64,000 nt of DNA, taken from the IMG/VR virus record IMGVR_UViG_3300042359_000853, positions 1-64,000 of that record. One strand, written 5' to 3'. How positions within the stretch are numbered: position 1 is the stretch's first letter; each line of letters opens with the position of its first letter. The notes beneath the pieces were generated by a model. The model saw only the letters and a program-made list of their open reading frames with translations. It was not told the DNA's origin and made no database searches. The translations under genes were made by a program, and so were the position numbers. This document shows positions 1 to 64,000 of the stretch, in pieces.

Positions 1-224
1 ACAAACTTTACAAGGCTGTTTCAAGATAGAATATAAGTTTCTACTATAAATCCACCATCATAATACCTCAATATTTCCCAGATAATGGATTTTCCATATA
101 TATGAAAATCTTCCCCTTCATCTGAGCCCCCAAGATAAATCATTACCATTTCCAAAAAAAATAACACCACTCATATCTCTTGACCCTACAGGATAACTCA
201 TTATTTAGCTGATCCAAAGTAGTG

Positions 225-322
225 AAATTTCTTAAAAAGATATAAAGGGATAAAATCTTTCCTAGGTAAAACAGGTGTTGATATAAAAATAATAACATTT
301 ATTTCCATATATACTCTATATG
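225..322 (+). repeat. Direct repeat copy A (upstream/promoter region of ORF 320)
   Basis: aaatttcttaaaaa-gat..aagggataaaatc..ggtgt..atatata..tatatg aligns with 1781..1880; aagggataaaatc is exact at 245..257 and 1802..1814. Confidence 0.75.
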
Positions 323-1699
323 AAATACTTGAAAACATACGAGAGTTTTAGAATCCTTAATGAGGAAATATTTGGTCTTTTCGGGTCTAATAATGGTCAG
401 AAGAGATATAAAAAATTAGAAGATAAAGATCTAATTAGTTTTATCCAAGACAACTCTAAGGAATTGGAGGGTAAATTTTCGGTCCCTTGGAAGACAAACT
501 TAATACAAAATATTTCTAATAAAGACGAAATTATAAAAATATTAAATGATATAAAAAATGAGAGTAGCTTAGATGGATTTATAAGTGACCTAGAGCTTAG
601 TAAAAACATCAAATTAAAATCAGTAGAAAAAGATCCATCACAGGAAAAAAAAGATGAACCTCAACCCTCTAAAGAAAAAGAAAATACTAATTTACAAGAT
701 ACAGAATTAAGAACTTTTTTAGAAAAATGGAAGGTAGAGTGGGAAAATATAATAGGGGAAGGAATTAATGAAAAATATATTAATGGGTTATATAATTTCT
801 TAAAATGGGAACCAGAGTTTCAAAATGGTTTACTTAAAGGTGAAAGTATGGGGCCGGATGAAACAGATAGATCAATAAATTTCTTAAAATTAATACAAAA
901 ATATAACCCACAATCATTAAAAGAAAAATTAGATATAATTAATAAAAAAAGGGAAGAACTTTTTAAAGAAATAAAAAAATATTTACCTAATTTTAATATC
1001 GATGATCCCAAAACTCACGAAAAATTTTTTAAAGCCAGCAATGATAAACCCTATATGAGATTAGAAGATTTTTTAGAAAATCTTAACCTTTTTACTAAAA
1101 ATGAATATTCCTCCCCAATAAATAAAAAATTAGAATTCATTTCAGAAAAATTAGAAAAATTTTCATTTGGCACGGATGTTAAAAAATTAGGGATTGATAT
1201 TTTAAGAGATAAAAAACTTATAGTTGATAGAAATGGTTTTGTTACCTATCACGGATCTGATAGGGATAACTATGGCGATGATAAATTTGCTTCTACAATT
1301 AACTTTAAAAAAAGAAAAGGATTAGGGTTATTTACATCAGATTTAAAAACAGCAATACAATATGCTATAGCTCAAACTAAAGGGGGGATGGCAGGATCTA
1401 AAGCTGAAGAAGGTGATAAAGTTACGATTTATCGTATTGTATTAAATAGTAAACCATTTCTATTGGGTAATGAAAATGAAGTCTCTTTCAGTGAGATGAA
1501 GGTATTATTAGATTTTGGTTTTGGTGGTTTAGATGGTATAGGTCAAACCGATAATGAAAGAGAAATTATTATAGTAACTCCTGATGCTATCGAAGGGGCC
1601 GAACTGATAAGTCAAGGTGATGACGAATTTGGTAAGATTCTCAAGATGGCCGAACAAAAAGGGGGAGGACATCGGGTTTCTGGGAAAAAAATGGACTAG
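320..1699 (+). CDS. Putative head-packaged protein with C-terminal ADP-ribosyltransferase-like domain
   Basis: N-terminus MKYLKTYESF..LNEE. C-terminal motifs VTYHGS, GLGLFTSDLKTAIQYA and NEREIIIVTP fit the H-Y-E pattern of ART folds. Confidence 0.5.
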   Translation: MKYLKTYESFRILNEEIFGLFGSNNGQKRYKKLEDKDLISFIQDNSKELEGKFSVPWKTNLIQNISNKDEIIKILNDIKNESSLDGFISDLELSKNIKLKSVEKDPSQEKKDEPQPSKEKENTNLQDTELRTFLEKWKVEWENIIGEGINEKYINGLYNFLKWEPEFQNGLLKGESMGPDETDRSINFLKLIQKYNPQSLKEKLDIINKKREELFKEIKKYLPNFNIDDPKTHEKFFKASNDKPYMRLEDFLENLNLFTKNEYSSPINKKLEFISEKLEKFSFGTDVKKLGIDILRDKKLIVDRNGFVTYHGSDRDNYGDDKFASTINFKKRKGLGLFTSDLKTAIQYAIAQTKGGMAGSKAEEGDKVTIYRIVLNSKPFLLGNENEVSFSEMKVLLDFGFGGLDGIGQTDNEREIIIVTPDAIEGAELISQGDDEFGKILKMAEQKGGGHRVSGKKMD

Positions 1700-1780
1700 T
1701 AGCGTAGGTAAAAAAATTTCCAAAAAGTTCTTACATGGAAGTCTTGGCCGGAAAATTTTCTAAAAAAAGGGGGTCAAAAA

Positions 1781-1880
1781 AAATTTCTTAAAAAAGATGC
1801 GAAGGGATAAAATCCTTTTTTGGGTAGGAAGTGGTGTAATGAAAAAATGATTTAATCTTTTTCAATATATATACTATATG
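1781..1880 (+). repeat. Direct repeat copy B (upstream/promoter region of ORF 1878)
   Basis: Same motif order and spacing to the ATG as 225..322. Confidence 0.75.
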
Positions 1881-2348
1881 AAAAAGATTAAATCATTTGT
1901 AGAGCACATCAAGGAAGATTTAGATGTATCTACTAGGCAAAGAGCTTTTCAAGAGCTCGAGAATAGAGTAAAAAGCTTAAAAAATTTCGAGCTCGATCGT
2001 AAGCTCCGGCAGCTTAGTAATATCTACCGTAGTCTTTCTGGCAGCTCAAATGCTCTTAAAGACGAGTTACAAAATTATATACGGGAAGTTTTAGGAGTTC
2101 CTAGAGCTGAAATACTCTCACGTAATCTTAGTATTAGAGGCGTAGGTAATCATACTGTTGAGTTTATTGTAAGGGATGGTGAAAGATCTATTCTATTACA
2201 CCTGATTGTAAAGCCTAACGGATATCGCGTAGGTGGTACATCTAGTAAAGATTTCTTAGATAGATGTGAGAATGATATACAATTTTGGGAGTTAGTAGAT
2301 AATCTAGCCCAGGGTATTCAGGAGAATGATATTTATTTGGAAAAATAA
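1878..2348 (+). CDS. Hypothetical protein with N-terminal MKKIKSFVEHIKE peptide
   Basis: 156 aa ORF; ATATATA box just upstream of the ATG. Confidence 0.75.
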   Translation: MKKIKSFVEHIKEDLDVSTRQRAFQELENRVKSLKNFELDRKLRQLSNIYRSLSGSSNALKDELQNYIREVLGVPRAEILSRNLSIRGVGNHTVEFIVRDGERSILLHLIVKPNGYRVGGTSSKDFLDRCENDIQFWELVDNLAQGIQENDIYLEK

Positions 2349-2431
2349 TTTCAAAAAAACCATATAAAACACTTAAAGACATTTAGGCAACTGGACAAAG
2401 AGACCTCTATTGAAGTAAATATTATCAGGTT

Positions 2432-2698
2432 TTATATGCCTAATATTTGATCGATTTTTTCATCTCTTACCTTTGAGAACTTCTTGAAGTTCTTCATTTC
2501 ACGGGTAATTACAAATAATGAAAGGGGAAATCTTCTACCGCTCTTGTTATATAACACTACCATACCAAATGCTATAGGATCATTTTGGTAGCCAGTATAT
2601 TCTTTGAATTGGACCAAATCACCCCTCTTCAATGGTCCGACCAGCATATCTCTTCCTTGGTAGATGAGAGTTTCACCGGGTATAAATTTATTTTCCAT
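2432..2698 (-). CDS. Small hypothetical protein, paralog array member 1 (C-term RDEKIDQIL)
   Basis: Shares GETLIYQG / LKRGDLVQF / RDxKIxxIL layout with neighbours. Confidence 0.75.
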   Translation of the reverse strand: MENKFIPGETLIYQGRDMLVGPLKRGDLVQFKEYTGYQNDPIAFGMVVLYNKSGRRFPLSLFVITREMKNFKKFSKVRDEKIDQILGI

Positions 2699-2936
2699 GT
2701 TCCAATATATCGTTTATTTTGCTATCTCTTACTTTCCAATCCCTTATGAAATAACAAACATCTTGACTAGGTATATAACTTACATTTTTACTCTGTGTAT
2801 ATCTTGATACATACATACCTCCACTTTGAAAGTATTGGATAAACTCTACACGTTCCCCTTTTTTAAGTGTAGTATAAGGTCCTAGTGTCTCTCCTATGAA
2901 AATGAGGATTTCTCCAGTTATGAACTGATGTGACAT
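2688..2936 (-). CDS. Small hypothetical protein, paralog array member 2 (C-term RDSKINDIL)
   Basis: GEILIFIG / LKKGERVEF; TATATTTG box 15 nt upstream. Confidence 0.75.
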   Translation of the reverse strand: MSHQFITGEILIFIGETLGPYTTLKKGERVEFIQYFQSGGMYVSRYTQSKNVSYIPSQDVCYFIRDWKVRDSKINDILEHGK

Positions 2937-2950
2937 ATCTAAATTTTTTA

Positions 2951-2958
2951 CAAATATA
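2951..2958 (-). promoter_or_regulatory. Bacteroidota-type -7 promoter element TATATTTG
   Basis: Matches TAnnTTTG consensus, upstream of ORF 2936(-). Confidence 0.65.
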
Positions 2959-2963
2959 GTTAT

Positions 2964-3218
2964 TTATTTTTGGATTTCTTCAGGGGGTAGTTCTAATATT
3001 TGCGAGATTTTTTCATCTCTTAACTCTTGAATAGTTTTCAAAAAGCAGTCGTCGATAGTGTATAGTTGGTTGGGTTCCCCAATGAGTTCAACCAAAAGCC
3101 TTTTTCCCCGACCGAGGGTATGAAAAAGAACTTCTCTTAATATCACTCGCCGACCTGGTGGAAACCCATTTAATCTTGCTGTTTTGTCTCTCAGTATCAA
3201 TATATCACCTGTTTTCAT
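2964..3218 (-). CDS. Small hypothetical protein, paralog array member 3 (RDEKISQIL)
   Basis: GDILILR / PPGRRVIL / RDEKISQIL. Confidence 0.75.
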   Translation of the reverse strand: MKTGDILILRDKTARLNGFPPGRRVILREVLFHTLGRGKRLLVELIGEPNQLYTIDDCFLKTIQELRDEKISQILELPPEEIQK

Positions 3219-3486
3219 TATCTAATAGAATATTTATTTTTTTTGATCTCCATTCAGATAAGCTGATAAACAATTCAGGTGTAAAAAACTCATCTAAAAG
3301 TTCAAATCCTTGAGGATGAACTTCCCGTCCTACCTGATACACCATTAAATATTGTTTTGCGCTGTGAGTTTTGAGCCTCATCCACTTTCCGAAAAAAATA
3401 ACCTTATCACCGTATTTAAGGTAGGGTGGCTCGTTGATATCTTGACCGATATAAACGATAACATCTCCTCTAAGGGGGGAGTTCAC
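3205..3486 (-). CDS. Small hypothetical protein, paralog array member 4 (RSKKINILL)
   Basis: GDVIVYIG / LKYGDKVIF; GTG start. Confidence 0.7.
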   Translation of the reverse strand: MNSPLRGDVIVYIGQDINEPPYLKYGDKVIFFGKWMRLKTHSAKQYLMVYQVGREVHPQGFELLDEFFTPELFISLSEWRSKKINILLDNENR

Positions 3487-3510
3487 TACTGCTAGTAGGA
3501 AGAATATAGC

Positions 3511-3876
3511 TCATAGTTCTTCCCTGTTTTGGTCGGTTTGGTTACCATCATCCCCTTCATCGGATAGAAGATCTCTTAGCTTACACTCTCTAATGGCTTG
3601 AGTTACTATTTCATCAGAAGCAAATTTAACGTCGTGACCACGGGAATCACAACTATAGACTAATTTACCATCACTAGAATAGTATTCTCTACTCCAAAAT
3701 CCATTAGAATCTCTGAGTAGGTAATTTCTTCCGAGATGATCCCAAAACCATCTAGTGCAAGTACCATCTTCTTCTTCTCTGTAAATAAGTTGGTGGTGCT
3801 CGTTTTGGATATCAAGATTACCATTCACCGAGAAATCCCAATCGAGTAGTTCAGATATTTTAGGCCACGGATTCAT
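3511..3876 (-). CDS. Hypothetical protein with short beta-hairpin-like repeats
   Basis: REEEDGTCTRWFWDHLG / RDSNGFWSREYYSSDG / SCDSRG periodicity; C-term RECKLRDLL. Confidence 0.6.
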   Translation of the reverse strand: MNPWPKISELLDWDFSVNGNLDIQNEHHQLIYREEEDGTCTRWFWDHLGRNYLLRDSNGFWSREYYSSDGKLVYSCDSRGHDVKFASDEIVTQAIRECKLRDLLSDEGDDGNQTDQNREEL

Positions 3877-4301
3877 TTTTGTGGAATTGTAATTATAGTG
3901 CCGCTTTTAAGGCCAAGCTCCCTAGCTAAGTGCCAACAAGAATCTGCCTGGGTCAGGTCACCTTGAACATGGTGGATACTTCCAAGCAGTAGCAAGGCCT
4001 CTGGTGTTGGATACCAAATAAGTGTTTGCTCGACAAGAGCTCTAGCTTCGGTGTATCTACGTTCATAAACCATTTTTTGAGCTCTTACTAAATTTTGAAT
4101 GATTAAATCTGTGGTGAAGTTAAATTTTTCATAAGTAAGTTGACGGGCCAGTGGAGGTATCGTATCCTTGGGTTTTTGTAGAGATGTTGAATCTTCACGT
4201 TTCTCGCGACCCCGCTCGGTATAGATACGAAATCTCGAACCTTGATAGCAAGAGACAAGTAGTAAAAATGAATAGAACAGAAGTGGTAAGAATTTTTTCA
4301 T
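3873..4301 (-). CDS. Putative lipoprotein with TPR-like helices
   Basis: MKKFLPLLFYSFLLLVSC signal and lipobox; YTEARALVEQTL..PEALLLLGSIHHVQGDLTQADSCW TPR pattern. Confidence 0.6.
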   Translation of the reverse strand: MKKFLPLLFYSFLLLVSCYQGSRFRIYTERGREKREDSTSLQKPKDTIPPLARQLTYEKFNFTTDLIIQNLVRAQKMVYERRYTEARALVEQTLIWYPTPEALLLLGSIHHVQGDLTQADSCWHLARELGLKSGTIITIPQK

Positions 4302-4957
4302 GATGGGTCTTGGGATAATATTCTATTTATTCTAGTTTCTCTTCTAAGTTGTAGAGGCATTACTTTTTCTATCATTCGCATAAAAGCTGCTCTTCTAGCC
4401 TCTTCATAACTTTGGAATCTAGGTATTCCATTGAAAAGTTCCGATTTTCTTTGATCCAGAAATTCACGGACTGAACTTTTCATATTCGTCACATGAAAAG
4501 TAAAAAGTTGAATATTAGGCATCCAATCAACTGAATATTTTAGGTAGTGAACTTCTCTGAACCACCAATCGGCAAGTGCGTAAGTGGGGTAATATTCAGA
4601 GTTACCCAAAAAACCAACTTCTTTGAGCTGTTCAAGTAGATCGCTCTCGATCATATCGACTGGTTTGAGTGGCATGTTGTAATTAGAGAGAGAGAGGAGA
4701 TGGTGAGTAAAATGAGATAAGAGGTAGTAAGAACTACCTAAACCTAATAGAGTTGCTAGATTGAAATTTTTCTGGGGATCCTCGTAGCAGGTTATTCCCA
4801 GCATGATGATGGTGATTAGAAGGCTCAAGAGGTCAAAAGCGGGGATATCCCTACCGAATCTTCCGAAAAAAAGATATTCCACGAGTCCAAAAACAAAAAC
4901 AAGTAGGTAAAGTGCTCGTAAATTGGTGAAATGCTCCCGTGATAGAAATCTTTTCAT
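4298..4957 (-). CDS. Membrane protein (N-terminal TM helices; C-term RETRINRIL)
   Basis: Three hydrophobic segments in the first 90 aa. Confidence 0.65.
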   Translation of the reverse strand: MKRFLSREHFTNLRALYLLVFVFGLVEYLFFGRFGRDIPAFDLLSLLITIIMLGITCYEDPQKNFNLATLLGLGSSYYLLSHFTHHLLSLSNYNMPLKPVDMIESDLLEQLKEVGFLGNSEYYPTYALADWWFREVHYLKYSVDWMPNIQLFTFHVTNMKSSVREFLDQRKSELFNGIPRFQSYEEARRAAFMRMIEKVMPLQLRRETRINRILSQDPS

Positions 4958-4970
4958 AGATATTTTTTTA

Positions 4971-5029
4971 CAAAGATAATAAGATTTTCCGGTTTTAGAT
5001 AGTCTTTAGGTAATTTTTTTGTATATTTG
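4971..5029. promoter_or_regulatory. Divergent TAnnTTTG promoter pair
   Basis: TATCTTTG on - at 4971..4978 (13 nt before ATG 4957) and TATATTTG on + at 5022..5029 (11 nt before ATG 5041). Confidence 0.7.
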
Positions 5030-5040
5030 AAAAAAAACTT

Positions 5041-5271
5041 ATGACATTTGTAGAAATAATTGGCTGGCTCTCAACTCTGGTGGTTTTCATTTCATTTTCT
5101 CAAAAATCCATGAAACGACTTAGAGTAGTTTCGATTGCTGCTTGCCTGTTATGGTCTTGGTATGGATATTTAAAATCTGATATGCCCGTTATAGTTACGA
5201 ATATTTCAATTATTTTCATACATATCTCGGCTCTTTATCGTGAAAAAGGTTCAGACGTAACGAGTTCCTGA
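5041..5271 (+). CDS. Small inner-membrane protein (YgjV / PQ-loop-like)
   Basis: EIIGWLSTLVVFISF..MKRLRVVSIAACLLWSWYGYL..PVIVTN; three TM helices. Confidence 0.6.
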   Translation: MTFVEIIGWLSTLVVFISFSQKSMKRLRVVSIAACLLWSWYGYLKSDMPVIVTNISIIFIHISALYREKGSDVTSS

Positions 5272-5652
5272 AATAACTCTAGGTGAAGGTCTTTTTTCTA
5301 TAGCTAAAAAATCTTCATATTGGTGTATGAAACCGGTTTGATTTATGAAATCTAAAAGTTTATCTCTTTGTGTGAGAGTTGTATAATCAAGTAGGGGATC
5401 TAAGTTCTTTATAAAAGGTATATAAAGACCCAAGGCAGAAACATTCCAGAAATTTTCTGTAAATCCTTGAAAATCTAGAGTAATATTTGGTCTTACACCA
5501 GATTCAGACCTAAAAATTATCCGAGTATCTCTACCTAGAAAATCTGAAATATCGCCTGGAAGCTCGTGTGAGTAATCTCCTGATATTAGAACAGTAGCGG
5601 ATGTTCCAATGAAGGGCTCAAGATGATGTCTGTAAATTTCAAAGTTTTTCAT
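5251..5652 (-). CDS. Hypothetical protein
   Basis: 133 aa ORF converging on the previous gene; natural composition. Confidence 0.65.
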   Translation of the reverse strand: MKNFEIYRHHLEPFIGTSATVLISGDYSHELPGDISDFLGRDTRIIFRSESGVRPNITLDFQGFTENFWNVSALGLYIPFIKNLDPLLDYTTLTQRDKLLDFINQTGFIHQYEDFLAIEKRPSPRVISGTRYV

Positions 5653-5717
5653 ATCTAAATATATTAAATATTTCCTGTTTTGTTCGAGTAGTAATCAAAC
5701 TTCTTTTTCTGAGCGTC

Positions 5718-5725
5718 TATAAATA
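5718..5725 (+). promoter_or_regulatory. TATAAATA box (exact T4 late-promoter consensus)
   Basis: 14 nt upstream of ATG 5740. Confidence 0.45.
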
Positions 5726-5739
5726 AGAAAAAAACATTT

Positions 5740-7314
5740 ATGAAACAAAAATTATTACTACTTCTCTTTCTACTAGTAAGTAGTCTGTCGGAAGCTCAAA
5801 ATCTAGTAGATACCGTAAGAACGAATATCACTACCAACACAACCTGGAGACGGGATAGAATTTATCTTATCGAAGGCTATCGGTTTGTAAAAGATGGAGC
5901 TACTCTAACAATCGAGCCAGGCACTACTATTAGAGGTGATAAAGCTTCGAAAGGCACACTTATTATTACAAAGACCGGAAAGATCCTAGCCAACGGAAAT
6001 GATACAATGCCTATTGTATTTACCTCGAATCAACCACAAGGAACTAGAACTTATGGTGACTGGGGAGGTATCGTAATCCTGGGAAACGCACCTATCAATG
6101 TTCCTGGTGGCATAGGTATTATCGAAGGTGGTCTTCTTGGGCAAGATGCTACTTATGGGGGAAATAACCAAGATGATAGTTCAGGAGTTTTTAGGTATGT
6201 TCGTATTGAATACCCAGGCATCGCCTATCAGCCAAACTCTGAAATAAACGGATTAACTCTCGGTGGTGTAGGTCGTAAAACACAAATCGATCACATACAA
6301 GTTAGCTATTCTGGTGATGATGCCTTTGAGTGGTTCGGTGGAAATGTAAATTGTAAATACCTAGTAGCACACAGAGGTTGGGATGACGATTTTGATACTG
6401 ATTTTGGATATTCTGGAAAGGTTCAATTCGCCTTATCAATGAGAGACCCAAATATTTCAGACCAATCCCAATCCAATGGACTTGAGTCTGATAACGATGG
6501 AACCGGAACTTTTAATACACCCTTTACTTCACCTCTATTTTCTAATGTAACTATTATTGGACCTAGAGAGGGTGGTAACCCGGCTTCACTCTACCGTAGA
6601 GCTATGCATCTTCGTAGAAATACCAGAACTTCTATCTATAACTCTCTTTTTACTGGTTATACAACTGGTCTTCATATTGATGGACAAGCATCTCAAGCAG
6701 CAGCTACTCTCGATAGCCTTCAGCTAGAACGTGTTATACTCTGTAATATGCTAAATAACTTCGAGCAAACATCTGGTCAAAATACCTGGCAAGGTATGAA
6801 CTCCTATTTTTTAGATTCAACTCGTCAGAACCAAATTATTGATAGCACATTTCGATTGGGTCTTCGCCCGGGTTACGCAAACTTGGGTAGTCCAGACCTC
6901 GTGCCAGATTCAGGAAGTTTATTGTTGAGTGGTGCTAATTTTACAAATCCCCGATTGAGTGATGGATTTTTTGATACCGTGAGTTTCATTGGCGCTTTTG
7001 GCCTAGTAGATTGGACTAGGGGCTGGTCAAATTTCAATCCAGATACCGTTCATACCTCTGTAGAAGTCGTAAATCGAACCGTAACAAGGGTTTATCCGAA
7101 CCCAGTTACACAAGGTCTATTTACTATTCAGTTAGATGAACTTCCACAAGATGTGCGTGTATTCGATATTCGTGGTAGGGAGGTTCAATCTTCATGGAGT
7201 CAGATCTCTGAAGATGCCATCCGAGTATCTCTGGATACAAATAAAGTTGGTCTAATGACCGTTCTTATTCAAGATAAACTTTCCTTAAAGATATCCAGAA
7301 TAGTAGTTCGGTAA
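5740..7314 (+). CDS. Secreted beta-helix-like protein with T9SS type A C-terminal sorting domain
   Basis: Signal peptide MKQKLLLLLFLLVSSLSEA. Core DDSSGVFRYVRIEYPG..EINGLTLGGVG..DDAFEWFGG resembles a Bacteroidota surface-protein family. C-term VYPNP..VRVFDIRGREV..KISRIVVR. Confidence 0.75.
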   Translation: MKQKLLLLLFLLVSSLSEAQNLVDTVRTNITTNTTWRRDRIYLIEGYRFVKDGATLTIEPGTTIRGDKASKGTLIITKTGKILANGNDTMPIVFTSNQPQGTRTYGDWGGIVILGNAPINVPGGIGIIEGGLLGQDATYGGNNQDDSSGVFRYVRIEYPGIAYQPNSEINGLTLGGVGRKTQIDHIQVSYSGDDAFEWFGGNVNCKYLVAHRGWDDDFDTDFGYSGKVQFALSMRDPNISDQSQSNGLESDNDGTGTFNTPFTSPLFSNVTIIGPREGGNPASLYRRAMHLRRNTRTSIYNSLFTGYTTGLHIDGQASQAAATLDSLQLERVILCNMLNNFEQTSGQNTWQGMNSYFLDSTRQNQIIDSTFRLGLRPGYANLGSPDLVPDSGSLLLSGANFTNPRLSDGFFDTVSFIGAFGLVDWTRGWSNFNPDTVHTSVEVVNRTVTRVYPNPVTQGLFTIQLDELPQDVRVFDIRGREVQSSWSQISEDAIRVSLDTNKVGLMTVLIQDKLSLKISRIVVR

Positions 7315-7334
7315 TTTTTTATCCGGTTTTTTCT

Positions 7335-7371
7335 AGAGGCGTAGGAAATATTTCCTATGCCTCTTTTTTTT
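7335..7371 (+). terminator. Intrinsic terminator
   Basis: agaggcgtaggaa-ata-tttcctatgcctct hairpin followed by T run. Confidence 0.85.
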
Positions 7372-7423
7372 GTTCTAGAGAGTAAACTTCTAAATATATA
7401 AATTTATAATCCTGTCATCTTCG

Positions 7424-7606
7424 GTGAAAGAAAAAATCTTCTCAACTATTGTTTTTACACTAATCTGGTTACTTGTAATCTGGGTATTAAGATTTTATAC
7501 AAATTTAGTTTTTGGAAATCCAGGATTTATAACTAGCTCAATAATAATATTCGTAGGATTTTTACTTGCTCACCTTTTTACGCCTTTACTTACAAAAAAC
7601 GAATAA
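7424..7606 (+). CDS. Small two-TM membrane protein
   Basis: 60 aa, two hydrophobic helices, GTG start. Confidence 0.55.
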   Translation: MKEKIFSTIVFTLIWLLVIWVLRFYTNLVFGNPGFITSSIIIFVGFLLAHLFTPLLTKNE

Positions 7607-7613
7607 CCAAAAA

Positions 7614-8147
7614 ATGCTACTTCGCTCTATTTTTCTTCTGATTTTACTACTTCTTTCTGCCAGAGGCCATTCTCAAATCTATCTTAATGGTGATACAATA
7701 AACGATCAAACTTGTAGAAGAGTTGGTCTTATTCAACTTGATTGGACAGAGACTATCGATACGTCATCTTCGAATGTTATACTCTATTATACGGTTCATA
7801 TTGATAAAATAATCGATGAGAAAAAACAAGAAGAGTTGGATAAGTTTTTAGATAAAAATTTAGTAGGGGGCAGAGGTGATACCCTTGTTTATTATTTTTA
7901 TTACTATAGATATGATCTAGAAACACTTTCATCACTTCTATCTCATTATAGTTTAAAAACTTCACTAGAGGTTAGAAAAATGATGTTTGTAAAAATTGGC
8001 GCTTGGGGTCTGGGCGCTGGAGTTGCCTTTATAAATCCCGTAGCAGGACTTTTAGTTATCTCAGCTGGAGAGATTTGGAGTTTGAAATGTCTAAGGAATA
8101 TTTCTAGAGATAGTATCGAGATGAGTGTCGATGTTCAAGGAAAATGA
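7614..8147 (+). CDS. Exported/membrane hypothetical protein
   Basis: Likely start MLLRSIFLLILLLLSARGHS (signal peptide) at 7614; C-terminal glycine-rich hydrophobic hairpin. Confidence 0.65.
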   Translation: MLLRSIFLLILLLLSARGHSQIYLNGDTINDQTCRRVGLIQLDWTETIDTSSSNVILYYTVHIDKIIDEKKQEELDKFLDKNLVGGRGDTLVYYFYYYRYDLETLSSLLSHYSLKTSLEVRKMMFVKIGAWGLGAGVAFINPVAGLLVISAGEIWSLKCLRNISRDSIEMSVDVQGK

Positions 8148-8148
8148 A

Positions 8149-8237
8149 AAAGGAGTCAAATCTAGTTAAAGGCCACTTAGTTTCAAGAAGTTTGGGACTA
8201 CTTACAAAACTCACCTCTACTGTTGATTGACTCCTTT
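8149..8237. ncRNA. Candidate structured intergenic RNA
   Basis: 11-bp terminal inverted repeat aaaggagtcaa/ttgactccttt plus internal hairpin 8178..8200 that pairs fully only with G-U wobbles on +. Confidence 0.3.
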
Positions 8238-8302
8238 GAATATATAGTAGAAAAAATATAAGTTGATATCAAAGATATAAAAATTTTGATATATAAATAT
8301 GT

Positions 8303-9310
8303 ATGGCTTTAATTACCATTTCAGCAATCACTAGTTCAACTATACCCAGAGATGGACTTAATTTTTGGTTTGATGCGCAAAATCATCCAAATCTACCAAA
8401 CAACAACACCGCCACAGATAGATCTGGTAATTATGGGGATTTTACCCTGGTGAATAACTCAACAAAAGTAAGTTATAGTGATGATTTTAGTGGTAGCTTT
8501 AATTTCAGTGGCGCAACCGATAATTACATAAAAACTCCTGTTAACAGAACTAGCACATCTAATACTGTTACCTGGATTGTATGGTTCAGAAGAAATGCAG
8601 AACAGGTCGAATACGCTGGTCTTTTCTATAACAGAACCAACGGAGCAACAGCTGGCTTACATTTTGGTAATTCCGGTAATACTTCTAAATTGAGGTATAC
8701 TTGGAATAATTCACATTTTGATGTTGAAACTAATCTTTTGACTTCTATCAATGTATGGACTTTCTGTTCTGTTGCAGTTAGATCGAATGGGGCAACTTTC
8801 ACAATGATAAGTGCGACAGGTTCAAAATCTGTTTACTCCCATACTTCTGTAACTAACGCAGCACTTAGTCTAACATCTTCTTTTCTTGGTTGGGATGGGT
8901 TTTCTACAAGATATTTTAATGGTAGAATATCACAAGCCTTTTTTTATACCAGAGATCTTTCAGATAGTGAAGTTCAGGCTATTTATAATCACACACTTTA
9001 TAGGAATTATCCGTTAGGATATTCCCTACCTCCAGCCACAACAACTACCTCTACTACTACTGCGTTCTCTGGATATTATGTATATACAGATCTCAACCAA
9101 GGTGATTGTTCGAGTGGTGGTGGAATTGAAGCTTATGGAATTAGGTCGACATTTGCAGGACTACAGGACGGAGATTATCTTTATACTGACTTAGGTATAA
9201 ATCCCCTTCAAGGTTACTCAGTAATAGGTGATACATTTTTGTATTTTACAATAGATCCAGAAACGGGCAGAATATCAGGTTCTGGAACTCTATGTGAACA
9301 GCCCCAATAA
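8303..9310 (+). CDS. LamG / concanavalin-A-like lectin domain protein (probable virion fibre or decoration)
   Basis: GLNFWFDAQN..DRSGN..FNFSG..TWIVWF..FNGRISQAFFYTRDLSDSEVQAIYN; Thr-rich linker, then C-terminal domain. Confidence 0.75.
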   Translation: MALITISAITSSTIPRDGLNFWFDAQNHPNLPNNNTATDRSGNYGDFTLVNNSTKVSYSDDFSGSFNFSGATDNYIKTPVNRTSTSNTVTWIVWFRRNAEQVEYAGLFYNRTNGATAGLHFGNSGNTSKLRYTWNNSHFDVETNLLTSINVWTFCSVAVRSNGATFTMISATGSKSVYSHTSVTNAALSLTSSFLGWDGFSTRYFNGRISQAFFYTRDLSDSEVQAIYNHTLYRNYPLGYSLPPATTTTSTTTAFSGYYVYTDLNQGDCSSGGGIEAYGIRSTFAGLQDGDYLYTDLGINPLQGYSVIGDTFLYFTIDPETGRISGSGTLCEQPQ

Positions 9311-9354
9311 AAATTATTAGGTATTCTTTTTAAAAAATAAAAAAAAATAAAAAT

Positions 9355-9615
9355 ATGTACGAAAACAGAAAATTTGTAATCTTCTCAGTTACTGAACTTG
9401 ATTTGGTGGATTTCTCTCAAGTTTTAGAAACTTCAGCCGAAACAGTAAGAAAATCAGTAGATGGTACTCTTACCTTTGTGAAATACGACGGTGATATGCC
9501 TCTATCGGTTCAATCCTTAACTACTAGATCAACTGAGCATGGATACACAGAAATGCTGAATATTCTTCAAGGTCCAGATTGGACAAATCCTATACAAGAC
9601 CAGACCATGGCTTAA
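9355..9615 (+). CDS. Small conserved phage protein linked to LamG genes
   Basis: ELDLVDFSQVLETSAETVRKSVDGTLTFVKY motif recalled from aquatic phages. Confidence 0.55.
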   Translation: MYENRKFVIFSVTELDLVDFSQVLETSAETVRKSVDGTLTFVKYDGDMPLSVQSLTTRSTEHGYTEMLNILQGPDWTNPIQDQTMA

Positions 9616-9626
9616 GAGTTTATTAT

Positions 9627-10247
9627 ATGAATATAGAAGAGCAAAGGTTATGGAATAATCCATTCATAGATGGTGGACATGAGTGGTCAAGAAATGGGTC
9701 GACTCAACTATTATGGGAGACCGAGATCGAGAGACATGCCAAAAAATGGTTTTTTGGCGAGGGTCTTGAAATAGCGCCAGGTGAGGGTAGAATGACAGAA
9801 TACCTCTTAAACTTCTCTGAAAAGCTATACCTAGTAGATCTCAACGAGCACCCCCTTTCTGTTTGTATGAAAAAATTTGGAAATAAATGTTCTGGTTATT
9901 TTGTGAACGATGGTAAATCGCTACCGGAACATTTTCAAAATAACCTTGATTTTATTTTTTCTTGGGATTCATTTGTACATATTCACTGGGATATTTTCAA
10001 AATCTATCTGAAAGAGATATCAAGAGCTCTCAAGGTGGATGGTATTTTTTTTATACATCACGCTCACTTTTGGGGTGGTTCGGATTTTTCATTCAATAAC
10101 TATTGTGGAAGAGCAAATCTCGATTTGAGCGTATTAAACGATGAGCTTGATGTTTTAGGTTTTGAGGTATTGGAGCAGTATTGGGTGAAGATTTCTTGGC
10201 AAGATCCAAATTTTGTGGATTGTGTAACTCTAGCTAGAAAGAGGTAG
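9627..10247 (+). CDS. Class I SAM-dependent methyltransferase
   Basis: GLEIAPGEGR motif I, YLVDLN, DFIFSWDSFVH; start refined to MNIEEQ. Confidence 0.8.
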   Translation: MNIEEQRLWNNPFIDGGHEWSRNGSTQLLWETEIERHAKKWFFGEGLEIAPGEGRMTEYLLNFSEKLYLVDLNEHPLSVCMKKFGNKCSGYFVNDGKSLPEHFQNNLDFIFSWDSFVHIHWDIFKIYLKEISRALKVDGIFFIHHAHFWGGSDFSFNNYCGRANLDLSVLNDELDVLGFEVLEQYWVKISWQDPNFVDCVTLARKR

Positions 10248-10256
10248 CACACATTA

Positions 10257-11540
10257 CTACCAATCCTGAACTAGAGTCATCAGTGATTTACGAGAAGAAA
10301 TTTCCAGATAGGCTTGTGAAAGTTCATCATCAGGATTTTCTAAATATTCATCTATTAGAGAAAAAGAACAACTATCAAAAATCTTACCGATAATATTCCA
10401 AACAGAGGATGATTTCATCTTTTTGACCTGTTCAATACTTTTTGTAAGGCCTTTTTTTCTAAAATAATTGAAACTTCTAGGTGAAGCCGAAGTAATCTTA
10501 GAAATCCACTCGATCCACTCCTTCTGTGCTACTACAAGGTTATAATCCATATCAACCCAACCAGAAAAGGCAAGATATTCAAGATTTTGTAAAAAATCTT
10601 CATTTTTAAACACATCAAAGTGACCTCCGACCGCACGATAAAGATTTAAGACGTGAATGTAAGTTCTAAAGTATCGAATTTGCAACAACTCATCCACCTC
10701 GGTCTTCTCGGTCACCCCGGTGGGAACTACAAACTCTTTTACTTGCTCTAAAGACCAGAGCTTGAAATGTTTTTCACCAAGATAACTGTTACTTTTATGG
10801 AAAAGATAATCTTCAATATCTTCCCTGCGAACAAGTTTCAGAGATTGGAGTAGCTGTGAAGTTTTCGGATTTTTTTGTAGGTAGAGAAAATCTTCTGCTA
10901 GTTTATCAGAAAAAGTTTTTCTATGAAGACCCGGAAGTTCAGTGATGATATAATAAAGAAAATCGAAATCATTCTTGGAAAAAGTAAGATCAAGTTGAAT
11001 AGATTTTTTAAGAGCTCTAATAAGTGTTTTGTCGGGAGAATTGAGGTTTTGTAGAGAAAATTCTCGCTTTTGAGGTAGCTGGTCAAAAAACTTCTCAAAG
11101 GCCGGGGTATAGATAACTTCTCGAGTAGATAGATCGCACCCAATAGCACACAGATCGAGATCGAAGTTCTCAAGAATACTTCTATATCCAGATCCCGGTG
11201 AAACTTCAACAGAAATGTAGTTTACTAGACCTTCTCGTTTACAGGTAAGTATTTTATACCAATTCTCGAAAGAAAGCTTCATAATATAGTTATAACCCGA
11301 TTGAACGATTTCTGGGTTCCAACTAGTAAGTGAAGTTATCCAGGTGTTTTCAGTGGTTACGTTATCAATCGTAAAAACATCTAGATCATTGATAATAGGT
11401 GACGAGGTTCGTAATGTTCGGTGAATGATCCAGTTCGATAGAGCGCCACCTGCTAAAAAACCCGATGTAGGTAGTTTTTTAGAGATATCGGAATCTAGAA
11501 ACTCAAGAACCAAGGAGTTAATCTTTTCTTTTGTAGTCAT
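10257..11540 (-). CDS. Nucleotidyltransferase-fold protein (poly(A) polymerase / CCA-enzyme-head-like)
   Basis: FLAGGALS..INDLDVF (GG..DxD) and ENFDLDLCAIG; start refined to MTTKEK with TATCTTTG at 11561..11568. Confidence 0.5.
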   Translation of the reverse strand: MTTKEKINSLVLEFLDSDISKKLPTSGFLAGGALSNWIIHRTLRTSSPIINDLDVFTIDNVTTENTWITSLTSWNPEIVQSGYNYIMKLSFENWYKILTCKREGLVNYISVEVSPGSGYRSILENFDLDLCAIGCDLSTREVIYTPAFEKFFDQLPQKREFSLQNLNSPDKTLIRALKKSIQLDLTFSKNDFDFLYYIITELPGLHRKTFSDKLAEDFLYLQKNPKTSQLLQSLKLVRREDIEDYLFHKSNSYLGEKHFKLWSLEQVKEFVVPTGVTEKTEVDELLQIRYFRTYIHVLNLYRAVGGHFDVFKNEDFLQNLEYLAFSGWVDMDYNLVVAQKEWIEWISKITSASPRSFNYFRKKGLTKSIEQVKKMKSSSVWNIIGKIFDSCSFSLIDEYLENPDDELSQAYLEISSRKSLMTLVQDW

Positions 11541-11615
11541 ACAGATTTTTATTTCAACTACAAAGATAGAAAAAAAAATCAGTAGTTGCACATCTTTATG
11601 AAAAAAAATCTTTTA

Positions 11616-11652
11616 TGTCATTTTGTCATATAAGTTTCTTTGGCACAATATA
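11616..11652 (+). promoter_or_regulatory. Heat-shock-type upstream element: TGTCA repeat plus sigma54-like TTGGCAC
   Basis: tgtcattttgtca at 11616..11628 and ttggcac at 11640..11646 upstream of hsp20-dnaK; the -12 GC is not canonical. Confidence 0.35.
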
Positions 11653-11683
11653 TGTATGATAAAAAGAAAAAAAATATAAATCT

Positions 11684-12022
11684 ATGTTCTTACACTCAAG
11701 TAACCTAACCAGATCATTAGTAGATCACTACCACAAAACAAAGTTTTCTCACAAGTTCGTTCAAAAAGATGATGGGACTATTTCACTTCGTATGGAAGTT
11801 CCTGGCTTCACAAAGGATACTCTCTGGGTTCAACTCATGGATGGCGTTCTTAATGTATCAGGTAAATATAAAAGTGATGGGGTAACCTATAAGGTAAACA
11901 CTACTCTGGAAGTTCCAAAAAATGCCGATCAAGAAACAGCCACCGCTCAGGTTGAAAACGGTATCTTAACAGTCACTATGAACACTAAAACCACCAAGTG
12001 CTATAACTTACTCAAAAAATAA
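11684..12022 (+). CDS. hsp20: Small heat-shock protein (alpha-crystallin domain)
   Basis: LRMEVPGFTK..DGVLNVSG..ATAQVENGILTVT. Confidence 0.85.
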   Translation: MFLHSSNLTRSLVDHYHKTKFSHKFVQKDDGTISLRMEVPGFTKDTLWVQLMDGVLNVSGKYKSDGVTYKVNTTLEVPKNADQETATAQVENGILTVTMNTKTTKCYNLLKK

Positions 12023-12050
12023 AATATAAAAAAAATAAACCACTAAAACT

Positions 12051-13928
12051 ATGAAAAAAGACGTAATCATCGGTATTGACCTAGGAACAACTAACTCAGC
12101 GGTAGCTATTGTTGAGGCGGGAGATTCAGTGATCATTCCAAACTCTGAAGGCCGCAGAACAACACCATCGGTCGTTGCCTTCACCGATAAAGACCGAAGA
12201 ATCGGAGATCCTGCTAAAAGACAAGCAGTGACCAATCCCCAAAAAACCATCTACTCTATTAAGAGATTTATTGGTAAGAGCTGGGCAGCATCGAAAGACG
12301 AAGCTGGCAAAGTTCCCTACACGGTGAAATCAAGCTCAAACTCTACACCCGTCGTATCGATTGATGATAGAGATTATACCCCTCAAGAAATCTCAGCGAT
12401 GATCCTTCAGAAAATGAAAAAAACCGCCGAAGATTATCTAGGTTACGAAGTTACACGAGCTGTTATTACCGTTCCTGCTTACTTCGGAGATGCCGAAAGA
12501 GGCGCAACGATGGAAGCCGGTCAAATCGCTGGGCTTAAAGTCGAGAGGATTATCAACGAACCTACAGCAGCTGCCCTGGCCTATGGTTTAGATAAAAAAG
12601 GTCAAGACTCAAAAATCTTGGTTTTCGACTGCGGAGGTGGAACCCACGACGTATCAGTTCTTGAAATTGGTGATGGTGTATTCGAGGTAAAATCAACCGA
12701 TGGTGATACCCATCTAGGTGGTGATGACTTTGATAATGCGATCATTGCCTGGATGACCGGTGAGTTCAAAAGTGACACTGGTATCGATCTAACGAAAGAT
12801 CCAATGGCATTACAACGACTGAAAGACGCAGCTGAAAAAGCAAAGATCGAACTTTCTTCTTCACTTTCAACCGAGGTCAATCTTCCCTATATTACGGTGA
12901 AGGATAACGTTCCTCAACACTTTGTGAAATCTCTTACCCGTGCTAAGTTCGATCAACTTACCAAATCACTCGTTGATAGAGCAGTGGCCTGTGCGAAAAG
13001 TGCTCTAAAATCTGCTGGTCTTAAGCCAAGTGAGATTGATGAAGTAGTTTTAGTAGGTGGTTCTACTCGCATTCCAGCTATTCAAGATGCTGTCGAGAGT
13101 TTTATTGGTAAAAAAGCCAATAAATCTGTAAATCCAGATGAAGTCGTAGCAATGGGAGCAGCTATTCAAGGTGCTGTTCTTACCGGTGATGTTAATGATG
13201 TTCTTCTACTAGACGTTATTCCACTCTCGTTCGGTATTGAAACCATGGGTGGTGTAATGACCAAACTTATCGAGGCCAACACAACTATTCCAGTAAGAAA
13301 GCAGCAAACTTTCTCAACAGCTGCTGATAATCAAAACTCAGTTGAAATCCACGTTCTTCAAGGTGAAAGGCCGATGGCATCAGATAACCGTTCGATAGGC
13401 AGGTTCCATCTTGATGGTATTATGCCAGCTCCGAGGGGTGTTCCACAAATCGAGGTTAGTATTGATATCGACGCTAATGGTATCCTAAGTGTTAAAGCTC
13501 AAGATAAAGCTACTGGTAAAGAAAACAAAATTCGTATCGAAGGTGGTTCTTCTCTAACACCAGAGGAAATCCAACGTATGAAAGACGAGGCTATTCAGAA
13601 CGAGGCTGAGGATAAACGTAAGATGGAAACTGCCGAGCTTGTCAATAAGTGTGATACTCAAGTATTCACTACTAAAAAATCACTCGAAGAGTGGAAGGAC
13701 AAGTTTACACCCGAGCAGCTAGAAGAGCTTCAAAAACTGGTCGGCCAGCTCGAAGAGGCTCTCTCTCAACGAGACGAGACTAGGATGAAAGAAGCTTCGT
13801 CTTCTCTTGAGTCGACTTTCTCCAAAATTTCTACCGAGATTTATTCTAAAATCAGTAGTGAAGAAGGTTCTAGTTCAAGTGGTGTAGAAGATGTAGAATA
13901 TACAACGGTTGAAGATCAAGACAAGTAA
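12051..13928 (+). CDS. dnaK: Chaperone DnaK (Hsp70)
   Basis: [61 protein letters not shown]. Confidence 0.98.
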
Positions 13929-13948
13929 AACCATTAGTTCGTCTATCA

Positions 13949-13985
13949 AATAGTAGTAGGTCCTAAGATCTACTACTATTTTTTT
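13949..13985 (+). terminator. Intrinsic terminator after dnaK
   Basis: aatagtagtaggtc-ctaa-gatctactactatt plus T run. Confidence 0.85.
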
Positions 13986-14014
13986 ACTAAACTAGAAAAA
14001 TAATATATAATACC

Positions 14015-14278
14015 ATGTCAATATCCTTAAAAGAATCCGCAATCAATAACTACATTGGTAACCTCAACCTTCGCGAAGAAGATCTCAACTTAAACCAAAT
14101 CGAACAAGATCTCATCAAACTTCTTGGTGAAAGGCCTTCGGTTCAACCTAAATGGGTTAAAGATGCTATGCTCTTAGAAGATAGAAAATCAGCTCGTGAA
14201 GTGAAGCGACTTGATAGTATTTCTATTATCTTTACCGATCTAGACGATAAAATAAAAAAAATAGAAATCAAAATATGA
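14015..14278 (+). CDS. Hypothetical phage protein
   Basis: 87 aa; ATATATA 5 nt before ATG. Confidence 0.7.
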   Translation: MSISLKESAINNYIGNLNLREEDLNLNQIEQDLIKLLGERPSVQPKWVKDAMLLEDRKSAREVKRLDSISIIFTDLDDKIKKIEIKI

Positions 14279-14496
14279 CACTCGAAAAAGAAACTTGGAC
14301 ACTTGACTGGGATAAACTCCTAGCAACCAAAAATGAAGAGCACATCGAAATTATTTCTAAAATGTGGAGAGAATATCTTTCTTACTCTTCGATGTCTACC
14401 AGCTTCTCTGGAAACCTAGCACTTAATCAATCGATGAGAGATACCCTTCTTGAAAATCTAAAATCCAAGGGTCATCTTAAAAAAGTATCCTTGTAA
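14275..14496 (+). CDS. Hypothetical phage protein
   Basis: 73 aa, ATGA-coupled to previous ORF. Confidence 0.65.
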   Translation: MTLEKETWTLDWDKLLATKNEEHIEIISKMWREYLSYSSMSTSFSGNLALNQSMRDTLLENLKSKGHLKKVSL

Positions 14497-14497
14497 A

Positions 14498-14851
14498 ATG
14501 AAAGAAGTTATACCTTCTGTATTGGATTATCTTGGTAGTGTTGAGTCGGATGTTCTTTGCCTACTAACCTTGATGATTGAAGGTGAGTATTTTGAAGCTT
14601 GTTATTTCTACGGACCTATCGATGGGTTGGTAATACTCTCAAACGAACTAGAAAGTAAGATAGAAGAACTTTCTTGGCAAATTGATATGGAGATACTAGA
14701 GAAAAAAATAAGTTCACTGGTCGTTCCCTATGAGCAAATAATCAATATGGTTAGTGAGTATGTGCCACCTACCGAAGAAGAAATCTTAAAAGCTATCGAG
14801 ATTAAACCAGCAAGTGAAATCGATCGAAAAGATGTTCAGGAGTTAGATTGA
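14498..14851 (+). CDS. Hypothetical acidic protein
   Basis: 117 aa, adjacent in operon. Confidence 0.65.
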   Translation: MKEVIPSVLDYLGSVESDVLCLLTLMIEGEYFEACYFYGPIDGLVILSNELESKIEELSWQIDMEILEKKISSLVVPYEQIINMVSEYVPPTEEEILKAIEIKPASEIDRKDVQELD

Positions 14852-16218
14852 TCTTTTAGGCTAAATAATCTAAGTAACTTTCTTTCCATATCTCTACCAG
14901 CCTGGTTTATTCTTCTCTCGAATAACTTCATTAGTGATGGAACATCTTGAATAGTTTCAATATCTTTGTAAAGTTTAGTATTGGTTTCTTTTGTTTCGAG
15001 TTGTTTATAATCTTTTACAAACCAATTTTTAAGTCTAGTTAGTATAGAATCTTTGAGGTGTGGTGAAACTTCATCAATAGCGTCTAGGATTGTTCTATAA
15101 TGTGCTTCCCAAGAAAAGTTTTTCATTTTCTGTGTGCCTTCCCAAATAGTAGTTCTCTTGAACTCGTCCAAGCTCATAGATTTCACATATTCGTATGCTT
15201 CTTGAACTACCGCGTTTTGTTCGTAAGGTTCAGATATATAGACTAAGTAATGAAATCTATACCAAAATTTCCAGATAGTTTTTGGAATATTATAGTTTTT
15301 TGCTCCTGCCCAAGATAGACTGAAGGTTTGGCCACCACGACCTTTGATATGTCTTTGATAAAACTCGTGAAGATGAGCAAGTTCATGAGATATAGTAGCT
15401 CGAAGTTCTCTGTATAGATTATCTACAACGGGTCCTTCGAATACATTAGAAACTCTAATAGAAAACTCAAGTCTTCCAGTAATAGTTTTTTCAATCTCTC
15501 CTGGTAAATCTCGAACAGCATCGGGATTAGCTAGAGCTAAGAAACTTTCATCAGGTGAATCTTCTTTCTGGGAAATGTTTTGAGCTAATCCAGTTACAGT
15601 GTATTTACCCCTGAAATCCAACTTTTTTACACGCCTAAGTGTAACCTTCATATCTACTTTTTCAAGAGGAAATTTGATGAAATCTTCCGCTTTACCCTGA
15701 AAGGCGATCTTGAAACTAGCCCACGGTATAGAGATTTTAACTAAATCACTTGATAGATTACTCTCTAAAAATCTAGAAGTTATTGGTAGAAGAGCCTTAT
15801 AGATAGTCTCAACAGCTGGTTCTATTTGTGTTGCTACACCTAACTTTTCATCGATCTTTTGAGGTGATGAGAATACATCAGAAAAAGCTCTATAATCAAA
15901 TAGTTTTTGTTTTTTCCGGGCAAGTATCGATTGTACCTCTCGAATAACACTTTCCCAATCAGTGAAAAGTTGATAGGTGTTTTCGGATACTGAAGAAAAA
16001 TCTGCATAGGTAACGATCCATTCATTGGTAAATTTTTCTATAGTAAGTAGATAGGAGTAGGCCAAAAAACAATATACAGCTGTCTCATCGTGATTTTTCT
16101 TAACGTAGTTCGATGGGGTGCTGAAGATCTTTTTCAATCTTTGAATCTCGTTCTCATTGAAAACCTGAGAACGATTTTCTAGTAAATATTTTTCGTATTG
16201 AAGTTCATCTAAAATCAT
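14836..16218 (-). CDS. Putative zinc metallopeptidase-domain protein (HExxH)
   Basis: ISHELAHLHE and downstream YEQNAVVQE; start refined to MILDELQYEKYLLEN, 5 nt after an ATATATA box. Confidence 0.55.
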   Translation of the reverse strand: MILDELQYEKYLLENRSQVFNENEIQRLKKIFSTPSNYVKKNHDETAVYCFLAYSYLLTIEKFTNEWIVTYADFSSVSENTYQLFTDWESVIREVQSILARKKQKLFDYRAFSDVFSSPQKIDEKLGVATQIEPAVETIYKALLPITSRFLESNLSSDLVKISIPWASFKIAFQGKAEDFIKFPLEKVDMKVTLRRVKKLDFRGKYTVTGLAQNISQKEDSPDESFLALANPDAVRDLPGEIEKTITGRLEFSIRVSNVFEGPVVDNLYRELRATISHELAHLHEFYQRHIKGRGGQTFSLSWAGAKNYNIPKTIWKFWYRFHYLVYISEPYEQNAVVQEAYEYVKSMSLDEFKRTTIWEGTQKMKNFSWEAHYRTILDAIDEVSPHLKDSILTRLKNWFVKDYKQLETKETNTKLYKDIETIQDVPSLMKLFERRINQAGRDMERKLLRLFSLKDQSNS

Positions 16219-16321
16219 ATTTGTATATATAAAATCTATACTATGGAACTTCACTCAAAACTTCATCTTATTAAGTTCCTAAGAAAAGTGAAAAGTTTCT
16301 TAAAAACTAAATAGAGTTCAA

Positions 16322-17611
16322 TTAGTCATCGACTTCATACCAATCACCAGAAGTAGAAACAAGTTGTCTTTCAGATGAGTCGATAGCTATGTTAGTAAGA
16401 CATTTCTCAGTGAGACTCAAATATTTCATACTATCAACATAAGGATATCTATCAAAATATACTTTTTTAAGATTACATATATAAGTATCTTCTGTTTTTC
16501 TGGTTTTACCGTCCGTCATCATAAGATTAGAACTTGAATCTTGATGGGTTTTGTAAAACCAACCTTTAGATTGAGCAAATTGCTTGAAAAGTTCAATATC
16601 TGAATCGTTGTTTGTGTAAATCCTATCTACAAAGATAGTTCCGTCATTAAGTGTCCAAACAATAGCTCTACCACGAATCTTATTGGATAGATATTTACCA
16701 TCGGATATTCTTCCATTGTTATCATAAAGTATAACCATTTGGCAAACTTCTGGATTTTCGGTGTATATCTTGAAATACTCAGGCCCCTTTTCTTTCATAC
16801 AAGAGTTTCCGAGCTGGCCTAGTTGAGATTCATAATTCTGACTTTTATACCAAAATGCTATTTGATCACCTTTGACAACATCAAATTTAGCGAAAGCTTG
16901 GTTGAAAATATCCCAGGCTGCTTTATACCGGTTGGTAAAAACTTCGATTTCTTGTTCAGTGTGATTGATATTAAGAACTTTGAGAACAGATTTAGCAAAT
17001 TTTCCTACTTTAAAAGTAGCTCTTTGCTCAGTCCAAAGCCTGTCGTATCGATTATCAAAAGGAATAAGACTGTTAATGTTGATAACTTTCTGAACACCAT
17101 TCGAAACAAACTCTTTACCTTGAACTTCACCAATATCAATCAAGGCATATTCTTTTTTACTTGGATTAATACATCGAGCCTTTATTTGGCATTTCATTCC
17201 AGATGAAATTGATGTTGAAACATCACCATCGGTAGGTGTGTAGTTCAATCTTCTGAAAGTAGAAATGTTTTTGTATTCACCATTCTCGTCTTTATTAAAA
17301 GTTAGTAATCCAGACGTGTTGTTGATTATCCAGATCTCTTTTGTTTCAGATAAAATTCTTTCAGCTTTGTTTTGTGGAATATACTCAACATAATCTTTTC
17401 TATCTTTTGTAAGATCAATGTAGTTAGCTGCGTATTCAGCGTCTTTTCCTGATTGAAAAGCTGATAGTATTTCTCTAGCTACTCTATCATCATCTTTGAG
17501 AGAGTTCAAGAGAGAAGTAAAATTTGGTGAAAAATTGAGAGTAGATTCCATGATAAGGTTTTCTAGGAGAATTTCTTCGTTTAAGAACTGGTTGAACTTT
17601 TTGTGTATCAT
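16322..17611 (-). CDS. Conserved phage protein with N-terminal MIHKKFNQFLNEE peptide
   Basis: C-terminal LGNSCM..GRAIVW..FVDRIY motif block; function unknown. Confidence 0.6.
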   Translation of the reverse strand: MIHKKFNQFLNEEILLENLIMESTLNFSPNFTSLLNSLKDDDRVAREILSAFQSGKDAEYAANYIDLTKDRKDYVEYIPQNKAERILSETKEIWIINNTSGLLTFNKDENGEYKNISTFRRLNYTPTDGDVSTSISSGMKCQIKARCINPSKKEYALIDIGEVQGKEFVSNGVQKVININSLIPFDNRYDRLWTEQRATFKVGKFAKSVLKVLNINHTEQEIEVFTNRYKAAWDIFNQAFAKFDVVKGDQIAFWYKSQNYESQLGQLGNSCMKEKGPEYFKIYTENPEVCQMVILYDNNGRISDGKYLSNKIRGRAIVWTLNDGTIFVDRIYTNNDSDIELFKQFAQSKGWFYKTHQDSSSNLMMTDGKTRKTEDTYICNLKKVYFDRYPYVDSMKYLSLTEKCLTNIAIDSSERQLVSTSGDWYEVDD

Positions 17612-17690
17612 ATTTGTATATATATTATTTGAGGAATGTTTTTTTATATATAAACTTTATCAAAAAAAAAATAATCAAAAGAGAAAGAGA

Positions 17691-17903
17691 ATGTTTTCAA
17701 TAGAAGATCTAAATATTTGTATTATTTCTCATAACATATTTATTAAAGACATAAATCTCGGACATAACTTCGATCAAATACACCGGATATCTGTAAAAAG
17801 GGGCAAACCTTCGAAGGAAATCCTAGATGAAATTTGGAAAAAAAAGTTAGCTAAATCAGTTCAACTAAAAAGGGATAGAAGGTTGAAAAAAATACTGAAT
17901 TAA
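17691..17903 (+). CDS. Small basic hypothetical protein (C-term KRDRRLKKILN)
   Basis: Start refined to MFSIED to avoid overlap with 17611(-). Confidence 0.55.
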   Translation: MFSIEDLNICIISHNIFIKDINLGHNFDQIHRISVKRGKPSKEILDEIWKKKLAKSVQLKRDRRLKKILN

Positions 17904-18418
17904 ATCTTCTGCCTTTTCGTGGTTAGATATTCTTTCAAATCTTCGTATCGAACTTGACCAGGATTGGTGAAAAGTTTAGATCTATCACCTTTATTTTTGA
18001 CTGGATTTGGAATATCTGTAGATAACTCACTCGATACATCATTTAGCTGTTCAATCTTAGTATCAACTTCTTTCATCATTTTGCCTATCCAGGCATCGGT
18101 TCCAAATTCTCTAACATATTGATTATCATAATTTAACTCAAATTCCTCAAAATCTTTATAGATGAGTATTTTGTTTGGGGATATTGTATGATCAGTGTAG
18201 AAATGCATATTTCCAACTTCGCCGGCACTTAGACAAATTGAACCTTTATATTTTCTATAAGCAAAGGCAAATCTATCTTTATCATTATCTAATCTATCTT
18301 CTCCTTTTGTATCTTCAAGAGTTAGTGAAACACCTAAATTAACTCTGAAGTATTTGGAACTTGATTTAATAGAACTTATAATAGCATGTGATGTTACTAC
18401 AAAATACTTACCATCCAT
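17900..18418 (-). CDS. Hypothetical phage protein
   Basis: 172 aa ORF. Confidence 0.7.
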   Translation of the reverse strand: MDGKYFVVTSHAIISSIKSSSKYFRVNLGVSLTLEDTKGEDRLDNDKDRFAFAYRKYKGSICLSAGEVGNMHFYTDHTISPNKILIYKDFEEFELNYDNQYVREFGTDAWIGKMMKEVDTKIEQLNDVSSELSTDIPNPVKNKGDRSKLFTNPGQVRYEDLKEYLTTKRQKI

Positions 18419-18426
18419 ACTAACTT

Positions 18427-18969
18427 TTACTGAGTTTCTATAGAAAAGTTTTCTTCCGAAGAATCTTTACTACCACCATCAAGCTCTAACTTGAGTTCTA
18501 TTAGAAGATCTTCATCGATATCTTCTATCTTGATATTTTTAGATATTTCGCCTAAAAGATCGAAGCTGTCGATGTTGTATTTCTTAAACTTTACAAAACA
18601 ATCTTTAATATCATCTGCCGAGAAATCTTTAGATCCATCAGCCGGAACAGCATCCTTCAAATCGAGTATAACAGTAAAATCATAAAGGTTTTCATCATCC
18701 GAGAATCTACACTTGATACTATCTTGAACTTTCGAGTATTTTGATTTTTGTATAGAATCTAGCTGAATACCAAGTTCGTTGAACCTCATTTTACCACCAC
18801 CTTTAAGATCTTTTTGTTCTTTTGCCGAAAAAGTATCTACTTCTTCACCAGATTCTTCAAAAAGAGATTTTATAGTTCTCTCTATAGTATCAAGCCTAGT
18901 AGAAATATACCCCTCTGGAGTATCGTAAAGCCTCTCAAGAATAAACTCGTCAAAATATCTAACCCTCAT
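18427..18969 (-). CDS. Hypothetical protein with N-terminal MRVRYFDEFILE peptide
   Basis: 180 aa acidic protein; ATATATA upstream. Confidence 0.7.
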   Translation of the reverse strand: MRVRYFDEFILERLYDTPEGYISTRLDTIERTIKSLFEESGEEVDTFSAKEQKDLKGGGKMRFNELGIQLDSIQKSKYSKVQDSIKCRFSDDENLYDFTVILDLKDAVPADGSKDFSADDIKDCFVKFKKYNIDSFDLLGEISKNIKIEDIDEDLLIELKLELDGGSKDSSEENFSIETQ

Positions 18970-19000
18970 ATAAAATTTTATTTAAGGGTATATATTATTT

Positions 19001-19921
19001 TCAAGAGGCCATAAACTCACTTCTGAACTTTAGAAGTGCTAAATCTTTTGCTTTACATTCTAGCTCAACATCGATATCGTAACCATAATCATCAAAGTTC
19101 TCAAAAAGATAGTCGGCGTGTGCTTCGAGTTTAGATGATTGATCTTCATGAATTTTTCTAGAAGATGAATGATGACATAGTTGCTTTTCTTGCCAGGTCT
19201 GACGAGCCAACTCGAAAGCTGACCTCTGATCGAGATCATCAGAAAAACAAGCGTGATGAAAAAAATCAAATACAATAGGCGTTCCTATCTTATCCCAAAT
19301 CATGGACTTTAGCATTTGGGTTGAGAACTGATTTTTTGAGTCGTCGTTTTCTACTGTTAGTCGTTTTTTGGTAGTTGCTGATAACCTCTCAAAATTTTGA
19401 CAAAATCTCTCGGCTGCTTCTTCTCTGCTGGGTTTGGTTACACCAACATGAACATTGATTGAATAGTAGGTCGATGCCTCGAGACCCATGAGATCCATTA
19501 GCTGTGAATGTTTATCGAGTTCGTCGATTGTTTTTTCTACTACATCTGGATTTTGACTAGCTAATACACAAAACGGTGGTGCGTGAAACGATAATCTCAT
19601 ACCGTGTAGCTTGGCAAAATCACCAGCAGATTTTAGAAGAGCTTTTATCCTATCAAATCTAGGTAATGTCGTTACATCGTAATGTGTAAGCCAAGGGAAC
19701 ATCTCTGAGGACATTCTATATACAAAGATGTTGTTTTGTAAATTATACTCAAGGATTTTGATTAAATCTTCTAAATTTTTGGTAGCTAGTTCGCTAACAC
19801 CTTCAAGACCTTTCGTGTCAAAAGTTTTTTTGACCATACCACGATTCACTGATACTTGATCTACTTTTTTGACACCTTCGTTGATACCAAGGCAGATACA
19901 GCAATATCCTATTTTTGACAT
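19001..19921 (-). CDS. uvsE: UV-damage endonuclease
   Basis: IGYCCI, YRMSSEMFP, RLSFHAPPFCVLAS, NVHVG, LTVENDD, PIVFDFFHH, HSSS, AHADY, ELECKAKD. Confidence 0.92.
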   Translation of the reverse strand: MSKIGYCCICLGINEGVKKVDQVSVNRGMVKKTFDTKGLEGVSELATKNLEDLIKILEYNLQNNIFVYRMSSEMFPWLTHYDVTTLPRFDRIKALLKSAGDFAKLHGMRLSFHAPPFCVLASQNPDVVEKTIDELDKHSQLMDLMGLEASTYYSINVHVGVTKPSREEAAERFCQNFERLSATTKKRLTVENDDSKNQFSTQMLKSMIWDKIGTPIVFDFFHHACFSDDLDQRSAFELARQTWQEKQLCHHSSSRKIHEDQSSKLEAHADYLFENFDDYGYDIDVELECKAKDLALLKFRSEFMAS

Positions 19922-19935
19922 TCTTTATTTTTTTA

Positions 19936-19943
19936 CAAAGATA
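19936..19943 (-). promoter_or_regulatory. TATCTTTG promoter element
   Basis: TAnnTTTG 14 nt upstream of uvsE. Confidence 0.65.
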
Positions 19944-19954
19944 TGAAAAAATAT

Positions 19955-20536
19955 TTAATTATTTACTCTTTCGACATCATCAAGTGGTATTTCTATAAAG
20001 TTTTCTCTACCAAAAATTTTCACAGAAACTTTAACTGAATTCTTTTGTCGGTTCATTTCTTTCACATCACCTTCAAATCCAGAAAATGGACCACCTAAAA
20101 TACGAACTCTTTCACCTGATGAGTATTCCAAAGCCGTAGCTGTATCTGTTTCGTCAATTTTAGCTCTCATTTTCTCAAGTTCATACTGCTTAACCCAGAT
20201 AGGGTTTCCAGCGGCATCTTTAAGAAGACCAGCAGCTCCGGGCGTAGATTTTACCCAGTATTCAAGCTCACCTACATATTTAGTTTCTACGAAGATATAG
20301 CCAGGAAAAAGAACTTTTTCTCTCATGATTCTTTGGCCATTTCTATTGGTGATTGTTTTTTCTGTAGGATAAAAAGCTTCTATAATCGGTAGATCACCTC
20401 TGTCTTTATCTCGGTTCATTCTTTCGAGTAGGGTTCTTTCTCTGCCAGATTGAACTCTGAGCGTATACCAATTGGTTTTTTTCGGATCAATTTCTGATGT
20501 ATCTACACCGTCTATTCTGGATTTTGTATTTGACAT
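19955..20536 (-). CDS. nusG: Transcription elongation factor NusG
   Basis: WYTLRVQSGRE, KVLFPGYIFVE, KOW motif GERVRILGGPFSGFEG..VKVSVKIFGRE. Confidence 0.92.
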   Translation of the reverse strand: MSNTKSRIDGVDTSEIDPKKTNWYTLRVQSGRERTLLERMNRDKDRGDLPIIEAFYPTEKTITNRNGQRIMREKVLFPGYIFVETKYVGELEYWVKSTPGAAGLLKDAAGNPIWVKQYELEKMRAKIDETDTATALEYSSGERVRILGGPFSGFEGDVKEMNRQKNSVKVSVKIFGRENFIEIPLDDVERVNN

Positions 20537-20560
20537 ATATTTTTTGTTTTTATTTTTTTT

Positions 20561-21370
20561 TTAATTTGAATATCTTTCACGATAAAAACTGTAGATTGGA
20601 TCAATTTCTTTCGGGTAGTTATATGGTTCACTAAAGAGTATATTCGTTACGCCCCAAGCTTGGTTGAAACAACCATCATCTTTGAAATAATGTAATCTAG
20701 ATGGTAGTTGTCTAAGAGTTATCTTAAACTGCATCAGGTGTGTTTTTAGTATATTCTCGGGTGGAAACATGTAGGCACCTTCTTTAAGGTATCTAGAAAG
20801 ATAAATGAATAAAGAGCTATAATAATTCATATTTTTCTGAGAGCCATAAGCAAACTGATCTGGGGGACCGCCATTATTTAACCATTTATCGTTGAATGTA
20901 CAACCCCAAACTAGATTCAAATAACCATTGATTTCCAGATCAGGGAATGGCTCGAAGTAAATATCAGTTCTTGTTCTAATTACTATATCATAGTTTTTGT
21001 CTTGACACAATGAATTACATTTCATAACTTTATACCAAAGATAAAAAAATCGACATTCTCTGGTCGACTCTAGTAAATCAGGAGTCAAAGGCCACATATC
21101 ATTTATGCTAAATTTTTCTATGATTTCTTCACGAAATACACTTACAACCGAACTTTCAAAATTATGTGGATTTTCCCATTCACATTTTATTGGATTTAAT
21201 TTGTAGAATAGTTCTTCTTGTGTGATATCTTCTGAAAGTTTTTCCTCTTCGGTTCTCTCCCAAAAACTACCATAAACATCCAAATTGTATTCTTCGGTAA
21301 TTTTTTTCCAGTAATCAAAACTTTTGTGCATTTCTCTGATTTGACCAGAAAAACAAATAGCAATTTTCAT
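20561..21370 (-). CDS. Putative glycosyltransferase-like protein
   Basis: MKIAICFSGQIR..YDIVIRTRTDI..DQFAYGS..PPENILKTHL. Confidence 0.6.
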   Translation of the reverse strand: MKIAICFSGQIREMHKSFDYWKKITEEYNLDVYGSFWERTEEEKLSEDITQEELFYKLNPIKCEWENPHNFESSVVSVFREEIIEKFSINDMWPLTPDLLESTRECRFFYLWYKVMKCNSLCQDKNYDIVIRTRTDIYFEPFPDLEINGYLNLVWGCTFNDKWLNNGGPPDQFAYGSQKNMNYYSSLFIYLSRYLKEGAYMFPPENILKTHLMQFKITLRQLPSRLHYFKDDGCFNQAWGVTNILFSEPYNYPKEIDPIYSFYRERYSN

Positions 21371-21774
21371 AATAATTTTTCCATTTCTGTTTTTTTTACT
21401 CTTTTGAACTCCTTAATTATAATATCAAAACTTTCTGGATAAAGTTGCTTAATACAATCCAATTCTGATTTCGTTAAATCATGTTTTAACATAATTTCAT
21501 CATCAAATTGCTCAGTTTTTTTATGTGAAGAATTTGGATTTTTTTTCCAAAACCAGGCCTCGTAACCACGACCTCTAACTAAGTGATGCCAAGTATCCAT
21601 AGCTGAAGATTTATCTACGTTGTCTTGGGACAAAATTGAAGACCACTCTGGATATTTCTTTGCGAACATTCTATTTATTATAAAATAGTGAGCTTCTTTG
21701 TCTTCACGTGTTATATTACTCCACATCTGTGAGCTCCCAAAAAGCGCTTTTGTGAAATCTAAAAGGTTAGTCAT
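21367..21774 (-). CDS. T4 gp62-like clamp-loader small subunit (tentative)
   Basis: YFIINRMFAK resembles the FxINRxLS motif; near replication genes. Confidence 0.4.
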   Translation of the reverse strand: MTNLLDFTKALFGSSQMWSNITREDKEAHYFIINRMFAKKYPEWSSILSQDNVDKSSAMDTWHHLVRGRGYEAWFWKKNPNSSHKKTEQFDDEIMLKHDLTKSELDCIKQLYPESFDIIIKEFKRVKKTEMEKLL

Positions 21775-22141
21775 TTTCTAAAATTTTTTCTATTAAAACA
21801 TCTCTTAAAAGACGGGGATTATTTATTCTTAGATAAATCTTTCCGAGTGGAGTCCCAAAAAAACTTTTATTACTCCCGAAAACACCATCACCAACTTGGT
21901 GAACTACATCTGAAAATTCATTCATAGATTTTTCGATTGATTTAATATTTGCTATAGTAAAATCAGACCAAAGTTCCCAAAAATAAACACAATCTTGAAC
22001 ATCGTTGTATCTATCTGGATGTTTGGATTCAGGCCACTGATTTAAGGTCTGTGACCAAACAAAAATAGAATAATAATTTTTAATACGCGCTTTATTTTGG
22101 GTGTAATGGTAAAAAAGTTGGCATCTTTCTGATGTAATCAT
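21767..22141 (-). CDS. Hypothetical protein (C-term RDVLIEKIL)
   Basis: 124 aa ORF. Confidence 0.65.
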   Translation of the reverse strand: MITSERCQLFYHYTQNKARIKNYYSIFVWSQTLNQWPESKHPDRYNDVQDCVYFWELWSDFTIANIKSIEKSMNEFSDVVHQVGDGVFGSNKSFFGTPLGKIYLRINNPRLLRDVLIEKILEND

Positions 22142-22639
22142 CTAGTTTAATATTTTATTGATTTGTTCTTCTCTAAATAAATCTGGATTCACAATTCGGT
22201 GGAAGATAGATGAAAAAGTGGTATCAACTAGATCAGGTGCTAAAAAGTTACCGGAGGATTTTTTATCTGAAATGATTAAATTTCCATCTTCTAGTTCATA
22301 TTCGAATGTTCCTGTTTCGTAGTTGAACCATTCATTTACGACTTTAGAACGAGATTGGTTTTGATTGGTGATATTTTTATTCAGATTTTCTAAAATAGTT
22401 GTGATATTTGGGACATTTTTTTTCTCAGCTTTTGAAAGTGTATCTATCCATCTTTCATAAAATTCAACAAAAACACAGAGGTATTGGTAGTTACTCATTT
22501 TTTTCTTGTTCATGTTTGGCACTCTATCTGAGATAAAACCATACCATTTGAAGAGTGATTCTTTAACTATTTTATCTCCTATGAAGGAGGTAAGGTTTTG
22601 CAACTTTAACCAATTGATAAATCTCTCATCTATAATCAT
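22142..22639 (-). CDS. Hypothetical protein (C-term REEQINKILN)
   Basis: 165 aa ORF. Confidence 0.65.
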   Translation of the reverse strand: MIIDERFINWLKLQNLTSFIGDKIVKESLFKWYGFISDRVPNMNKKKMSNYQYLCVFVEFYERWIDTLSKAEKKNVPNITTILENLNKNITNQNQSRSKVVNEWFNYETGTFEYELEDGNLIISDKKSSGNFLAPDLVDTTFSSIFHRIVNPDLFREEQINKILN

Positions 22640-23597
22640 GGACTTGGTTCATTTTTTCTACGATTTGTCTTGGAAGTGTATCTAGATCGAGATGAATCAG
22701 TTTCCAGTTCTCCCGTATATTATGTGAAATCTGAGGTATAGTTGATTTTGATAATCTTTTTTTCTCACAAATAATATCGGCTAAGTTCTCGAATAAATCA
22801 GGATCACTAATAGAAATTTGACCAAAAGATTGCTCGTATCTTTTGTAGATATCTTTTGCGCCTTTTGGTCCAATACCACGGATCTTACCGAACTTCTCGA
22901 CTTGCCAAACCGATTTAATGTTATCAGAGTTATCACCGGATAGTATTTTTGTGATCAGAGATTCAACTGGATCAGCTACTGACGTTTGGTATTTGTCGGT
23001 AAAGTTTTTGAGTAGTTTTATAAAATCTTCAGAATAATCCTGATCGAAGATAGTTTGCTCTTCGGCTTTTTGTGTAACACGATTCAAGAATACTTGAAAG
23101 TTTTTTGGTAGGAATATTTTTTGTTTATTGATAATCTCGTTACTCATTACGTTGATGTAAGGTGGATCAAGACCATACCTGATAAGCTGCTTTATATCGT
23201 GATCGTTCGAGATAATAACATTCGAGATATTTTTCTCGTTTGATTTGTTGATAATATAGCAGATCCAATCATCACCCTCTATTGAAGGATACTCGAGAAC
23301 GTGCACACCTTGTAGGTTTTCCTTGAAGTTTTTGTAAGTTTCATGAACAAAACTCCAGTCTATATCATTATTCTTTTTTCTGGTTGCTTTGTATTCTTGG
23401 TTTAATTTCTTTCTCCAAGATTTTTCTTTTGAATCTGATACAAGATAAATCTTAGTGAAAGGATACCATCTTTTGTAAGATTGGAGTGATTTCTCAAGAG
23501 CTCTTTGAAGCTCACCGAAAAGAAGATTATTTTTATGAAGTGTAAAAACACATTTGTTTAAAAGGTAGTTCCCATCAATCAATAAATTGACTAGCAT
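22626..23597 (-). CDS. rnh: 5'-3' exonuclease / T4 RNase H-like
   Basis: LLIDGN, DSKEKSWRK..YKATR, EGDDWI, ISNDHDIKQL, GDNSDNI acidic clusters. Confidence 0.85.
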   Translation of the reverse strand: MLVNLLIDGNYLLNKCVFTLHKNNLLFGELQRALEKSLQSYKRWYPFTKIYLVSDSKEKSWRKKLNQEYKATRKKNNDIDWSFVHETYKNFKENLQGVHVLEYPSIEGDDWICYIINKSNEKNISNVIISNDHDIKQLIRYGLDPPYINVMSNEIINKQKIFLPKNFQVFLNRVTQKAEEQTIFDQDYSEDFIKLLKNFTDKYQTSVADPVESLITKILSGDNSDNIKSVWQVEKFGKIRGIGPKGAKDIYKRYEQSFGQISISDPDLFENLADIICEKKRLSKSTIPQISHNIRENWKLIHLDLDTLPRQIVEKMNQVHDYR

Positions 23598-23647
23598 AGT
23601 CTTTTGATTATTTTTTTTAGACTAGCTATTTTCCAAACCTTGAACGA

Positions 23648-23776
23648 TTATACTCGTCTCAAGTAGTCACTACCTCTTATTACCCAACAAGGAGTATTAT
23701 TTATTGAACCGAGAATGTAAAGTTGCACTTGACCAAAAAGATAGGATATTGATTTCTTACTTCGTGGATTTGGCAT
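23648..23776 (-). CDS. Uncalled 42-aa small ORF
   Basis: MPNPRSKKSISYLFGQVQLYILGSINNTPCWVIRGSDYLRRV fills an otherwise empty gap in a leftward operon. Confidence 0.35.
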   Translation of the reverse strand: MPNPRSKKSISYLFGQVQLYILGSINNTPCWVIRGSDYLRRV

Positions 23777-23800
23777 AATAACTAATTTGATATTATATAC

Positions 23801-24169
23801 CTAAATATGAACTTTGTTTTTATCCGATAATATCTGCTCAATCTTTTTATCTCTGTTTACAATCCTTTTCATATCTTTAAGATAATCAGAAAAACTTCTA
23901 TCTAGGAACTCTAAATAAATTGGATTCTCTTCTATGAATTCTAACATCCTCTCTAAGCCATATTTTTTTATAAACCAAACGCACATGTTGTTTTGCCAAT
24001 CGTCATTCACTAAAATATCCGTTCCTGGTATCGTAATTTTTGATCCGAAGACAGGAGATCCTAAAGATATATTATTGTTGGATACACCTCCAGTAGTAAT
24101 AGTAGTTGAAATACCAGGATATGTAACTGTGTAAGTGTTGTTGGAAGACGATGAGATTATGTTGAACAT
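23801..24169 (-). CDS. Hypothetical protein (C-term RDKKIEQIL)
   Basis: Ser/Thr-rich N-terminus. Confidence 0.65.
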   Translation of the reverse strand: MFNIISSSSNNTYTVTYPGISTTITTGGVSNNNISLGSPVFGSKITIPGTDILVNDDWQNNMCVWFIKKYGLERMLEFIEENPIYLEFLDRSFSDYLKDMKRIVNRDKKIEQILSDKNKVHI

Positions 24170-24175
24170 AGTTTT

Positions 24176-24370
24176 TTATGAAATTTTCGGAAGGTTATTA
24201 TCTAGGCTTAAGGAGTTTTGTGAAGATTTCAGTTCTTCTATAATTTCGTTACCTATTTTGATATTCTCTTCTAACATCCAATAGGGCCAGTTATCCATTG
24301 ATACTTCTTGAGTGCCGTATTGTTTTTGTAGAAGTAGTTTATTTTTTAATATACCGGTCAAAGGCATCAC
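24176..24370 (-). CDS. gp51-like baseplate/tail assembly small protein
   Basis: MDNWPYWMLEENIK resembles the MxPWExE motif of small assembly proteins; overlaps end of gp26-like gene. Confidence 0.45.
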   Translation of the reverse strand: MMPLTGILKNKLLLQKQYGTQEVSMDNWPYWMLEENIKIGNEIIEELKSSQNSLSLDNNLPKIS

Positions 24371-25307
24371 GAATAACGAAAAGAGATGATGCTCCTCGAG
24401 GAAAGATACTCTCGCTGCGGACCTCCTGACCGCAGCTACAAGTTGATTTTACACATTTGATGCCAAACTTCATAAGATCCACCGTGTTATTAAGGAATTG
24501 AAAAGATATATCGTCCATTTTTTCTTCGTCCGAGAAATCTTTCTCAAGTTCTAACAATCTTTGGCTATCCAGACTATTCTGACCGTTGGCAAGAAAAGGC
24601 ATAATTTTCAAGAATGAAGGATTAACTTTCTTACCTTCTGCGTTTCTCTGTTGAATCCACTCATACAAGCTTTTCTGAACACCAACCGTGGGCGGAGATA
24701 GATTGAAAACATAATCGTTGACGGTTTCGAAGCTAAAGCAACTTAGGTTTTGATTGTAAAAAGGCTTGATTTTATCACCTGGTGTATGAAACTCGAAGTT
24801 AGCTCTTTTAAGCTCTATATTACATTCAGTGTTATCTACCGGACAAATAGCCTTTGTGGTCAGGTAGTTACCTTTTTGGAAAGTAAGTTCTCTTATTAAA
24901 AATATCACAAAAAATTTGTCAGGATCTTTAAGATCAAGATAGGTCTTTGTTTCACCAGTTGGATATTTCAATTTTAAGCAACTAGATAAGATATAGTTTA
25001 TTTTTTCTAGTATATCATAGATATTGTTATCATCAACCATCGAGAAATATTGAATCTCAATTACTTTAGCAGCTCTTATTTGTATGTAGGAACCTTTTGG
25101 ATAAAATACTCCACAAGGTAGTTCTCTAGTATCTATACTGAAGTATTGAAGTTCACCAACTCTAGCTGAATCCGGTGCCATACCAAAACTTTGATCTACC
25201 TCAGGTACGACCGCCTCTTTTTGTGAGGTGAATTGTTTTTCTCGTTCTACACTTTCAATATGTCTTCTTAAATATTCTTCTTCTGATAATTGTTCTTCTT
25301 GACTCAT
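24339..25307 (-). CDS. gp26-like baseplate hub / tail assembly chaperone
   Basis: LPCGVFYP..IRAAKVIE..DKFFVIFLIRELTF..CPVDN..CSCGQE. Confidence 0.55.
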   Translation of the reverse strand: MSQEEQLSEEEYLRRHIESVEREKQFTSQKEAVVPEVDQSFGMAPDSARVGELQYFSIDTRELPCGVFYPKGSYIQIRAAKVIEIQYFSMVDDNNIYDILEKINYILSSCLKLKYPTGETKTYLDLKDPDKFFVIFLIRELTFQKGNYLTTKAICPVDNTECNIELKRANFEFHTPGDKIKPFYNQNLSCFSFETVNDYVFNLSPPTVGVQKSLYEWIQQRNAEGKKVNPSFLKIMPFLANGQNSLDSQRLLELEKDFSDEEKMDDISFQFLNNTVDLMKFGIKCVKSTCSCGQEVRSESIFPRGASSLFVIRDAFDRYIKK

Positions 25308-25367
25308 GTTTGGGTTATTTTTATATAATTTCGCCTGGTTTATATTGTGGTCGTAAGAAAAAGTTGA

Positions 25368-27173
25368 TTACTTGAACGATAGATTAGTATCTTCGTCTAA
25401 GTAACTAAGTTTTGTTGAGATTTCTCTAACTACTGATGTAAGAGCGGCTATTTGAGATGATAAACCACCGAGCATTTGGTTACCCAAATTTTGCTCTTGA
25501 TCTTTATTTTCAGATAAAATTGGAACCGGTGGCTGTTCGGTATTTATTGGTAATCCCACCGATGACACCGTAGTTGGTGATTCTGTTCTAGTGACGGGCT
25601 GATCGACTTCAAAATTTGTTTTGGATATTGGTGTGACCATCGATTCTGATATCAGTTGAGGTGTCTGTTTCACAAAATTAGTTTGTAAAGTTGCCATGGG
25701 TATTATGTCAGAACGATTTGTTCTAATTTCATTTTCGGAATTTGAATAGGTGTTCATCTTTGGTATATTATTCATTCCAATAAATCTATTGTTTTCTGGC
25801 CTCACCATTTCAGAGTTATTCATCGAAGCTATCTGCATAGAGATAGGTGTTATGAATCTATTTTCTCCTGTTGATCTCGAAGAACCTCTATCGAGTGTAT
25901 TTACCGGGAGATTATTTTCAGAAAATTGTGTTGACCTATTGTAAAAATTATTCGTGAAGTTATCTGAATTGAAAACCGAATCTAATCCTCGATTTATTAA
26001 ATTATTTGAATAGAGATCAGAATAGTTCAATAAATTATTAATCGTTCTTGTCGATAAGAAGTTATCCGATCTGTTGGGATTTGATATTTTATTAAAAATA
26101 GGATTTGAGATGTTGGAATTGTTATTTGGTGCTAGAGATGATGATATATTACCAGAATTTAAAAAATTGGATAAGTTGTTTGTAATAATACCTTTTTCAG
26201 TTGAGAAATTCTCCAGATTCATAAACGATGAAATCATCATAGGCAAGTAATTTGATTCAAATAAATTAGTTGCTGAGTTTCTAGATCTAGTATCATATAT
26301 TTGTCTTGAATTATTCAAAATAGAGCTGATGTTATTCAAATTTTGATCTGTAAAATTGTTTTTGCCAAAAGATAAATTTGTAATATCTCTATAGGATAAA
26401 AATCTGGAATTAGTTGAAAAATTATTATTATTTTGATCTAAGTTAGTAGAAGACGATATATCTTGAATATTGGTAAATAACTTTGTTAAATTATTTATCA
26501 GTGGTTGTGTAGATGTCTGAAAATCAATAATAGGTCTAGTTTCGGTTGAATCATTCGACTTTATTTGAAAATAAAAATTTTTATTATTCACAACATTATC
26601 ACCCATGTTTGTAATAGTGTTTGTGATATTTTTAATCTCATTACCTACCTCTTGATTTGTATTTGTGAATGTCAAATTCTCTCGAGTAATAGGTCTGTTT
26701 TCATTTAATTTTATAATTTCTAATCCTGTTAAATCATTTGTGAGTCTTGATCCTGTTAAATCATTTGTGAGTCTTGTTCCTGTTAAATCATTTGTGAGTC
26801 TCGATCCTGTTAAATCATTTGTGATCCCAGGTCTTGTAAAATCATTTTCAATTTGTTTTCCTTGTTCCTTTTTTGAAAAATTACTTACAAATTCTTCTAC
26901 CGGTGTTAAAAAAACATTCAGTAAAGGAGGTGTAACACCAATCATTCCTAGATTAGATAATCTATTTTCACTTTGTTGTTCTGTATTTCCTACTACTAAA
27001 TTAGAAAAATCATTTATTTTTTGTGGAATTTCTAATTTTTTTCCAGTAATAGACTTTGTAACTCGATCTAGTGAAAAATCATTTATATTTTCGAAGGCGA
27101 ATTGATCGGATACATTTCTTACATTCTGAAAATCACCAGAGAGTAACATTTCATATGTATTCAGTAGATTCAT
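25368..27173 (-). CDS. Asn/Ser/Thr-rich low-complexity protein (possible baseplate/tape-related)
   Basis: Start refined to MNLLNTYE; internal 9-aa repeats; C-terminal amphipathic helix; upstream of gp26-like gene. Confidence 0.55.
   Translation of the reverse strand: MNLLNTYEMLLSGDFQNVRNVSDQFAFENINDFSLDRVTKSITGKKLEIPQKINDFSNLVVGNTEQQSENRLSNLGMIGVTPPLLNVFLTPVEEFVSNFSKKEQGKQIENDFTRPGITNDLTGSRLTNDLTGTRLTNDLTGSRLTNDLTGLEIIKLNENRPITRENLTFTNTNQEVGNEIKNITNTITNMGDNVVNNKNFYFQIKSNDSTETRPIIDFQTSTQPLINNLTKLFTNIQDISSSTNLDQNNNNFSTNSRFLSYRDITNLSFGKNNFTDQNLNNISSILNNSRQIYDTRSRNSATNLFESNYLPMMISSFMNLENFSTEKGIITNNLSNFLNSGNISSSLAPNNNSNISNPIFNKISNPNRSDNFLSTRTINNLLNYSDLYSNNLINRGLDSVFNSDNFTNNFYNRSTQFSENNLPVNTLDRGSSRSTGENRFITPISMQIASMNNSEMVRPENNRFIGMNNIPKMNTYSNSENEIRTNRSDIIPMATLQTNFVKQTPQLISESMVTPISKTNFEVDQPVTRTESPTTVSSVGLPINTEQPPVPILSENKDQEQNLGNQMLGGLSSQIAALTSVVREISTKLSYLDEDTNLSFK
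26724..26824. repeat. 27-bp tandem repeat, about 3.7 copies
   Basis: tcctgttaaatcatttgtgagtcttga unit; encodes (S/T)RLTNDLTG on the minus strand. Confidence 0.95.
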
Positions 27174-27175
27174 AT

Positions 27176-27189
27176 TTTTATATATAAAA
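27176..27189. promoter_or_regulatory. Palindromic bidirectional promoter TTTTATATATAAAA
   Basis: Occupies most of the 20-nt gap between divergent ATGs at 27173 and 27194. Confidence 0.65.
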
Positions 27190-27193
27190 GGGT

Positions 27194-27487
27194 ATGAACT
27201 ACAGATCAAAGATCAAAAACTTCACTCAGTTCGTTAAAGAGGCAATATCTGGAACTTATGATATATCACCACTTGGACCGAATATGCCAAGACAAGAGTT
27301 GAAACTTCCAGCAGGAACTCTCAAAGATGAAATAGTTTGGCTAGATGGATATGATAAATTTTATACTAGAGATGATTTTGAAGAAATCTATAACGAGTAT
27401 TTGAAAGCTGGTGGAAGTCCTCTTTTTGAATTCACAAAACAAAATTTGCAAATTATTCTTCAGTTTTTAGAAGAAAAAAATAGTTAA
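27194..27487 (+). CDS. Hypothetical protein with N-terminal KIKNFTQFVKE peptide
   Basis: 97 aa ORF. Confidence 0.7.
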   Translation: MNYRSKIKNFTQFVKEAISGTYDISPLGPNMPRQELKLPAGTLKDEIVWLDGYDKFYTRDDFEEIYNEYLKAGGSPLFEFTKQNLQIILQFLEEKNS

Positions 27488-28041
27488 ATGCCTCGTAGCC
27501 ATTTATCTGAAAACCCTTTATTTCCAGTGCAGTATCGAGCATATTCATTTACGGTTGGAGTTCCAGTATTATAAAAACCAAGTGCTAAAGACCAAGTTCC
27601 AAACTCATCGTGTAAATATTTAAGATATTTAAGCGATATATTCACGTTCATATCTATATTTGTTAGAAGCTCTTTACGAGAAATTCTTCTTCTTTCAACA
27701 AAATTTGCAGTTTTTGGCATTACTTGCATTGGACCAACTGCTCCTTGACCAGAAACTTGTCTAGGTGAGTAGGCAAAATGTAGAGGGCCTCGGTATCCAG
27801 TTTCTAAATAAGCTACATTGAAAGCGATATGTTCAGGTATTTCGTATTTTTGAGCGTATTTTCTAATGGATTCATACATATGAATTGAGGCAATCATAGA
27901 AGTTTCTGAATATTCTCGATCCTCTTGAGATACAACCTCTTTAGCTGAAAAAAGTTTCCAAGAAAGAAAAAAAGTTAATAATATTGAACAAACGTAGAAT
28001 AATATTAGTTTATTTCCTAGTTTTATAAATTGATTACTCAT
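27484..28041 (-). CDS. Lytic transglycosylase (SLT domain) with N-terminal TM
   Basis: VAYLETGY (catalytic E), GAVGPMQVMP, NIDMN, ALGFYNTG. Confidence 0.85.
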   Translation of the reverse strand: MSNQFIKLGNKLILFYVCSILLTFFLSWKLFSAKEVVSQEDREYSETSMIASIHMYESIRKYAQKYEIPEHIAFNVAYLETGYRGPLHFAYSPRQVSGQGAVGPMQVMPKTANFVERRRISRKELLTNIDMNVNISLKYLKYLHDEFGTWSLALGFYNTGTPTVNEYARYCTGNKGFSDKWLRGI

Positions 28042-28351
28042 GTCTTACCATATTTTTAGCGTATATATGAAAAATACCATATCCTATTGAGTCCTCATAA
28101 AACTTGATCTCACCGGTTTCTTTATCGATAAGAAGAAGATTATCATACTGATCTATTGCTAGATTTACTCTATCTTTTAGTATTATCGAGTGTTTTGGCT
28201 TGGTTTTTTGGTTGTAAAGAAGATCGAAGTTCATACCGGCTAGAAATCCAGCACCTAGTGAGAAAACGACTAATACATAGTAAAAAAACTTATTTAAGAA
28301 AGTTTTTACTTTTTGAATGTTTATAAAATCAAGATTAAATTTTTTGTTCAT
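28034..28351 (-). CDS. Single-TM membrane protein upstream of SLT
   Basis: FFYYVLVVFSLGAGFLAGM helix. Confidence 0.6.
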   Translation of the reverse strand: MNKKFNLDFINIQKVKTFLNKFFYYVLVVFSLGAGFLAGMNFDLLYNQKTKPKHSIILKDRVNLAIDQYDNLLLIDKETGEIKFYEDSIGYGIFHIYAKNMVRHE

Positions 28352-29274
28352 AATTTATTTTGTTTAAGAAATTCGAGTGCTATTTGAGATTCGTTTTGAT
28401 TTTTGAATCCATGATAGAATAATACTTCACTTGAGTTTCGACAATACGTATATCCATCTTCTTCAAGGTAGGTATCTAAAATATTCGGATCCATTTCAAC
28501 TTTTTTAAGTATTTCACTTTTATGAGTATTTACAAAAATTGTTTCATAATTTTTTTCAACACTTCTTCTCCAAAGAATGATATTTATTGCTGTTTCCTCG
28601 TGAAAAGGTAGATATTCTTTACCTCTTCTTCGTATCCAGGGATTTTCTATGAGTGATTTCCATTCTAAAATAAAATCTTCACACTTTTCACCAAAACTAA
28701 TTACACAGGTTCCAACATATCTCATCGATCTTTTTTTAACACCGAAAAGACACATAAGTGCTGCTTCGTTGTAGATAATTGTCCCAGGTGTTCCGGTAAC
28801 CCTACCATCAATATCGACTTCAACAGCTAGTCTTTCTTGACCATCAGATCCAATGTATTTCAATGTAGGATTCCATATTTTAGCTTTGGAGTAATGTGGT
28901 CCAAAAATTATTGGAAAAGAATGGGATATTGTCGTGAGGAGAGGATAGTCCTCATCATTTTCAAAATAGTCGATATTAAATCTTTTACCGACAAGAATAT
29001 CACAATCCATGAACAAAAAATCACCACCAAAATGATTTAATGCGTGAAATAAAATAGCTGGTTTATAAAAATAAAAATCAGTGCCGTATTCTTTTACTGG
29101 TTCAAAATATTGACATATAAGATTTGGATAGTCAAGTTGTGATTCAAATCCAATTGTATAATATATTATAGGTATAGTATAATTGGTTCTTATTATTATA
29201 GACTCAACGAGATTTTTAGCTTGAAATTCATAATTTTTATCGGAAAGAATAATAATTTTTCTTGAATTTTTCAT
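28348..29274 (-). CDS. GT-A-fold glycosyltransferase-like protein
   Basis: YFYKPAIL..FLFMDCDI (DxD)..HEETAIN..LFYHG. Confidence 0.6.
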   Translation of the reverse strand: MKNSRKIIILSDKNYEFQAKNLVESIIIRTNYTIPIIYYTIGFESQLDYPNLICQYFEPVKEYGTDFYFYKPAILFHALNHFGGDFLFMDCDILVGKRFNIDYFENDEDYPLLTTISHSFPIIFGPHYSKAKIWNPTLKYIGSDGQERLAVEVDIDGRVTGTPGTIIYNEAALMCLFGVKKRSMRYVGTCVISFGEKCEDFILEWKSLIENPWIRRRGKEYLPFHEETAINIILWRRSVEKNYETIFVNTHKSEILKKVEMDPNILDTYLEEDGYTYCRNSSEVLFYHGFKNQNESQIALEFLKQNKL

Positions 29275-31589
29275 ATCAATCCATTTTGTTTTAGTTTTTC
29301 AAAAATAAATTCTGGTTCAATTGTTCTAGTACATTCAAACCATTTTGTTGAACCTTTATGTTCCGGACACCAAGTCCAGTCACCTGGATCGAATTTCCAG
29401 TCAGTTGTTTTAGTGAAACAAGAATTACATACTTGTTGGTTTTGTATTCTTATAATGTCTTGTGTAAATTCGTTGTCAGCAGAGGTAACTCCTGATATCA
29501 TAACTACTTCTTTCCCAAGTGCGTGAGCAACCCAAGAAAGACCAGAAGAAACTCCAATAAAAAATGCAGAATGTTGTATAATATTCACTACTTCATCGAA
29601 ACTTAGTCCTGTTTTACGAACCGAGGAATGAGGTAAAGAATTCCACCAACCTTCAATTCCAAAAACTTCGTGAAGATCCACCGCAACTGGTATTAAATCG
29701 ATTTTTCTCAACATTTTTGATAAAATTTCCCATCCGTTGGGATAGTTCCAATATTTACACTGGGAGGTAGATTGAACCCCTAGGCAAACATATTTGTCCC
29801 TAATAGGTCTTGGTAATTTAGATCTTTTGATGAGTGGTCTGAGTTCTTTATATTCAAGTTCAAGTTGATCTGAAAAACCTTTCATGACCGGTCTATCAAA
29901 TTTGTAATCAAGATAAATTATATTAGTAAAGTTTTCATCAAAATGTTCTTTTTTCTCTAATAAATTCAGGTTTGGAAAATCCGAAGGATCGAAAATATCT
30001 ACACCTTTCACGTAAAGATCACACACTATATTTTTCATCAGTGCGAATTCTTGAGCATACCTTACTGAAACTATTTTATCACCAAGAGCATCACTATTAG
30101 AGACAATAATAGTTTTTTGAGAAATTTTTTCTTTTTGATTAAAATAATCTAGAAGTTGTCGTTCGTTCAAGGAGTAATAAAACCCGTTTTCGTCGGCTTG
30201 AGAATCAATTTGAACACCATCAATGTAGTAATTTTTTCTAGTTTTTATGGTAAGATAACATCTAGTTTTTTCAACAAAAGATTTTACAGTATCTGGTTCT
30301 AGATCGAAACTCTCGATAACAAGCAAAATACGCTTATTTTCAAGAGAAAGTTCTTCTTTATGTAAAATTTTGGATCCCTCTTTTACCTCAACAACCCATT
30401 CTATAAATTCTCCATCTCTAAATGCTGAAGACCATATGTTTGTTGATTTTTTCGTAAGACTATGGTATATGACTCTTCCTGTTTTCTTATCACTAAAAAC
30501 AACAGTCCCATCAAAAGAAAAACCTACTTTACAAAAAGCTCTTCTAGATGAAAAATTTATAATGATTCCCTTGGTGTCGGGAGTAGACCTAGATGTCTTT
30601 TTAATTTTGTTGTAATTATATAAAAGTTGATCTCTTTCACTCACTTGGTAGAATTTTTTATAATTTTGGATCATTCTACCAACTACCAAATCCCAAGAAA
30701 AACTTAGACGATTATCAATAATTTGGTTGGTCAAGCTATCGTATTTCTTGAAAGCATTCCCAATCGCCTTCTCTAAAGAATCTATCTCTGGGGAGCAATT
30801 TATTAGTCCAGGTAAAGATTCATTGCAAACCCCAACAACTGGCATACCCACAGATAAAGCTTCTAGAATTGTTAAATTTGGATGACCAGCTTCTAAATTA
30901 GAAGGATGCAAAAATAACTGGTAATTTTTCATTCTATCAATAGATTCTTTGTAATCTAAATCATATAGAATAGTTAAATTTTTGTAATCTGGTTTCCAGA
31001 AATCAAAGAAAGTTTGATTACTGGATGGGCACATGATATGAATTTCGAAGCCGAACTTTTTAGCACATTCGATACCTAACAAAAAACCCTTTCTATCTAT
31101 GGTTCTGTCGCCACCCATACCATTATTTGCCATCATCAATAATTTTGGGTTATCTATACGAACTTTCTCGGATCTATCAATTAAGGGATAGTCTTCTAAA
31201 TTTACACCGTGTGGGAGATATACTATTTGTTCGAGTTCGTCGAAATATTTTATCAAATGTTTTGAGTGCACAAATGTAAGCTTCGAATTTTTAATAGCCC
31301 TGTAATTTTCTTTATAAACCGCTGAATCTTTTCCGAAATACTCTACGTGATGATCATGTAGGGAAAAAACATAAGGGATCCCCTTTTGATATAAAATATT
31401 TGCCAAATTGGCCATGTGAACATGTATAATTTGACCATGCCTATATTGTATATCATCAAGATAAAGAATTTCTACCTCATACCCGAGTTTCTCTAGTGAG
31501 AGTTTATATTCCCAGATTATTTTTTCAACCGCACCCCATCCATTTGGTGGTATGGGTATATTACCAGGTGTTACTTGAATTATCTTCAT
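29271..31589 (-). CDS. GT4 glycosyltransferase fused to autotransporter-heptosyltransferase-like (TibC/Aah-type) domain
   Basis: N-term GWGAVEKIIW..EAGHPNLTILEALSVG (GT4); C-term SDALGD, QSTSQCKYWN..GW, GVSSGLSW, CNSC..WCP..FEC. Confidence 0.75.
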   Translation of the reverse strand: MKIIQVTPGNIPIPPNGWGAVEKIIWEYKLSLEKLGYEVEILYLDDIQYRHGQIIHVHMANLANILYQKGIPYVFSLHDHHVEYFGKDSAVYKENYRAIKNSKLTFVHSKHLIKYFDELEQIVYLPHGVNLEDYPLIDRSEKVRIDNPKLLMMANNGMGGDRTIDRKGFLLGIECAKKFGFEIHIMCPSSNQTFFDFWKPDYKNLTILYDLDYKESIDRMKNYQLFLHPSNLEAGHPNLTILEALSVGMPVVGVCNESLPGLINCSPEIDSLEKAIGNAFKKYDSLTNQIIDNRLSFSWDLVVGRMIQNYKKFYQVSERDQLLYNYNKIKKTSRSTPDTKGIIINFSSRRAFCKVGFSFDGTVVFSDKKTGRVIYHSLTKKSTNIWSSAFRDGEFIEWVVEVKEGSKILHKEELSLENKRILLVIESFDLEPDTVKSFVEKTRCYLTIKTRKNYYIDGVQIDSQADENGFYYSLNERQLLDYFNQKEKISQKTIIVSNSDALGDKIVSVRYAQEFALMKNIVCDLYVKGVDIFDPSDFPNLNLLEKKEHFDENFTNIIYLDYKFDRPVMKGFSDQLELEYKELRPLIKRSKLPRPIRDKYVCLGVQSTSQCKYWNYPNGWEILSKMLRKIDLIPVAVDLHEVFGIEGWWNSLPHSSVRKTGLSFDEVVNIIQHSAFFIGVSSGLSWVAHALGKEVVMISGVTSADNEFTQDIIRIQNQQVCNSCFTKTTDWKFDPGDWTWCPEHKGSTKWFECTRTIEPEFIFEKLKQNGLI

Positions 31590-31597
31590 AAAGGAAA

Positions 31598-34500
31598 TTA
31601 TTTATTCGGAATCTGAACAGTATCTCGTAAATCTTTGGATTTTCCGCTAAAAACTACTCTGTTTTGATATACAACTTCCCACGACAATAGAGAACCATCT
31701 ACTATATTCCAGGACCAAGAGGATTCATAATTTGCTAATTCTTGTTCTAAAATTTCTTCTCGACCATCATCATATACTAATATAAATTTTATTCCAATAT
31801 TATTGTTCGTAAGATTTCTAGAGAAGAACATAAAGTTATCTGAATTTTCAACTCTGTAAACACCCGTGAAGAAATCCTTGAAATTATTAGAAAAATTAGA
31901 GATAGAGGCCTCTGTATTCCAAATAGTATCTGTTAAAATACTATCCATAATTCTACCATTATGTATTTTCAATTCTTTCGGGTTTGTTTTTTCAAGAAGT
32001 CTTCTAAATAACACTTCTACAGTTACAAAATCTCTACTATGCCACTTTTTTTGTATAAAATCTAAGTAATCACTCTCTTTACTAAATTTTGGTATTGTAT
32101 CTAAAAAATAATCAATATTCCAGAACTGAAGATGAAAAGATATGTTATTTTCTTCAGTTTCTGTGGATTCATCGTAGTCGTTAAAAAATAACACCGCTTT
32201 TTGGTCATTACTCTCCATTTCAAGTGCGATATCATAGATTTTATCTAGTGAACGATTACCATATAGATCGTCACATTCAATTCTCACCACATTTGTGTAT
32301 CCGAGTGATTTTGCTAAGCTCATTGCGTTATGAAAATTTACCATTACAGATAAACCGTGTTTTTGAACACCTTTTGTAAAATTTTTCAGAGTGAAAATCC
32401 ATTTACTTTCAAGAGAGACATAATCATTTATAATTATTTCTTTAACATTTGAATATTCTTCACGAAATAATTGATTTCTACGATCATAGTAAAAAAAATC
32501 AACCATTTGTTGTATTTCTCTATCAATTGTTGTATTAGATACTAACATCAAATCAAATCCTCTAATTTTGAACCTTTCGATCTGCTGAATTAGTCTTTCT
32601 TTCACTCTTCTACTTGATACATAACTATCTAAAATTACTAGAGTTTTTTCTAGACCTTTTATTTGGATATCAGTTTTTGTTAATTCTTTATCCCCATGAA
32701 TATTTTTTGATATGAAAACCACACCTTTTTCCTGTGAAGTGCCGTTTATCAGAGTTTTACAATCTTCTTCAAAAATTTGATACTGGTATCCAAGCTTAAT
32801 GATTCTCAAAATTATTTGATTTCTAAGTATATCTTCAAAGTTATCGTGGAACTCTAATATAATATTCTCTATCTTGAGTAAATTCTGATCAGAAAGACCC
32901 TCGAAGGCTTTATATTCACTACCTTCGATGTCCATTTTCATGAGAGAGACTTTCTCAATACCAGAATCAGCAAAAAAGCTATCTAAGTCTATTGATGAAA
33001 TTTCGAAATGTTTATCGGTGATATTGATGGCAGAGCTAATAATTGAATTGTTTTGATCTTCATAGATTTTTATCTTTTCTTTTTTATCCCAAACAGCGTT
33101 TTTTACAAGACTAACTCGTGAATCCTCACCGTGTAAATTATTAAATACCTTGACTGCTTTATCAGAAACCTCAAAAGCTATTACTTTTTTTGCTCCTTTA
33201 TCTTTTGCTAATTCCGTGAATAGTCCAATAGAACTACCAACATCTAAAATCAGATCAAGTGAGTTTATACTAGAAAGAAATTGATCATAAATTCTATCTG
33301 TAAAAAATTGTTCGAAATTTACAAAAATAGGTTCATAAGTATCGATTCTAAACTTTTTTTTCTGAACATTAATCATCTTTATCTGATATGATTGAGAATA
33401 TAGTAAATTTCCACCATGATCGTAGAAATCAATAAGAAATCCTGAGAAATTTGGATTTTCTGAAAAATCATAATAGGATTTTGGTAGTGGTATTGCCCAA
33501 TAATTATTTTTATTTTCGAATTTTGCATCAAATGAAAAAATAGGAATTTGAGTATCCATATCTCTAATACAAACCATCATATCGAAAGGAAGGTCATGTA
33601 AATAATTTAGAGTCAATTTATTATCTGAACTATCAAAGTCAATATCAAATAATTTTTGGTTGAAAAATTCTGGTTTGATTAGTGTGTAGTTGTTTAATAA
33701 GTCTAGCATAGAGTATAATATTTTTGAATTTTCTTCTAAATCTTGGACCATCCATTTCAATTTCGAAGATTCTGTGTAGGTGTTCATATAGACGGGTATA
33801 TTTCTGAGAAAAAGTGGTATTTCCCAAGCGATGGCTTCTTTTATAGCAAGTGGGTTCGTTTCAGTATCACCATATCTACCTTCTGATGGGAAAATTACGG
33901 CATCCATACAAGAGTAAAAAGTATGAACATCGCTTCTTTCCCTCCAAATTTGACAATTTGGTGGTTTATTATCAATCAAATCTTGCCAATGACCCCTATA
34001 ATTATCAGGAAGAGCTCCAACAAAATGAAACTGAACATCAGGCATTATTTTTGCTAGGGAGAAGGTAAATCGTTGATTTTTTCTATTAGAGAAAAGTCCT
34101 ACTTGAAGAACATGCCTTTTTGTAGGATCGAGTCCTAATGTTTTCATACCTAATTCCCTATTTCTCTCACCGGTCGTAATTTCATGCTCGATAATTTCGA
34201 TGGGAATCCCAAGAGGTAGGAAATTTTTGACTTGCCACAGACTCACAACAAGCATCTTATCTGGTAGATACTTTTTCTCACGATGATCGATCGACGAGTC
34301 ATGAAGTGTTTCAAATATTTTCCAAGTTCTTGATGGTGAATATATTTTATCTAGTAATGGATGTGGCAGAAAATGGTCTGAAGTTTCTTCGAAATGAACC
34401 ACATCAGGTGAAATTTTCTGTAATAAGGTAAAAAGTTTTTTATAATTTTGATCGAGTGAAACCAATCTCGAACCAATCATCCCCTCTATTTTTTCTCGAA

Positions 34501-34636
34501 TCGTCGTATATTGTTTTTCATATACTAATTCGAAAACCCATACTTCGTTGTCTGTGTGTAATAGTTCTACTTTTTTTCTTAAATACTCTGGCATTCCACC
34601 AGTAGAAAGATGTGGTGTAATATAAACTATTTTCAT
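31598..34636 (-). CDS. Multidomain GT4 glycosyltransferase + FkbM methyltransferase + C-terminal domain
   Basis: HLSTGGMPEY, ETNPLAIKEA (GT4); LDVGSSIG..AFEV..LMKMDIEGSE (FkbM); start at MKIVY. Confidence 0.8.
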   Translation of the reverse strand: MKIVYITPHLSTGGMPEYLRKKVELLHTDNEVWVFELVYEKQYTTIREKIEGMIGSRLVSLDQNYKKLFTLLQKISPDVVHFEETSDHFLPHPLLDKIYSPSRTWKIFETLHDSSIDHREKKYLPDKMLVVSLWQVKNFLPLGIPIEIIEHEITTGERNRELGMKTLGLDPTKRHVLQVGLFSNRKNQRFTFSLAKIMPDVQFHFVGALPDNYRGHWQDLIDNKPPNCQIWRERSDVHTFYSCMDAVIFPSEGRYGDTETNPLAIKEAIAWEIPLFLRNIPVYMNTYTESSKLKWMVQDLEENSKILYSMLDLLNNYTLIKPEFFNQKLFDIDFDSSDNKLTLNYLHDLPFDMMVCIRDMDTQIPIFSFDAKFENKNNYWAIPLPKSYYDFSENPNFSGFLIDFYDHGGNLLYSQSYQIKMINVQKKKFRIDTYEPIFVNFEQFFTDRIYDQFLSSINSLDLILDVGSSIGLFTELAKDKGAKKVIAFEVSDKAVKVFNNLHGEDSRVSLVKNAVWDKKEKIKIYEDQNNSIISSAINITDKHFEISSIDLDSFFADSGIEKVSLMKMDIEGSEYKAFEGLSDQNLLKIENIILEFHDNFEDILRNQIILRIIKLGYQYQIFEEDCKTLINGTSQEKGVVFISKNIHGDKELTKTDIQIKGLEKTLVILDSYVSSRRVKERLIQQIERFKIRGFDLMLVSNTTIDREIQQMVDFFYYDRRNQLFREEYSNVKEIIINDYVSLESKWIFTLKNFTKGVQKHGLSVMVNFHNAMSLAKSLGYTNVVRIECDDLYGNRSLDKIYDIALEMESNDQKAVLFFNDYDESTETEENNISFHLQFWNIDYFLDTIPKFSKESDYLDFIQKKWHSRDFVTVEVLFRRLLEKTNPKELKIHNGRIMDSILTDTIWNTEASISNFSNNFKDFFTGVYRVENSDNFMFFSRNLTNNNIGIKFILVYDDGREEILEQELANYESSWSWNIVDGSLLSWEVVYQNRVVFSGKSKDLRDTVQIPNK

Positions 34637-34703
34637 GTTATTTTTATATCCCATATCCTGTAATAGTTTTTGTAAACAAATAACAAATTAAATATATACT
34701 ATA

Positions 34704-35045
34704 GTGTATATGGAAAAAGTATTCAATTTTTTTAGTAGTTTCTTAACTAGTAATTTTTTTAATTTTCCCCAACTGAATTTCTATACACTCGAATGCATCG
34801 TATGGACTTTTATGATCTCTTGGCTTATTTCAAGATTCGAACCACTTCAGTGGTTTATTAAAATATTCCCGAATAACAAGCTAAGATTTCTGATAGAAAC
34901 ACTCACAACTTGTATAAAATGTGTATCTTTGTATATGGGTTTAATTATTTCAGGAAATATATTTCTTCCTGCCTTTAGTTCTTTTATCGCTATGATTTAC
35001 GATAAAACTGTTGGTCAGTGGGAAACAAAAATAAAATTTAAATAA
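34704..35045 (+). CDS. Small multi-TM protein with CxxC
   Basis: LTTCIKCVSLYMG; hydrophobic segments. Confidence 0.6.
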   Translation: MYMEKVFNFFSSFLTSNFFNFPQLNFYTLECIVWTFMISWLISRFEPLQWFIKIFPNNKLRFLIETLTTCIKCVSLYMGLIISGNIFLPAFSSFIAMIYDKTVGQWETKIKFK

Positions 35046-35046
35046 A

Positions 35047-35265
35047 ATGTTTACTATAGAAGATAGAAATGAACTAAATCGCCTTCAAGCGACCGAAACT
35101 CCAAATCAACAAGATATGGATAAAATCTTTGAGCTTTACAAAAAGTATATCAATCCTGATGTTCAGGGATATACTACAGGTTGTAGCTGCGGTAACTCAA
35201 TCACCAAACTTTATCAAGGATTGATGGGTTGGTTTTTGATGAACGAGAATCAATTCGTTAATTAA
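35047..35265 (+). CDS. Small hypothetical protein (GCSCG)
   Basis: 72 aa, adjacent to previous gene. Confidence 0.65.
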   Translation: MFTIEDRNELNRLQATETPNQQDMDKIFELYKKYINPDVQGYTTGCSCGNSITKLYQGLMGWFLMNENQFVN

Positions 35266-35269
35266 TTTT

Positions 35270-35515
35270 TCAATATTGTATCAATTCGAAAATCAATACT
35301 TGACTTCCACTTACCCAACACGGAAGATCTTCTCTTTGGCAAAAATCTTCATACCATTGCCAAAGATAGCTCTTGCCCTGAAGTTTATCAACATCTTCTT
35401 CTCTAACCTTGATGGGTTTAAGAAGTTCAATCGGTATATCTTGAACCAAGTCAGTTATATTTTCAAGTATAACTTGCTTGTTATTTGTTATTTTAACAAA
35501 AATACCACTTTCCAT
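35270..35515 (-). CDS. Small hypothetical protein
   Basis: 81 aa; ATATATA box 6 nt upstream. Confidence 0.6.
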   Translation of the reverse strand: MESGIFVKITNNKQVILENITDLVQDIPIELLKPIKVREEDVDKLQGKSYLWQWYEDFCQREDLPCWVSGSQVLIFELIQY

Positions 35516-35553
35516 AATCGGTATATATAGTTTTTTTTTCTAAAAAATATGAA

Positions 35554-35910
35554 ATGGTGAATATAAACAACTTTTTATCGAAAATCTCTTTCAAAACTAT
35601 TAAATGGGACTATTCTTTTAGTCTTTTCAATATTTATATAAGAGATAAAAACACTTTTTGGGGATTCAGTATTCTTTCCTTTACTGGTTCTAGACAAAAA
35701 TATTCGTTTTTAGAACTTATTGTTGTCTTACCCAATTTCACAAACTACAAAACATTGGTTTGGTGGTCATTTGATCTTTTTTTCTTGAAAAACTACCTTA
35801 GTGATCAATGGGAAAAAGAAAGAGAAAGACTTATTTGGTCAGAAGAGTATAGAGACAAGACCATTTTTGCCAGGTTTGCTCAAAAATTAAATGATTTTAT
35901 AAAAAAATGA
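35554..35910 (+). CDS. Hypothetical aromatic-rich protein
   Basis: 118 aa, coupled to infC. Confidence 0.55.
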   Translation: MVNINNFLSKISFKTIKWDYSFSLFNIYIRDKNTFWGFSILSFTGSRQKYSFLELIVVLPNFTNYKTLVWWSFDLFFLKNYLSDQWEKERERLIWSEEYRDKTIFARFAQKLNDFIKK

Positions 35911-36437
35911 TAAAAAGAACAATTAAAGAAAGAAAACACCGCCTCAACTCAGAAGTTAGATATGATAAAGTTCGACTTATCGAAGAGAGTGGTAGTAGAA
36001 TCATGAGTTCACTTGAAGCTTCGATTCTAGCAAAAAACGCTGGTTTGGATCTTATCTTAATTAACGATAAATCCGATCCACCCATAGTAAGAATAGAAGA
36101 ATATTCTAAGTTTCTTTACAACATAGAAAAACAAGAAAAGTTAAATAAGAAAAAACAAAAAGCTTCCGAATTAAAAGAAATACAACTATCACCTGATATT
36201 GCCGACAATGATTTATCAACAAAGTCTGCGAAAGCCAGGGAGTTTTTAGAGAAGGGAAATAAAGTTAAAGTTTTAGTTATTCTCAAAGGTCGCCAAAAGG
36301 CACACCCACAACGAGGAGAATTAACTCTACTTAAGTTTATTAATAGTTTGGAGGAGTTCGGAGATGCCGAGACATTTCCCAAATATGAGAATTTTAGATA
36401 CAATGTTATCTTAAAACCTCGTAAAAAAATAAACTAA
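35907..36437 (+). CDS. infC: Translation initiation factor IF-3
   Basis: RLNSEVR..VRLI, GLDLILI..PPIVRIEEYSKFLY, ELKEIQL, AREFLEKGNKVKV..GRQ. Confidence 0.93.
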   Translation: MIKRTIKERKHRLNSEVRYDKVRLIEESGSRIMSSLEASILAKNAGLDLILINDKSDPPIVRIEEYSKFLYNIEKQEKLNKKKQKASELKEIQLSPDIADNDLSTKSAKAREFLEKGNKVKVLVILKGRQKAHPQRGELTLLKFINSLEEFGDAETFPKYENFRYNVILKPRKKIN

Positions 36438-36464
36438 GAAAAAAAATAGATTATAAATTAAGTT

Positions 36465-36953
36465 ATGAGAATATTGGTTAAACCGTCGGATTTAGTAAAA
36501 AGATGTATCTGGGATTATTATGTGTATTATATTTTGGGAAGTGAAAAAGAAGCACAAAGACTTCTTGAACTAGATGAAGAGTTTGAGATCTCAGAAAGAG
36601 ATGCTCTTATATCTGGACTTCTTAAAGTAGTAGAAACTGACAATCTCATCCATCGTTTTAATGATTATATGGTTCATTTCTTAACAACTAAAAGTGTTAA
36701 AGAAAGAGATGTTCTTTTTATAAAAAAGAAAAATCTAGATATGTATATCAATAAATTTTTAGATAAATTTCCTGATTACTGGCAAGCGCCGATTAACTAT
36801 CTTAACGCGTTGTCAGATCTAGTATCCTATATCAATACACTCAGAGCAGATATCGAAGAACTGGATCTGCATAAAGTTGTTGTTCAAAACACGACTCACG
36901 AAGTTTATGCATCAAATAGTGTAAAAAAACTTCTTTCATTTAACTATTATTAG
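36465..36953 (+). CDS. Conserved hypothetical phage protein
   Basis: 162 aa ORF. Confidence 0.7.
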   Translation: MRILVKPSDLVKRCIWDYYVYYILGSEKEAQRLLELDEEFEISERDALISGLLKVVETDNLIHRFNDYMVHFLTTKSVKERDVLFIKKKNLDMYINKFLDKFPDYWQAPINYLNALSDLVSYINTLRADIEELDLHKVVVQNTTHEVYASNSVKKLLSFNYY

Positions 36954-36955
36954 TA

Positions 36956-37120
36956 GTGAATAATCTCGGATATCTTCAAGATTTAGTATCAACCTATCCG
37001 AATGATGAGGATTTAGGTAGAAACTTGAGAAAACATATTTGGAACATTTTCGAGTTGAGGAGCAAAAGAATTCACAAAGTAGAAAAACTTTTGAAACTTT
37101 TATCTAAAAAAACTAAATAA
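36956..37120 (+). CDS. Uncalled 54-aa ORF with YPND.DLG motif
   Basis: GTG start; MNNLGYLQDLVSTYPNDEDLGRNLRKHIW...; fills operon gap. Confidence 0.5.
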   Translation: MNNLGYLQDLVSTYPNDEDLGRNLRKHIWNIFELRSKRIHKVEKLLKLLSKKTK

Positions 37121-37140
37121 TCTATCTAAAAAATATTTTT

Positions 37141-39084
<1,944 letters not shown>

Positions 39085-39085
<1 letters not shown>

Positions 39086-39122
39086 AACAAAAAAAGATCC
39101 CGATTGGGATCTTTTTTTGTTT
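39085..39122. terminator. Bidirectional intrinsic terminator
   Basis: Perfect 17-bp inverted repeat aaacaaaaaaagatccc-gatt-gggatctttttttgttt. Confidence 0.9.
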
Positions 39123-39137
39123 AAGAGTGGGTAAAAA

Positions 39138-39218
39138 TTACTTCTTTTTGCCAGGCTTAGTTGGCTGAGCTTGAGCTGGTTTAGCTGGTTTAGCTGGTTG
39201 TGCTGCTGGTTTTGCCAT
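39138..39218 (-). CDS. Uncalled 26-aa Pro/Lys/Ala-rich micro-ORF
   Basis: MAKPAAQPAKPAKPAQAQPTKPGKKK; A-rich leader, (TA)n box upstream, terminator downstream. Confidence 0.7.
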   Translation of the reverse strand: MAKPAAQPAKPAKPAQAQPTKPGKKK

Positions 39219-39318
39219 AGTTTTTTTTTATTTTTTTATAGAAAAAGTTTTTTTACTTTTTCTTGAGTTGATGGGTATTTTTTTTATTATATATATATTT
39301 TTTTTGTTCCATTTTTTA

Positions 39319-39789
39319 TCAATAAATTGACCACTTATCAATGCTTATAGTCGGATTTTTTATTCTATTCCGTTTGATTGTAGGTTTATTTTCTAACTCA
39401 CCAAACTTTAAGATTCTATCATCTTCATCTGTTTTTATAATCTCATCATCAAAATTTTGGATACTCTCTAGCATTTGACGGGAAAGTTCAATCCAATTCT
39501 CAATAATAAAATCTTGGATCTCTTCTTGCCAAGATTCTGTGTAAAAATTACATTCAAGTATATTTTTGGTCTTGCTCGTATCTGGATCTATTGTAAATAC
39601 ACTGACTACATACTCATAAGATCCTGGTCTTCTTCTTACATTCGAAATAGACGGTAATCTTTCACCTGGTTCGAAATTTTCATCCCACTCTATTTGATAA
39701 AATTCAAAAAAATCTTTTTGTAGGTTATCTGTGAATGTAAGTGATGAGGTATTATTCTCATCATTTTCATAAATTGCATATTTTTTCAT
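39319..39789 (-). CDS. Hypothetical acidic protein
   Basis: 156 aa ORF. Confidence 0.7.
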   Translation of the reverse strand: MKKYAIYENDENNTSSLTFTDNLQKDFFEFYQIEWDENFEPGERLPSISNVRRRPGSYEYVVSVFTIDPDTSKTKNILECNFYTESWQEEIQDFIIENWIELSRQMLESIQNFDDEIIKTDEDDRILKFGELENKPTIKRNRIKNPTISIDKWSIY

Positions 39790-40526
39790 ACTATACTAAG
39801 TAATATTTTTTCAACAAAATCTTTCATATCTTGAGTAGATATTTTATCTAAACTATCTTCCATCTGGTGACAATTGAATAACATCTTGAAATCAAGATAT
39901 TTACCGTCCTTTGTTTGTATTTGAGACGTTCCAGTTTCAAGAACCGGAAGAGGATTTATTACACAAGAATCAATACCATTTCTTCTAAATATAACACTAT
40001 CATTAAAAGGTGTTCTAACAACTGGTGGATCGAAAGTCTCTATTATTTTTGAGCTAAGACCACCTGGATATTCACCAATAAAGAAGTTGGTTCCACCACG
40101 ACCGGTAAGCTCGAGATTGAGTATCCAATCACATGGTCCTAAATCGCCATCTTGTATTTTCTGAGAAAGTCTTTGAGCTCCGAGTCCGCCGATTTCTTCT
40201 GCGTCGGTAAAACAAATGTTCAGATCGGGTCTATGAAGTTTTAGTGCTATAAGATTTATAACTGAACAAGAGTTATCGTTAGCATTGTGACTATTCGGAT
40301 TAACGATATCGTGATGAGCCACACACCAATGAGAACTCGAACCAGGTAGAATGATATTGAAGAGTGGAATATTTCTGTCCTTAAACTTGTCAACTTTATA
40401 GGTTATACCTAAACTTTTGAGTAGATCCAATATAAAAGAAACTCTTGGAGATCCTTCATCGGTATTACTTAAACAATTCCCTAAGTTCTTAACTGAGCAG
40501 AATTGGTATATTTTTTGATAGATCAC
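39786..40526 (-). CDS. M28-family zinc peptidase
   Basis: AHHD, ANDNSCSV, DAEEIG, LNLELTG, C-terminal His. Confidence 0.8.
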   Translation of the reverse strand: MIYQKIYQFCSVKNLGNCLSNTDEGSPRVSFILDLLKSLGITYKVDKFKDRNIPLFNIILPGSSSHWCVAHHDIVNPNSHNANDNSCSVINLIALKLHRPDLNICFTDAEEIGGLGAQRLSQKIQDGDLGPCDWILNLELTGRGGTNFFIGEYPGGLSSKIIETFDPPVVRTPFNDSVIFRRNGIDSCVINPLPVLETGTSQIQTKDGKYLDFKMLFNCHQMEDSLDKISTQDMKDFVEKILLSIV

Positions 40527-40562
40527 TTTGTAAAATATTTTAACTTATATATTAAATAATTT

Positions 40563-41585
40563 ATGTCTAAAGATTACTATGGAATACTAGGTGTTGATAG
40601 AGGAGCATCGAGTGAAGAAATAAAAAAAGCATACCGTAAAAAAGCACTCGAGCACCATCCAGACAAAGGAGGAGATGAAAATAAGTTCAAAGAGGCCTCT
40701 GAAGCCTATGAAGTTCTCTCTGATAGTGATAAAAGAAGTAGATACGATAGGTTTGGAACCGCAGAACCAGGTCATGGTGGGGGTTTTAATCCAAATGATT
40801 TCTTCTCTGGTTTTGGTGATATATTTGGTGATATGTTCGGAAGAAGACCCGGCGCACAAAGAAGAGGTCAAGATATCCGTGTTCAAATTCAACTTAATAT
40901 TTTAGACATTTTGACAGGTGTAAGAAAAAAAATCCGATACAATCGAAACGCCAAGTGTGAACCGTGTCAAGGTCAAGGTGGTCAAAATTTTCAGGCTTGT
41001 TCTTTCTGTGGAGGAAGTGGTCAAAAAATAACTATCGCGAATACCCCGTTTGGGAGAGTTCAACAATCAGTTACTTGCCCGACATGCAGTGGGAGAGGCC
41101 AACAAATAAAAGATAAATGTCGAAGTTGCTCCGGATCAGGAGTAAAATCAGTCGAAGAGGTTGTAGAAGTTGATATTCCACCAGGAGCAGTGGGTGGTAT
41201 GCAAATGGCAGTTCCCGGTAAAGGACACGCAGTTCAAGCTGGAGTAGAAGGAGATCTTCATGTTTTAATCCAAGAGTTAGAGCATGAAACCTATAAAAGA
41301 GACGGACATAATATCAATATTGATTATTGGTTAGATATTCACCAAGCAGTTTTGGGTTCTCGAATTCAAGTGGAAACCCCACAAAAAAATATAGAACTTT
41401 ACATTCCATCAGGAACCGAATGGGGTAAAGTATTTACCTATCAATCTCTCGGGGTTCCCGTGATTGACGGTCACGGACATCAGAGAGGCCGAGGGGATCT
41501 TAAGATTATTATTAAAATAAAAATACCAAAAATTTTATCAGGGGAGCAGCGAGAAATATTTGAGAAATTGAAAGAAGTTTCTTAA
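40563..41585 (+). CDS. dnaJ: Chaperone DnaJ (class A)
   Basis: J-domain with HPD, G/F region, four CxxCxGxG motifs, C-terminal GDL domains. Confidence 0.97.
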
Positions 41586-41629
41586 CTTAGCGATCTAAAA
41601 AAAAACCAAAACTATATAAAAAAAACTTT

Positions 41630-41935
41630 ATGAAATACGAACTCAAACTGAGCTATGATAGTCAAGAACTTCTTATCGAGTCTATCCAAAAAACCTATTT
41701 CGAATTCGGTGATAGAGGAAAAATGCTCAAAAGAAAGGTAAAGCTTCCAATTGAAAAGGATTCAGCCAATTGGATAGTTCTCAAAGGTCTAAATAATATG
41801 ACCTGTAAAATTGAAAATCAAGAACTTATCGACGGCACATTACGGTGTTCTATCGAAGAGATTGATGAAGAAATTAATCTAATACCTTGCTCTATCTACT
41901 GCATTCGTGAAGGTGAAAGGTATTCATTCTATTAA
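41630..41935 (+). CDS. Hypothetical protein
   Basis: 101 aa ORF. Confidence 0.65.
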   Translation: MKYELKLSYDSQELLIESIQKTYFEFGDRGKMLKRKVKLPIEKDSANWIVLKGLNNMTCKIENQELIDGTLRCSIEEIDEEINLIPCSIYCIREGERYSFY

Positions 41936-41948
41936 AAAAACAAAAACC

Positions 41949-42161
41949 ATGACAATTCTAACATTTAACACCAAAGAACACACCCTAAAAGTTACTTCTG
42001 AATTTCCAGAAATTTCAGGAAGTTACACCGATATAACTACTATTAGTTTACCATCAGGTCATCATTTTTACGAAGTTTATCAAGAAAATGACATGGCAAG
42101 AAGAGTTCCTATCTTTAGATTTCCGATAAAAGACACGATTATCAAGTATATTCACTCTTGA
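41949..42161 (+). CDS. Small hypothetical protein
   Basis: Start refined to MTILTF. Confidence 0.6.
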   Translation: MTILTFNTKEHTLKVTSEFPEISGSYTDITTISLPSGHHFYEVYQENDMARRVPIFRFPIKDTIIKYIHS

Positions 42162-42167
42162 TTAGGG

Positions 42168-42929
42168 TTATCTTTTTACCATAAAGAAGAAGGCACCTTG
42201 TGACATACCTTTAATGTCTTCTTCTACTTCCTTCATTTCTTCTTTACCTTGTTGAACAAGATCTGCGTTATTTATAGTTACACCACCAGGTAACTGCATA
42301 CTATATCTACCGGTAAGATTACCCATTTGCCATTTAGACCAAGCTGTAACATACTTAATAAAGTAAGGATCAGTAAAAAGATCTTCATCTGGGATATTTA
42401 CATAACACTCTAAGATAAGATGGTATTTAACATTTGTTAAAACATTAAACCGATGTGTTCTATAGTTGAAGTGAAACTTCGTTGTATAAAGGTTAAGCTG
42501 GTTCATCATATCTGAAAGATTATCAATCAGCGTTTTATAAACACCAAGCTCTCCAATAGTTGTGACATACGAAGAGAGATAAGGTTGATTGGTAACGCCT
42601 AGATTTACACTCAAGTTAGGAGTATTGATACCTAATTGTAGAAGTGAATCACCACGCATTTGATAAACATACGAAATAGATTGAATCTCACAAGGTAGTT
42701 CGATGTGTCTGTATTTAGTGTATTCGTCTGTGGTAAAAGCTGTTTTATCTACGAAATAATATTGTTTAGACACAGCGTATTGATAATTTTGATAGAACCA
42801 CTCTTTTGCTCTTGTTTCTATGAATCTTCTGATCTCAGTATCAGGTAAAACTTTCGGTAGTGAACAACCGATCGTTATATCATTCTGCACGAAATCTATG
42901 AGTTCTTCTATGCTGTATCCTACGGCCAT
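42168..42929 (-). CDS. T4 gp13-like neck (head completion) protein
   Basis: KWQMGNL..MQLPGGVTIN..QGKEEM..VEEDI..FFM. Confidence 0.7.
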   Translation of the reverse strand: MAVGYSIEELIDFVQNDITIGCSLPKVLPDTEIRRFIETRAKEWFYQNYQYAVSKQYYFVDKTAFTTDEYTKYRHIELPCEIQSISYVYQMRGDSLLQLGINTPNLSVNLGVTNQPYLSSYVTTIGELGVYKTLIDNLSDMMNQLNLYTTKFHFNYRTHRFNVLTNVKYHLILECYVNIPDEDLFTDPYFIKYVTAWSKWQMGNLTGRYSMQLPGGVTINNADLVQQGKEEMKEVEEDIKGMSQGAFFFMVKR

Positions 42930-43080
42930 GTTAGTTTTTTTTGGATATATATTAAAAATTTAACTACTTAAATATGAACTACACAGAAGTCCTTATTTTC
43001 TTTTTTCAATTTGACAAAAAAGAATCCAAAAAGTTGAAAAATGAAAAAAAAAATTTAATATATAAAAAAAAATATAAATA

Positions 43081-43641
43081 ATGAAACACTTAAAAAAATT
43101 TAATAATCTAATCAAAGAAGATTTAGCTAAATTCAATCCTAACATTGAGGAAACTTACGAAGGTTTTTTTTCTAAATGTATGGAATTAAATACTATCATT
43201 CAACAACACGGAGGAGTAATTAATAGATATTTTGAATTAATAGAAAAGATCCAAGATTGGGATAGTATGTATTCTCCGAACATTTCTATTTCAGAGGTCA
43301 ATAACCCTAGCATGGGCCATGTCTACATGGGAAAAATGCGGATTCCGGTATACTTTGCAAAAAGTTTAGGAGGAAATCGTAAGGTGAAAGATGTTAATGT
43401 AATAACTTTCGTAGTATGCAAGTATAAAGACTATCCTGGCCCAGAATACAAAAATGAAAGAAGAAAATTAGGAGTACAAAAAGCACTAGAACAACTAAAA
43501 AAGGTATATCCTGATAGATTTCCTGATAGTTTACCAGGACGCATTTCAGTAGGTGGTGTAACTGTTGAGGATCCAGTAGAGACACTTGCTAATTTAGTAG
43601 AAAAAATAAAAGTTTTTCAAGAAAACCTAGGCAACCTGTAA
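43081..43641 (+). CDS. Hypothetical protein with N-terminal MKHLKKFNNLIKE peptide
   Basis: 186 aa; ATATATA and TATAAATA upstream. Confidence 0.75.
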   Translation: MKHLKKFNNLIKEDLAKFNPNIEETYEGFFSKCMELNTIIQQHGGVINRYFELIEKIQDWDSMYSPNISISEVNNPSMGHVYMGKMRIPVYFAKSLGGNRKVKDVNVITFVVCKYKDYPGPEYKNERRKLGVQKALEQLKKVYPDRFPDSLPGRISVGGVTVEDPVETLANLVEKIKVFQENLGNL

Positions 43642-43746
43642 AATCCTACTTAAGAAAATATTGAACTATTTTTTGGCAAATAACTTTTTGATCCTAAAAA
43701 GTCTAACTATTTGAATTTTTTATGAAGATATTAAAAATTAAACTAG

Positions 43747-44859
43747 TTAAATATAGATAGTATAGAATGATTCTCCTGACATGTGGTTAAATGTAAAAAA
43801 AAGTGACAAACTATAAATGGTCTTCTCAGCCTCTTGTGCATCTAAATTTTTATGCAAAACATATAAATTGATAGAAAAATTAGAATGTTGAGATTTTATT
43901 TTAGTAATAAGATTTGGTAATTCTGTTAGGATATCCTGACTGATATTAATTACTATATCGTTATAAGTTAAATTTGTGTCGTAATCAAAAAATAAATTAT
44001 GAAACCAAAAAAGTTCTTTCAATAACATTCTTTTATATGGTGTCAATTCACTAGATATAAAAAGAATATTATTTCTACTCTTCGACAGATTGGATCCACA
44101 AAGATAAAAACACCTTGTTAAATCATAAATTGGAAAATAATTGGGAAGTAATGAACATTTATTTGGATTTTTTAGATCTGGAAATTTATTTTCGATTCTT
44201 AGTCTTTCTTCTTCATTTTTAACCAATTGTTCATTTGTTATTGTTTGTTTGGACCAACTATCTTGGCTTATGTAATAATCACCAAGTGTTAGTGGTAGAA
44301 GAAACCACTTACCCACGAACTCAATATGTCTAACTACATTAGTATCAATGTAGAAACTATCCATTGAACCATCATCGAATTCAGGTAATATATTTCTAAA
44401 AGCCCTGAAGTCAGGTCTTGTATCGAATGTTGGTGAACTAGAGCAATTACAATTTATATAAAGATATGGGTAAGGTGATAAAAATGTGTTTTCATTGTTT
44501 AATTCTCTTGTGTAACATGAAATCCCAGTCACTTGGGGGTATTTTCCAAAAAAATGCGCGTAAGTTTCCAATAATGATGGATATGCATAATCATCACTAT
44601 CAAAAGTCACACATATGTCACCACTACTACCTCTTTGTGGATTATAAAGACACTCTTTTTTCCTAGATTGTCTGAAGTATTTTACTCTAGGATCTTTTAT
44701 TGATAATTCTATCAATTTATCCTCTGCACTATCAAATTCTGAAAAATCATCAGTCACTATCCATTCCCAATTTTTGTAAGTTTGATCTAATATTTGCTCA
44801 TATATTTTTTCAACTCTATGACCACGGTTATAGAATTGTGTATTAATAGAAAACTTCAT
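43747..44859 (-). CDS. GT2-family glycosyltransferase
   Basis: FSINTQFYN..NWEWIVTDDFS..FDSDD. Confidence 0.8.
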   Translation of the reverse strand: MKFSINTQFYNRGHRVEKIYEQILDQTYKNWEWIVTDDFSEFDSAEDKLIELSIKDPRVKYFRQSRKKECLYNPQRGSSGDICVTFDSDDYAYPSLLETYAHFFGKYPQVTGISCYTRELNNENTFLSPYPYLYINCNCSSSPTFDTRPDFRAFRNILPEFDDGSMDSFYIDTNVVRHIEFVGKWFLLPLTLGDYYISQDSWSKQTITNEQLVKNEEERLRIENKFPDLKNPNKCSLLPNYFPIYDLTRCFYLCGSNLSKSRNNILFISSELTPYKRMLLKELFWFHNLFFDYDTNLTYNDIVINISQDILTELPNLITKIKSQHSNFSINLYVLHKNLDAQEAEKTIYSLSLFFTFNHMSGESFYTIYI

Positions 44860-46622
44860 AATATTATTTTATGTTTTTTTTTAAAGTAAGTTTTTACAAA
44901 CTTCATTTGTCCAAGATCCCATATTCTAAGAGCTCCAAACTCCCCGAAAACTATCTGATGTTCAGATAAATCTCTATTGTATCCCATTTTTACTAATTTT
45001 TGTTTGGTAAATTTTTGTTTATTTTGTCTTCTACCATCAAGTAGGTAACTAAAATTTGGACCGGTTATAGAATCCAAATTGAATCCCAGTCTGTAATATA
45101 GTGTTCCTAGTGACCATGATCTATCACTAAAAGATACCAAAAGTTTAGGACTATATTCTCTCTCGAAATGGGTAAGTAGTTTAGATGCTGCTCCTGGTAT
45201 GGTTGTATCTAAAATATTACAAAACCTAGAAAGATTCCATTCATCATCTTTCATCCTTTTTCTGCCAGAAAAATGATCAAAAGTCATTAAGCTAACTAGT
45301 TGATCCCCGTAATAAAGACCAAGTCTTAAACTAGAAGATGTGTATCCTTGAATGTGATTTTTATCTAAAAAATCTCTGTATTCACTTACAGAATCTACTT
45401 TTTTTACCCTACATTTTCTAGCACTTATGCGAGTAGTAGAAACTCGAATCCAGTTTTTGATTTGACTTTTGATGATATCTTTTTTTAGTGACCAATCATC
45501 TTCCCAAATCTGGATTATTCTGATTCTCTTTTTAGAAAAAAACTCAAGTTTATCTAAATGATAAGATTTATTTTTGTAAATCTCTGAGTGCCAGTAAAGA
45601 CCGTTATATTCGAATCCAATAGATAGTGAAGGAAGATACATATCAATTTCAAGACCATCACGGTAGTTTAAGATAACTTCGCCACTATAAATAGATTTTA
45701 TGTAGTTGAAAATTTCTATTTGACTAGTAGATGAAATATTATTTAAGGGGTTACAAATAAGACATTTTGGTGAATTTATTCTCGTTCTAGCGCCATACAG
45801 ATGTGTATGTATTTGGTAGTTGTGATCTTTACCAAGATCACATTTTAAGAAGTATGTTCTATTTCCTAGATATTCAATAAAATTTGGATCCTGACCAATA
45901 GTTGAATTTATTTCTCCCTTTCGCCATTTTTCTAAAATACCATCTTTGTATTTTTGTGATTGAGTGTAGTTTTCAACACCCCAATTTCTTTTAGTAGTTT
46001 CTATGGCTTTTCTATTCAACACTTCGGATTTTCTTGGACTATCTACTCCGAATTTCTGGATAAGTGTCTCTTTAATCTTTTTCTTTACCTCTTCAGATCT
46101 AAATGGATTATCAACACCTAAGTTTTTTTGTAAAGTTTCTACTTTTTTTTTCTTGACCTCGTCTATTTGTGATACGTTTTCAACTCCGTATTTATCTAGA
46201 AGAGTTTCTCTAATTTTCTTAGAGATTTGATCTTTATCTAAAGATCTTAAAGAATCCATCAATTTTAGACGAACATCTGGATGCAACGAAGGATTTTTAT
46301 ATCCCCATTTTTCTAAACTATTTCGTCTAAAAATTTCTAACTTTTGGTCTATTAAATCTTTGTTTCCATTCGAGCAAAGTTTCGAGCAGAAATCCCGGTA
46401 TCCTCTTTTTAGAGATAAGAATTCAGTTCTACTATCACAGGTTTTACAAAAACCTCTTGGTCTTTTCAACAAATAAATCTTTTCTGAAAGTGTATCACCT
46501 TCAACTTTTTCGAGATATTCATATAAAGATGGATAATTTTTCTTGACCCAAGAAGATTTTACACTACCAAGTAATAGTTTGTTTTCTATAGTCTCTAGAT
46601 CTTTTTCGATATTATTTTCCAT
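44856..46622 (-). CDS. Free-standing homing-endonuclease-like protein with Zn fingers, repeats, nuclease and GNAT-like C-terminus
   Basis: CKTC..FCSKLC; five (Y/W/L/F)GVxN-type repeats; EIDMYLP..FEYNGLYWH..IWEDDW; FLDKNHIQG..LSRFC..GAASKLL. Confidence 0.7.
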   Translation of the reverse strand: MENNIEKDLETIENKLLLGSVKSSWVKKNYPSLYEYLEKVEGDTLSEKIYLLKRPRGFCKTCDSRTEFLSLKRGYRDFCSKLCSNGNKDLIDQKLEIFRRNSLEKWGYKNPSLHPDVRLKLMDSLRSLDKDQISKKIRETLLDKYGVENVSQIDEVKKKKVETLQKNLGVDNPFRSEEVKKKIKETLIQKFGVDSPRKSEVLNRKAIETTKRNWGVENYTQSQKYKDGILEKWRKGEINSTIGQDPNFIEYLGNRTYFLKCDLGKDHNYQIHTHLYGARTRINSPKCLICNPLNNISSTSQIEIFNYIKSIYSGEVILNYRDGLEIDMYLPSLSIGFEYNGLYWHSEIYKNKSYHLDKLEFFSKKRIRIIQIWEDDWSLKKDIIKSQIKNWIRVSTTRISARKCRVKKVDSVSEYRDFLDKNHIQGYTSSSLRLGLYYGDQLVSLMTFDHFSGRKRMKDDEWNLSRFCNILDTTIPGAASKLLTHFEREYSPKLLVSFSDRSWSLGTLYYRLGFNLDSITGPNFSYLLDGRRQNKQKFTKQKLVKMGYNRDLSEHQIVFGEFGALRIWDLGQMKFVKTYFKKKHKIIL

Positions 46623-46742
46623 AATCTATATATAATCTTTATTATCACAACCTACAAAAAAGTTCAGAAAAAAAACTCTCAAAACTTCGCTTTGTGAACC
46701 AACCATTCCGAGAAAAATCATATATAGATAAAAATAAAATTT

Positions 46743-47708
46743 ATGGAACAAGAACATATATTACAGGAAAACTCGGATAGATTCGTGCTTTTTCCAGTTA
46801 AATATCACGACATTTGGGAAATGTATAAAAAAGCAGAACATTCTTTTTGGACAGCCGAAGAGATTGATCTAGCACAAGACTTGACAGATTGGAATGAAAG
46901 GTTGAATAGTGATGAAAGATTTTACATAAAGAATGTGTTGGCTTTTTTTGCTGCTAGTGATGGGATAGTGAACGAGAACCTCGCAGAGAACTTCCTAAAA
47001 GAAGTCCAATACCCAGAAGCTCGTTGTTTTTATGGATTTCAAATAGCAATTGAGAATGTTCATGCTGAGACCTATTCTCTTCTTATTGATACCTACATCA
47101 AAGATCTTGCAGAAAGAGAAAAACTATTCAAGGCTATGGACAATATTCCTTCAGTAAAAAAGAAAGCCGATTGGGCACTTAAATGGATTCAGTCCGATTC
47201 ATTTGCTGAAAGATTGATAGCCTTCGCGGCAGTTGAAGGTATTTTCTTTTCTGGATCTTTTTGTTCTATTTTCTGGCTCAAGAAAAGAGGTTTGATGCCA
47301 GGTTTGTCATTCTCAAATGAACTTATTTCAAGAGATGAGGGCCTACACTGCAGTTTTGCTACTCTTCTTTATACGAAATATGTAAAGAACAAACTTTCTC
47401 CAGACAGGATCAGAGAGATTATCTGTGACGCGGTTGAGATAGAAAAAGAATTTGTAGAAGATTCTCTACCGGTCTCTCTTATCGGTATGAACTCAAAACT
47501 AATGAAGCAGTATATCGAGTTTGTAGCAGATTATTGGTTAGTTGAACTAGGATGTCCCAAAGCCTATGGTTCAGAGAATCCATTTGATTTCATGGATATG
47601 TTATCACTTCAAGGTAAGACTAATTTCTTTGAGGCCAGAGTTTCAGAATACAAAAAACCCTCTGATAGAAATATCGACTATGAAAATCTAGATGTAGTAG
47701 ATTTCTAA
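46743..47708 (+). CDS. nrdB: Ribonucleotide reductase class Ia beta subunit
   Basis: [52 protein letters not shown]. Confidence 0.97.
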
Positions 47709-47712
47709 AAAG

Positions 47713-47742
47713 AAAAAACCGAGATTTATTCTCGGTTTTTTT
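47713..47742 (+). terminator. Intrinsic terminator after nrdB
   Basis: aaaaaaccgaga-tttat-tctcggtttttt. Confidence 0.85.
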
Positions 47743-47831
47743 GTATAAATATTTGTGGTCGTGTTGAGGTTTTATCAAATTTTTTGTCTATATTTGTACA
47801 AACAAGTTACCAACAACATCATAAAAAAACT

Positions 47832-48620
47832 ATGAAAAGAATTCATAAAGCTCAACTTGATAAATTTTACACTAAATCCGAGGTAGTAGATAAAATTCTA
47901 ACCCATTTGAATTTAGATGAATTTGATTTGGTAATCGAACCATCAGCGGGCGCCGGAGCTTTTTCAGAAAAGTTGGAAAGATATCCACATCTTTTTATGG
48001 ATATATTACCAGAAGGTGAAGGTATTATACAACAAGATTGGCTTGAATGGAAACCAGTTGAAACTTATGAAAATATCTTAGTAGTCGGAAACCCACCTTT
48101 CGGTAGACAATCGTCTCTGGCAAAAAAATTCATTAAAAAAGCAGCTCTTCTTGGCGCAGGTAAAATTGCTTTTATTCTACCCAAATCATTCAAAAAAGAC
48201 TCAACACAACGATCAATACCTAAAAACTACCATTTAGAGCTCTCTATCGATCTAGAGAAAGATAGTTTTTTAGTAGACGGCAATTCATATGATGTTCCGT
48301 CGGTTTTTCAGATATGGACCTTAAGACAAGAAGAAAGACTTTCACCAATAGAAACTAGAACTTCATCTCTATTTACCTTTACTAAAAAAGAAGATAGTCC
48401 AGATTTTGCGGTAAGGCGCGTTGGTTTCTACGCTGGTAGGCCTAATTGGAACTTCTCTGAACTATCTAAAGAAAGTCACTATTTCTTGAAGTGCTCTGAT
48501 CGGATAAATGCTCAGGATCTATTTACAAAAATATCTGATATAAAGTGGGAACACGATAATACTTCTGGACCACGAAGTATCTCAAAAGTAGAACTTATTG
48601 AGAAAATTAATTCTTTGTAG
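47832..48620 (+). CDS. Amino (N6-adenine-type) DNA methyltransferase
   Basis: IEPSAGAGAF (motif I) then GNPPFG (motif IV); start refined to MKRIHK; TATATTTG at 47789..47796. Confidence 0.85.
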   Translation: MKRIHKAQLDKFYTKSEVVDKILTHLNLDEFDLVIEPSAGAGAFSEKLERYPHLFMDILPEGEGIIQQDWLEWKPVETYENILVVGNPPFGRQSSLAKKFIKKAALLGAGKIAFILPKSFKKDSTQRSIPKNYHLELSIDLEKDSFLVDGNSYDVPSVFQIWTLRQEERLSPIETRTSSLFTFTKKEDSPDFAVRRVGFYAGRPNWNFSELSKESHYFLKCSDRINAQDLFTKISDIKWEHDNTSGPRSISKVELIEKINSL

Positions 48621-48623
48621 ATT

Positions 48624-49256
48624 TCAAGAAACTTTTCTACGATTGGATTCGTAAATAGGATTGAAACTTTGTCCTCTGAAAAAAGCAGTTGAATAACGAC
48701 TGACTAAACAATTCGGGAAAAATTCAATAAGTTTATCAATATCAGGTATCGAACATTGAACCCTTCTCTGGTCTTTCGAATCAACTTTAGGATTGATTAT
48801 AATACCCATATCTTTTGTTTTTTGTAGATTTTTTTTCATGGATTTGTAGAGATCCGAAGTTGATTTTGAACATCTACCTTTAGGGATAGATTTAATCAAC
48901 TCTACGTATTGGATTAGTTCTTCTCTGGTGAGACTTCCGAAAAAATAATCTCTTAGTTGAGGGGTGAAATTGATTTCAATAACTTCTTCTACTCTTTTGT
49001 ATCCAGAGAATTGTTTGTATCTTACTATAACGAGTGTTTGTTTTTTATTAGTATCCAAATCCCAGATACGAAGAATATCACCCATACCGACGGATTTACC
49101 ACCAGTCGTTTTAACTGAGATATCTTCTTGAACAAGGGAAATATCATGCTTTGAGGTGTCATTACCAGAGGGTCCTAATCCAAAAATAGAACGAATCTGA
49201 TCCTCCCAGAAGTAACCGTGACCCTGACTTTGAGTATATACCGAGTTTGAAACCAT
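48624..49256 (-). CDS. Putative PD-(D/E)xK nuclease (restriction-endonuclease-like)
   Basis: HGYFWEDQI..KHDI..ISVKTTG; converges on the MTase with a 3-nt gap. Confidence 0.5.
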   Translation of the reverse strand: MVSNSVYTQSQGHGYFWEDQIRSIFGLGPSGNDTSKHDISLVQEDISVKTTGGKSVGMGDILRIWDLDTNKKQTLVIVRYKQFSGYKRVEEVIEINFTPQLRDYFFGSLTREELIQYVELIKSIPKGRCSKSTSDLYKSMKKNLQKTKDMGIIINPKVDSKDQRRVQCSIPDIDKLIEFFPNCLVSRYSTAFFRGQSFNPIYESNRRKVS

Positions 49257-49388
49257 ACAGTAAAGATAAGGAAAAAAATTCAATTTTCAACCATTCATTC
49301 CAAATTAATTATCCACTTTTTGTGGGTGTAATTACCAACTCATGGTTAGAAGGCTACAAATAATCTTTTCAATATAATATATAGAATT

Positions 49389-50000
49389 ATGAGATATATA
49401 CGAAATTATAAATTATTTGAGAATAGTAGTTCACTAACACAAGATCAAATAGATTTTTTAACAAGAAGCGCCAGTGGTCCTTGGTCAGTAGATCCAGAAA
49501 CAGGATTTATTGATGTTACGGGAGGTTTTAATTGTGATGATCAGAATCTTGACAATTTTTTGGGACTTAAATTCGGTAAGATTGGTGGACATTTCACTTG
49601 TAAAGGGAATAATCTTAGAACACTCGAGGGTTCTCCAGAAATAGTGTATTTGAGTTTTTGGTGTGAAGAAAATCCTTTAGTGTCTTTCGAAGGTGCCCCC
49701 AAAAGAATAGACGGTAATTTCATATTTGGAAATTATCACGATGTATATAACTTAAGTGGATTTTTAAGGTGGATCAAAAGAGAAAAACCAGGAGATGCCG
49801 AACTAATTCTAACCCATCACTTTTTCACACCAGAGGTTATTAAAAAACAAATAGACAAAGATTCCAACTTCTGCTATTATGTAAGTAAAGCCTGGAATAC
49901 ACCACCCTTTAAGAAAAAACAAGAAAAACTAGGGGAGATTTTACCCGAGAATATACTTCTCAAGATAGACGATCTATGGTCTATCGGTGGATATTTATAA
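49389..50000 (+). CDS. LRR-like repeat protein with N-terminal MRYIRNYKLFE peptide
   Basis: GGHFTCKGNNLRTLEGSPEIVYLSFWCEENPLVSFEGAP repeats. Confidence 0.7.
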   Translation: MRYIRNYKLFENSSSLTQDQIDFLTRSASGPWSVDPETGFIDVTGGFNCDDQNLDNFLGLKFGKIGGHFTCKGNNLRTLEGSPEIVYLSFWCEENPLVSFEGAPKRIDGNFIFGNYHDVYNLSGFLRWIKREKPGDAELILTHHFFTPEVIKKQIDKDSNFCYYVSKAWNTPPFKKKQEKLGEILPENILLKIDDLWSIGGYL

Positions 50001-50011
50001 TATATAAGATA

Positions 50012-50269
50012 ATGAAACATATAAAACTTTTCGAGTCTCTACCACAACAATCAACAGTTGATCAACTAAAAAAACTTAGAAAAATTATGAATGGAACCGA
50101 TGTGGGTGATAAAATATCAGATATGAACAAAGAAGGATCAAACATCATGTGGATTAGAAACCCAGTGGATACTGGTATTGAAAGCTATCAAGACTACCAG
50201 AAGAAAAGTAAAAAATTTAATCAAAACTGGAATTTAAAGCATATCAAACCTTTTTCTAGCGAAGATTAA
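50012..50269 (+). CDS. Small protein with N-terminal MKHIKLFES peptide
   Basis: Start refined; ATATATA 5 nt upstream. Confidence 0.7.
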   Translation: MKHIKLFESLPQQSTVDQLKKLRKIMNGTDVGDKISDMNKEGSNIMWIRNPVDTGIESYQDYQKKSKKFNQNWNLKHIKPFSSED

Positions 50270-50342
50270 ACTTTTTTTAGGTATAAAATATAACTCTTAA
50301 TCAATCAAAAAAGATTGATAAATAAAAAAAATAAAGGCAATT

Positions 50343-51302
50343 ATGGCAGAATTAGATGATTTATTCGGTGGGTTAGACAACACCCTAGATTTTCTCAACG
50401 AGAAAAAAACAGTTTCCTCAGATGGTATCTATAGGATCGATTTGAGTAAGGCAAAAGACAAAAAAAGAGGTTACAAATCTGTAATCCGACTTTTGCCAAA
50501 CCTTACAAAAGAAGGTAAAGTAGGAATGAGTGCTCTAGAAAAGATTACTCACTACGTAAACATTAAGAATCCAAAAGAATTGGCGGGTTGGTTTGACTCC
50601 CCGAAGAACTTTGGTGAAAAATGTCCACTAACAGATCTTTACTACAACATGGTGAACTCAAAAAACGCCATCTTAGTAGAAAAGGCTAAACAACTCAATT
50701 ACTCGAAAAAGTATTACTCATACGCTCTTATAATTGAGGATGAGCAGCAACCCGAATTGGTTGGTAAGATTATGATCTTCCAATACGGTAAAATTATCAG
50801 AGATAAAATCTTAGCTGAAAAGAACGGTGAAATCTCTGGAGTATCTTGTAACGTTTTCGATCTAGCTAACGGAAAGGATTTTGTTCTTCTCGTTAAAGAA
50901 ATCCAAACAGGAGATGAAACCTATCCTGATTACAAGAACTCGATGTTCAGACCTGAGACCTCGGCTATTACTCTTTACAACGAAGAGAAGCGTGAGTTCA
51001 AGCAGGTTCCTGTTCAAGACGGTAAAGTTGATCCACGAGCTCAAAAAGCAGTAAGAGATTTTCTTCTAAAGAGAGATCACGACCTAGAAGAGTTCGCGGC
51101 TAAACCACTAACCGAAGAGCAACAAGTTAAGATCTCTGAAATTAGCAACTTCCTTACAGGTAAGTCCTCTGCTAGTTTCGCTGGAGCTTCAGCACCAACT
51201 TCAAATGATTTTGATTTTGATGAAGTAGCAACAAAAGTTGAATCAGGATCTTCAATGGCAAGCTCATCAGCAGATGATGATGATTTCTTCAAAGATTTCT
51301 AA
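50343..51302 (+). CDS. T4 gp32-like single-stranded DNA-binding protein
   Basis: VIRLLP, HY..CP, YYSYALIIED..PELVGKIMIFQYG, FDLANGKDF, acidic C-terminus DDDDFFKDF. Confidence 0.8.
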   Translation: MAELDDLFGGLDNTLDFLNEKKTVSSDGIYRIDLSKAKDKKRGYKSVIRLLPNLTKEGKVGMSALEKITHYVNIKNPKELAGWFDSPKNFGEKCPLTDLYYNMVNSKNAILVEKAKQLNYSKKYYSYALIIEDEQQPELVGKIMIFQYGKIIRDKILAEKNGEISGVSCNVFDLANGKDFVLLVKEIQTGDETYPDYKNSMFRPETSAITLYNEEKREFKQVPVQDGKVDPRAQKAVRDFLLKRDHDLEEFAAKPLTEEQQVKISEISNFLTGKSSASFAGASAPTSNDFDFDEVATKVESGSSMASSSADDDDFFKDF

Positions 51303-51322
51303 TCAACAAACTCTGATACTCT

Positions 51323-51348
51323 AAACCCACCTAAAAGGTGGGTTTTTT
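51323..51348 (+). terminator. Intrinsic terminator after SSB gene
   Basis: aaacccacct-aaa-aggtgggtttttt. Confidence 0.85.
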
Positions 51349-51386
51349 GTTTTAAACAAAGTTCATATTCTAGATATAAAAGGATT

Positions 51387-52217
51387 ATGATAGGAAAACA
51401 ATTTCAAAGCTTAAAAACTCAAGAAGTCGTTAAAATAGATCAGATGTTTGAGAACATTGCTATTTTAGATAATGGGGATAGAGTGTCTGTTCAGAGACTT
51501 CTCGATAAAAATTATTTTGAAGAGTTTATCGATCCCAAATCGTTTCTTTCACAAAGTGCTGTGGATATTATAGCAAATAAAATAAAATCAATCCCAGATG
51601 AAGTTTTGAATAAACTACCCGACGAAAGAGGGTCCGAAGTCAGAATTTCAGGACTAGACGGGTTTGGAAATGTGCCTAATGAATCGGCTGTTGTTTTATC
51701 TGATCCAGAAGAAGAAAAAAGATTATTACTTCAGAAATACGCCAATACTTCTTCTAGGCCTTCACCACCTGCTCCGAACAGAACTCTCCAGGATTTTTTA
51801 GATGACGAACCTTTTGATACTCCTCGTCTTCAGACACCCCGTCAGATTTCAGTTCAAGAAAGTGTGCCGGAACCCCCAAAGGAATCACCTCAAATGTTGA
51901 TGTTCAAAGGTGTAAAAAGAACACATCCTATCATTTTCAATGTGAAGCTCGATACACATATACCACGTTTAGATTTCATCGATATGATGGAAGACTCTTA
52001 TGAATATTCAATAATAGATTGGCTTAGTGAAGAGATTACCGAACAAATATTTCAGGATAGAGAAAGAATAAAATCAGAGATCAAGGATCAAATAAATAAC
52101 GCACTTAGGTTCAAATCGAAGGGTGATTTACCACCGGTAAGCTCCACAACACCAGCTAAAAAAACACGGAGGGTTTCAACACCAAAAAACGTAAAACCGA
52201 TGAAAAATGATAGATAA
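51387..52217 (+). CDS. Hypothetical phage protein with Pro-rich linker and basic tail
   Basis: 276 aa ORF. Confidence 0.7.
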   Translation: MIGKQFQSLKTQEVVKIDQMFENIAILDNGDRVSVQRLLDKNYFEEFIDPKSFLSQSAVDIIANKIKSIPDEVLNKLPDERGSEVRISGLDGFGNVPNESAVVLSDPEEEKRLLLQKYANTSSRPSPPAPNRTLQDFLDDEPFDTPRLQTPRQISVQESVPEPPKESPQMLMFKGVKRTHPIIFNVKLDTHIPRLDFIDMMEDSYEYSIIDWLSEEITEQIFQDRERIKSEIKDQINNALRFKSKGDLPPVSSTTPAKKTRRVSTPKNVKPMKNDR

Positions 52218-52593
52218 ACATTTCATAGATTCTGCAGTTGAAATAAGAAAGGAATGGGTTCGATTGATACGAAGTCTCGATGGTTATCAACTACAAGTAG
52301 ATAAAGCACAGAGAGCCATCGGTGAAAAAAAACAAGAAGTAGAGGCTTTTAGTAAAAAAGATTTGAGCCTAAAAGATCCCCAAGTTAAAGAGTTTGTAGA
52401 AAAAGTTTTCAACGAAATAGAATACCAAGCAAATATCATAGAATCTAAAATAAAACCACTGAACGATGATATTGAAAACTTAAAAAAAGAAGAGTTGAGA
52501 TTATACCGTAACATCAAACAAATATATCCGGATATCCCTGATGAAAGTATTAAATCACAAATCTGGGAACATATCAAAGATATCAATCCTTAA
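52207..52593 (+). CDS. Coiled-coil hypothetical protein
   Basis: 128 aa, heptad-rich. Confidence 0.7.
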   Translation: MIDKHFIDSAVEIRKEWVRLIRSLDGYQLQVDKAQRAIGEKKQEVEAFSKKDLSLKDPQVKEFVEKVFNEIEYQANIIESKIKPLNDDIENLKKEELRLYRNIKQIYPDIPDESIKSQIWEHIKDINP

Positions 52594-52667
52594 TACTAGT
52601 CAGAAGAGTTTCTTTTAATATATAACTTTACTATCACCAAAGTGAATAAAGTTAAACTCTTCTCCTA

Positions 52668-55508
52668 ATGAAGACCTCAAAATATATTAAAGTAGATAAA
52701 GATGTAATTATAGAATATATTTACGATAACCAGGGATTTTTACTGGAAGGATATAATATTCTAACTAATCTGAAAGACGATTACAATCAATTCTACTCAC
52801 AAGACGGAACATCGACTAGAAACGGCGAAACAAACCAATTGTTTAGAACAGATCCAGTAAAAAATATCTGGACAAAAATAAACTACGACAAATACGGATT
52901 TTTAGGAAAAAGAGAATATGGAGCTTCAGTTCCAATAAGATTTGATTCGATAAAAGTTCATCTACCAGTAAATTACACTTTTGGTGGTAATTATGGCTTC
53001 CACATTAAGGTGTATTCCATGGCTAGTAGAGGCACTCGGCAGTATCTACTTTCGAATTTTTATTACGATATAACAGATCAATCTCAGACTGATTATTTAC
53101 AATTCAATTCTCCACCTTTGCTTATAGCAGAGAAACTCTGGCAAAAAAATGTGGAATTTTATATTCCTAGTCTATATTTTATTTCGGGTCAAAAAACCAC
53201 CGGTCTTCCAACCGAGTTCAGTCTCAATTATAATTTGACCGACGGAATAGGAATGAGTGAGACAAGTCCAATTTTTATTGAGTTCAGCTTTATAACTGGA
53301 AGACAAACCATTCTTAGTGAAGTTAGATATACCTTGGGTGGAACCAAACAGATATCAATTCCACAAACACCAGAGTTTGAAAATCTTTCTGTGATGATAG
53401 AACCCTCTAGGGAAGGTGATTTTTTTGAACTCTATGGAACCTACAATGGAACTCTTGCTGAGTTCAATACATTCATTGAGGATAGTCGTTATGCGAACAA
53501 AAAATATAATGTCGAATACACTATCACACTCTTCGAACAAAACGTCAGAACAAGATCTCAAAAAATATACTTAGATGAATTTTTCAATCAAAAAATTGAA
53601 TACCGTCCGATTATCAGATACTCAACAACAACAGCAGTAATTGAATGTGAAATGAAGCTAATAGATCTTGTTGACTCATCTATTATATCCAGAAGAGCTA
53701 GTTATGGTATGCTACCTGATCAAGTTACTAAATACAGTCTAAGATTGACTAAAATAAATTTAGATGGAGCAAATAAACCCAAAATATACAATATTAAAAA
53801 TCAACTTGGAGCAGGAATACTAGAACTAAATGATAAAAGAAACAGAGGAAGTCGCAAAGGTGAAATAGAAACCTTCGGTAACTCTCAAATAAAATTAGAA
53901 TTCTTGAAGGTTCCCTTTCCTCTTTTTATAGACAAATTTAATCTAGTAGCTAAGTCAGATTCTGTTGAAATAGGAAGAGAAATTTTCTATTCAGATGGCG
54001 CTCTAAGGCTCGTGATATATCCTTTTGATAATGTTATTATGTTTACAATAGCCGATAGAATATCTGATACACAAATAGAATATTTGAATCTTTCTAATAC
54101 ATCAGATGTAAGATTGGTGTTCAAATCAGATATTCAATCGGCTAGTTTTCCATTATGGGATGGGAATAATGGTCAAATCGATTTAGAAAGAGGCACGGTG
54201 TGTTTTATGATACCTTCATCTAGAATACCTGACATTCAAAGAATATTTGATACAGGTAAAAGAGTTTTTTATATCACCACAACCAATAATCAAATAACAA
54301 CACCAATATTTTCAGGAACATTTATTTTGTTTGATTCAGTAGATTATATAGAAGAGCTTATTTTAAGAAATAGAGCTGAAGAACCGGAGATTGATCTATC
54401 AGGTGAGGGTGAAGATATAGTTATCGCAGTTCCAGAAACCGGACTTACTTCTAGTTTTGTAAATACCGGAGCTCTAGATACCAACCAAGGAGAACTTGCA
54501 TCGGACTATCTATCACAATTCGGAAATCTTGATAAGATACTACAAGAAACAAACATACCACCAGATAGTATTCTAGGAAGTTTGATCAATCTAAATTACC
54601 GAAATAATTTAGCACAAGATACAACGAAAGTCGAGATATATTACAAAATAATATCCTCTCAACAAGAAGCTGAGGTTCTTTTGAATTTTTCAGTAGATGA
54701 ACTTTTATTCAATAGTAGTAAATACTCCAAGTTTGAGTTTTCAAGAAATAGATCTATAGGAAAAGCACTCATATTCCCAAGAGTTAATAACTTAACAAAT
54801 ACTCAATCTACTGATAACAATTTCAACCAAACGGTAGAATTTGCTATATTTATACCTTCAGGTGGTATTGGAAATACTTTAAATTTATTTCCAAAATCTA
54901 TTAAGCTCAATAACAATAATTTATTTGTAACCATCAATAATTGGTCTTTACTAAAACAATCAACTGACACAGAAGGAAAACTTTACAAGTTCTCACTAAT
55001 TTTGAAACCTACAGATAGACTTGATATCTACATCGACTTTGAACAAGGTGATTCATCCAATCTTAGTGGTTTTATAGGACTACCTACCGATAATATAATC
55101 TCAGTGGCTAAAGATGAAACTCTCACCTACCGTGACCGTGTTAAAAACTTGGCTAATGACTTGAAAAAAACAATTTTCACCCCAAATATTGTATCACAAC
55201 TAAGAAGCACTACAAATGTTCTTTCAGACGAAAATGAACAAACTCTTTTCAGTAAATTACTTCTGAGTATTATTAATGAAATGAAACAAAGAGGTTTATA
55301 TCTTTTAGATTACCCTTGTTCTGAGATCAAATTCCAAAAAATATTATTATTGCTGGAACTTGCCAAAAAAGAGTCGTTTGATATAGATCAAGAGATCAAA
55401 CTCTGCTCACAGAGTGATTCAGAATGTAAAAAGAAATTATCAAGAAGAAAACTTGCTTGGGCTGAAATAGTTGATCAAATTGAAAAATATCAACTACTCT
55501 GTTCGTAA
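52668..55508 (+). CDS. Large beta-rich probable virion structural protein
   Basis: 946 aa, beta-strand composition, ATATATA upstream, adjacent to tube-like gene; no catalytic motifs seen. Confidence 0.5.
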   Translation: MKTSKYIKVDKDVIIEYIYDNQGFLLEGYNILTNLKDDYNQFYSQDGTSTRNGETNQLFRTDPVKNIWTKINYDKYGFLGKREYGASVPIRFDSIKVHLPVNYTFGGNYGFHIKVYSMASRGTRQYLLSNFYYDITDQSQTDYLQFNSPPLLIAEKLWQKNVEFYIPSLYFISGQKTTGLPTEFSLNYNLTDGIGMSETSPIFIEFSFITGRQTILSEVRYTLGGTKQISIPQTPEFENLSVMIEPSREGDFFELYGTYNGTLAEFNTFIEDSRYANKKYNVEYTITLFEQNVRTRSQKIYLDEFFNQKIEYRPIIRYSTTTAVIECEMKLIDLVDSSIISRRASYGMLPDQVTKYSLRLTKINLDGANKPKIYNIKNQLGAGILELNDKRNRGSRKGEIETFGNSQIKLEFLKVPFPLFIDKFNLVAKSDSVEIGREIFYSDGALRLVIYPFDNVIMFTIADRISDTQIEYLNLSNTSDVRLVFKSDIQSASFPLWDGNNGQIDLERGTVCFMIPSSRIPDIQRIFDTGKRVFYITTTNNQITTPIFSGTFILFDSVDYIEELILRNRAEEPEIDLSGEGEDIVIAVPETGLTSSFVNTGALDTNQGELASDYLSQFGNLDKILQETNIPPDSILGSLINLNYRNNLAQDTTKVEIYYKIISSQQEAEVLLNFSVDELLFNSSKYSKFEFSRNRSIGKALIFPRVNNLTNTQSTDNNFNQTVEFAIFIPSGGIGNTLNLFPKSIKLNNNNLFVTINNWSLLKQSTDTEGKLYKFSLILKPTDRLDIYIDFEQGDSSNLSGFIGLPTDNIISVAKDETLTYRDRVKNLANDLKKTIFTPNIVSQLRSTTNVLSDENEQTLFSKLLLSIINEMKQRGLYLLDYPCSEIKFQKILLLLELAKKESFDIDQEIKLCSQSDSECKKKLSRRKLAWAEIVDQIEKYQLLCS

Positions 55509-55525
55509 AAAAAATTGTCTAAAAA

Positions 55526-56125
55526 ATGAGGTTATCTACACAAAACAGTGCTTTTATCTTTCAACTTCCTAGTGATTTTATACCACAAGAAATCATCAGA
55601 ACTTATCAACCAATTCTTGAAAAAAACTGGGTTCAATATGAGAATGTTCTTGATTACTTGAACTCTACTATTAAATCTGTGGATTTTCCGGGTATTTCAT
55701 TTAAGATAGAAGAGCAGATTATGATAAGAGGAAAGAAAAGAAATTTCAAACCATCAATTAACGTTCAAGATATACTTACACAACGAGAGCTTTCTATAGT
55801 ATTTCGTTCTGTAGACTCAGATCTCAATTATATGTTGCTCTATGATATTATATCTAAACATTACCTAGATGTAGAGAATCTACATGTTAATCCCTTCACT
55901 ATACAAACTCTCGATATACACAGAGATGTAATCTATACGGTAAAGTTTTATGAGATGATTGTTAAAACAATAACCAATAAAATTTTTGATTATTCCCAGC
56001 AAAAACTTTCAGATAAAGAATTTACCATGACAGTCAATTTCAACTTTATAGATGTTGAGTTCAACTTAAATCAATCGAAAGTGTTGGAGTTGGGTCAGGT
56101 ACCTACTATTGTTCAGGTTATTTGA
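55526..56125 (+). CDS. Tail tube / baseplate tube-initiator-like protein
   Basis: SVDFPGISF..ELSIVFRSVD..IQTLD..TVKFYE..EFTMTVNFNFID pattern of tube-fold proteins. Confidence 0.5.
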   Translation: MRLSTQNSAFIFQLPSDFIPQEIIRTYQPILEKNWVQYENVLDYLNSTIKSVDFPGISFKIEEQIMIRGKKRNFKPSINVQDILTQRELSIVFRSVDSDLNYMLLYDIISKHYLDVENLHVNPFTIQTLDIHRDVIYTVKFYEMIVKTITNKIFDYSQQKLSDKEFTMTVNFNFIDVEFNLNQSKVLELGQVPTIVQVI

Positions 56126-56158
56126 AGAACTTATTTTAGATATTTTCATATAAAAAAT

Positions 56159-56974
56159 ATGAAAAAAAAGGGTGTTTTTTGTATTTGGGGAGGAAGTTTC
56201 AGAAATTCATATAATAGCTATGAAAGTTTCACTAAAAATAATATTCTTGAAAAGCAATTTGTGGCATCACAATCTCAGATCAATTTTCTAAAATCACTTT
56301 TATCGGAAATTGATATATGTCTAATCATAATCACCTACAAAAATGAGTTTTCTGATTTTTTATTTAGCTGGTACAAAGATTTTAATCCACTAATAATCTT
56401 GATTGAAAAACCCATAGGATTTATTAAATTATCGAAAAAAGTTCCTCAATTAGTATCAAGATACGGTAGTGACTTTTATTTTTTTATAAGAATAGATTTG
56501 GTTTTGAAATCCAAATTGTTAGACATAATTCATTTTCCGGAGAAAAAAATCGTTTGTCCATTTATATGTTATATAGGGGGACATGAGCACATAGTTTCAC
56601 CATTTCCTTCACATCTACCCCAGTATAAAAAAAATATTATTCCTAGTGAAAAAACACGTTCAAGACCGAGTGACTTGATCATGTATGTTTGTTCTAAATT
56701 CAAAAGTGAACTAGCAAGCTCAAAAATATGGCTCAATCATGATTTTACTCTGCACATAAACTATGATATCTATAAACAAATTGATTATTACATCGACACC
56801 TTTCACGACAGCAATACATCAGGAGATAGAAATCCACTTTTCTACATTTGTAACAGAGATGAAGAATTGATGTGGAAATCAGAATTTTTTTGCCATACAG
56901 GTGATGGCCAACCAGAAATGAATTATGAAAAAAATTTCAACAAAATCTTCGTAAAAGATTACCCACTAATCTAG
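56159..56974 (+). CDS. Glycosyltransferase-like hypothetical protein
   Basis: FFIRIDL..RPSDLIMYV..DTFHDSN; borders glycosylation island. Confidence 0.45.
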   Translation: MKKKGVFCIWGGSFRNSYNSYESFTKNNILEKQFVASQSQINFLKSLLSEIDICLIIITYKNEFSDFLFSWYKDFNPLIILIEKPIGFIKLSKKVPQLVSRYGSDFYFFIRIDLVLKSKLLDIIHFPEKKIVCPFICYIGGHEHIVSPFPSHLPQYKKNIIPSEKTRSRPSDLIMYVCSKFKSELASSKIWLNHDFTLHINYDIYKQIDYYIDTFHDSNTSGDRNPLFYICNRDEELMWKSEFFCHTGDGQPEMNYEKNFNKIFVKDYPLI

Positions 56975-58545
56975 ATTATATTACAAAAATACTCACTCCA
57001 ATATTGATAAGTAAGTAGATCATCTGGTGTTCCCCAGCAAATATAATTTTTGGATTCAAAAACTTTTACACAAAGACCATTTTCAATATTTCTGTTAAGA
57101 ACATCATCGACATAATATTCTCCATTAGTTGTTATTCGAGAATCCATATTCTGATATAATCCCTCCAGAAAATATTTAGCTTTTCTAAAATACATAGTTC
57201 CGATGATTGCGTGTGTTGTTAGTGGATTTTCATAAATGAATTTTTTACAGGATACATATTGAATATTTCCATCATCATCCACATCTAACCAAGCATACAT
57301 ATCTGGATTATTTACACTTGTTGCGTTACCTCTAAAAGACCAAACGATAATATCGACATTCGGGTCCTCAACAAGTCTTTGATATTCTTGACTGTCATAC
57401 ACAACACCATTATCACAAGCAGAGATGAGAATTGGTTTTTCAGGATCGATATCGAATTCATCTAAACCAATTTTACAAGTTATTGCTTGACCCTGTGTGA
57501 TATAATCAATTACCGAAAATTGAGACTCTGGGTAATTCTGTGATATTATTTGATCTATTTCAAAATATTCTAGATGTTCTTTCTGACAGATAAATATTTT
57601 GTTGGATGTTCTAGGTAAGCACTCAACTGCGGATACAATCATTGGTTTTCCATCAACCGGTATCAAAGGCTTTGGTATATCATATCCGATTTTTGAAAAT
57701 CTAGAACCCCTCCCGGCCATAGGTAGAATAAGTGTAGTATCATCCGTATGTGTATAGTGTTGTGTGTATTTTTTGAGATTTTTGAAATAATTAGACCAAC
57801 CAAGATATATTTCCAAATCGTAGGGTGTTCCCCATTGAAGCATTTTTTCAATCGGATATACACCAACTCTGAGATTGTCTTCTATTAGTAAATTATAAAC
57901 TAAACTAACATAATATTCACCACCTAGATGAATATCTCTCTCAATAAGTTTTTCGAAATACTTCTTTAGGGTCTTTCCCGATCTAAAATAGTATGTGCCA
58001 TTAGAAGCCCATTCATTCATTTTGTTATCTGTGAAAGGTTCTTTTTCTTTTATCTTTTCAACAAGACCGGTTTCCAAATTTTCTTTACAAAAAGCGTAGT
58101 TATCACTACCAAGCATATGTGGGTGAAATCCAGTATAACAAGCTATAGAACCATCAAGGTTTCTTCTTTTACAATCTTCTAAGAAAGCGTAAAAATCCCA
58201 TCGAGTTCCATAATCACAATAGCTTACAATAATCTCTTTGTTATCATCGATATGATCTTTAATTTGGAAAACAGCATCGACTGGTCCCTTTCTATACAAA
58301 TCTTCAACCGAAAATATTTGTGCGGAGGGTCTAATTTTCAATAAAATTTCTCTCATGTTAGTTTGTTCCAAATGTTCTTTTCTACAAATGAAAGTGATAT
58401 CTTCAACTCCCGGAAACAAATCAACTACAAATTTAATAATTGGGTATCCATCAACTTCAATCAAAGGTTTTGGAGATGTATAACCTGCTGAAGAGAATCT
58501 CTTACCAAGTCCAGACATTGGTATTATTAATTTAATATTTTCCAT
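56971..58545 (-). CDS. Tandem double sugar-phosphate nucleotidyltransferase
   Basis: Two domains: IIPMSGLGKRF..PKPLI..WGTPYDL and ILPMAGRGSRF..PKPLI..WGTPDDL. Confidence 0.85.
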   Translation of the reverse strand: MENIKLIIPMSGLGKRFSSAGYTSPKPLIEVDGYPIIKFVVDLFPGVEDITFICRKEHLEQTNMREILLKIRPSAQIFSVEDLYRKGPVDAVFQIKDHIDDNKEIIVSYCDYGTRWDFYAFLEDCKRRNLDGSIACYTGFHPHMLGSDNYAFCKENLETGLVEKIKEKEPFTDNKMNEWASNGTYYFRSGKTLKKYFEKLIERDIHLGGEYYVSLVYNLLIEDNLRVGVYPIEKMLQWGTPYDLEIYLGWSNYFKNLKKYTQHYTHTDDTTLILPMAGRGSRFSKIGYDIPKPLIPVDGKPMIVSAVECLPRTSNKIFICQKEHLEYFEIDQIISQNYPESQFSVIDYITQGQAITCKIGLDEFDIDPEKPILISACDNGVVYDSQEYQRLVEDPNVDIIVWSFRGNATSVNNPDMYAWLDVDDDGNIQYVSCKKFIYENPLTTHAIIGTMYFRKAKYFLEGLYQNMDSRITTNGEYYVDDVLNRNIENGLCVKVFESKNYICWGTPDDLLTYQYWSEYFCNII

Positions 58546-58548
58546 AAA

Positions 58549-59466
58549 TTAGATTTGTGTGAATAATTTGAAATTTTTGAATTTTGGATATTGCATTTCC
58601 ACTAAAGGACAATCTTCATAAAGGTATATGAGATTTCCGCTTCCTATTAAAGAGCAAAATATAGAAAAATTAGAGTGCATCTGAGAAAGAATTATAGTTC
58701 TAGCGCTAGAGAGAAGAAACATATCAACATAAGTGTTGATAAAACCATAATTTTCGTCACTTTTTTTAATTAAATAGTTCTTGTATTTATTTTGAAAAAA
58801 GAGTTTCTCGTCACTATCGTCAGAAGAGAAATAAATCTTAGTTTCAGGCCCATTCTTTTTAATATACGCGTCTATAGCTTCTATTGTTGTTAAGTTGAGC
58901 GATTCTAGATTGTCTGTTGCAAAAATATCCGGGTTCACTACAACCTTATCAGTTCTTCGTAAATGTATTACAAGATCCGGTTTTTCAATCGTATTTGTAA
59001 TTTTTGAAAGATTTTCTGTAGGTCTGAATTCTTTGAGAACTTGATTATATTTTTCTATAAATATTTCTAGGTTACAGATATTTTGTGCATATTTTTTCCA
59101 AAAAGTTACTGCCGAATATATACCACCGAGATAGTCACTAAAAATATAGTCAAAATTCAAACTATGAACTCCACTTTGTTGAGTAAAAATTTCTATATCA
59201 GTAGGTAAGTAAAAATATTCTATGAAGTTTTCGTAAAGATAATCGTGATATCTATTGTCGTGATACTTTTTTATAATGATTTCATTTCCCGGTTGATTTG
59301 AGTGTAATCTGGTGACATATGTACCATTTCCATAATAATCAAAAATTTCCCATTTCAGGAATAGTTTTGCACCTAAGAGTCTCGAAAAAGTTGCCATCAA
59401 CGAAATATCCGTTAGTCTATCACACAAACCGGATCCAGGTGAATTAGACCAAAATATATTATTCAT
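58549..59466 (-). CDS. Fucosyltransferase-like (GT11/GT23/NodZ-type) protein
   Basis: GLCDRL, IHLRRTDK, IYFSSD, DMFLLSSA..SNFS. Confidence 0.6.
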   Translation of the reverse strand: MNNIFWSNSPGSGLCDRLTDISLMATFSRLLGAKLFLKWEIFDYYGNGTYVTRLHSNQPGNEIIIKKYHDNRYHDYLYENFIEYFYLPTDIEIFTQQSGVHSLNFDYIFSDYLGGIYSAVTFWKKYAQNICNLEIFIEKYNQVLKEFRPTENLSKITNTIEKPDLVIHLRRTDKVVVNPDIFATDNLESLNLTTIEAIDAYIKKNGPETKIYFSSDDSDEKLFFQNKYKNYLIKKSDENYGFINTYVDMFLLSSARTIILSQMHSNFSIFCSLIGSGNLIYLYEDCPLVEMQYPKFKNFKLFTQI

Positions 59467-60289
59467 AAATATTATACCAATTTTCAGGAGTGGGGTTTTT
59501 ATAGATATTATAATCCCTAGAATTTCTAGTATATAAATGTAAATATTTCGGTATATTCTTTATTTTCTCAGAATAAAACGATAAAAAATATATTAAAACA
59601 GAATAACTCGAGTCTATGAAATGAAGTTCACTAGCATTTTCTATAATTCCGATTTGGTCTAGAAATATTTTTGATTTGCTATCCAGATTATAAATATTCT
59701 CTGTTTTTATATATATCCGATCGATGATGATGTGTCTTTTGTGATCCTCATGAATTACAGAATACTCACTTCCATTAAGTTCGGTGTAGTTTTGAAATAT
59801 TTGTTCTTCCCTTAACTTATTTCTATTTATGGCAAATTTGTTAATTCTATTTTCTATATCAATTTTATTATAGGTGTAAAAAGAGTGTGAAAATGAGATG
59901 TTTTCTTCGTTTTTTCTAAAGTTTTCCCAGGAATTGTATTCATGAAAAGCTCCTACTTTTATAATCTCGTCATGTTGATATTTTGACCAGTTGACATAAC
60001 TACAATACTCATAACCTCTAGGACATTTTCCCATTTGATTTGATGTATGACACTTTAAACATGTTTCATCCAAATTTTTTTCAATAGAAATCTCAGGAAG
60101 TTCGCAGGAAACTTGAGGAAGATGGGAATACATATAATCTAAAATTTCTTTCTTATCGTGTGTGTCAACTAAAATTTTTATATTTTCTCTTGTTTCAGAG
60201 TAATAGTTCACTAAACCATTACAGGAAAACAGATCAGCATATCCTAGATGATGAAGTAAAATTGTATTATTCATCCTATTTATCTTCAT
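59459..60289 (-). CDS. Glycosyltransferase-like hypothetical protein
   Basis: HHLGYAD..IHED..ASELHFIDSS; within glycosylation island. Confidence 0.5.
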   Translation of the reverse strand: MKINRMNNTILLHHLGYADLFSCNGLVNYYSETRENIKILVDTHDKKEILDYMYSHLPQVSCELPEISIEKNLDETCLKCHTSNQMGKCPRGYEYCSYVNWSKYQHDEIIKVGAFHEYNSWENFRKNEENISFSHSFYTYNKIDIENRINKFAINRNKLREEQIFQNYTELNGSEYSVIHEDHKRHIIIDRIYIKTENIYNLDSKSKIFLDQIGIIENASELHFIDSSYSVLIYFLSFYSEKIKNIPKYLHLYTRNSRDYNIYKNPTPENWYNIYE

Positions 60290-60783
60290 TCTATTTTTGA
60301 ATTGTTTAATTTTGAAATATCAGCCACATAATCACTACAAATTCCAAAAACATTCGGATTGTAATATTTTCCTATCAATTCTAAATCAAGCAGTGGAATT
60401 ATACAACTCCTATCTAAATAATCATCGAATTTATCTAATGGGTTGTAGTGAACCCAGATATGACCAGAACTAACAAGTGTAAAATCATCTTCATTATGAC
60501 AGAAATATTTAAGCCCTGGTACATCTCTCGATAATATAAAAAGTTTTTGAGCTGATTCTAAATCTTTACAATGAATCCATAGAAAATCTTTTTTCTCAAA
60601 AATCCAACTCAAATCAACAAGGTAGTCAGGTCCATCATGACCAAGATAAAGTTTGCCATCGTGTGTCCTAAAATCTATCTCAACATCATATCCTTTAGAG
60701 ATCGCATTATCTATAAAAGACGGTTGATTTTCTCTTTCTGGTTCTCTGCCGGAAATATTCCCGCGATGTGATATGAGTTTCAT
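60286..60783 (-). CDS. GDPD/PLC-like phosphodiesterase-fold protein
   Basis: ISHRGN, GYDVEIDF, LYLGHD, WIHCK. Confidence 0.65.
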   Translation of the reverse strand: MKLISHRGNISGREPERENQPSFIDNAISKGYDVEIDFRTHDGKLYLGHDGPDYLVDLSWIFEKKDFLWIHCKDLESAQKLFILSRDVPGLKYFCHNEDDFTLVSSGHIWVHYNPLDKFDDYLDRSCIIPLLDLELIGKYYNPNVFGICSDYVADISKLNNSKIE

Positions 60784-60856
60784 ATATATTTGTATATTGT
60801 TTTAATCTTTTTGAATGGAGAAATTCTGCAAACTTGACGAATCTATTTTTTTTAAT

Positions 60857-60955
60857 TTAGTCTGATCGAATTTTCCCCTGTTGATGCTTTGCAAAATATC
60901 CGTGATAAAAATCTTCGTGAAGATTTATATCGTCCTCGTCTCTATGATCATACAT
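60857..60955 (-). CDS. Possible 32-aa micro-ORF
   Basis: MYDHRDEDDINLHEDFYHGYFAKHQQGKIRSD; overlaps the stop of the upstream gene. Confidence 0.3.
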   Translation of the reverse strand: MYDHRDEDDINLHEDFYHGYFAKHQQGKIRSD

Positions 60956-61502
60956 ACCATACTTTATTTTTTTTTATGCAATAAGTTGGGCATCCATCTT
61001 CAGAAATATAGTTGATAGTCAGTTTTTTTTCTAAACAAAATTCATCAACAGCTCTTACCACACCTTCGAATCTTGGAGCAACATAGTCATGACCACATAT
61101 ATGTCCTCCTATTTTTACTTTATTAAAAGACAATTCTAAATCCTCTCTAACACTTTTATAATCGTGATCCGCATCTATGTATATCAAATCCAACTTGTTA
61201 TCTTCAATCGAATTCAAAAAGTCTCGGCTTGTATTCTTTATGATGTATGTGTTTTTGTGATTTTCAAAATAAGACTTCAGAGATATCATTTCTTGTTCTA
61301 ACCAAGTGTATGTCATATTGTTTCCATCTTTATCTCCGGATCCGACATAACCCTCGAATAAATCGACCAAAAAAAGTTCTTTTGGTTCCAGATATTCGGA
61401 GATAAATTTCGAAAAATCTCCTTTGAATACTCCTATTTCGGCTACCGATAGACCTTTACCTAATGAGATGAGAAGATCTTCTCTTGTTTTGAATGTCTTC
61501 AT
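60948..61502 (-). CDS. Class I SAM methyltransferase
   Basis: AEIGVFKG, LVDLF, LIYIDADHDY..GGHICGHDY. Confidence 0.85.
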   Translation of the reverse strand: MKTFKTREDLLISLGKGLSVAEIGVFKGDFSKFISEYLEPKELFLVDLFEGYVGSGDKDGNNMTYTWLEQEMISLKSYFENHKNTYIIKNTSRDFLNSIEDNKLDLIYIDADHDYKSVREDLELSFNKVKIGGHICGHDYVAPRFEGVVRAVDEFCLEKKLTINYISEDGCPTYCIKKNKVWYV

Positions 61503-62128
61503 AAATTGAAAAATTCTTTAAATTTTTTAAAGTGGAACTTAGTAAGATCTACACGATGTTGATTTGAACTAATTTTGTAGGTGTAATGGATGTTTAATAC
61601 ATTCTCAGAAAATATCTCATCACCATAATACATAGAGTTTAACACCGAATCTACTACATTGATTTCCAAACTGTTATCATATATTTCATCATTAACATAG
61701 TATTGTTCATATGAAGGATATATAGCCGTAGAACCATATTTATAATAGATATTCTCAAAAAAAGATTCATATTTTTTTGGTATTCCTATCAATCCACAAT
61801 TGTACTTAAACTTACTATTGAAAGTAAAGTTTTCCTCGGTGAAACCTCTATCATAAGTCATATTTAAAAATTCTTTATTGAACATTTTTTCAAGATTGTA
61901 CAATTTAGTTGGAACTAAATCCAAATCCCAACATAGTATAAAGTCATCATTGACTAATCTATGACAAAACAACTTCAACCAAGACGGATGTAATCCGTAT
62001 ATGTTTTGAGAAATATTTTGTTCAAGAATAAATAAATTAATGTTGTTAAAATCACACAACTTTTCAATAAGAGGTAAAGTATATTTATCATATACTGTAT
62101 TTCCGACATTTATTAAAAAAATAGTCAT
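61499..62128 (-). CDS. GT-A-fold glycosyltransferase
   Basis: PSWLKL..WDLD..YNCGLI..EQYYVN..IHY. Confidence 0.6.
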   Translation of the reverse strand: MTIFLINVGNTVYDKYTLPLIEKLCDFNNINLFILEQNISQNIYGLHPSWLKLFCHRLVNDDFILCWDLDLVPTKLYNLEKMFNKEFLNMTYDRGFTEENFTFNSKFKYNCGLIGIPKKYESFFENIYYKYGSTAIYPSYEQYYVNDEIYDNSLEINVVDSVLNSMYYGDEIFSENVLNIHYTYKISSNQHRVDLTKFHFKKFKEFFNL

Positions 62129-62141
62129 ATTCTTGTTTTTT

Positions 62142-62447
62142 TTATTGAATCTCTTCGATTCTCAAATTTTTATCATCAATAAATATGTCGTAGTATGGTT
62201 TATCGACTCTCAAATCGTGGTGCTTAGCTCCCCACTCAACAAGTTGTTTCTTTGTTAGATCATACCAATCTATCCCAGATCTACTGCCTCTAGCAGTCCA
62301 ATATACAATCCTATTACCTTTATCATACAGATCGTTTATTTTATTTATGTTTTCTCTAATTGGAGTCGACTGTTCATAAACTCTTGGATTATCAGGGGTT
62401 ATACATATTGTTTCATCAATATCGACATAGATTACTTTTTTATTCAT
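62142..62447 (-). CDS. HAD-superfamily phosphatase (capsule-biosynthesis type)
   Basis: YVDIDETIC, VYWTARG, KPYYDIFIDDK. Confidence 0.85.
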   Translation of the reverse strand: MNKKVIYVDIDETICITPDNPRVYEQSTPIRENINKINDLYDKGNRIVYWTARGSRSGIDWYDLTKKQLVEWGAKHHDLRVDKPYYDIFIDDKNLRIEEIQ

Positions 62448-62450
62448 ATT

Positions 62451-63065
62451 TCAACTAATTAATTTTTTATTAGAGCACATAATATTACAATATCTCCAGT
62501 CATCACCAAAGTTTTCCAATTTTTCTTCACCATTTATATGAAAATCATCGAAACCATGATTTACTAGAATTGATGCCAATTCTTCAAGATTGCTTCCTGC
62601 TTCTCTCAGACCAATTCCATATTCAAATTGAACATACTTCGTTTTGGATAAAAAATCTCCAAAACCTCTTAAAACTTTGGTTTCAAATCCCTCAACATCT
62701 ATTTTTATAAAATCAATGTATTCAATACCTTTCTCGAGGCAGTAATTCAAACCCGTTCTAACTTCGGTTTCTGTTTGAGTTACAATATCTGACATATTTT
62801 CTCTTCTATAAAGAGAACCCTCTTTGTAGAGTTTGAGTATACATGGTTTATCGGATAGGGCAAAATTATTCAAGTAATATTCTTTGTTCTTGATATTTCT
62901 TCTCATACTGTTAGAATGAGAGATATAGTTAGGTTCAAAGTAGTGGCAAATTATATCTGGTTCTTCAAAGAAAATTGAATCATCTGCCACACCGATATCA
63001 AAAACAATTTTGCAATTATTTTTAATTTTTTGGAAATAAATTTTTTCGTAATCCTCTATTGTCAT
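62451..63065 (-). CDS. FkbM-family methyltransferase
   Basis: VFDIG, FEP, IDFIKIDVEGFE..VQFEYG. Confidence 0.85.
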   Translation of the reverse strand: MTIEDYEKIYFQKIKNNCKIVFDIGVADDSIFFEEPDIICHYFEPNYISHSNSMRRNIKNKEYYLNNFALSDKPCILKLYKEGSLYRRENMSDIVTQTETEVRTGLNYCLEKGIEYIDFIKIDVEGFETKVLRGFGDFLSKTKYVQFEYGIGLREAGSNLEELASILVNHGFDDFHINGEEKLENFGDDWRYCNIMCSNKKLIS

Positions 63066-63079
63066 AATTTTATCTAATT

Positions 63080-63754
63080 TTATTTTTGTAAGATTTGTCT
63101 GTATTTCTCTTTTTCATCATTTAAGATTTTCTTAACTTCATCTTTGCCTAAAAAACATATATTTTTGTGATCTTCTTTGAATATCATAGCTGATTTTTCA
63201 CAAATTTCTGTTTTCACTAAACATTCCTCAATTGTTTTACCCCAAGTTATTATGCCGTGATTCTTGAGTAAGATTATTTTGGGATCTGTATTATGTATCT
63301 CAACAAACTTATCAAATTCCTTTTCTATTGCTTGACATAATTCATCACCTGGGTGAAAATAATTAACCAAACATGATTTCATTCCATTGAAAACAACTTG
63401 ATCAGGAAAAAATCTATAGTTAGCAAAAGTAGAAGATAAGTTTCTACATAAAATTCGCATAGTATGTGATGGGTGTGTATGTGCCACAAAGTTACATCCT
63501 GTTTTTCTCAAAATTAGAGAATGAAAAGGTGCCTCCATACTAGCTCTTAATTCTGAGTTTCTTGGAATGCAATCCCAGGAGCATTCTACTAAATCTTTAT
63601 CTTTTAATGTCTCCATCCTTCTACCAGAAGCTTTAATCAAAAAAGTTTCATCAGAAAATCTTGCCGATACATTGCCCTCATATCCTACAACAAACGGGCT
63701 ATGACTCTTTGCTAATTTCAAAAGACTAGTTTTAATATTATTTTTATCTACCAT
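63080..63754 (-). CDS. Class II aldolase/adducin-family protein
   Basis: EGNVSAR, SMEAPFH, VAHTHP, ILLKNHGIITWG. Confidence 0.88.
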   Translation of the reverse strand: MVDKNNIKTSLLKLAKSHSPFVVGYEGNVSARFSDETFLIKASGRRMETLKDKDLVECSWDCIPRNSELRASMEAPFHSLILRKTGCNFVAHTHPSHTMRILCRNLSSTFANYRFFPDQVVFNGMKSCLVNYFHPGDELCQAIEKEFDKFVEIHNTDPKIILLKNHGIITWGKTIEECLVKTEICEKSAMIFKEDHKNICFLGKDEVKKILNDEKEKYRQILQK

Positions 63755-64000
63755 CTTGATAATCTGAAACTTCTATTTGAATTAAATTTAAAATTTTGAC
63801 AAATTCTTAAATATTCATCCTGTAAATAACCTTCTAGACCATTATTACTGAGTGGCAGAAGACCACCTCCGTGTGTTATATGTATAAACTGATAGAAAGG
63901 AAGACATTTGAAATATCCACATTCAACCGGAGTAGGGCAATACATTTTGTATATGGAGAATTTTTGTGAATATACTTGGGTCTCGAATTTTTCGATTGTT
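63748..64000 (-). CDS. C-terminal part of an ORF running off the window edge
   Basis: Frame of 63748..63945 stays open to the window end (TIEKFETQVYSQKF..). Confidence 0.6.
   Translation of the reverse strand, partial: TIEKFETQVYSQKFSIYKMYCPTPVECGYFKCLPFYQFIHITHGGGLLPLSNNGLEGYLQDEYLRICQNFKFNSNRSFRLSRW

Follow-up and report, generated by a model that had tools for sequence, protein, structure and literature searches.

The window analysed here comprises 64,000 nucleotides and forms the start of a jumbo-phage fragment from lake metagenomes, the full record of which spans 227,583 bp (G000); genetic code table 11 was applied throughout. The genome carries a gp23-type capsid gene (E 2.5e-27, 92 bits, over the family cut-off) and, 2 kb from it, a Peptidase_S77-like stretch below the cut-off (E 8.4e-5, 19.1 bits). 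A search of the genome for an NCLDV capsid found none, and this result, together with the gp23-type capsid gene, rules out an NCLDV origin. The virus is an uncultured phage of fresh water, large and with a head of the T4 type, and Bacteroidota-like host signals indicate that its host is probably a member of the Bacteroidota. Tblastn against 50,697 cultured-phage records gave no match, and the phage was absent from the raw reads of run X22. A freshwater metatranscriptome contig of 215 nt is identical to positions 1338-1552.

At the beginning of the window, two leader-bearing genes follow one another, each behind a copy of a direct repeat. The features of the locus are as follows:

225..322, plus strand: first repeat copy (R1), forming the module upstream of the 459-aa gene up to and including its ATG
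307..313, plus strand: ATATATA promoter-like element, 7 nt before the ATG of the 459-aa gene
320..1699, plus strand: 459-aa orphan gene with an N-terminal leader, a helical middle and a C-terminal domain resembling ADP-ribosyltransferases (ARTs)
320..427, plus strand: leader module, MKYLKTYE (8 aa) inside a 36-aa conserved N-terminal block
1217..1639, plus strand: C-terminal domain (residues ~300-440) with family-invariant residues and a co-linear hhalign match to PF18760 members
1250-1252, 1331-1333, 1532-1534 and 1562-1564, plus strand: candidate catalytic set H311, F338, D405 and E415
1700..1780, plus strand: 3' flank of the 459-aa gene with repeated AAAWTTTC-type words (repeat family D4)
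1781..1880, plus strand: second repeat copy (R2), forming the module upstream of the 156-aa gene
1802-1822, plus strand: small hairpin and T-run in R2
1832..1911, plus strand: strong hairpin with arms 1832-1864 and 1879-1911 (33 nt, 82% complementary)
1865-1873, plus strand: ATATATATA element in R2
1878..2348, plus strand: second leader-bearing gene, an ORF of 156 aa (MKKIKSFVEH...)

Direct repeats and the shared leader

The first-pass annotation had described homologous direct repeats of about 95 bp, and these proved to be real. Blastn of each copy against the 227,583-bp record aligned R1 with R2 at ~75% identity across 101 columns (E 1e-12); any other match in the record is at E 1.6e-4 or weaker, and R1 and R2 constitute the sole pair of such repeats in the 227-kb genome. 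In a MAFFT alignment of 200-325 with 1756-1883 the mean column identity is 79%, and a repeat search pairs 225-260 with 1782-1817 (78%) as well as 286-312 with 1844-1870 (74%) at a spacing of 1557-1558. Since the core words GGGATAAAAT and TATA[TC][TA]CTATATG are both confined to R1 and R2 genome-wide, the similarity is not of the generic AT-rich kind, and for the same reason the two copies are excluded as members of a genome-wide promoter family. As had likewise been proposed, each copy ends on the start codon of a leader-bearing gene, namely the ATG at 320 of the 459-aa ORF (MKYLKTYESF) and the ATG at 1878 of the 156-aa ORF (MKKIKSFVEH). Only short words are shared with the repeats by a faint third similarity at 95332-95425 and by the sequence in front of the third leader gene.

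The ATATATA element is distributed far more widely: of 230 crude gene calls, 76 (33% vs 1.5% expected) have it no more than 45 nt from their start codon, among them the capsid gene and the protease-bearing ORF. A sigma-70-like site or a -35/-10 pair was looked for in both R1 and R2 and not found. In R2, the promoter-like element and the start codon of the 156-aa gene are located between the arms of the strong hairpin; the RNA fold of 1832-1911 reaches -37.3 kcal/mol (z -6.2, none of 200 shuffles as good) and the hairpin is kept in the relatives L004 and L093, whereas R1 is devoid of a comparable fold (z -1.0).

The products encoded behind R1 and R2 both begin with MK-x-[IL]-K-[TS]-[YF], and the genome holds three such leader genes, while by a rough estimate ~0.1 would be expected by chance. 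No significant family was found for the 156-aa protein in Pfam or PHROG. Among relatives, a 682-aa leader gene is located directly upstream in L004 and five leader genes occur consecutively in L093, where the 36-aa block also starts a 48-aa remnant and a 273-aa gene. In public IMG/VR viral contigs, MK[YH]LKTYE has 70 matches on at least 46 unrelated protein bodies, and a gp23-type capsid is present in three of the four leader-holder records of at least 90% completeness. The bodies behind the leader range from 60 to about 680 aa. Most likely, the leader steers the attached protein into the prohead, where a gp21-type protease would cut the leader off after a glutamate. A conserved Glu occupies leader position 8 and h-x-E sites are found at 12-15; past the leader, no more than roughly one leader protein in two has a [LIVMFA]-x-E site, which counts against this reading.

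A doubtful but substantial alternative holds that the leader does not target the capsid, and that its first ~25 nt act as RNA or DNA, either at the translation start of near-leaderless mRNAs or as recombination homology. Because the promoter-like element abuts the ATG, the mRNAs would have almost no 5' UTR, in line with this view; moreover, the repeat of L100, ~35-40 nt in length, covers promoter and leader alike, and the R2 hairpin takes leader codons as one of its arms. On the other hand, the variants MKYLKTY, MKKIKSF, MKRIKTF and MKWIKLF retain the residue classes while their codons differ, which counts against this alternative, as does the resemblance to the capsid-targeting sequence (CTS) of T4 in genomes with a T4-type capsid and, in G000, the below-threshold Peptidase_S77-like stretch.

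The C-terminal domain of the 459-aa protein

The YHG, GLGLF, QYA and ERE motifs that had drawn attention to this gene are indeed present, with Y310-H311-G312 encoded at 1247-1255, GLGLF at residues 334-338, QYA at 347-349 and ERE at 413-415. The protein belongs to a family of seven representatives among 1.84 billion proteins, for which, as for the protein itself, scans of Pfam, PHROGs and NCBIfam gave nothing usable. A word search returned only P0002 (83%) and P0003 (55%) as relatives, the same search with the domain profile returned family members only, a scan of viral contigs gave no whole-protein relatives, and PDB sequence searches with the protein and the family profile produced chance-level matches only. 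Within the family, D405, G312, S313 and E413/E415 are invariant, H311 is found in six of seven members (Tyr in P0005), and F338 is replaced by Tyr in two of seven.

Comparison of the family with 16 members of PF18760 (ART-PolyVal) by hhalign gave a score of 20.8 (P 0.025, 125 co-linear columns, probability 2-3%), which was equalled in 3 of 300 column shuffles. With two L093 paralogues added, the score was 22.1 at the same probability of 2-3%, and none of 120 shuffles scored as high; over both runs, P ranged from 0.015 to 0.025 across 123-125 co-linear columns, with an empirical P of ~0.01. In a joint MAFFT alignment, G, G-x-D-G and E are retained in both families. The D of G-Y-D-G in members of PF18760 falls in the column of D405, and by alignment the H-Y-D set of ART-PolyVal maps to H311, [FY]338 and the invariant D405; in ART-PolyVal, His is located in strand 1, Tyr in strand 2 and Asp in strand 5 (PMC5512222).

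Profile searches with curated models remained below threshold. None reached it for the 459-aa protein, which had no PF18760 hit, and the PF18760 model found no match in the six frames of the genome. Against the gathering score of 31.2 bits, P0006 attained 15.6 bits (E 0.029) and two alternative cassettes of L093, for each of which PF18760 is the sole listed family, attained 23.9 and 18.4 bits (E 7.8e-5 and 0.004). Hhalign of the family profile against the single L093 cassettes gave only short, non-significant stretches. With respect to structure, the feature neighbours in the protein atlas are PARP, Arr-ms, Tox-ART-HYD1 and ART-PolyVal, and the structure neighbours of a low-confidence atlas model are RES, DUF3990 and ART-PolyVal (TM 0.5-0.66). 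An AlphaFold model from the seven sequences of the family itself had a pLDDT of 40 and no usable fold. A mixed-alignment model (pLDDT 63) retrieved almost only ART-fold chains (Z up to 4.8, Foldseek E 0.13 or higher), and this model is not independent because its alignment already included ART-PolyVal members.

It is unlikely, in our estimation, that the domain is not an ART, and instead represents a RES-type NAD+ phosphorylase/NADase or part of a non-enzymatic internal protein with a chance resemblance to the motifs. Such an identity would agree with the sub-threshold scores of all curated models, the failed own-family model, the RES families among the closest atlas structures and the variable His311, but it has to be set against the co-linear PF18760 motif match with its low empirical P, the fact that every named atlas neighbour is an ART-fold family, the sub-threshold PF18760 matches of the sister cassettes, and the invariance of D405, G312, S313 and E413/E415. 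These comparisons lend weak to moderate support from several directions, and on present evidence the domain is best read as a very divergent ART-type fold. The motif set Y-H-G-S, G-x-[FY]-T and G-G-x-D-G fits the H-Y-D ART-PolyVal clade, which was set apart from the R-S-E clade of Alt and VIP2 by Iyer et al. 2017 (PMC5512222).

Cassette variation among relatives

The cassette content of the locus varies among relatives. L002 has the 459-aa gene without the 156-aa gene and four small genes, and features 1.3 kb of extra sequence upstream. L093 retains R1 together with 109 nt, as well as the final ~197 nt of the 459-aa gene, the middle of which is replaced by two other leader-bearing genes, so that three R copies are present. 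The corresponding junctions, at window positions ~428 and ~1503, are both inside the 459-aa coding sequence, and a further exchange point of L093 maps to the promoter-leader stretch 294-374. R1 is 85-87% conserved in L093 (665-776) and R2 94.6% (2775-2954), followed by an orthologue of the 156-aa gene from 2952 onward. The 1700..1780 flank is conserved behind the L002 orthologue (4828-4901), and also in L005 and L093. L005 itself, 1,517 bp in length, closes on itself through a hybrid repeat with a 30-nt overlap, and may represent a tandem duplication, a free circle or an artefact of the assembly graph. Breakpoints are thus located partly in the promoter-leader module and partly in coding sequence. 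In near-identical populations neither a deletion nor a joint was found, and contigs from two lake samples run joint-free across 1-2554 and 1-2600, the latter covering the full stretch compared.

The earlier proposal of an exchangeable cassette, gained or lost by recombination between the repeats, survives in part: L093 and L002 gain, lose or replace leader genes, and the repeats are homologous promoter/leader modules, but the 459-aa gene is no simple pop-in/out unit: near-identical populations show no deletion, L002 keeps the gene amid different neighbours, and the junctions of L093 at ~428 and ~1503 are intragenic. Likewise, the comparison of relatives bore out presence/absence variation, though the two lake populations lack joints and only some of the breakpoints fall within the repeats.

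A purely regulatory duplication, in which the 156-aa gene owes its promoter, 5' region and first codons to its neighbour so that both are expressed together, and the repeats play no role in gene exchange, appears rather unlikely. The restriction of the long repeat to two copies in this genome, the lack of structural variants in the two lake populations, the genome-wide ATATATA element within both copies and the hairpin across the second ATG, which suggests translational control, are all compatible with it. However, relatives differ at this site precisely by leader genes, with three R copies and the exchange at 294-374 in L093, L005 self-closes via a hybrid repeat, and tandem arrays with a common promoter-leader repeat occur in other phages.

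Proposed mechanism and known counterparts

Taken together, we propose that this jumbo phage, with its T4-type head, carries small cassettes in a row of variable content, and that the window opens inside it. In every cassette a short module would precede a protein body unrelated to the others. This module would consist of the generic ATATATA element just 5' of the ATG and the leader MK-x-[IL]-K-[TS]-[YF]-E, and R1 and R2 are two copies of a longer version of it (~100 bp). Because the module is common to the cassettes, homologous recombination could duplicate, delete or swap bodies, as in the promoter-plus-CTS modules of the T4 internal proteins and the PeSL cassettes of RB49 and phi1. The body encoded at 320..1699 is predicted to end in a divergent H-Y-D domain of the ART fold (ART-PolyVal/Tox-ART-HYD2) with a candidate active site of H311, F338, D405 and perhaps E415. 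Once guided into the prohead and trimmed, the mature protein would leave the head along with the DNA and, at an early stage of infection, modify a macromolecule of the host at the expense of NAD+. We infer the enzymatic activity, packaging, cleavage, injection and target throughout, and give the combined scheme, from the row of recombining leader cassettes to the use of NAD+, an even chance of being correct.

A bolder generalization, which we put forward only tentatively and consider unlikely, is that MK[YH]LKTYE serves as a portable label across a whole clade of uncultured, large T4-headed phages, any protein bearing it being loaded into the capsid, trimmed after the Glu and ejected into the host. 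If so, the 'injectome' of the clade could be read straight from sequence by means of the leader, and would encompass unrelated ORFan effectors by the dozen, new ART-like enzymes among them, in arrays that shuffle via the common promoter-leader module. Phage proteins injected with the DNA decide the first minutes of infection and are hard to recognise outside T4, P1, N4 and phiKZ-like phages; a tag and promoter module marking them in uncultured jumbo phages would render candidates for host takeover and anti-defence detectable in metagenomes. It would also provide a concrete, testable case of how phages exchange such effectors, and the ART-like domain, as predicted from sequence, would represent a very divergent branch of a superfamily central to phage-host conflict. 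Activity, packaging and injection enter this significance as predictions.

T4 Alt is a head-packaged, injected ART that modifies host RNA polymerase. The 459-aa protein had been called Alt-like, and the proposed lifestyle would indeed be similar: expression from a promoter of the late type, a propeptide at the N-terminus, packaging, injection and NAD+-dependent host modification. In addition, the T4 record annotates alt.-1 and alt.-2, next to alt, as duplicates of its initial (5') portion. Homology to Alt of the R-S-E clade is nevertheless most improbable, since beyond the invariant E-x-E (413-415) and the T4-type head neither sequence nor profile comparison links the two (lowest BLASTP E 0.66; 13 columns at P 0.26 in hhalign). 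Of the R-S-E series of Arg (strand 1), Ser-Thr-Ser (strand 2) and Glu-x-Glu (strand 5), the protein has the last alone: Y-H-G-S stands in first place where an Arg strand would be expected, and the invariant K-R precedes the F-T-S motif by only 7 residues and is too close. Motif spacing agrees with that of H-Y-[ED] ARTs, and the literature separates the two clades (PMC5512222).

With regard to ART-PolyVal (PF18760), the motif order [FY]HG[ST], G-h-[FY]-[FT], G-[YG]-x-D-G and E-x-h-h-[VF] is shared and the H/aromatic/D set is conserved. Members of this clade are predicted to arrive with invading DNA (Iyer et al. 2017, PMC5512222). In contrast to them, the 459-aa protein stays below all HMM thresholds within its seven-representative family, appears as a single enzyme with a leader and not as a polyvalent protein, and features the extra invariant E-x-E.

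The closest parallel to the leader is found in T4, where Alt and the internal proteins reach the head through the CTS, which is cut after Glu (PMC5694885, PMC3012670). IPI, IPII and IPIII likewise carry a short N-terminal leader, MK..(K)T[YF].E, on unrelated and highly diverse bodies (PMC3012670), and a homologous upstream region likewise recurs between neighbouring genes; in the T4 record, ipII and ipIII have MKTYQEFIAE and about 70 nt upstream in common. Both phages have a gp23-type capsid gene, the gp21-like stretch here being below threshold. Differences concern the leader, MK[YH]LKTYE, here a putative targeting signal, the sizes of the bodies (60 to about 680 aa), and the phage, which is far larger than T4 and probably infects Bacteroidota. 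The likeness, as an analogy, is one of design and not of demonstrable homology.

Finally, the PeSL cassettes of RB49, phi1 and other T4-like phages (Arbiol et al. 2010, PMC2839356; PMC4122927) are intergenic promoter-plus-stem-loop modules that, as here, reach the ATG and flank ORFans, and the differences among relatives map to them. Small circles can form by recombination of neighbouring PeSL copies, for which the self-closing 1,517-bp L005 is a candidate only. Unlike PeSLs, the repeats described here contain no sigma-70 -35/-10 pair and instead accompany a separate, genome-wide ATATATA element, the long repeat is present in two copies rather than dozens, and the shared module runs on into the protein as its leader.

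Promoter-leader repeats and the element at their right end

R1 (225-322) and R2 (1781-1880) are homologous, aligning in a search of the whole genome with 75% identity over 101 columns (E 1e-12), while the next-best genome match is eight orders of magnitude weaker and their core words have no further occurrence in 227 kb. The first-pass annotation had described two such repeats ending at the ATGs of leader-bearing genes, which is borne out by the reading frames that follow them:

320..1699, plus strand: gene of the 459-aa protein, its ATG at the end of R1
1878..2348, plus strand: gene of the 156-aa protein, its ATG at the end of R2

The likeness runs weakly into the first codons (MKYLKTYESF versus MKKIKSFVEH). 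Specific to R1 and R2 are their left and middle parts, whereas the right end carries a genome-wide element, ATATATA, located at 307-313 in R1 and within 1865-1873 in R2, a few bases before the ATG. In 76 of 230 crude gene calls this heptamer occurs at most 45 nt ahead of the start codon (33% versus 1.5% expected from its density, ~20-fold), often so near the ATG that the mRNAs would be almost leaderless. Since it precedes a third of the start codons, including those of the capsid gene and the protease-bearing ORF, ATATATA can be regarded as a phage-wide promoter-like element that is not locus-specific. It recalls the T4 late promoter, and no sigma-70-type site was found within R1 or R2.

In addition, R2 harbors a small hairpin followed by a T-run (~1802-1822) and a very strong, near-perfect hairpin with arms at 1832-1864 and 1879-1911 (-37.3 kcal/mol, z -6.2), in which codons 1-11 of the 156-aa gene pair with the 5' region and the loop holds or adjoins the promoter-like element and the ATG. 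The latter hairpin is kept in L004 and L093, two relatives' contigs holding this locus; R1 has no comparable fold (z -1.0). It may gate translation by transcript start site: in read-through transcripts from the upstream gene the hairpin would hide the 156-aa start codon, which would be exposed in transcripts starting inside the loop. The same read-through hairpin logic is used by T4 gene e and soc.

The C-terminal domain and the ADP-ribosyltransferase question

The 459-aa protein belongs to no Pfam, PHROG or NCBIfam family, and neither a sequence relative in the PDB nor a relative in cultured phages was found. A word search returned two relatives only (83% and 55%), and a profile search of 1.84 billion representatives yielded a family of seven proteins in all, four of which match over the C-terminal ~190 residues only (E 1e-27 to 1e-43) and carry differing N-terminal parts. 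Invariant in the shared domain are Y310, G312, S313, K331-R332, G336, T339, Y348-A349, Y371-R372-I373, P379-F380, F399-G400, G402-G403, D405-G406, E413 and E415, while H311 is present in six of the seven members and replaced by Tyr in the member P0005. The protein motifs YHG, GLGLF, QYA and ERE were found at the positions claimed for them. A freshwater metatranscriptome run (X20) holds a 215-nt contig identical to 1338-1552, which codes for part of the ART-like domain and may represent transcription or carried-over DNA.

The earlier designation of the protein as Alt-like had to be given up: compared with the family, T4 Alt (from the T4 record) gave a best BLASTP E of 0.66 and only 13 columns in hhalign, and identity as an Alt homologue was rejected on the absence of similarity in both. 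An ART of the H-Y-D type is suggested by comparison with ART-PolyVal (PF18760), for which a profile was built from genuine members in Bacteroidota genomes and a protein collection. Between the two families, hhalign aligned 125 co-linear columns, from Y-H-G-S to the E-x-E strand, with a score of 20.8 (P 0.025) that was attained by three of 300 column-shuffled versions of the family; upon addition of two intermediate sequences the score was 22.1, attained by none of 120 shuffles. Moreover, the family member P0006 matches PF18760 at E 0.029, and for two genes with the same leader at this locus in L093 PF18760 is the sole family listed (E 7.8e-5 and 0.004, both under the curated cut-off). In a joint MAFFT alignment of both families the G of G-h-[FY], G-x-D-G and the Glu strand stay in register. 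ARTs of polyvalent proteins are defined by His, Tyr and Asp in strands 1, 2 and 5, respectively, and are separated from the R-S-E Alt/VIP2 clade (Iyer et al., PMC5512222); by alignment, these residues correspond to H311, F338 (replaced by Tyr in two family members) and D405, which is invariant.

Structural comparison points in a similar direction. The exact 459-aa sequence is present in a protein atlas with a low-confidence model (pLDDT 0.48), the structural neighbours of which include RES, DUF3990 and ART-PolyVal clusters (TM 0.5-0.66), and by language-model features the named clusters closest to it are PARP, Arr-ms, Tox-ART-HYD1 and ART-PolyVal; no atlas score reaches 0.9, so that these neighbours serve as leads only. 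Two results speak against the ART reading: no match reaches a curated threshold, and AlphaFold failed with the family's own seven sequences (pLDDT 40). With a mixed alignment it gave pLDDT 63 and pTM 0.62. Nearly all of the best PDB matches of the mixed-alignment model are ART-fold enzymes (Tpt1-like, diphtheria-toxin homologues, Arr, RES toxins, pertussis and cholera toxin A chains, PARPs; Foldseek E >= 0.13, Z <= 4.8), a cyanophage pre-ejectosome chain being also among them. Because its alignment already contained ART-PolyVal members, this model is counted as compatible with an ART fold and no more. Judged from its sequence, the domain appears to be a very divergent, ART-PolyVal-like one, which probably has the ART fold, while active ADP-ribosyl transfer is predicted only tentatively.

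Cassette variation among relatives

Contigs from two independent lake samples covering 1-2554 and 1-2600 differ by 3-7 substitutions and contain no repeat joint, although rare variants may go unseen in contigs; one set of raw reads that was searched lacked the phage. More distant relatives differ in gene content. In contig L002, which encodes a 55% identical orthologue, the 248-aa and 42-aa genes lie on the left as in the window and a relative of the 121-aa gene on the right, while the four small genes of the minus strand (2432-3486) are missing, as is the 156-aa gene; upstream, ~1.3 kb carries other ORFs, and the 3' flank of the gene is kept, the left part of R2 included. The four genes at 2432-3486 are tandem paralogues of 82-93 aa (31-37% identical) that have two motifs in common, G-[ED]-x-[LI] close to the N-terminus and R-[DS]-x-K-I-x-x-[IL]-L towards the C-terminus.

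In L093, R1 and the first 109 nt of the gene persist as a 48-aa ORF (87% identical to window 225-428), followed by a 186-aa gene (start MKYIKSF), a shortened repeat and a 273-aa gene. Over its first 55 nt and the 26 nt ahead of them, the 273-aa gene shares 94% identity with window 294-374, while its body is unlike that of the window gene and ART-PolyVal-like. A start-less remnant of the window gene, its final ~197 nt, comes next (93% identity from window 1503 onward), and the row closes with R2 and the 156-aa orthologue; upstream there is a fifth leader gene (139 aa, MKWIKLF). Thus, ~1.7 kb of other cassettes stands in place of 1,074 nt of the gene. Overall, this locus forms a variable array, the members of which have an upstream-plus-leader module in common.

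The proposal that genes are gained and lost by recombination between the promoter repeats is a fair model for the array and, for this gene between R1 and R2, a hypothesis. L002 and L093 do display cassette variation; one L093 exchange point lies in the promoter-leader module and the other two fall within coding sequence. A further case is L005, a Logan contig from another sample (90% nucleotide identity; orthologous protein 83%), whose first and last 30 nt are identical, giving a 1,517-bp unit of the gene and a single hybrid repeat with an R2-like left part, an R1-like right part and no middle. The word length of the Logan assembly is 31, and the overlap is one less. The L005 unit may represent a tandem duplication, an effect of the assembly graph at an exact repeat of 30 nt, or a free circle of the mini-circle type described for the promoter and stem-loop (PeSL) cassettes of T4-like phages (PMC2839356).

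The phage, its leader and the T4 parallel

The IMG/VR source record, of which the window is positions 1-64000 (227,583 bp in all, classed linear, CheckV completeness estimate 39%), carries a T4-type major capsid gene at 188090-189460 on the minus strand (Pfam Gp23, E 2.5e-27) and, 2 kb from it, a stretch like the T4 gp21 prohead protease (Peptidase_S77, E 8.4e-5, under the curated cut-off); no NCLDV capsid was found in the record. Two window genes bear on the host:

5740-7314, plus strand: gene of a 524-aa protein whose N-terminus resembles a signal peptide and whose C-terminus matches a type IX secretion sorting domain just short of the cut-off (25.7 bits, cut-off 27)
12051-13928, plus strand: full-length DnaK/Hsp70 gene (Pfam E 1e-242)

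At almost all of its 80 best-matching loci, the DnaK is 61-68% identical to that of Bacteroidota (Sphingobacteriales, Flavobacteriales), and the 18 public runs with at least half of the sampled words of 1-2600 are all lake or freshwater metagenomes. On these grounds, the window represents part of a large phage from fresh water, the host of which is probably a member of the Bacteroidota. The JGI contig L004, near-identical to window 1-4946 (99.96%), extends 7.6 kb left of the window start with sequence not found elsewhere in the source record, which is thus truly a fragment. In this extension, 5 kb upstream of the 459-aa gene, L004:743-2791 (minus strand) encodes a 682-aa protein starting MKLIKLF, with a promoter-like element ahead, and nearby lie a 502-aa gene with weak HNH_4 likeness and a D12-class DNA methyltransferase gene. 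Large glycosyltransferase/FkbM-methyltransferase fusion proteins and a double nucleotidyltransferase, encoded at 29271-34654 and 56971-58545 (both minus strand), suggest a sugar-modification module in the phage.

Three genes of the record start MK-x-[ILVM]-K-[ST]-[FYW] (320, 1878 and 100446, the last on the minus strand; rough chance estimate ~0.1). Across IMG/VR, a DNA pattern for MK[YH]LKTY[ED] gave 70 matches in 63 stretches, nearly all at ORF starts, where a few would be expected by chance on a rough estimate. The 58 leader ORFs of at least 60 aa fall into at least 46 unrelated body clusters, and bodies headed by MK[YH]LKTYE are mostly ORFans of 60-282 aa on dozens of contigs, many of 150-675 kb; the ten longest are ORFans, one with DUF5824. 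A gp23-type capsid is over cut-off in four of ten large leader-holding records, including three of the four that are at least 90% complete. Several genomes contain tandem rows of leader genes (L100, L121, L123, L141, L143, L151), and among the IMG/VR loci L096-L158 such genes are each preceded by a AAATATAATAT-type element; in L100, ~35-40 nt of promoter-like sequence plus the leader is repeated ahead of each gene (e.g. L100:778, 1134, 1433). A text search of a collection of papers returned neither MKYLKTY nor MKHLKTY.

In T4, a capsid-targeting sequence (CTS) trimmed after Glu brings Alt and all of the internal proteins of the head into the prohead, the Alt site being I-T-E-6 (PMC5694885; PMC3012670). 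In the T4 record, ipII and ipIII have the start MKTYQEFIAE and ~70 nt upstream in common, and ipI starts MKTFKEF. In the leader, Glu is invariant at position 8, with a further L-N-E at 13-15 in the 459-aa protein and I-K-E at 11-13 in the 156-aa protein. Because of this resemblance to the T4 CTS and the head genes in the genome, we infer a putative targeting and cleavage signal. The T4 annotation also describes alt.-1 and alt.-2 (L092, the T4 record, 5066-5451), which adjoin alt, as having arisen long ago by duplication of its first part, a parallel to the common 5' modules of this locus.

Taken together, the 459-aa gene, tagged with the leader and flanked by promoter modules, belongs to a shuffling array in a T4-headed jumbo phage, a finding more interesting for its context than as an Alt-like candidate. 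The novelty lies in this leader sequence, in how widely it occurs among uncultured large phages and in the orphan ART-like family, whereas the design itself is already known from T4, with its CTS-tagged internal proteins, Alt and PeSL cassettes.

Follow-up and report, generated by a model that had tools for sequence, protein, structure and literature searches.

Results

A giant-phage contig with T4-type virion genes

The window, the whole stretch of DNA analysed here, covers the first 64 kb of a contig of 227.6 kb (227,583 bp) that has a G+C content of 33% and is a fragment, with an estimated completeness of 39% (CheckV). The source is a freshwater giant phage whose capsid, portal and sheath are of T4 type and whose host probably belongs to the Bacteroidota. 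The Gp23-type capsid protein matches contigs of 590-770 kb at 70-79% identity. The phage also encodes DnaK/Hsp70, a sigma factor and bS21, and several of the contig's ORFs of 894 to 1578 aa had no family match. In a single search of sequencing runs, phage sequence was contained in 20, all of them lake-water DNA metagenomes and none an RNA run.

ATATATA boxes in the window

An earlier note on this DNA had claimed that ATATATA boxes lie a few nucleotides from start codons and mark a class of late genes translated without a leader, and all twelve sites that it cited were present in the sequence with the gaps that it gave. Below, class 1 denotes genes whose ATG follows the box after a gap of 4-7 nt and class 2 those with a gap of 16-25 nt. 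On the plus strand, class 1 includes a 459-aa ORF (ATG 320; box 307-313, gap 6), a 156-aa ORF (ATG 1878; box 1867-1873, gap 4), a 335-aa ORF with a Laminin_G_3 domain (ATG 8303; box 8289-8295, gap 7), an 87-aa ORF (ATG 14015; box 14003-14009, gap 5) and a 203-aa ORF (ATG 49389; box 49377-49383, gap 5). The box at 14003-14009 is directly preceded by a terminator-like hairpin (13948-13981) located 3' of the Hsp70 gene. Another plus-strand box, at 50000-50006, stands 5 nt from an ATG at 50012, which suggests that the frame 49976-50269, whose called start is 49976, really begins at 50012.

On the minus strand, a box at 46627-46633 has a gap of 4 to the ATG at 46622 of a class 1 gene for a 588-aa HNH/DUF7487 homing endonuclease, and boxes at 16224-16230 and 17617-17623 each have a gap of 5 to the ATGs of class 1 genes at 16218 (460 aa) and 17611 (429 aa). 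The latter two sites share the same 18-mer upstream, as previously described. A tandem gene duplication was considered as its origin and discarded: because the two proteins are unrelated, the 18-mer is not a remnant of gene duplication.

Two boxes are common to divergent genes. The perfect palindrome TATATATA at 27179-27186 (both strands) serves two class 1 genes, with a gap of 5 to the ATG at 27173 (minus strand, 601 aa) and of 7 to the ATG at 27194 (plus strand, 97 aa); these ATGs are only 20 nt apart with a single palindrome between them, in agreement with the earlier description. The palindromic box at 35522-35529 (both strands) serves one gene of each class, with a gap of 6 to the ATG at 35515 (minus strand, class 1) and of 24 to the ATG at 35554 (plus strand, class 2).

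Further class 2 boxes were found on the minus strand at 18989-18995 (gap 19, A-rich leader, ATG at 18969), 28062-28068 (gap 20, ATG at 28041) and 42946-42952 (gap 16 with an A-run, ATG at 42929), and on the plus strand at 43058-43064 (gap 16 with an A-run, ATG 43081) and 46720-46726 (gap 16, ATG 46743). The plus-strand box at 34692-34698, with a gap of 11 to the ATG at 34710, has an intermediate spacing.

Candidate promoters of host type were located by pattern matching to the Bacteroidota -7 consensus (PMC9723704, PMC7366714). In the window, the box TATCTTTG at 4971-4978 (minus strand) is followed by an A-run, with a gap of 13 to the ATG at 4957, and further host-type -7 boxes lie at 2951-2958, 11561-11568 and 19936-19943. 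A TAnnTTTG box within 4-25 nt of the ATG precedes ~20 genes, none of which has an ATATATA box. These boxes are followed by an A-run leader like that of class 2 (gap 12-16), and five stand at a gap of 4-7. We presume that this set is a second promoter class, serving early genes.

Two sharply defined spacings

The statistics were based on 233 crude gene calls on the whole 227,583-bp contig, the caller taking the first ATG of each frame. The box is the 8-bp WATATATA, most commonly TATATATA or AATATATA, and differs at one position from the T4 late box TATAAATA. Boxes precede about 75 genes, roughly half of them (~37 genes) at 4-7 nt from the ATG and ~38 in the second class; the distribution of gaps is bimodal, the most frequent gap being 5 nt. 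Against AT-matched nulls, the ATATATA-to-ATG distances were sharply peaked: ATATATA lies at a gap of 4-7 before 34 genes, compared with 0.61 expected (300 dinucleotide shuffles, maximum 3), and at a gap of 16-25 before 32 genes, compared with 1.2 expected (dinucleotide shuffles, whole contig). A test independent of gene calls agreed with the gene-based one, in that 37 of the 146 ATATATA boxes (25%) have, at a gap of 4-7, an ATG that opens a reading frame of 60 codons or more, as against 2.2% for 34 other A4T3 7-mers. In an unbiased 7-mer count, ATATATA ranked top in both distance windows. The start codons at a gap of 4-7 (ORFs of at least 60 codons) were 37 ATG, 3 GTG and 1 TTG, ATG being the commonest start anyway. 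The second class is similar in size to the first and was absent from the earlier note, whose view of the box as a feature close to the ATG holds for about half of the genes; the box is also used at the second spacing, and often in both directions.

The class 2 leader, ~11-20 nt long, is A-rich, with A at 68-84% at 5-8 nt past the box, the place of the ATG in class 1. Class 1 gene products include topoisomerase II, homing, TnsA-like and resolvase-type nucleases, a glycosyltransferase and the phage bS21 (contig 102235-102426), while those of class 2 include the major capsid protein, tail sheath, portal, prohead protease and large terminase. For two class 1 genes the box-proximal ATG corresponds to the true N-terminus: Pfam positions 2-52 align from residue 4 of bS21, and the PHROG alignment of topoisomerase II starts from residue 2. 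When the 5' coding structure of class 1 genes was compared with that of other genes, class 1 was no less structured.

Promoter-like behaviour of the box

The box heads transcription units, being found before 38 of the 64 genes whose upstream neighbour is divergent and before only 3 of the 88 co-directional genes with a spacer shorter than 20 nt. AATATATA occurs 15 times at a gap of 4-7 and 20 times at a gap of 16-25, compared with 1 and 2 for its reverse complement TATATATT; as judged from these counts, the box is directional, WATATATA working and its reverse complement not. Position -1 is T in 28 and A in 9 of the divergent spacers, compared with T in 14 and A in 18 of the co-directional spacers (Fisher p=0.013), indicating that the perfect palindrome is favoured there. 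Ten or 11 boxes serve two divergent genes, and some of the divergent spacers with a box are only 19-20 nt long. TATATATA reads identically on both strands, so that one such box could fire both ways.

No conserved -35 element was detected upstream of the boxes in a box-aligned profile, and E. coli-type sigma-70 -35/-10 sites were not enriched (62 found versus 65 expected). Terminator hairpins just upstream of the boxes were likewise not enriched in a crude scan (1/37 and 4/38, versus 5.8% at random positions). Capsid-gene contigs of 1.7-1.8 kb were considered as stand-ins for transcripts and rejected, since they could derive from either RNA or DNA; one starts within the box and another probably just past it, and these ends are uninformative on the start site.

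Conservation in related phages

The first 200 kb of LR756502 contains 56 boxes at a gap of 4-7, and the box is kept in LR756504, LR756501 and loci L021-L023; both spacing classes are kept in related 0.6-Mb phages. A comparison of class conservation with LR756502, orthologue by orthologue, was dropped, with only 12 reciprocal pairs in the first 200 kb. A related-locus search with one class 1 protein as query gave no match. In the cultured Tenacibaculum phage pT24, which has a distant gp55-like gene, the box was not used in the 50 kb examined.

Sigma factors and RNA polymerase

A gp55-like late sigma factor, as named in the earlier note, was found on the same contig (220946-221311). This 121-aa protein has, of the sigma regions, region 2 only; it matches phrog_234, 'late sigma transcription factor', with E 2.4e-8 and partial profile coverage, and has a weak Sigma70_r2 match under the Pfam cut-off. 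Its top PDB fold match is the T4 gp55 chain 7d7c_F (probability 0.95; E 0.42, which is not significant; model pLDDT 57), and a sequence-profile search of the PDB did not find gp55. The protein has a tblastn link with a product of phage XacN1 annotated as 'late transcription sigma factor', and between megaphage contigs of 570-770 kb it shows 75-89% identity. We regard it, with moderate confidence, as a gp55 homologue.

The contig also encodes an ECF sigma factor with regions 2 and 4 (85972-86592), and a host-type TAnnTTTG promoter precedes its operon. No match to RNA polymerase beta (PF00562) or to a T7-type RNA polymerase (PF00940) was obtained in the contig, the RNA polymerase beta domain gave no match in the complete 642-kb relative, and the DxDGD catalytic motif was absent from all contig ORFs. 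A gp45-type clamp (PF02916) was matched neither in the contig nor in the complete relative LR756502, a search to which control genomes barely respond and which would miss a divergent clamp. As for a gp33 co-activator, the PHROG scans gave no match for any small protein.

Discussion

A proposed phage promoter with leaderless and short-leader transcripts

We consider it rather likely that the box is the phage's own promoter, read by the host core together with a phage factor, and that it gives rise to leaderless and short-leader mRNAs. WATATATA would then act alone as a -10-like element, unaccompanied by a -35, and the likeliest factor to recruit the host RNA polymerase core to it would be the 121-aa gp55-like protein. 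The T4 late box occupies -13 to -6, allows A or T at its first position and has no -35 (PMC2988020); because this geometry puts the box at -13 to -6, a gap of 5 would make the A of the ATG position +1, and more generally we infer a transcription start ~5-7 nt past the box. In class 1 (~37 genes), the start site would coincide with the A of the ATG, leaving a leader of 0-3 nt and a ribosome starting on a 5'-terminal AUG. In class 2 (~38 genes), which includes the most abundant virion proteins, the A-run would begin at the start site and yield an unstructured A-rich leader of the kind preferred by Bacteroidota ribosomes working without Shine-Dalgarno sequences. Between divergent genes, the palindromic TATATATA is predicted to fire both ways. 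The leaderless class of the earlier note is consistent with the T4 geometry and with the outcomes, both positive, of the two computational checks that the note had suggested, on the spacing and on a gp55-like factor. The label 'late' is too narrow for the class 1 gene set, and the classic late genes (capsid, sheath, portal, protease and terminase) belong to class 2. As for timing, we propose a cascade in which host-type TAnnTTTG promoters would drive early genes, including the ECF sigma operon, and a phage sigma factor would subsequently drive the ATATATA regulon. Several points speak against this overall reading: the gp55-like match is partial and its structure model poor, a gp45-type clamp was not detected, leaderless mRNAs are rare in the host phylum, and the 5' coding regions of class 1 genes are as structured as those of other genes.

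A fairly unlikely, although by no means negligible, alternative is that the promoter is of this leaderless/short-leader type and is read instead by the phage ECF sigma factor or by an unrecognised phage RNA polymerase. The ECF factor is present with both regions 2 and 4, in an operon behind a host-type promoter; because the contig is a fragment, estimated to be 39% complete, a phage RNA polymerase could be encoded in the missing part, and there are ORFs of 894 to 1578 aa without a family match that might encode one. However, ECF sigmas use a -35 element, contacted via region 4, whereas the boxes lack a conserved -35; the RNA polymerase beta domain is missing even from the complete 642-kb relative, no ORF carries the DxDGD motif, and the box is one position off the T4 box that gp55 reads.

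It is improbable that the class 1 box is instead an unstructured AU-rich element for ribosome loading or enhancement, with transcripts starting further upstream. Such a role would suit hosts whose translation initiation relies on unstructured A/U-rich leaders (PMC6847099) and in which leaderless mRNAs are rare (3.7-5.5%; PMC7366714, PMC9723704). However, the box is nearly missing before operon-internal genes (3/88), it recurs at a second fixed distance where no ribosome site is possible, its strand specificity fits promoters, and the divergent spacers of 19-20 nt are too short to hold another promoter outside coding sequence.

Very little weight falls on the possibility that TATATATA and its flanks form a site for a dimeric regulator, or a DNA-bending element near promoters, and are not a polymerase element. 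The core is perfectly palindromic, and its flanks, rich in T on the upstream side and in A on the downstream side, are roughly symmetric, as such a site would be, but AATATATA works in a single orientation, no other conserved element is available as a candidate promoter, and the fixed 4-7 nt that separate the box from the ATG, or from where the A-run begins, equal a -10-to-+1 distance. Finally, an origin by chance in intergenic DNA of high A+T content, or through artefactual start calls, for which the 33% G+C and a caller that always takes the frame's first ATG might speak, is refuted for practical purposes by the shuffles (0.6 versus 34 observed), the composition-matched 7-mers (2.2% versus 25%), the agreement of the test without gene calls and the same peak in independent genomes.

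Implications

If the box is a phage promoter as proposed, it would provide the first promoter map for never-cultured Mahaphage-type giant phages of Bacteroidota and a simple cascade from the host sigma-A box through a phage sigma factor to the TATATATA regulon. Leaderless translation would be predicted for about one gene in six, in a phylum that rarely uses leaderless mRNAs, a prediction that bears on the reason for bS21 genes in these phages. In practice, start codons called in such genomes are corrected by the box, as with 50012 in place of 49976, and its 8 bp could serve Bacteroidota genetics as a bidirectional promoter part.

Bacteroidota work without Shine-Dalgarno recognition, and bS21 controls the use of the anti-Shine-Dalgarno there. 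A broader and distinctly speculative reading, which we consider doubtful as a whole, is that the phage maintains a private expression regime consisting of a bidirectional T4-late-like palindrome, leaderless or short A-rich mRNAs and a phage bS21 that biases host ribosomes towards them. In such a regime, the phage bS21 would enter host ribosomes and favour phage messages that begin with a 5'-AUG or are A-rich, and the proportion of leaderless to leadered genes, which varies from one related phage to another, would set protein stoichiometry.

Comparison with known systems

Huge phages of Bacteroidota have been described as the Mahaphage clade with the Lak phages (PMC7162821), as 'moraphages' (PMC12619734) and as bS21-encoding lake phages (PMC9723584). 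The present phage resembles them in encoding DnaK/Hsp70, a sigma factor and bS21 with no RNA polymerase detected; promoters, 5' UTRs or leaderless genes of such phages were neither described in these three papers nor found by literature search. The sigma-A promoters of Bacteroidota, whose -7 box TAnnTTTG lies at -12 to -5 in Flavobacterium (PMC9723704), likewise have an AT-rich box near the start site, but the ATATATA box is without the TTTG part and the two boxes precede separate gene sets. That a -10-like box a few nucleotides before a start codon points to a leaderless mRNA is the logic of GeneMarkS-2 (PMC6028130), and Actinobacteria, Deinococcus and archaea provide examples. The leaderless genes of those organisms share with ours a fixed short distance between box and ATG and the dominance of ATG, whereas here the genes would form the regulon of a virus-encoded sigma factor, and leadered genes share the box.

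The closest parallel is with the late promoters of T4, which are read by gp55 together with gp33 and the gp45 clamp and which also consist of a single 8-bp AT-rich box, at about -10, without a -35; the distance measured here is that from box to start codon. The two systems are further alike in their T4-type capsid, portal and sheath genes, in a gp55-like protein and in the position of the box before virion genes. T4 late mRNAs have Shine-Dalgarno leaders, whereas about half of the phage boxes abut the ATG and no leader is predicted. The phage factor is 121 aa long, compared with ~185 aa for T4 gp55; the host belongs to another phylum, the Bacteroidota, and a gp45-type clamp was not detected in the contig. 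Because its consensus is TATATATA instead of the T4 form TATAAATA, the phage box is palindromic, and unlike the T4 box it is used in both directions.

Genomic context of the boxes

The window corresponds to positions 1-64000 of one contig of 227,583 bp that has a G+C content of 33%; the IMG/VR virus record is linear, with a CheckV completeness of 39%, and a search of sequencing runs found the contig in 20 lake-water DNA metagenomes and in 0 RNA runs. The major capsid protein matched Pfam Gp23 and shared 70-79% identity with proteins of 590-770 kb contigs, the portal was of the T4 type, and a tail sheath, prohead protease and large terminase were also identifiable. Within the window, we found a full-length Hsp70/DnaK gene (12051-13928, + strand; PF00012, E 1e-242), the sole region whose DNA matched a phage record in public databases (LR756502, 73.5% identity), and a gene for a 524-aa protein (5740-7314, + strand) whose C-terminal type IX secretion sorting domain scored slightly below the Pfam cut-off; this domain hints at a Bacteroidota host. 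Published descriptions of huge Bacteroidota phages (the Mahaphage clade, PMC7162821; 'moraphages', PMC12619734) agree with this gene content. The 233 crude gene calls, read without an alternative genetic code, covered 93% of the contig, and non-coding gaps of 770-920 nt each were located at window 39789-40563 and contig 66800-67570, 112577-113450 and 150483-151405. No tRNA was found in a search of the window.

ATATATA boxes lie at two preferred distances from start codons

An earlier note had listed ATATATA boxes close to start codons and proposed that a class of late mRNAs is essentially leaderless. All of its sites were present in the sequence, each at the gap it gave. Across the 233 gene calls, the number of nucleotides separating ATATATA from the first ATG in the frame was bimodal, with one group of 36 occurrences between 4 and 7 nt (mode 5; class 1) and another of ~40 between 16 and 25 nt (class 2). 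The observation was thus borne out and extended to a second spacing class. Boxes preceded 34 genes at gap 4-7 and 32 at gap 16-25, compared with 0.61 and 1.2 expected when the 60 nt upstream were shuffled with dinucleotides preserved. Consistent with this result, a test independent of gene calls revealed an ATG at 4-7 nt opening at least 60 codons for 37 of 146 boxes, compared with a rate of 2.2% for 34 other 7-mers of the same composition, and in an unbiased count ATATATA was the commonest 7-mer in both distance windows. The start codons adjoining the box were 37 ATG, 3 GTG and 1 TTG. For two class 1 genes of well-known families, bS21 and the topoisomerase II large subunit, the box-proximal ATG was the true N-terminus. 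The longest frame at 49976-50269 (+ strand) begins at 49976 and overlaps the preceding gene; its own box, at 50000-50006, points to the ATG at 50012 as the real start.

The box resembles a promoter rather than a translation signal

A ribosome signal would be expected before operon-internal genes too. Of 64 genes with a divergent upstream neighbour, 38 had the box in front, as did 33 of 80 co-directional genes separated by 20 nt or more from the preceding gene, but only 3 of 88 genes lying within 20 nt of it; this scarcity speaks for a promoter, and the box marks the heads of transcription units. AATATATA occurred 15 times at gap 4-7 and 20 times at gap 16-25, compared with 1 and 2 for its reverse complement TATATATT, indicating that the last A of the box is needed and that T or A is allowed at the first position; T4 late promoters tolerate the same variation at position -13 (PMC2988020). 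The perfect palindrome TATATATA was preferred in divergent spacers (first position 28 T : 9 A, versus 14 T : 18 A in co-directional ones; p=0.013). Moreover, 10 or 11 single boxes lay between two divergent starts, each start at class 1 or class 2 distance, and in two of them the ATGs were merely 19-20 nt apart (27173/27194 and 185915/185935). Upstream of the box, the region was merely T/A-rich with no conserved -35-like element, and no enrichment of E. coli-type promoters was observed. In silico, the promoter reading is thus strongly supported.

A gp55-like protein is the favoured reader of the box

Neither an RNA polymerase beta domain nor a T7-type polymerase was found in the contig, no beta domain was found in the complete 642-kb relative LR756502, and the DxDGD motif was absent from all ORFs. 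The contig does carry two sigma-like genes. One encodes an ECF-type sigma of 206 aa (contig 85972-86592, + strand) that has both region 2 and region 4 and could itself read the box; however, a promoter without a conserved -35 element suits a region-2-only factor better. We therefore favour the other, a 121-aa gp55-like late sigma with a GTG start (contig 220946-221311, + strand; positions 16946-17311 of locus L008). Its PHROG match was the T4 gp55 late sigma family (E 2.4e-8; E 5.9e-8 in a six-frame search). In a structural comparison with the PDB, T4 gp55 in the open promoter complex ranked first, ahead of sigma region 2 domains, although the model was weak (pLDDT 57) and the E-value not significant. 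The 121-aa protein shared 75-89% identity across the megaphage clade, being more conserved than the capsid protein, and had distant homologues in Lak phages, Sphingomonas phage PAU, Tenacibaculum phage pT24, Chryseobacterium phages and Xanthomonas phage XacN1, where it is annotated as a late transcription sigma factor. Neither ATATATA nor TAnnTTTG boxes were present in the 137 nt upstream of its gene. With this candidate factor in hand, a T4-like mechanism is plausible.

Genes in the two classes

Class 2, whose leader is A-rich, included the tail sheath, prohead protease, major capsid protein, portal and large terminase. Class 1 comprised two giant virion-protein-like ORFs, topoisomerase II, a TnsA-like nuclease, a resolvase, a glycosyltransferase, an HNH/DUF7487 homing endonuclease (window 44856-46622), phage bS21 and many unknowns. 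The label 'late' therefore suits the regulon as a whole, but the members of the leaderless subset are not specifically structural. On one possible reading, the common box would set timing and the leader translational yield. The bS21 gene (contig 102235-102426, + strand; PF01165, E 5.6e-12), outside the window, has its ATG 4 nt past the box; sharing this box with the structural genes fits the co-expression of phage bS21 with late structural genes in Bacteroidetes lake phages (Chen et al., PMC9723584). Three HNH/DUF7487 paralogues were identified (window 44856-46622; contig 186430-187947 and 191980-193686; all − strand), two of which are wedged among capsid, protease and sheath genes, each with its own ATATATA box, and relatives carry such genes in the same positions. 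Two fusions of glycosyltransferase and FkbM-methyltransferase, both very large (772 and 1018 aa), are encoded in a minus-strand operon (window 29271-34654) that had no ATATATA box.

Conservation among relatives

Capsid-gene loci on 594 kb, 631 kb and 174 kb contigs retained the box at both spacings, with class switches between some orthologous genes. The first 200 kb of LR756502 contained 56 boxes at gap 4-7 and about 35 at gap 16-29, LR756504 contained 10 at gap 4-7 and 16 at gap 12-27, the 735 kb genome LR756501 contained 4 and 20 at these gaps, and the 50 kb of pT24 covered contained 0 at gap 4-7 and 2 at a longer gap, indicating that the box is a clade trait and that the leaderless fraction differs among lineages. 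The genes for a TnsA-like nuclease and a 230-aa protein diverge from one common box in this phage (contig 185223-186441) and in the capsid-gene locus L023 (13254-14470), but the same pair has two boxes and a class switch in the corresponding locus L021 (13253-14494); the leader type is thus evolutionarily labile. In pT24, three genes (118139-118885, 137596-138702 and 148402-148761), one of them the gp55-like gene, share a motif near ATTGTTATATTA ~20-35 nt upstream, which may be that phage's own promoter type. Published work on these phages (Mahaphage, 'moraphages', bS21 lake phages) contains no promoter or UTR analysis, and neither a full-text search pairing megaphage with leaderless nor one pairing TATATATA with late promoter gave any hit.

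A putative second promoter class

By pattern match, ~20 genes without an ATATATA box carry TAnnTTTG, the sigma-A box of Bacteroidota, mostly as TATCTTTG followed by an A-run, 12-16 nt before the ATG. In five genes this box lies 4-7 nt from the ATG; given its position at -12 to -5 in Flavobacterium (PMC9723704), the mRNAs of these five, too, would have almost no leader. The two-gene operon ending in the ECF-type sigma (contig 85742-86592, + strand; locus L002) has a host-type TACATTTG box and an A-run leader in front of it, which suggests a regulatory cascade from host sigma to phage sigma.

Predicted transcription start

In T4, the late box is placed roughly one turn of the helix before the start, its first base at -13 (PMC2988020), leaving 5 nt between box and +1. 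By this geometry, the commonest gap of 5 would place +1 on the A of the ATG, and gaps of 4, 6 and 7 would place it within two bases. Among class 2 genes, the frequency of A reaches 68-84% 5-8 nt past the box, the same place as the class 1 ATG, so that a single rule fits both classes; we infer that transcription would begin at an A ~6 nt past the box. Leaderless transcription is the simplest, albeit unproven, reading of this geometry, and the promoter would be of the T4 late type, turned palindromic and fused to the start codon. The leaderless share predicted from box geometry, ~16% of all genes and roughly 40% of recognisable promoters, is high against host-phylum figures of 5.5% leaderless mRNAs in F. 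psychrophilum (PMC9723704) and 3.7% UTRs <10 nt in B. thetaiotaomicron (PMC7366714).

Follow-up and report, generated by a model that had tools for sequence, protein, structure and literature searches.

What is the function of the short N-terminal peptide shared by ten otherwise dissimilar ORFs in the 64-kb window analysed here, each of them preceded by a TATATA box? This window covers the start of a 227.6-kb virus record (fragment G000), estimated by CheckV to be 39% complete. The phage has a major capsid protein (MCP) that shares 69%, 66% and 54-55% identity with the MCPs of uncultured huge phages of 634-735 kb, the closest one (69% identity) being encoded in the 634.8-kb genome LR745206. 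Genomes larger than 634 kb belong to the Mahaphage clade with predicted infection of Bacteroidetes (PMC7162821). The fragment comes from a Mahaphage-clade megaphage of about 600 kb from lake water, whose predicted host belongs to Bacteroidota.

All ten ORFs start with the N-termini quoted in the earlier note. The starts at 16218, 27173 and 50012 are ATG codons within longer mechanical ORFs, and they are preferred since the position of the box fits them. Two leader types can be distinguished, type A, ..KK[FYW]xx[FY][IL]xE, and type B, MK[YH][LI]Kx[FY]..E, and eight of the ten leaders fit one or the other. Type B leaders are found on the plus strand in ORFs 320-1699 (459 aa; TATATA box at 308-313, 6 nt from the ATG; leader MKYLKTYESFRILNE at 320-364 followed by E and kept in the orthologues P0002 and P0003), 49389-50000 (203 aa; box at 49378-49383, gap 5 nt; MRYIRNYKLFE followed by N) and 50012-50269 (85 aa; box at 50001-50006, gap 5 nt; MKHIKLFE followed by S). 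The body of the latter has a match in LR745206, where it corresponds to the C-terminal portion of a longer leader-like protein. Type A leaders begin three more plus-strand ORFs, 1878-2348 (156 aa; box at 1868-1873, gap 4 nt; MKKIKSFVEHIKE followed by D), 27194-27487 (97 aa; box at 27181-27186, gap 7 nt; MNYRSKIKNFTQFVKE followed by A, with an orthologue beginning MIKKFYQFINE) and 43081-43641 (186 aa; box at 43059-43064, gap 16 nt; MKHLKKFNNLIKE followed by D). These score 14.1, 20.5 and 13.9 bits, respectively, with a position weight matrix (PWM) trained only on N-termini of the relative LR745206. On the minus strand, type A leaders are present in ORFs 17611-16322 (429 aa; box at 17617-17622, gap 5 nt; MIHKKFNQFLNE followed by E), which has the best PWM match of the genome (21.5 bits) and eight paralogues in LR745206, and 18969-18427 (180 aa; box at 18989-18994, gap 19 nt; MRVRYFDEFILE followed by R), whose LR745206 orthologue begins MKIRKYIEFITE. 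The minus-strand ORF 16218-14836 (460 aa; box at 16224-16229, gap 5 nt) has a weak variant, MILDELQYEKYLLE followed by N, and its LR745206 orthologue begins MKYIKPYSNFSINE. The weakest of the ten is the degenerate MNLLNTYE, lacking the hydrophobic-x-E, of the minus-strand ORF 27173-25368 (601 aa, low complexity, rich in N, S and T; gap 5 nt). The palindromic box before it, TATATATA (27179-27186), also precedes the gene at 27194, which runs in the opposite direction.

A regular expression derived from the T4 capsid-targeting sequence (CTS) has four N-terminal matches in G000 (0.53 expected, p 0.002). With internal windows as the control, 12 N-termini score at least 6 bits with the PWM (1.7 expected) and 8 score at least 8 bits (0.4 expected), and thus the scan of the genome and its relatives suggested in the earlier note places the leader well above chance. 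The tag is real, but its former count of about ten proteins was too low: the 227-kb fragment has approximately 16 leader genes, and LR745206 has at least 114 among its 947 genes (12%). The latter genome has 17 strict matches (2.0 expected, p 7e-11) and 64 type B starts, and the type B pattern at the DNA level occurs in it 69 times (0.6 expected). The same pattern was found 84 times in LR756502, 34 times in LR756504 and 15 times in LR756500 (0-3 for the reversed-pattern controls), and type A leaders were found in the 735-kb genome LR756501. The motif is confined to N-termini, and the conserved signal fades about seven residues beyond the aromatic anchor.

The proteins behind the leaders are diverse. 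The ten ORFs have no BLAST similarity to each other, as the earlier note had it, and no matches in Pfam and PHROG searches, and the LRR-like label of the earlier note accordingly has no Pfam match behind it. The HExxH motif reported for ORF 16218-14836 is indeed there (HELAH), together with weak metallopeptidase leads. As for the ART-like assignment of ORF 320-1699, a lead was found in the C-terminal 170 aa, but it is weak, and an ART-like domain there is a possibility. ART-PolyVal and LPD leads were also observed for two proteins of the window. BLAST clustering of 130 leader proteins produced 119 clusters, and iterative profile clustering of 114 leader proteins produced 101, so that the tag sits on about 100 unrelated families. 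Complete domains of the 2H-phosphoesterase+RNase_T, DHH and poly(A) polymerase/CCA-adding types start after the leader at residues 30-40, and the start of a T4 RNA ligase 1 domain lies further on, at residue 77; other leader-bearing folds are NUDIX, GH108 and M15 peptidase. Orthologues retain a leader even when its sequence has changed. The cargo consists mainly of ORFans, together with nucleotide-signal and RNA-repair enzymes and peptidoglycan hydrolases; the ORFans that make up most of it are putative effectors. The replication and metabolic enzymes of a length-matched control set were not encountered among the leader proteins; in the single protein that matches a tRNA synthetase, the leader was probably called wrongly. 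The frequency of [LI]xE is 1.03 of the expectation in leader bodies and 1.14 in other proteins, a weak hint that cleavage sites may be avoided.

The box lies upstream of all ten ORFs, its end being 4-19 nt from the ATG. There are 208 TATATA sites in G000, of which 64% fall in the non-coding 6.4% of the genome, and 84 of 245 genes have one within 30 nt. The leader genes are enriched among them (14 of 16 vs 70 of 229 other genes in G000; 54 of 114 vs 205 of 833 in LR745206), whereas host-type TAnnTTTG promoters are rarer before leader genes (5/114 vs 104/833, p 0.008). However, although a genuine signal, the box does not belong to a leader-specific unit, as had been proposed, since the genes of the MCP, protease-scaffold, sheath and endolysin have it too and many leader genes of LR745206 have none of their own. 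The phage uses it as a general promoter, probably a late one, and leader genes are linked to this promoter box of the virion genes. In about half of the genes with a box nearby it is so close to the ATG that a leaderless mRNA is implied.

The head module contains a gp23-type MCP (PF07068, 2e-27), a gp20-type portal (PF07230, 5e-50) and a head maturation protease (phrog_207, 2.6e-29). Judging by the alignment, the latter is a gp21-like protease with conserved catalytic His and Ser: GE.xHP and [VI]SSR are invariant across nine sequences and match H85 and S140 of T4 gp21. The 709-aa protease-scaffold protein contains 10-11 tandem YSEY[LI]AEN repeats; each of the five close relatives has 10-13 copies, and Lak-C1 and PTm1 have none. 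The N-terminus of the MCP, ALKKWSPVLEN, aligns with LLNKWKPLLEG of T4 gp23, and INEN aligns with IFEN.

The peptide MKTYQEFIAE of T4 IPII and IPIII is a CTS defined by experiment (PMC8442874), with residues 4 and 7 involved in targeting and residues 8 and 10 in processing (PMC9026906). Conservation in the leader falls on exactly these four positions, occupied there by an aromatic residue, F, I/L and E. In a positive control, the megaphage PWM applied to 265 ORFs of T4 ranked IPII and IPIII second and third, which, together with the position-for-position match, supports the likeness to a T4-type targeting peptide proposed in the earlier note. Therefore we suggest, with a probability of about 0.6, that the leader is a greatly expanded version of the T4 CTS in this megaphage lineage, and that it probably marks proteins for loading into the head and injection with the DNA. 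An amphipathic N-terminal peptide of 9-16 residues, M-K-[YH]-[LI]-K-x-[FYW]-x-x-[FY]-[IL]-x-E or the shorter MKYLKx[FY](N/E)E, would be produced on many unrelated proteins expressed from the TATATA promoter of the virion genes. The leader would dock the cargo on the core of the assembling prohead, probably the scaffold part of the protease-scaffold protein with its 10-11 copies of aromatic-x-x-aromatic-[LI]-A-E. The gp21-like serine protease would then cut after the Glu of hydrophobic-x-Glu, and the mature cargo would be retained in the head and enter the host with the DNA.

Several observations count against this reading. The top T4 match of the PWM is gp61.1, and thus the motif by itself is no proof. 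To our knowledge, gp61.1 has not been described as a head protein, and a CTS on 12% of genes is far above any characterised phage. The Peptidase_S77 match of the protease is weak, below the Pfam curated cut-off. About 12% of leaders have no hydrophobic-x-E within the first 14 residues, 60 of the 114 leader genes of LR745206 have no box within 30 nt, and the motif hardly occurs in the more distantly related Lak-C1 and PTm1. Finally, leader bodies are acidic (median pI 4.9), whereas T4 internal proteins are basic.

One alternative is that the leader is recognized by a machine other than the prohead, such as the phage's own Hsp70/DnaJ chaperones, a Clp-type protease (the leader being a degron), or an intracellular compartment or condensate. 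On this view, the leader and the T4 CTS would have converged, both being amphipathic basic-aromatic helices. Genes for Hsp70 (full length, 1e-242) and a type-I DnaJ lie in the window, and one for ClpP in LR745206; the first half of the leader (KYLKKF), basic and hydrophobic, presumably resembles generic chaperone-binding segments, and tagging of 12% of genes is easier to accept for cytoplasmic sorting. However, this leaves unexplained the conserved Glu at a fixed spacing, the positional match to the mapped T4 residues, the presence of the motif in the MCP propeptide region and of 10-13 copies of it in the protease-scaffold protein, and the enrichment behind the virion-gene promoter, and we consider it unlikely. 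Mere inheritance has still less to recommend it. The leader proteins would be mostly fast-diverging paralogues from a few multigene families, with only the N-terminal helix recognizable and no targeting role. Indeed, many type B genes encode small acidic ORFans and are arranged in tandem, for example as nine consecutive genes at 11-16 kb of LR756502, and one family of 23 members has a second motif directly after the leader. On the other hand, the 101 profile clusters, the clearly distinct folds, including 2H phosphoesterase, DHH, RNA ligase 1, nucleotidyltransferase, NUDIX, GH108 and M15 peptidase, and the loss of conservation soon after the aromatic anchor are not expected from a few families.

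It is hardly credible that the motif serves as a signal at the level of nucleic acid or translation initiation, with the peptide as a by-product. With a promoter box 4-7 nt from the ATG and a leaderless mRNA, the first codons could be constrained; the box is within 8 nt of the ATG in 10 of 16 leader genes of G000 and 33 of 114 of LR745206, and the leader codons are A/T-rich. However, leaders and gene bodies do not differ in synonymous codon use (AAA 0.68 vs 0.74, GAA 0.72 vs 0.72, TTT 0.80 vs 0.70), and thus the leader is selected as protein, not DNA. Further, third positions vary freely among the type B DNA matches, a nearby box is missing from more than half of the leader genes in LR745206, and about 90 box-proximal genes have no leader.

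Like the T4 CTS, the megaphage leader, here read as its expanded counterpart, is an N-terminal peptide of about ten residues, K-x-aromatic-x-x-F-I-x-E with Glu at P1 (in the megaphage, of a predicted cleavage site), on unrelated proteins with fast turnover, alongside homologues of gp20, gp21 and gp23. The differences are the scale (a handful of tagged genes in T4, dozens to more than 100 per megaphage genome), the two leader subtypes, the mainly acidic rather than basic cargo, the scattered rather than clustered genes, and the Bacteroidota host. T4 Alt, an ADP-ribosyltransferase, is packaged, processed by gp21 and injected together with the DNA. The analogy is a leader on a body that may be an ADP-ribosyltransferase (ORF 320-1699), an enzyme that would be delivered ready-made; however, this ORF has no sequence similarity to Alt, its ART membership is only a lead, and no match to the megaphage PWM is seen in the Alt leader, MELITELFDE. 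In phiKZ, 201phi2-1 and SPN3US, propeptides of head and ejection proteins are cut after Glu by gp21-like proteases, with several Glu-ending cleavage motifs and a protease that processes its own C-terminus (PMC5694885, PMC9026906). These too are large phages with a diverged gp21-like protease and many head-internal proteins, but they belong to another clade, and their propeptides are mostly 100-160 residues long, with the motif [S/A/G]-x-E and no common short tag. Polyvalent proteins, MuF-linked effectors and the P1 Dar system, by which anti-defence enzymes reach the head in other ways, similarly deliver diverse enzymes (ART, metallopeptidase, nuclease) with the DNA; they do so by one giant fusion protein or dedicated adaptors, whereas the megaphage would use a short, predicted cleavable N-terminal address.

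The whole IMG/VR record is linear and 227,583 bp long, with 33% G+C and a CheckV completeness of 39%. It encodes a major capsid protein (MCP) of the T4 gp23 type (PF07068, 2e-27), which is 69% identical to the MCP of LR745206 (634,780 bp), 66% to that of LR756502 (642 kb), 54-55% to those of LR756504 and LR756501/3 (636-735 kb), and about 30% to those of the Lak phages and Tenacibaculum phage PTm1. The genomes of more than 634 kb belong to the 'Mahaphage' clade, for which Bacteroidetes hosts are predicted (Al-Shayeb et al., PMC7162821). Many genes of the record have Bacteroidota-type TAnnTTTG promoters, and the phage DNA is present in at least 20 lake-water metagenome runs. From the MCP relatedness, the clade and host placement, the promoters and the lake-water runs, it follows that the window is a piece of a freshwater megaphage of roughly 600 kb. 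A megablast search of 8 kb of the window against a phage collection gave no match. The window contains an adenylosuccinate synthetase homologue at 37757-39085 (+) (PF00709, 3e-152; PHROG 1211, named after a PurZ-like enzyme), which is either PurA or a PurZ-type enzyme for 2-aminoadenine DNA. Long runs of genes resembling glycosyltransferase, methyltransferase and sugar-modifying genes, including those of 1018- and 772-aa proteins, occupy 28348-34654 (-) and 56159-64000, and may serve the modification of surface or DNA glycans.

Ten ORFs of the window, starting at 320, 1878, 16218, 17611, 18969, 27173, 27194, 43081, 49389 and 50012, had been described in the earlier note as sharing a short N-terminal leader, and all are present with the N-termini given there. 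The leaders of eight are a good fit, whereas that of 16218 is a weak variant and that of 27173 is degenerate; the orthologue of 16218 has a canonical leader. A regular expression written from the capsid-targeting sequence (CTS) of T4, and hence independent of the data of this record, matches 4 N-termini of the record against 0.53 expected. In the relative LR745206 it matches 17 of 947 N-termini (2.0 expected, p 7e-11), with the consensus MIKKYxQFIKE[SE]. These 17 leaders were used to build a scoring matrix, with expectations taken from internal windows. Over the whole record, 12 N-termini score at least 6 bits (1.7 expected) and 8 score at least 8 bits (0.4 expected); in LR745206 the matrix finds 63 N-termini against 4.8 in internal windows. 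By these counts the leader is a short element (about 10-20 aa) of the extreme N-terminus rather than an internal one, as is a CTS.

A second subtype (type B, as distinct from the ..KK[FYW]xx[FY][IL]xE leaders of type A), MK[YH][LI]Kx[FY](N/E)E.., stands at the N-terminus of 64 proteins of LR745206 and of 6 of the record. In LR745206 the corresponding DNA pattern was counted 69 times, where base composition predicts 0.6. It was counted 84 times in LR756502, 34 times in LR756504 and 15 times in LR756500 (reversed control, 0-3 times), and only 0-1 times in T4, PTm1 and Lak-C1. LR756501 (735 kb) uses type A instead. Since in Lak-C1 and PTm1 there are no type-B leaders and type-A enrichment is faint, the system as defined here is confined to closer relatives. 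Overall, the leader starts about 16 of the 245 genes of the record and at least 114 of the 947 genes of LR745206. The start of the longest ORF at 216632-217303 (+) of the record is probably wrong, as an internal MMIKTFEK start would give a leader resembling the one of the LR745206 orthologue, MKYIRTYESY; the leader count is thus a lower bound.

Aligned on the aromatic residue, the leaders follow the pattern M-K-[YH]-[LI]-K-x-[FYW]-[ENK]-[EQS]-F-[IL]-x-E, and the conserved signal collapses about 7 residues past this anchor. A hydrophobic-x-Glu triplet lies within the first 14 residues of 111 of 126 leaders, with a chance level of about 25% estimated from the internal rate. The Glu is mostly residue 9, 11 or 12, and is followed most commonly by Ser, then by Glu, Phe, Asn and Ala. 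Several proteins, encoded at 3873-4301 (-), 5740-7314 (+) and 7614-8147 (+) of the window and at 200546-206200 of the record, start with a classical signal peptide or lipoprotein N-terminus, which differs clearly from the charged leader; some of their genes lie behind TAnnTTTG.

The likeness to the T4 CTS proposed in the earlier note is borne out in T4 itself. When the megaphage matrix was run on the 265 T4 ORFs (sequences from NC_000866), the internal proteins IPII and IPIII (MKTYQEFIAE) ranked second and third with 14.6-14.7 bits, and 4 N-termini scored at least 8 bits against 0 expected. The top match, above both, is gp61.1 (MKTFKEFIKED). Gene 61.1 lies at 18966-19130 (-) of NC_000866 and encodes 54 aa. 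We know of no description that assigns gp61.1 to the head; either its CTS has been overlooked, or it warns that the motif does not suffice.

Prohead machinery of the T4 type is encoded outside the window, at 183-192 kb of the record. It comprises a gp20-type portal (PF07230, 5e-50), the gp23-type MCP and a head maturation protease of 709 aa at 189772-191901 (-) (locus L003:9772-11901; phrog_207, 2.6e-29). The protease matches T4 gp21 in BLASTP at 6e-4; its score with the Peptidase S77 profile PF03420 is 17-19 bits, below the cut-off of 27, and a PDB sequence search with it gave no match. In an alignment of nine sequences including T4 gp21, its His74 (GEFDHP) and Ser129/130 (VSSR) are invariant with H85 and S140 of T4, which we take to be the catalytic residues. 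The N-terminal LIVE/N of the protease aligns with LLIE/T of T4. Similarly, the N-terminus of the MCP, ..ALKKWSPVLEN.., is kept in LR745206 and aligns with ..LLNKWKPLLEG.. of T4 gp23, and a second MCP site, INE/N, aligns with IFE/N of T4. Large genes of HNH/DUF7487-type homing endonucleases are found at 44856-46622 (-) of the window and at 186430-187947 and 191980-193686 of the record (phrog_3339, to about 1e-118); the latter two lie on either side of the pair of MCP and protease genes.

The C-terminal two thirds of the protease, a tail of roughly 450 aa, look like a fused scaffold. In PTm1 the homologue bears the annotation 'prohead core scaffolding protein and protease'. A 14-residue repeat, NISYSEY[LI]AENLDx, occurs 10-11 times in tandem in the tail of the record's protease, and its shape, aromatic-x-x-aromatic-[LI]-A-Glu, is that of the leader. 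There are 10-13 copies in the close huge relatives (4-5 genomes, >630 kb), 2 in LR756500, and none in the homologues from Lak-C1 and PTm1, a distribution roughly parallel to leader abundance among the relatives.

As far as sequence can tell, the best explanation of the leader is a CTS system of the T4 type. On this view, cargo would be docked by its leader to the prohead core or scaffold and cut behind the Glu by the gp21-like protease, after which it would remain in the head and be injected. Other readings explain less. Codon usage contradicts a role of the leader as a signal for translation or as a promoter: synonymous codon use is the same in leaders and in gene bodies, and third positions vary freely among the type-B DNA matches, so that selection is on the peptide rather than on DNA or RNA. 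Descent of the leader proteins from one large paralogous family likewise accounts for fewer of the observations. With the first 25 residues removed, the bodies, which the earlier note had rightly called unrelated, form 119 BLAST clusters among 130 leader proteins. In iterative profile searches there are 101 clusters among 114 leader proteins, and 14 of the 23 members of the largest family carry the leader. The leader thus stands on otherwise unrelated proteins with different Pfam domains, as a CTS does.

It could also be suggested that the leader is a tag for a machine other than the prohead, and the window indeed encodes a full-length Hsp70 at 12051-13928 (+) (PF00012, 1e-242) and a complete type-I DnaJ with J domain, CXXCXGXG and C-terminal domain at 40563-41585 (+); a second J-domain-like N-terminus is encoded at 102443-103168 of the record. 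This reading, too, explains less than a prohead CTS. The CTS reading itself has points against it, namely the unprecedented number of tagged genes, the acidic bodies (median pI 4.9), and T4 gp61.1, which bears the motif but is not a known packaged protein. By our estimate, the capacity of the head is not an obstacle: 100 species of about 20 kDa in 10 copies amount to about 20-25 MDa, which is in the range of the T4 internal proteins, of which roughly 1000 molecules are packed (PMC8442874), and below that of SPN3US, for which >40 MDa is reported (PMC7411985). A weak hint of cleavage may also be seen in [LI]xE, which in leader bodies occurs at 1.03 times the shuffle expectation, against 1.14 times in other proteins.

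Only 22 Pfam families were matched among 127 leader proteins, whereas 114 length-matched proteins without the leader matched 68. High-confidence leaders are followed by complete domains of a 2H phosphoesterase (weak Acb1-like match) joined to an RNase_T exonuclease, of a DHH phosphoesterase with a winged helix-turn-helix (wHTH), of T4 RNA ligase 1 and of a poly(A) polymerase (CCA-adding-type) nucleotidyltransferase. Further matches in the leader set are NUDIX, SMODS-associated NUDIX, GH108, peptidase M15 and DUF2201 metallopeptidase. The control families include thymidylate synthase, ribonucleotide reductase, ClpP, RNase H, HU, aminoacyl-tRNA synthetases, RF-1 and DnaB; proteins of this kind were not found in the leader set, the exception being a single tRNA-synthetase match, where the leader call is doubtful. 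Of the 16 leader genes of the record, seven lack a homologue in LR745206; in orthologue pairs the leader is usually on both proteins, though its sequence differs. Members of the 23-member family of LR745206 (37041, 596245, 625004, 625486 and others) are small acidic proteins, often in tandem arrays, with a common second motif, I.DI.D.F.EL.D.G[FY], directly after the leader.

The ten window proteins have no match in Pfam or PHROG. The HExxH motif read by the earlier note is present as HELAH in 14836-16218, with weak metallopeptidase look-alikes. The C-terminal domain of the protein encoded at 320-1699 gives weak ART-PolyVal, RES and DUF3990 leads, the Atlas leads being below the reliable range. 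One homologue of this protein matches PF18760 at E 0.028, and the window protein itself has no Pfam match. A whole-library HMMER search for the ART-like domain found 5 representatives only, and its AlphaFold2 model from 6 sequences is unusable (pLDDT 42). The 601-aa product of 25368-27173 (-) is of low complexity and rich in Asn, Ser and Thr. Near residue 130 it has four TNDLTG[ST]RL units in tandem, and it matches no family.

The earlier note had placed an ATATATA box before each of the ten ORFs as part of a recurring unit. TATATA indeed lies 4-19 nt upstream of all ten, and the box is a genuine signal: 64% of the 208 TATATA sites of the record fall into the 6.4% of it that is non-coding. However, it is not specific to the leader, as 84 of 245 genes have a box within 30 nt. 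These include the genes of the MCP, the protease-scaffold, the tail sheath and the endolysin; the nearest box of the portal gene is slightly further upstream. A repeated DNA cassette of box and leader was rejected, since codons vary freely and box and leader also occur apart. The box precedes 14 of 16 leader genes and 70 of 229 others in the record, and 54 of 114 and 205 of 833, respectively, in LR745206, where the host-type TAnnTTTG is depleted on leader genes (5/114 against 104/833, p 0.008). This would fit co-expression of the leader genes with the virion genes. The T4 late promoter, TATAAATA, is read by gp55. Its consensus was not found here, the extended box of the record being tTT(a/t)ATATATA, and single-sequence searches, which do not prove absence, gave no gp55 homologue in the record or LR745206.

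The spacing between box and ATG is bimodal, with classes of 4-8 nt and 13-30 nt, the far class having A-rich 5' leaders. The pattern in LR745206 is alike (62 genes at 4 nt, 31 at 5 nt). The box ends 4-7 nt before the ATG in about 35 genes of the record and about 110 of LR745206, for instance at window 1868-1877, 16219-16229 and 49378-49388. If it acts as a -10-like element, the short-spacing class would produce leaderless or nearly leaderless mRNAs. Divergent gene pairs 19-30 nt apart share one palindromic TATATA(TA) at window 299-319 and 27174-27193 and at 185916-185934 and 158815-158844 of the record. These pairs suggest that both genes are driven from one box, with hardly any 5' leader on either side; a palindromic box can serve divergent genes at once. 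In seven metatranscriptome runs, 5-11% of the words of one gene are present, and in four runs contigs cover only 16764-17719, one crossing the predicted start; these are too few for 5' ends.

A bolder reading, with a probability of about 0.35, is that in megaphages of this Bacteroidota-infecting subclade on the order of 100 different proteins with the leader, or about 12% of the genes, are loaded into the capsid and injected, the leader being a plug-and-play cassette and the tag a key, legible from sequence, to the injected proteins. If so, no other known virion would come near it in diversity of cargo. With a promoter for leaderless mRNA often joined to it 4-5 nt upstream, the leader could turn acquired enzymes into pre-made injected effectors, candidates being an anti-CBASS-like phosphodiesterase, an RNA-repair enzyme, an ART and a peptidase. 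All that is known of huge phages comes from metagenomes, and their genes are mostly ORFans. The tag would be a key for listing the injected proteins of such uncultured phages. If it works as in T4, a motif of 10 residues would place about one tenth of the genes in a single class, carried in the head and delivered at infection, and would directly indicate candidate counter-defence effectors. Portable packaging tags for engineering would be a further use, and the promoter architecture would imply widespread leaderless translation in these phages. Both the largest known phages and Bacteroidota hosts would then come within the logic of CTS and gp21, which suggests that the address system is ancient in the gp23-type lineage.

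The CTS principle is textbook T4 biology. In the literature we found no description of a CTS system in huge Bacteroidota phages or of its scale (about 6-12% of genes), of the two leader subtypes or a leader-like repeat array in the protease-scaffold, or of leaders frequently joined to a promoter from which leaderless mRNA would follow. In T-even phages, varying proteins with CTS-like leaders are already known (PMC9026906, PMC3012670), and MKTYQEFIAE is an experimentally defined CTS (PMC8442874). Suppressor mapping of T4 IPIII assigned residues 4 and 7 to targeting and residues 8 and 10 to processing (PMC9026906). The megaphage leaders have equivalents of all four, [FYW] at position 0, F at +3, I/L at +4 and E at +6 corresponding to Y4, F7, I8 and E10. 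The type-B leaders are 1-2 residues shorter, but keep the aromatic residue and the hydrophobic-x-E.

What the first reader, a model, noticed from the sequence alone, without database searches (positions are those of the whole stretch)
2432..24169. C-terminal R-D/E-x-K/R-I-x-x-I-L tag on about 10 small unrelated ORFs
Seen at or near the C-terminus: RDEKIDQIL (2432), RDSKINDIL (2688), RDEKISQIL (2964), RSKKINILL (3205), RECKLRDLL (3511), RETRINRIL (4298), RDRRLKKIL (17691), RDVLIEKIL (21767), REEQINKIL (22142), RDKKIEQIL (23801). The bodies differ (soluble, membrane, repeat). None of the tagged proteins has the N-terminal head-type leader, and several lie behind host-type TAnnTTTG promoters. Inference: a second address system (degron, docking helix for a phage or host hub protein, or oligomerisation zipper) for early accessory proteins. 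I know of no assigned function.
Basis: partly seen in the sequence, partly recalled or inferred. Interest (0 to 1): 0.7.

Follow-up and report, generated by a model that had tools for sequence, protein, structure and literature searches.

The report
Shared C-terminal tag on megaphage proteins
Ten small genes in this giant-phage fragment end in the same nine-residue helix, the local sample of an apparently undescribed C-terminal tag carried by up to one in six proteins of related huge phages; its partner is unknown.

Summary
All ten ORFs end in R-[DES]-x-[KRQL]-[ILV]-x-x-[IL]-L, 1-17 residues before the stop. A matrix trained only on two related phages finds 13 C-terminal and 3 interior hits in this genome (odds ratio 64, p=1e-13).

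The window is the start of a 227-kb fragment of a T4-like jumbo phage, probably of a Bacteroidota host. In its 640-kb relatives LR756502.1 and LR745206.1, 158 of 982 and 140 of 947 ORFs carry the tag. Variants occur in LR756504.1 and in two IMG/VR genomes. LR756501.1 and twelve Bacteroidota genomes show no excess.

The tagged bodies are almost all unrelated. Orthologues keep the tag, and codon use points to selection on the amino acids. One conserved family shows the tag as an appended helix end. Tagged genes are mostly early, and tagged membrane proteins place the tag in the cytoplasm.

So it is a portable cytoplasmic docking or recognition peptide. Its partner is unresolved. My first choice is Clp-type proteolysis (0.3), because most tag-bearing phages encode a ClpC-like unfoldase, but there are exceptions. 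The second is sliding-clamp docking as in T4 (0.2). I found no published description.

The parts
2432..2698 (-). 88-aa tagged ORF with an SH3-like body, last gene of the operon. Tag RDEKIDQIL at 2441-2467, then GI and the stop.
   Evidence: matrix score 19.6 bits
2688..2936 (-). 82-aa tagged ORF, paralogue of 2432-2698. Tag RDSKINDIL at 2703-2729.
   Evidence: 16.3 bits
2964..3218 (-). 84-aa tagged ORF. Tag RDEKISQIL at 2994-3020, followed by a 9-aa acidic tail.
   Evidence: 27.4 bits
3205..3486 (-). 93-aa tagged ORF, paralogue of 2688-2936. Tag RSKKINILL at 3223-3249.
   Evidence: 16.4 bits
3511..3876 (-). 121-aa tagged ORF. Tag RECKLRDLL at 3565-3591, followed by a 17-aa acidic tail.
   Evidence: 16.7 bits
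4298..4957 (-). 219-aa tagged membrane protein with two predicted TM segments, N-in and C-in. Tag RETRINRIL at 4316-4342. First gene of the operon.
   Evidence: 20.3 bits
4971..4978 (-). Host-type (Bacteroidota) TAnnTTTG promoter box, 21 nt upstream of the ATG of 4298-4957. It heads the operon 4957 to 2432, which holds six tagged genes.
17691..17903 (+). 70-aa tagged ORF (the longest frame starts at 17496). Tag RDRRLKKIL at 17871-17897. It lies behind a phage-type TATATATA motif.
   Evidence: 24.3 bits
21767..22141 (-). 124-aa tagged ORF. Tag RDVLIEKIL at 21779-21805. It lies downstream of the 5'-3' exonuclease gene.
   Evidence: 13.9 bits
22142..22639 (-). 165-aa tagged ORF. Tag REEQINKIL at 22148-22174. 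It has a tagged homologue in LR756502.1.
   Evidence: 18.5 bits
23801..24169 (-). 122-aa tagged ORF. Tag RDKKIEQIL at 23828-23854.
   Evidence: 20.7 bits

Best explanation
The motif is a portable C-terminal recognition peptide. It is about 10-15 residues long, with the core R-x-x-K-h-x-x-h-h (h = hydrophobic), and it forms the exposed end of a terminal helix. During evolution it has been kept on, or appended to, many unrelated and mostly early phage proteins, and it works in the host cytoplasm.

Shown: the motif is modular, conserved as amino acids, specific to a clade, found mostly in early transcription units, and cytoplasmic in topology.

Inferred: all tagged proteins are read by one shared partner. 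That partner handles them transiently, which is why more than 100 clients can share it.

The mechanism I commit to is a degron-like tag. It hands early proteins to a Clp-type AAA+ unfoldase and protease, so that a whole class of early proteins can be cleared or remodelled together. The unfoldase would be the phage's own N-domain-less ClpC-like ATPase, which carries a ClpP-docking loop and would work with phage or host ClpP. Where the phage lacks it, a host protease would serve.

I put the general claim (a docking tag for a shared partner) at about 0.75. I put the specific Clp/degron reading at about 0.3.
For: Tag reality and modularity:
- 158 of 982 and 140 of 947 ORFs are tagged in LR756502.1 and LR745206.1. 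Odds ratios against interior positions are 37 and 49.
- 172 tagged bodies fall into 163 BLAST clusters.
- 57 of 61 orthologue pairs keep the tag at 41% body identity.
- In a DUF932-like family, 77 of 84 homologues keep the tag, while the distant PF06067 members end about 15 residues earlier.
- In the AF2 model (mean pLDDT 90.7) the tag is the end of helix 260-289. Confidence dips there to 73-78, which is compatible with exposure.
- Codon use at the tag's R, D and N positions equals genome use.

Early expression: tagged genes sit behind host-type promoters with odds ratios of 4.3 and 5.0.

Cytoplasmic location: tagged single-pass proteins are N-out, C-in.

Clp link:
- G000, LR756502.1, LR745206.1, LR756504.1 and five IMG/VR genomes that are at least 91% complete all carry the tag. 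All encode a ClpC-like ATPase without an N domain and with a [LV]GF loop.
- ClpP paralogues and ClpS are present in the three tagged LR genomes and absent from the tagless LR756501.1. The ATPase of LR756501.1 is ClpB-like, with an N domain and no loop.
- The phage also encodes a tmRNA.
Against: The link to phage Clp genes is not strict, and it is confounded by shared ancestry.
- G008 and G019 carry the tag but have no ClpP.
- G012 has tags but no ATPase was found.
- G026 and G031 are complete genomes of 640 and 676 kb. In the short loci read, they hold arrays with a variant tag ending in I-F-[GD]-[DE], yet they have no ClpP and no Hsp100 ATPase.
- The phage ClpS keeps the residues that bind N-degrons (my comparison with E. 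coli ClpS from memory, on the sequence). It is therefore not a likely reader of a C-terminal tag.
- Known Clp degrons are unstructured and non-polar at the very end. This tag is helical, has an invariant R and a dominant K, has no flexible linker before it, and in this genome is followed by 1-17 polar residues.
- No structural test succeeded. The complex job gave no answer.
Confidence: 0.3

Rival explanations
1. Sliding-clamp docking. The tag is an expanded version of the T4-type C-terminal clamp-binding epitope, a PIP-box-like h-x-x-h-h helix. It tethers many accessory proteins to the phage clamp, or the host clamp, on DNA.
For: - In T4, three unrelated proteins (gp43, gp55, gp33) share an interchangeable C-terminal clamp epitope (PMC2988020). 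The tails read here are SLDFLFG and SLDFLYEAND.
- The tag has PIP-box spacing: a polar residue at +1 and hydrophobic residues at +4, +7 and +8.
- The polymerase tails of LR756502.1 and LR745206.1 share the skeleton R-x-x-x-h-x-x-h-h-G. Only 4 of 824 and 3 of 807 untagged ORFs have it.
- In G026 and G031 the tags end in I-F-[GD]-[DE] and the polymerase ends in S-I-F-D-F.
- In LR756504.1 the tags end in L-L and the polymerase in L-S-L-F.
- Several tagged genes lie among replication genes: a 5'-3' exonuclease at 22626-23597 and gp32.
Against: - The polymerase tails score -13 bits with the tag matrix, at about the median rank. In T4 the shared epitopes are 'highly similar'.
- The main tag type has no aromatic residue and carries basic rather than acidic invariant residues.
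- 16% of all ORFs would compete with the polymerase for the clamp, among them membrane proteins, a riboflavin kinase and a BtpA-like protein.
- The tagless LR756501.1 still has a polymerase tail of the clamp-epitope kind.
- No gp45 or gp55 homologue could be found by sequence.
- The similarity was noticed after the fact.
Confidence: 0.2
2. Address label. The helix targets proteins to a phage-built structure such as a replication compartment, a scaffold, a condensate or the procapsid interior. Encapsulin cargo peptides, microcompartment encapsulation peptides and the T4 capsid-targeting sequence work this way.
For: - A short terminal amphipathic helix on unrelated cargo is exactly the anatomy of those systems (from established knowledge, not tested here).
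- The scale (5-16% of ORFs, up to half of the ORFs in some arrays) fits a sorting signal.
- The consensus varies with lineage, which fits co-evolution with a phage-encoded receptor.
Against: - Tagged genes are enriched in early, host-promoter units rather than late ones.
- About 9% are membrane-anchored, so they cannot be packaged.
- There is no flexible linker before the tag.
- No shell or compartment gene was identified.
- A separate N-terminal leader class already exists in this genome.
Confidence: 0.15
3. Oligomerisation zipper or chaperone handle. Either the helices pair with each other, or they recruit the phage DnaK/DnaJ/GrpE system to fast-evolving small proteins.
For: - The tag has an amphipathic face (hydrophobic at -1, +4, +7, +8) and forms the end of a long helix.
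- DnaK, DnaJ and GrpE are encoded in the window.
- GrpE is absent from the tagless LR756501.1.
Against: - Two and a half helical turns are too short for a stable zipper.
- Promiscuous pairing of more than 100 proteins seems harmful.
- Acidic or polar residues at +1, +5 and +6 do not fit the DnaK binding motif (from established knowledge).
- DnaK and DnaJ are also present in the tagless LR756501.1.
- The four-chain complex prediction gave no answer and counts neither way.
Confidence: 0.12
4. By-product of nucleotide-level constraints at gene ends, such as an A-rich leader for the next gene, a coupling signal or a recombination site. On this reading it is not a protein signal.
For: - Tagged genes overlap the next gene more often than untagged ones (45% against 23%).
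- Codons at +3, +4, +7 and +8 lean towards A-ending forms.
Against: - About 40% of tagged genes have no close downstream gene. This includes 2432-2698, the last gene of its operon, and 17691-17903, which faces a convergent gene.
- R, D and N codons follow genome usage, and I/L and K/R/Q substitute for each other.
- The motif is strictly in frame.
- A composition bias cannot produce an invariant R at a fixed register.
Confidence: 0.03

Closest known systems
T4 sliding-clamp-binding C-terminal epitope of gp43, gp55 and gp33
   Same: It occurs in a T4-like phage lineage. It is a short, portable C-terminal peptide shared by unrelated proteins, and it uses a hydrophobic triad with PIP-like spacing.
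   Different: T4 has three carriers; here there are ten to about 160 per genome. The T4 epitope is aromatic and acidic and sits behind a flexible linker. This tag is aliphatic with an invariant R and a dominant K, and it continues a helix. The phages' own polymerase tails do not score as tags.
C-terminal degrons and adaptor tethers of Clp proteases (ssrA tag, MuA tail, SspB ClpX-binding tail)
   Same: It is a genetically portable C-terminal peptide that marks many unrelated proteins for one AAA+ machine. Most tag-bearing phages encode a ClpP-docking unfoldase, and this genome also encodes ClpS and a tmRNA.
   Different: This tag is encoded in the gene, not added by tmRNA. It is helical and charged rather than an unstructured non-polar end. 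Its distance to the C-terminus varies from 0 to 17 residues. Two tag-bearing genomes lack any phage Clp gene.
Terminal targeting peptides: T4 capsid-targeting sequence, encapsulin cargo-loading peptides, microcompartment encapsulation peptides
   Same: It is a short terminal amphipathic segment acting as an address on unrelated cargo.
   Different: The T4 sequence is N-terminal and is cleaved. The others sit behind flexible linkers and serve a handful of cargo proteins. Here the carriers are mostly early proteins and some are membrane-anchored.
Shared motifs of diversifying effector repertoires (oomycete RxLR, Plasmodium PEXEL, poxvirus PRANC/F-box)
   Same: One short conserved motif is kept under strong selection on hundreds of fast-diverging, otherwise unrelated small proteins arranged in arrays near genome ends.
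   Different: Those are eukaryotic systems with a known trafficking or ubiquitin-ligase logic. This is an analogy only. No phage counterpart is known to me.

Membership tests
T4-type clamp-binding C-terminal epitope | Located at or near the extreme C-terminus | tested here: met
   The stop lies 0-3 residues after the 9-mer in 130 of 158 tags in LR756502.1, and 1-17 residues after it in this genome.
T4-type clamp-binding C-terminal epitope | Hydrophobic-acidic, aromatic core such as LDFLF/Y | tested here: not met
   The main tag type has I/L only, with basic R at 0 and K at +3. T4 tails were read. Only the variant in G026/G031 ends in F plus acidic residues.
T4-type clamp-binding C-terminal epitope | The same motif sits on the phage's own DNA polymerase tail | tested here: inconclusive
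   The skeleton R-x-x-x-h-x-x-h-h-G is shared and rare (4 of 824 untagged ORFs), but the tails score -13 bits with the tag matrix.
T4-type clamp-binding C-terminal epitope | Binds the sliding clamp | not testable with these tools
   No gp45 or gp55 homologue was found.
PIP box (Q-x-x-[ILM]-x-x-[FY]-[FY]) | Consensus residues and spacing | tested here: not met
   The spacing fits. However, Q is replaced by D/N/E/K, and both aromatic positions are aliphatic or Gly.
C-terminal Clp degron (ssrA-like) | Non-polar residues at the free C-terminus | tested here: inconclusive
   LR756504.1 tags end in L-L at the stop, and 43 of 158 LR756502.1 tags have Gly at +8, mostly G-I at the stop. Most others end in a polar residue. 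In this genome tails of 1-17 residues follow the tag.
C-terminal Clp degron (ssrA-like) | Co-occurrence with a cognate unfoldase and protease | tested here: inconclusive
   Nine tag-bearing genomes have the ClpC-like ATPase with a ClpP loop. G026, G031 and G012 do not.
C-terminal Clp degron (ssrA-like) | Tag-dependent degradation | not testable with these tools
   This needs half-life assays.
T4 capsid-targeting sequence | N-terminal leader removed by the prohead protease, on late virion proteins | tested here: not met
   The tag is C-terminal. Carriers are enriched in early units and some are membrane proteins.
Encapsulin or microcompartment targeting peptides | Terminal amphipathic helix behind a flexible linker | tested here: not met
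   The helix is present. There is no enrichment of G/P/S/N/T at -20 to -6 (0.249 against 0.269 in the bodies).
Extracytoplasmic sorting signals (T9SS C-terminal domain, sortase-type) | N-terminal signal peptide plus a C-terminal sorting domain | tested here: not met
   No cleavable signal peptide was seen on the tagged proteins with a hydrophobic segment. Tagged single-pass proteins are N-out, C-in. The tag has only 9-15 residues.
Any curated protein family (Pfam, PHROGs) | A profile match covering the tag | tested here: not met
   There was no significant hit for the ten window proteins. The 52 tagged LR756502.1 proteins gave only scattered hits, each family in a single protein.

The most novel reading that the evidence does not exclude
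A clade of huge T4-like phages of Bacteroidota uses a linear C-terminal 'postcode' to route 100 or more early proteins to one phage-specified machine or place. That could be a class-wide timed destruction system, or an import or docking signal for a phage-built compartment. It would be a virus-encoded protein-sorting code with lineage-specific dialects that co-evolve with their reader.
Probability: 0.25. Interest if true: 0.95.

Novelty: new variant of a known kind. Interest (0 to 1): 0.8.

Why it matters
Most genes of huge phages are unannotated. A tag that marks 5-16% of them gives a first handle on this dark matter. It defines a functional class of early, cytoplasmic, rapidly diversifying proteins that can be listed from sequence alone. 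It also offers a 10-residue bait for finding the shared partner.

If the partner is a protease, this would be the first proteome-scale, gene-encoded degron system in a virus of bacteria. If it is the clamp or a compartment, it would show a new way for phages to organise the infected cell.

The peptide might also become a portable tag for Bacteroidota. The question is directly testable with peptides, reporters and metagenome-scale profiling.

Tried and rejected
- Profile searches on the tagged proteins (Pfam, PHROGs): nothing relevant.
- ESM Atlas and the 5.8-billion-protein search with 2432-2698: only viral hypotheticals and two near-identical sequences.
- DNA-level repeat or translational-coupling signal: rejected.
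- Export signal: rejected on topology.
- Mimicry of a host motif: twelve Bacteroidota genomes give 6 pattern hits against 2 in the control, which is chance level.
- TPR lipoprotein 3873-4301 as receptor: it has no homologue in the related phages.
- DnaK and DnaJ as tag-specific partners: they are also present in the tagless LR756501.1.
- ClpS as reader: by my comparison with E. coli ClpS (from memory), its N-degron pocket residues look conserved. It is also missing from tag-bearing G018, G019 and G021.
- Strict co-occurrence with ClpP: it fails in G008, G019, G026 and G031.
- Phyletic profiling for a receptor: 52 candidates, too many to decide. They include ClpP x3, ClpS, PrkA, SpoVR, RNase R, NAMPT and GrpE.
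- tmRNA tag peptides of G000 and LR756504.1: they are not tag-like.
- Four-chain complex prediction of tagged proteins: no answer, so it is not evidence either way.
- Search for gp55 and gp45 homologues: empty.
- 42168-42929 as a clamp candidate: it is a head-tail adaptor.
- Fold search with the DUF932-like model: no significant match.

Full report
WHAT THE WINDOW IS. The window is the first 64 kb of a single 227,583-bp contig with 33% G+C. It is an IMG/VR virus record that CheckV rates 39% complete. It encodes a T4-type major capsid protein, portal, large terminase and tail sheath, and gp32 and a 5'-3' exonuclease. Its nearest records are uncultured huge phages. LR756502.1 (642 kb) and LR745206.1 (635 kb) are closest. 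LR756501.1 (735 kb) and LR756504.1 (636 kb) are more distant. A secreted protein at 5740-7314, whose C-terminus looks by eye like a T9SS sorting domain, has its cellular homologues mainly in Bacteroidota, with some in Ignavibacteria. Early promoters are of the Bacteroidota TAnnTTTG type. The host is therefore most likely a member of the Bacteroidota.

THE OBSERVATION. All ten peptides exist as quoted, each 1-17 residues before a stop. A strict regular expression over all six-frame ORFs of the genome gives 13 hits, and 11 of them are C-terminal. I then trained a 14-column matrix only on the two closest relatives and applied it to this genome. At 12 bits or more it finds 13 hits in the last 17 residues and 3 in 65,051 interior positions (odds ratio 64, p=1.4e-13). 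Four more tagged ORFs lie outside the window. Two details of the finding need correction. First, 2432, 2688 and 3205 are detectable paralogues with a small beta-rich body, 2964 probably is too, and 21767/22142 may be. Second, six tagged genes form one operon behind a single host-type promoter box at 4971-4978.

THE REAL SCALE. I fetched four related huge phages whole and called ORFs the same way in each. In LR756502.1, 158 of 982 ORFs end in R-[DNE]-x-K-[LI]-[ND]-x-[IL]-[LG]. In 81 of these the stop falls exactly one residue after the 9-mer. K at +3 (101 of 158) and N/D at +5 were not imposed by my search pattern. In LR745206.1, 140 of 947 ORFs are tagged. The odds ratios for C-terminal against interior positions are 37 and 49.

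LR756504.1 has its own dialect, R-K-x-[IK]-I-x-x-L-[LI] followed directly by the stop. R stands at -9 in 114 of its ORFs. LR756501.1 shows no excess of any variant (odds ratio 1.4, p=0.49). A DNA pattern for R-D-x-K-L-[ND]-x-L-G-I-stop finds only 19 stretches in all of IMG/VR. Most lie on contigs of 77-476 kb, and in their flanks up to half of the ORFs are tagged. Two complete genomes related to LR756501.1, G026 and G031, hold arrays with a third dialect, R-x-x-K-[IL]-x-x-I-F-[GD]-[DE]. This was read in 3-kb loci only, so its scale in those genomes was not measured. Twelve Bacteroidota genomes give chance-level counts.

IT IS A PROTEIN-LEVEL, MODULAR TAG.
- The 172 tagged bodies from two genomes fall into 163 BLAST clusters. 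Almost none has a Pfam or PHROG family. The exceptions include a riboflavin kinase and a BtpA-like protein.
- Of 61 tagged LR756502.1 proteins with a homologue in LR745206.1, 57 pairs are tagged on both sides. Body identity averages 41%. The L-G-I and I-L-x endings swap between orthologues.
- Homologues in LR756501.1 lack the tag.
- The conserved 290-aa protein at 137404-138276 has 84 homologues, and 77 keep the tag. The most distant ones, which carry Pfam DUF932, stop about 15 residues earlier, so the tag is an added extension.
- In an AlphaFold model of that protein (mean pLDDT 90.7) the tag is the end of a 30-residue C-terminal helix, and confidence drops there to 73-78.
- Codons for R, D and N in the tag follow genome usage. 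There is only a mild preference for A-ending codons near the gene end.
- About 40% of tagged genes have no close downstream gene. The motif is therefore not a coupling or recombination signal.

WHERE AND WHEN IT ACTS. Structural genes are preceded by a TAATATATA-like motif. Tagged genes are four to five times more likely than untagged genes to lie in units headed by the host-type box. That promoter classification is crude. About 9% of tagged proteins have a membrane segment. The single-pass ones have the positive charges after the segment, so the tagged C-terminus faces the cytoplasm. This excludes an export signal, and for those proteins it excludes packaging.

WHO READS IT. More than 100 clients per genome argue for a partner that handles them transiently or that offers many sites.

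I looked for phage genes present in the three tagged LR genomes and absent from the tagless one. There are 52. They include three ClpP paralogues, ClpS, GrpE, PrkA and SpoVR. Nine tag-bearing genomes (the window's own, the three tagged LR genomes and five near-complete IMG/VR genomes) encode a ClpC-like double AAA+ ATPase that lacks the N domain and has a [LV]GF ClpP-docking loop. The tagless phage has instead a ClpB-like protein with an N domain and no loop. This makes a degron reading attractive.

The link breaks in several genomes, however. G008 and G019 have no ClpP. G012 has tags but no ATPase. G026 and G031 have no Clp gene at all. The association is also confounded by relatedness.

A second lead is the T4 precedent. 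The unrelated gp43, gp55 and gp33 share an interchangeable C-terminal clamp-binding epitope (PMC2988020). The tag has PIP-box spacing, and the polymerase tails of these phages share its skeleton. In each dialect they also loosely resemble the local tag ending. Against this, the polymerase tails score at the median with the tag matrix. I could not find the clamp. It is also hard to see why a sixth of the proteome should sit on the clamp.

The one complex prediction, four different tagged proteins together, returned no answer and is not evidence.

VERDICT. The finding is a real tag, conserved across a clade of phages, and I found no description of it. Neither a review of jumbo-phage genomics (PMC7824862) nor my literature searches mention it. 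The general reading, a portable cytoplasmic docking or recognition peptide for a shared partner, I hold at about 0.75. For the partner I rank the options as follows: Clp-type proteolysis 0.3, sliding clamp 0.2, address to a phage structure 0.15, zipper or chaperone 0.12, nucleotide-level by-product 0.03. The rest is unknown.

Noticed in passing
window 320-1699, 1878-2348, 16322-17611, 27194-27487, 43081-43641, 49389-50000, 49976-50269: A separate set of ORFs starts with a leader like MK.(L/I)K.(F/Y)(E/N).F, which resembles the T4 capsid-targeting sequence. None of them carries the C-terminal tag.
   Followed up: no
window 12051-13928 (DnaK), 37141-37764 (GrpE), 40563-41585 (DnaJ): The phage encodes an Hsp70 system. 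GrpE was confirmed by Pfam. DnaK and DnaJ were recognised by eye from the sequence. DnaK and DnaJ have homologues in all four related huge phages, while GrpE has none in the tagless LR756501.1.
   Followed up: partly
G000 72471-74600 and 214660-214944; LR756502.1 58622-59143, 112104-112634 and 364599-365000: Phage-encoded Clp system. It comprises a ClpC-like ATPase without an N domain but with an LGF ClpP-docking loop and a UVR motif, a ClpS-like adaptor, and, in relatives, two or three ClpP paralogues.
   Followed up: yes
G000 172754-173103 (-); LR756504.1 280507-280863 (-): Phage-encoded tmRNAs (Rfam RF00023, 65 bits) with unusually long predicted tag peptides of about 25-29 residues, ending in L-A-V-A and A-V-A-A.
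   Followed up: partly
whole genome, e.g. upstream of G000 188039-189697 (capsid) and 183476-185182 (portal): Two promoter classes are visible. A TAATATATA-like motif lies 20-45 nt upstream of structural and many other genes. The host-type TAnnTTTG box lies upstream of a minority, including the tagged operon.
   Followed up: partly
LR756502.1 253853-255391 and 120483-121907; L383 559-2526 (G026): The family B DNA polymerase is split into two distant genes in these phages. The C-terminal piece in G026 is 170 residues longer than in G031, through an insertion right after the catalytic DTDS motif. It looks like an intein.
   Followed up: no
window 5740-7314: A 524-aa secreted protein whose C-terminus looks by eye like a T9SS sorting domain. 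It is 42-57% identical to proteins of Sphingobacteriales, Flavobacteriales, Bacteroidales and Ignavibacteria. It is probably a host-derived gene and a clue to the host.
   Followed up: partly
LR756502.1 273831-275756, 519947-521446, 71411-73351 and 133119-134534: The tag-bearing LR genomes also share PrkA, SpoVR, an RNase R/II-like enzyme and a nicotinamide phosphoribosyltransferase. All are absent from LR756501.1.
   Followed up: no
G000 95431-95829: A strong tag match (16.5 bits) lies 74 residues before the C-terminus of a 132-aa ORF. It may be a tagged gene fused to the following one.
   Followed up: no
window 19955-20536, 22626-23597, 50343-51302 and 42168-42929: The window also encodes a NusG-like protein, a T4 RNase H-type 5'-3' exonuclease, gp32 single-strand binding protein and a head-tail adaptor.
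   Followed up: partly
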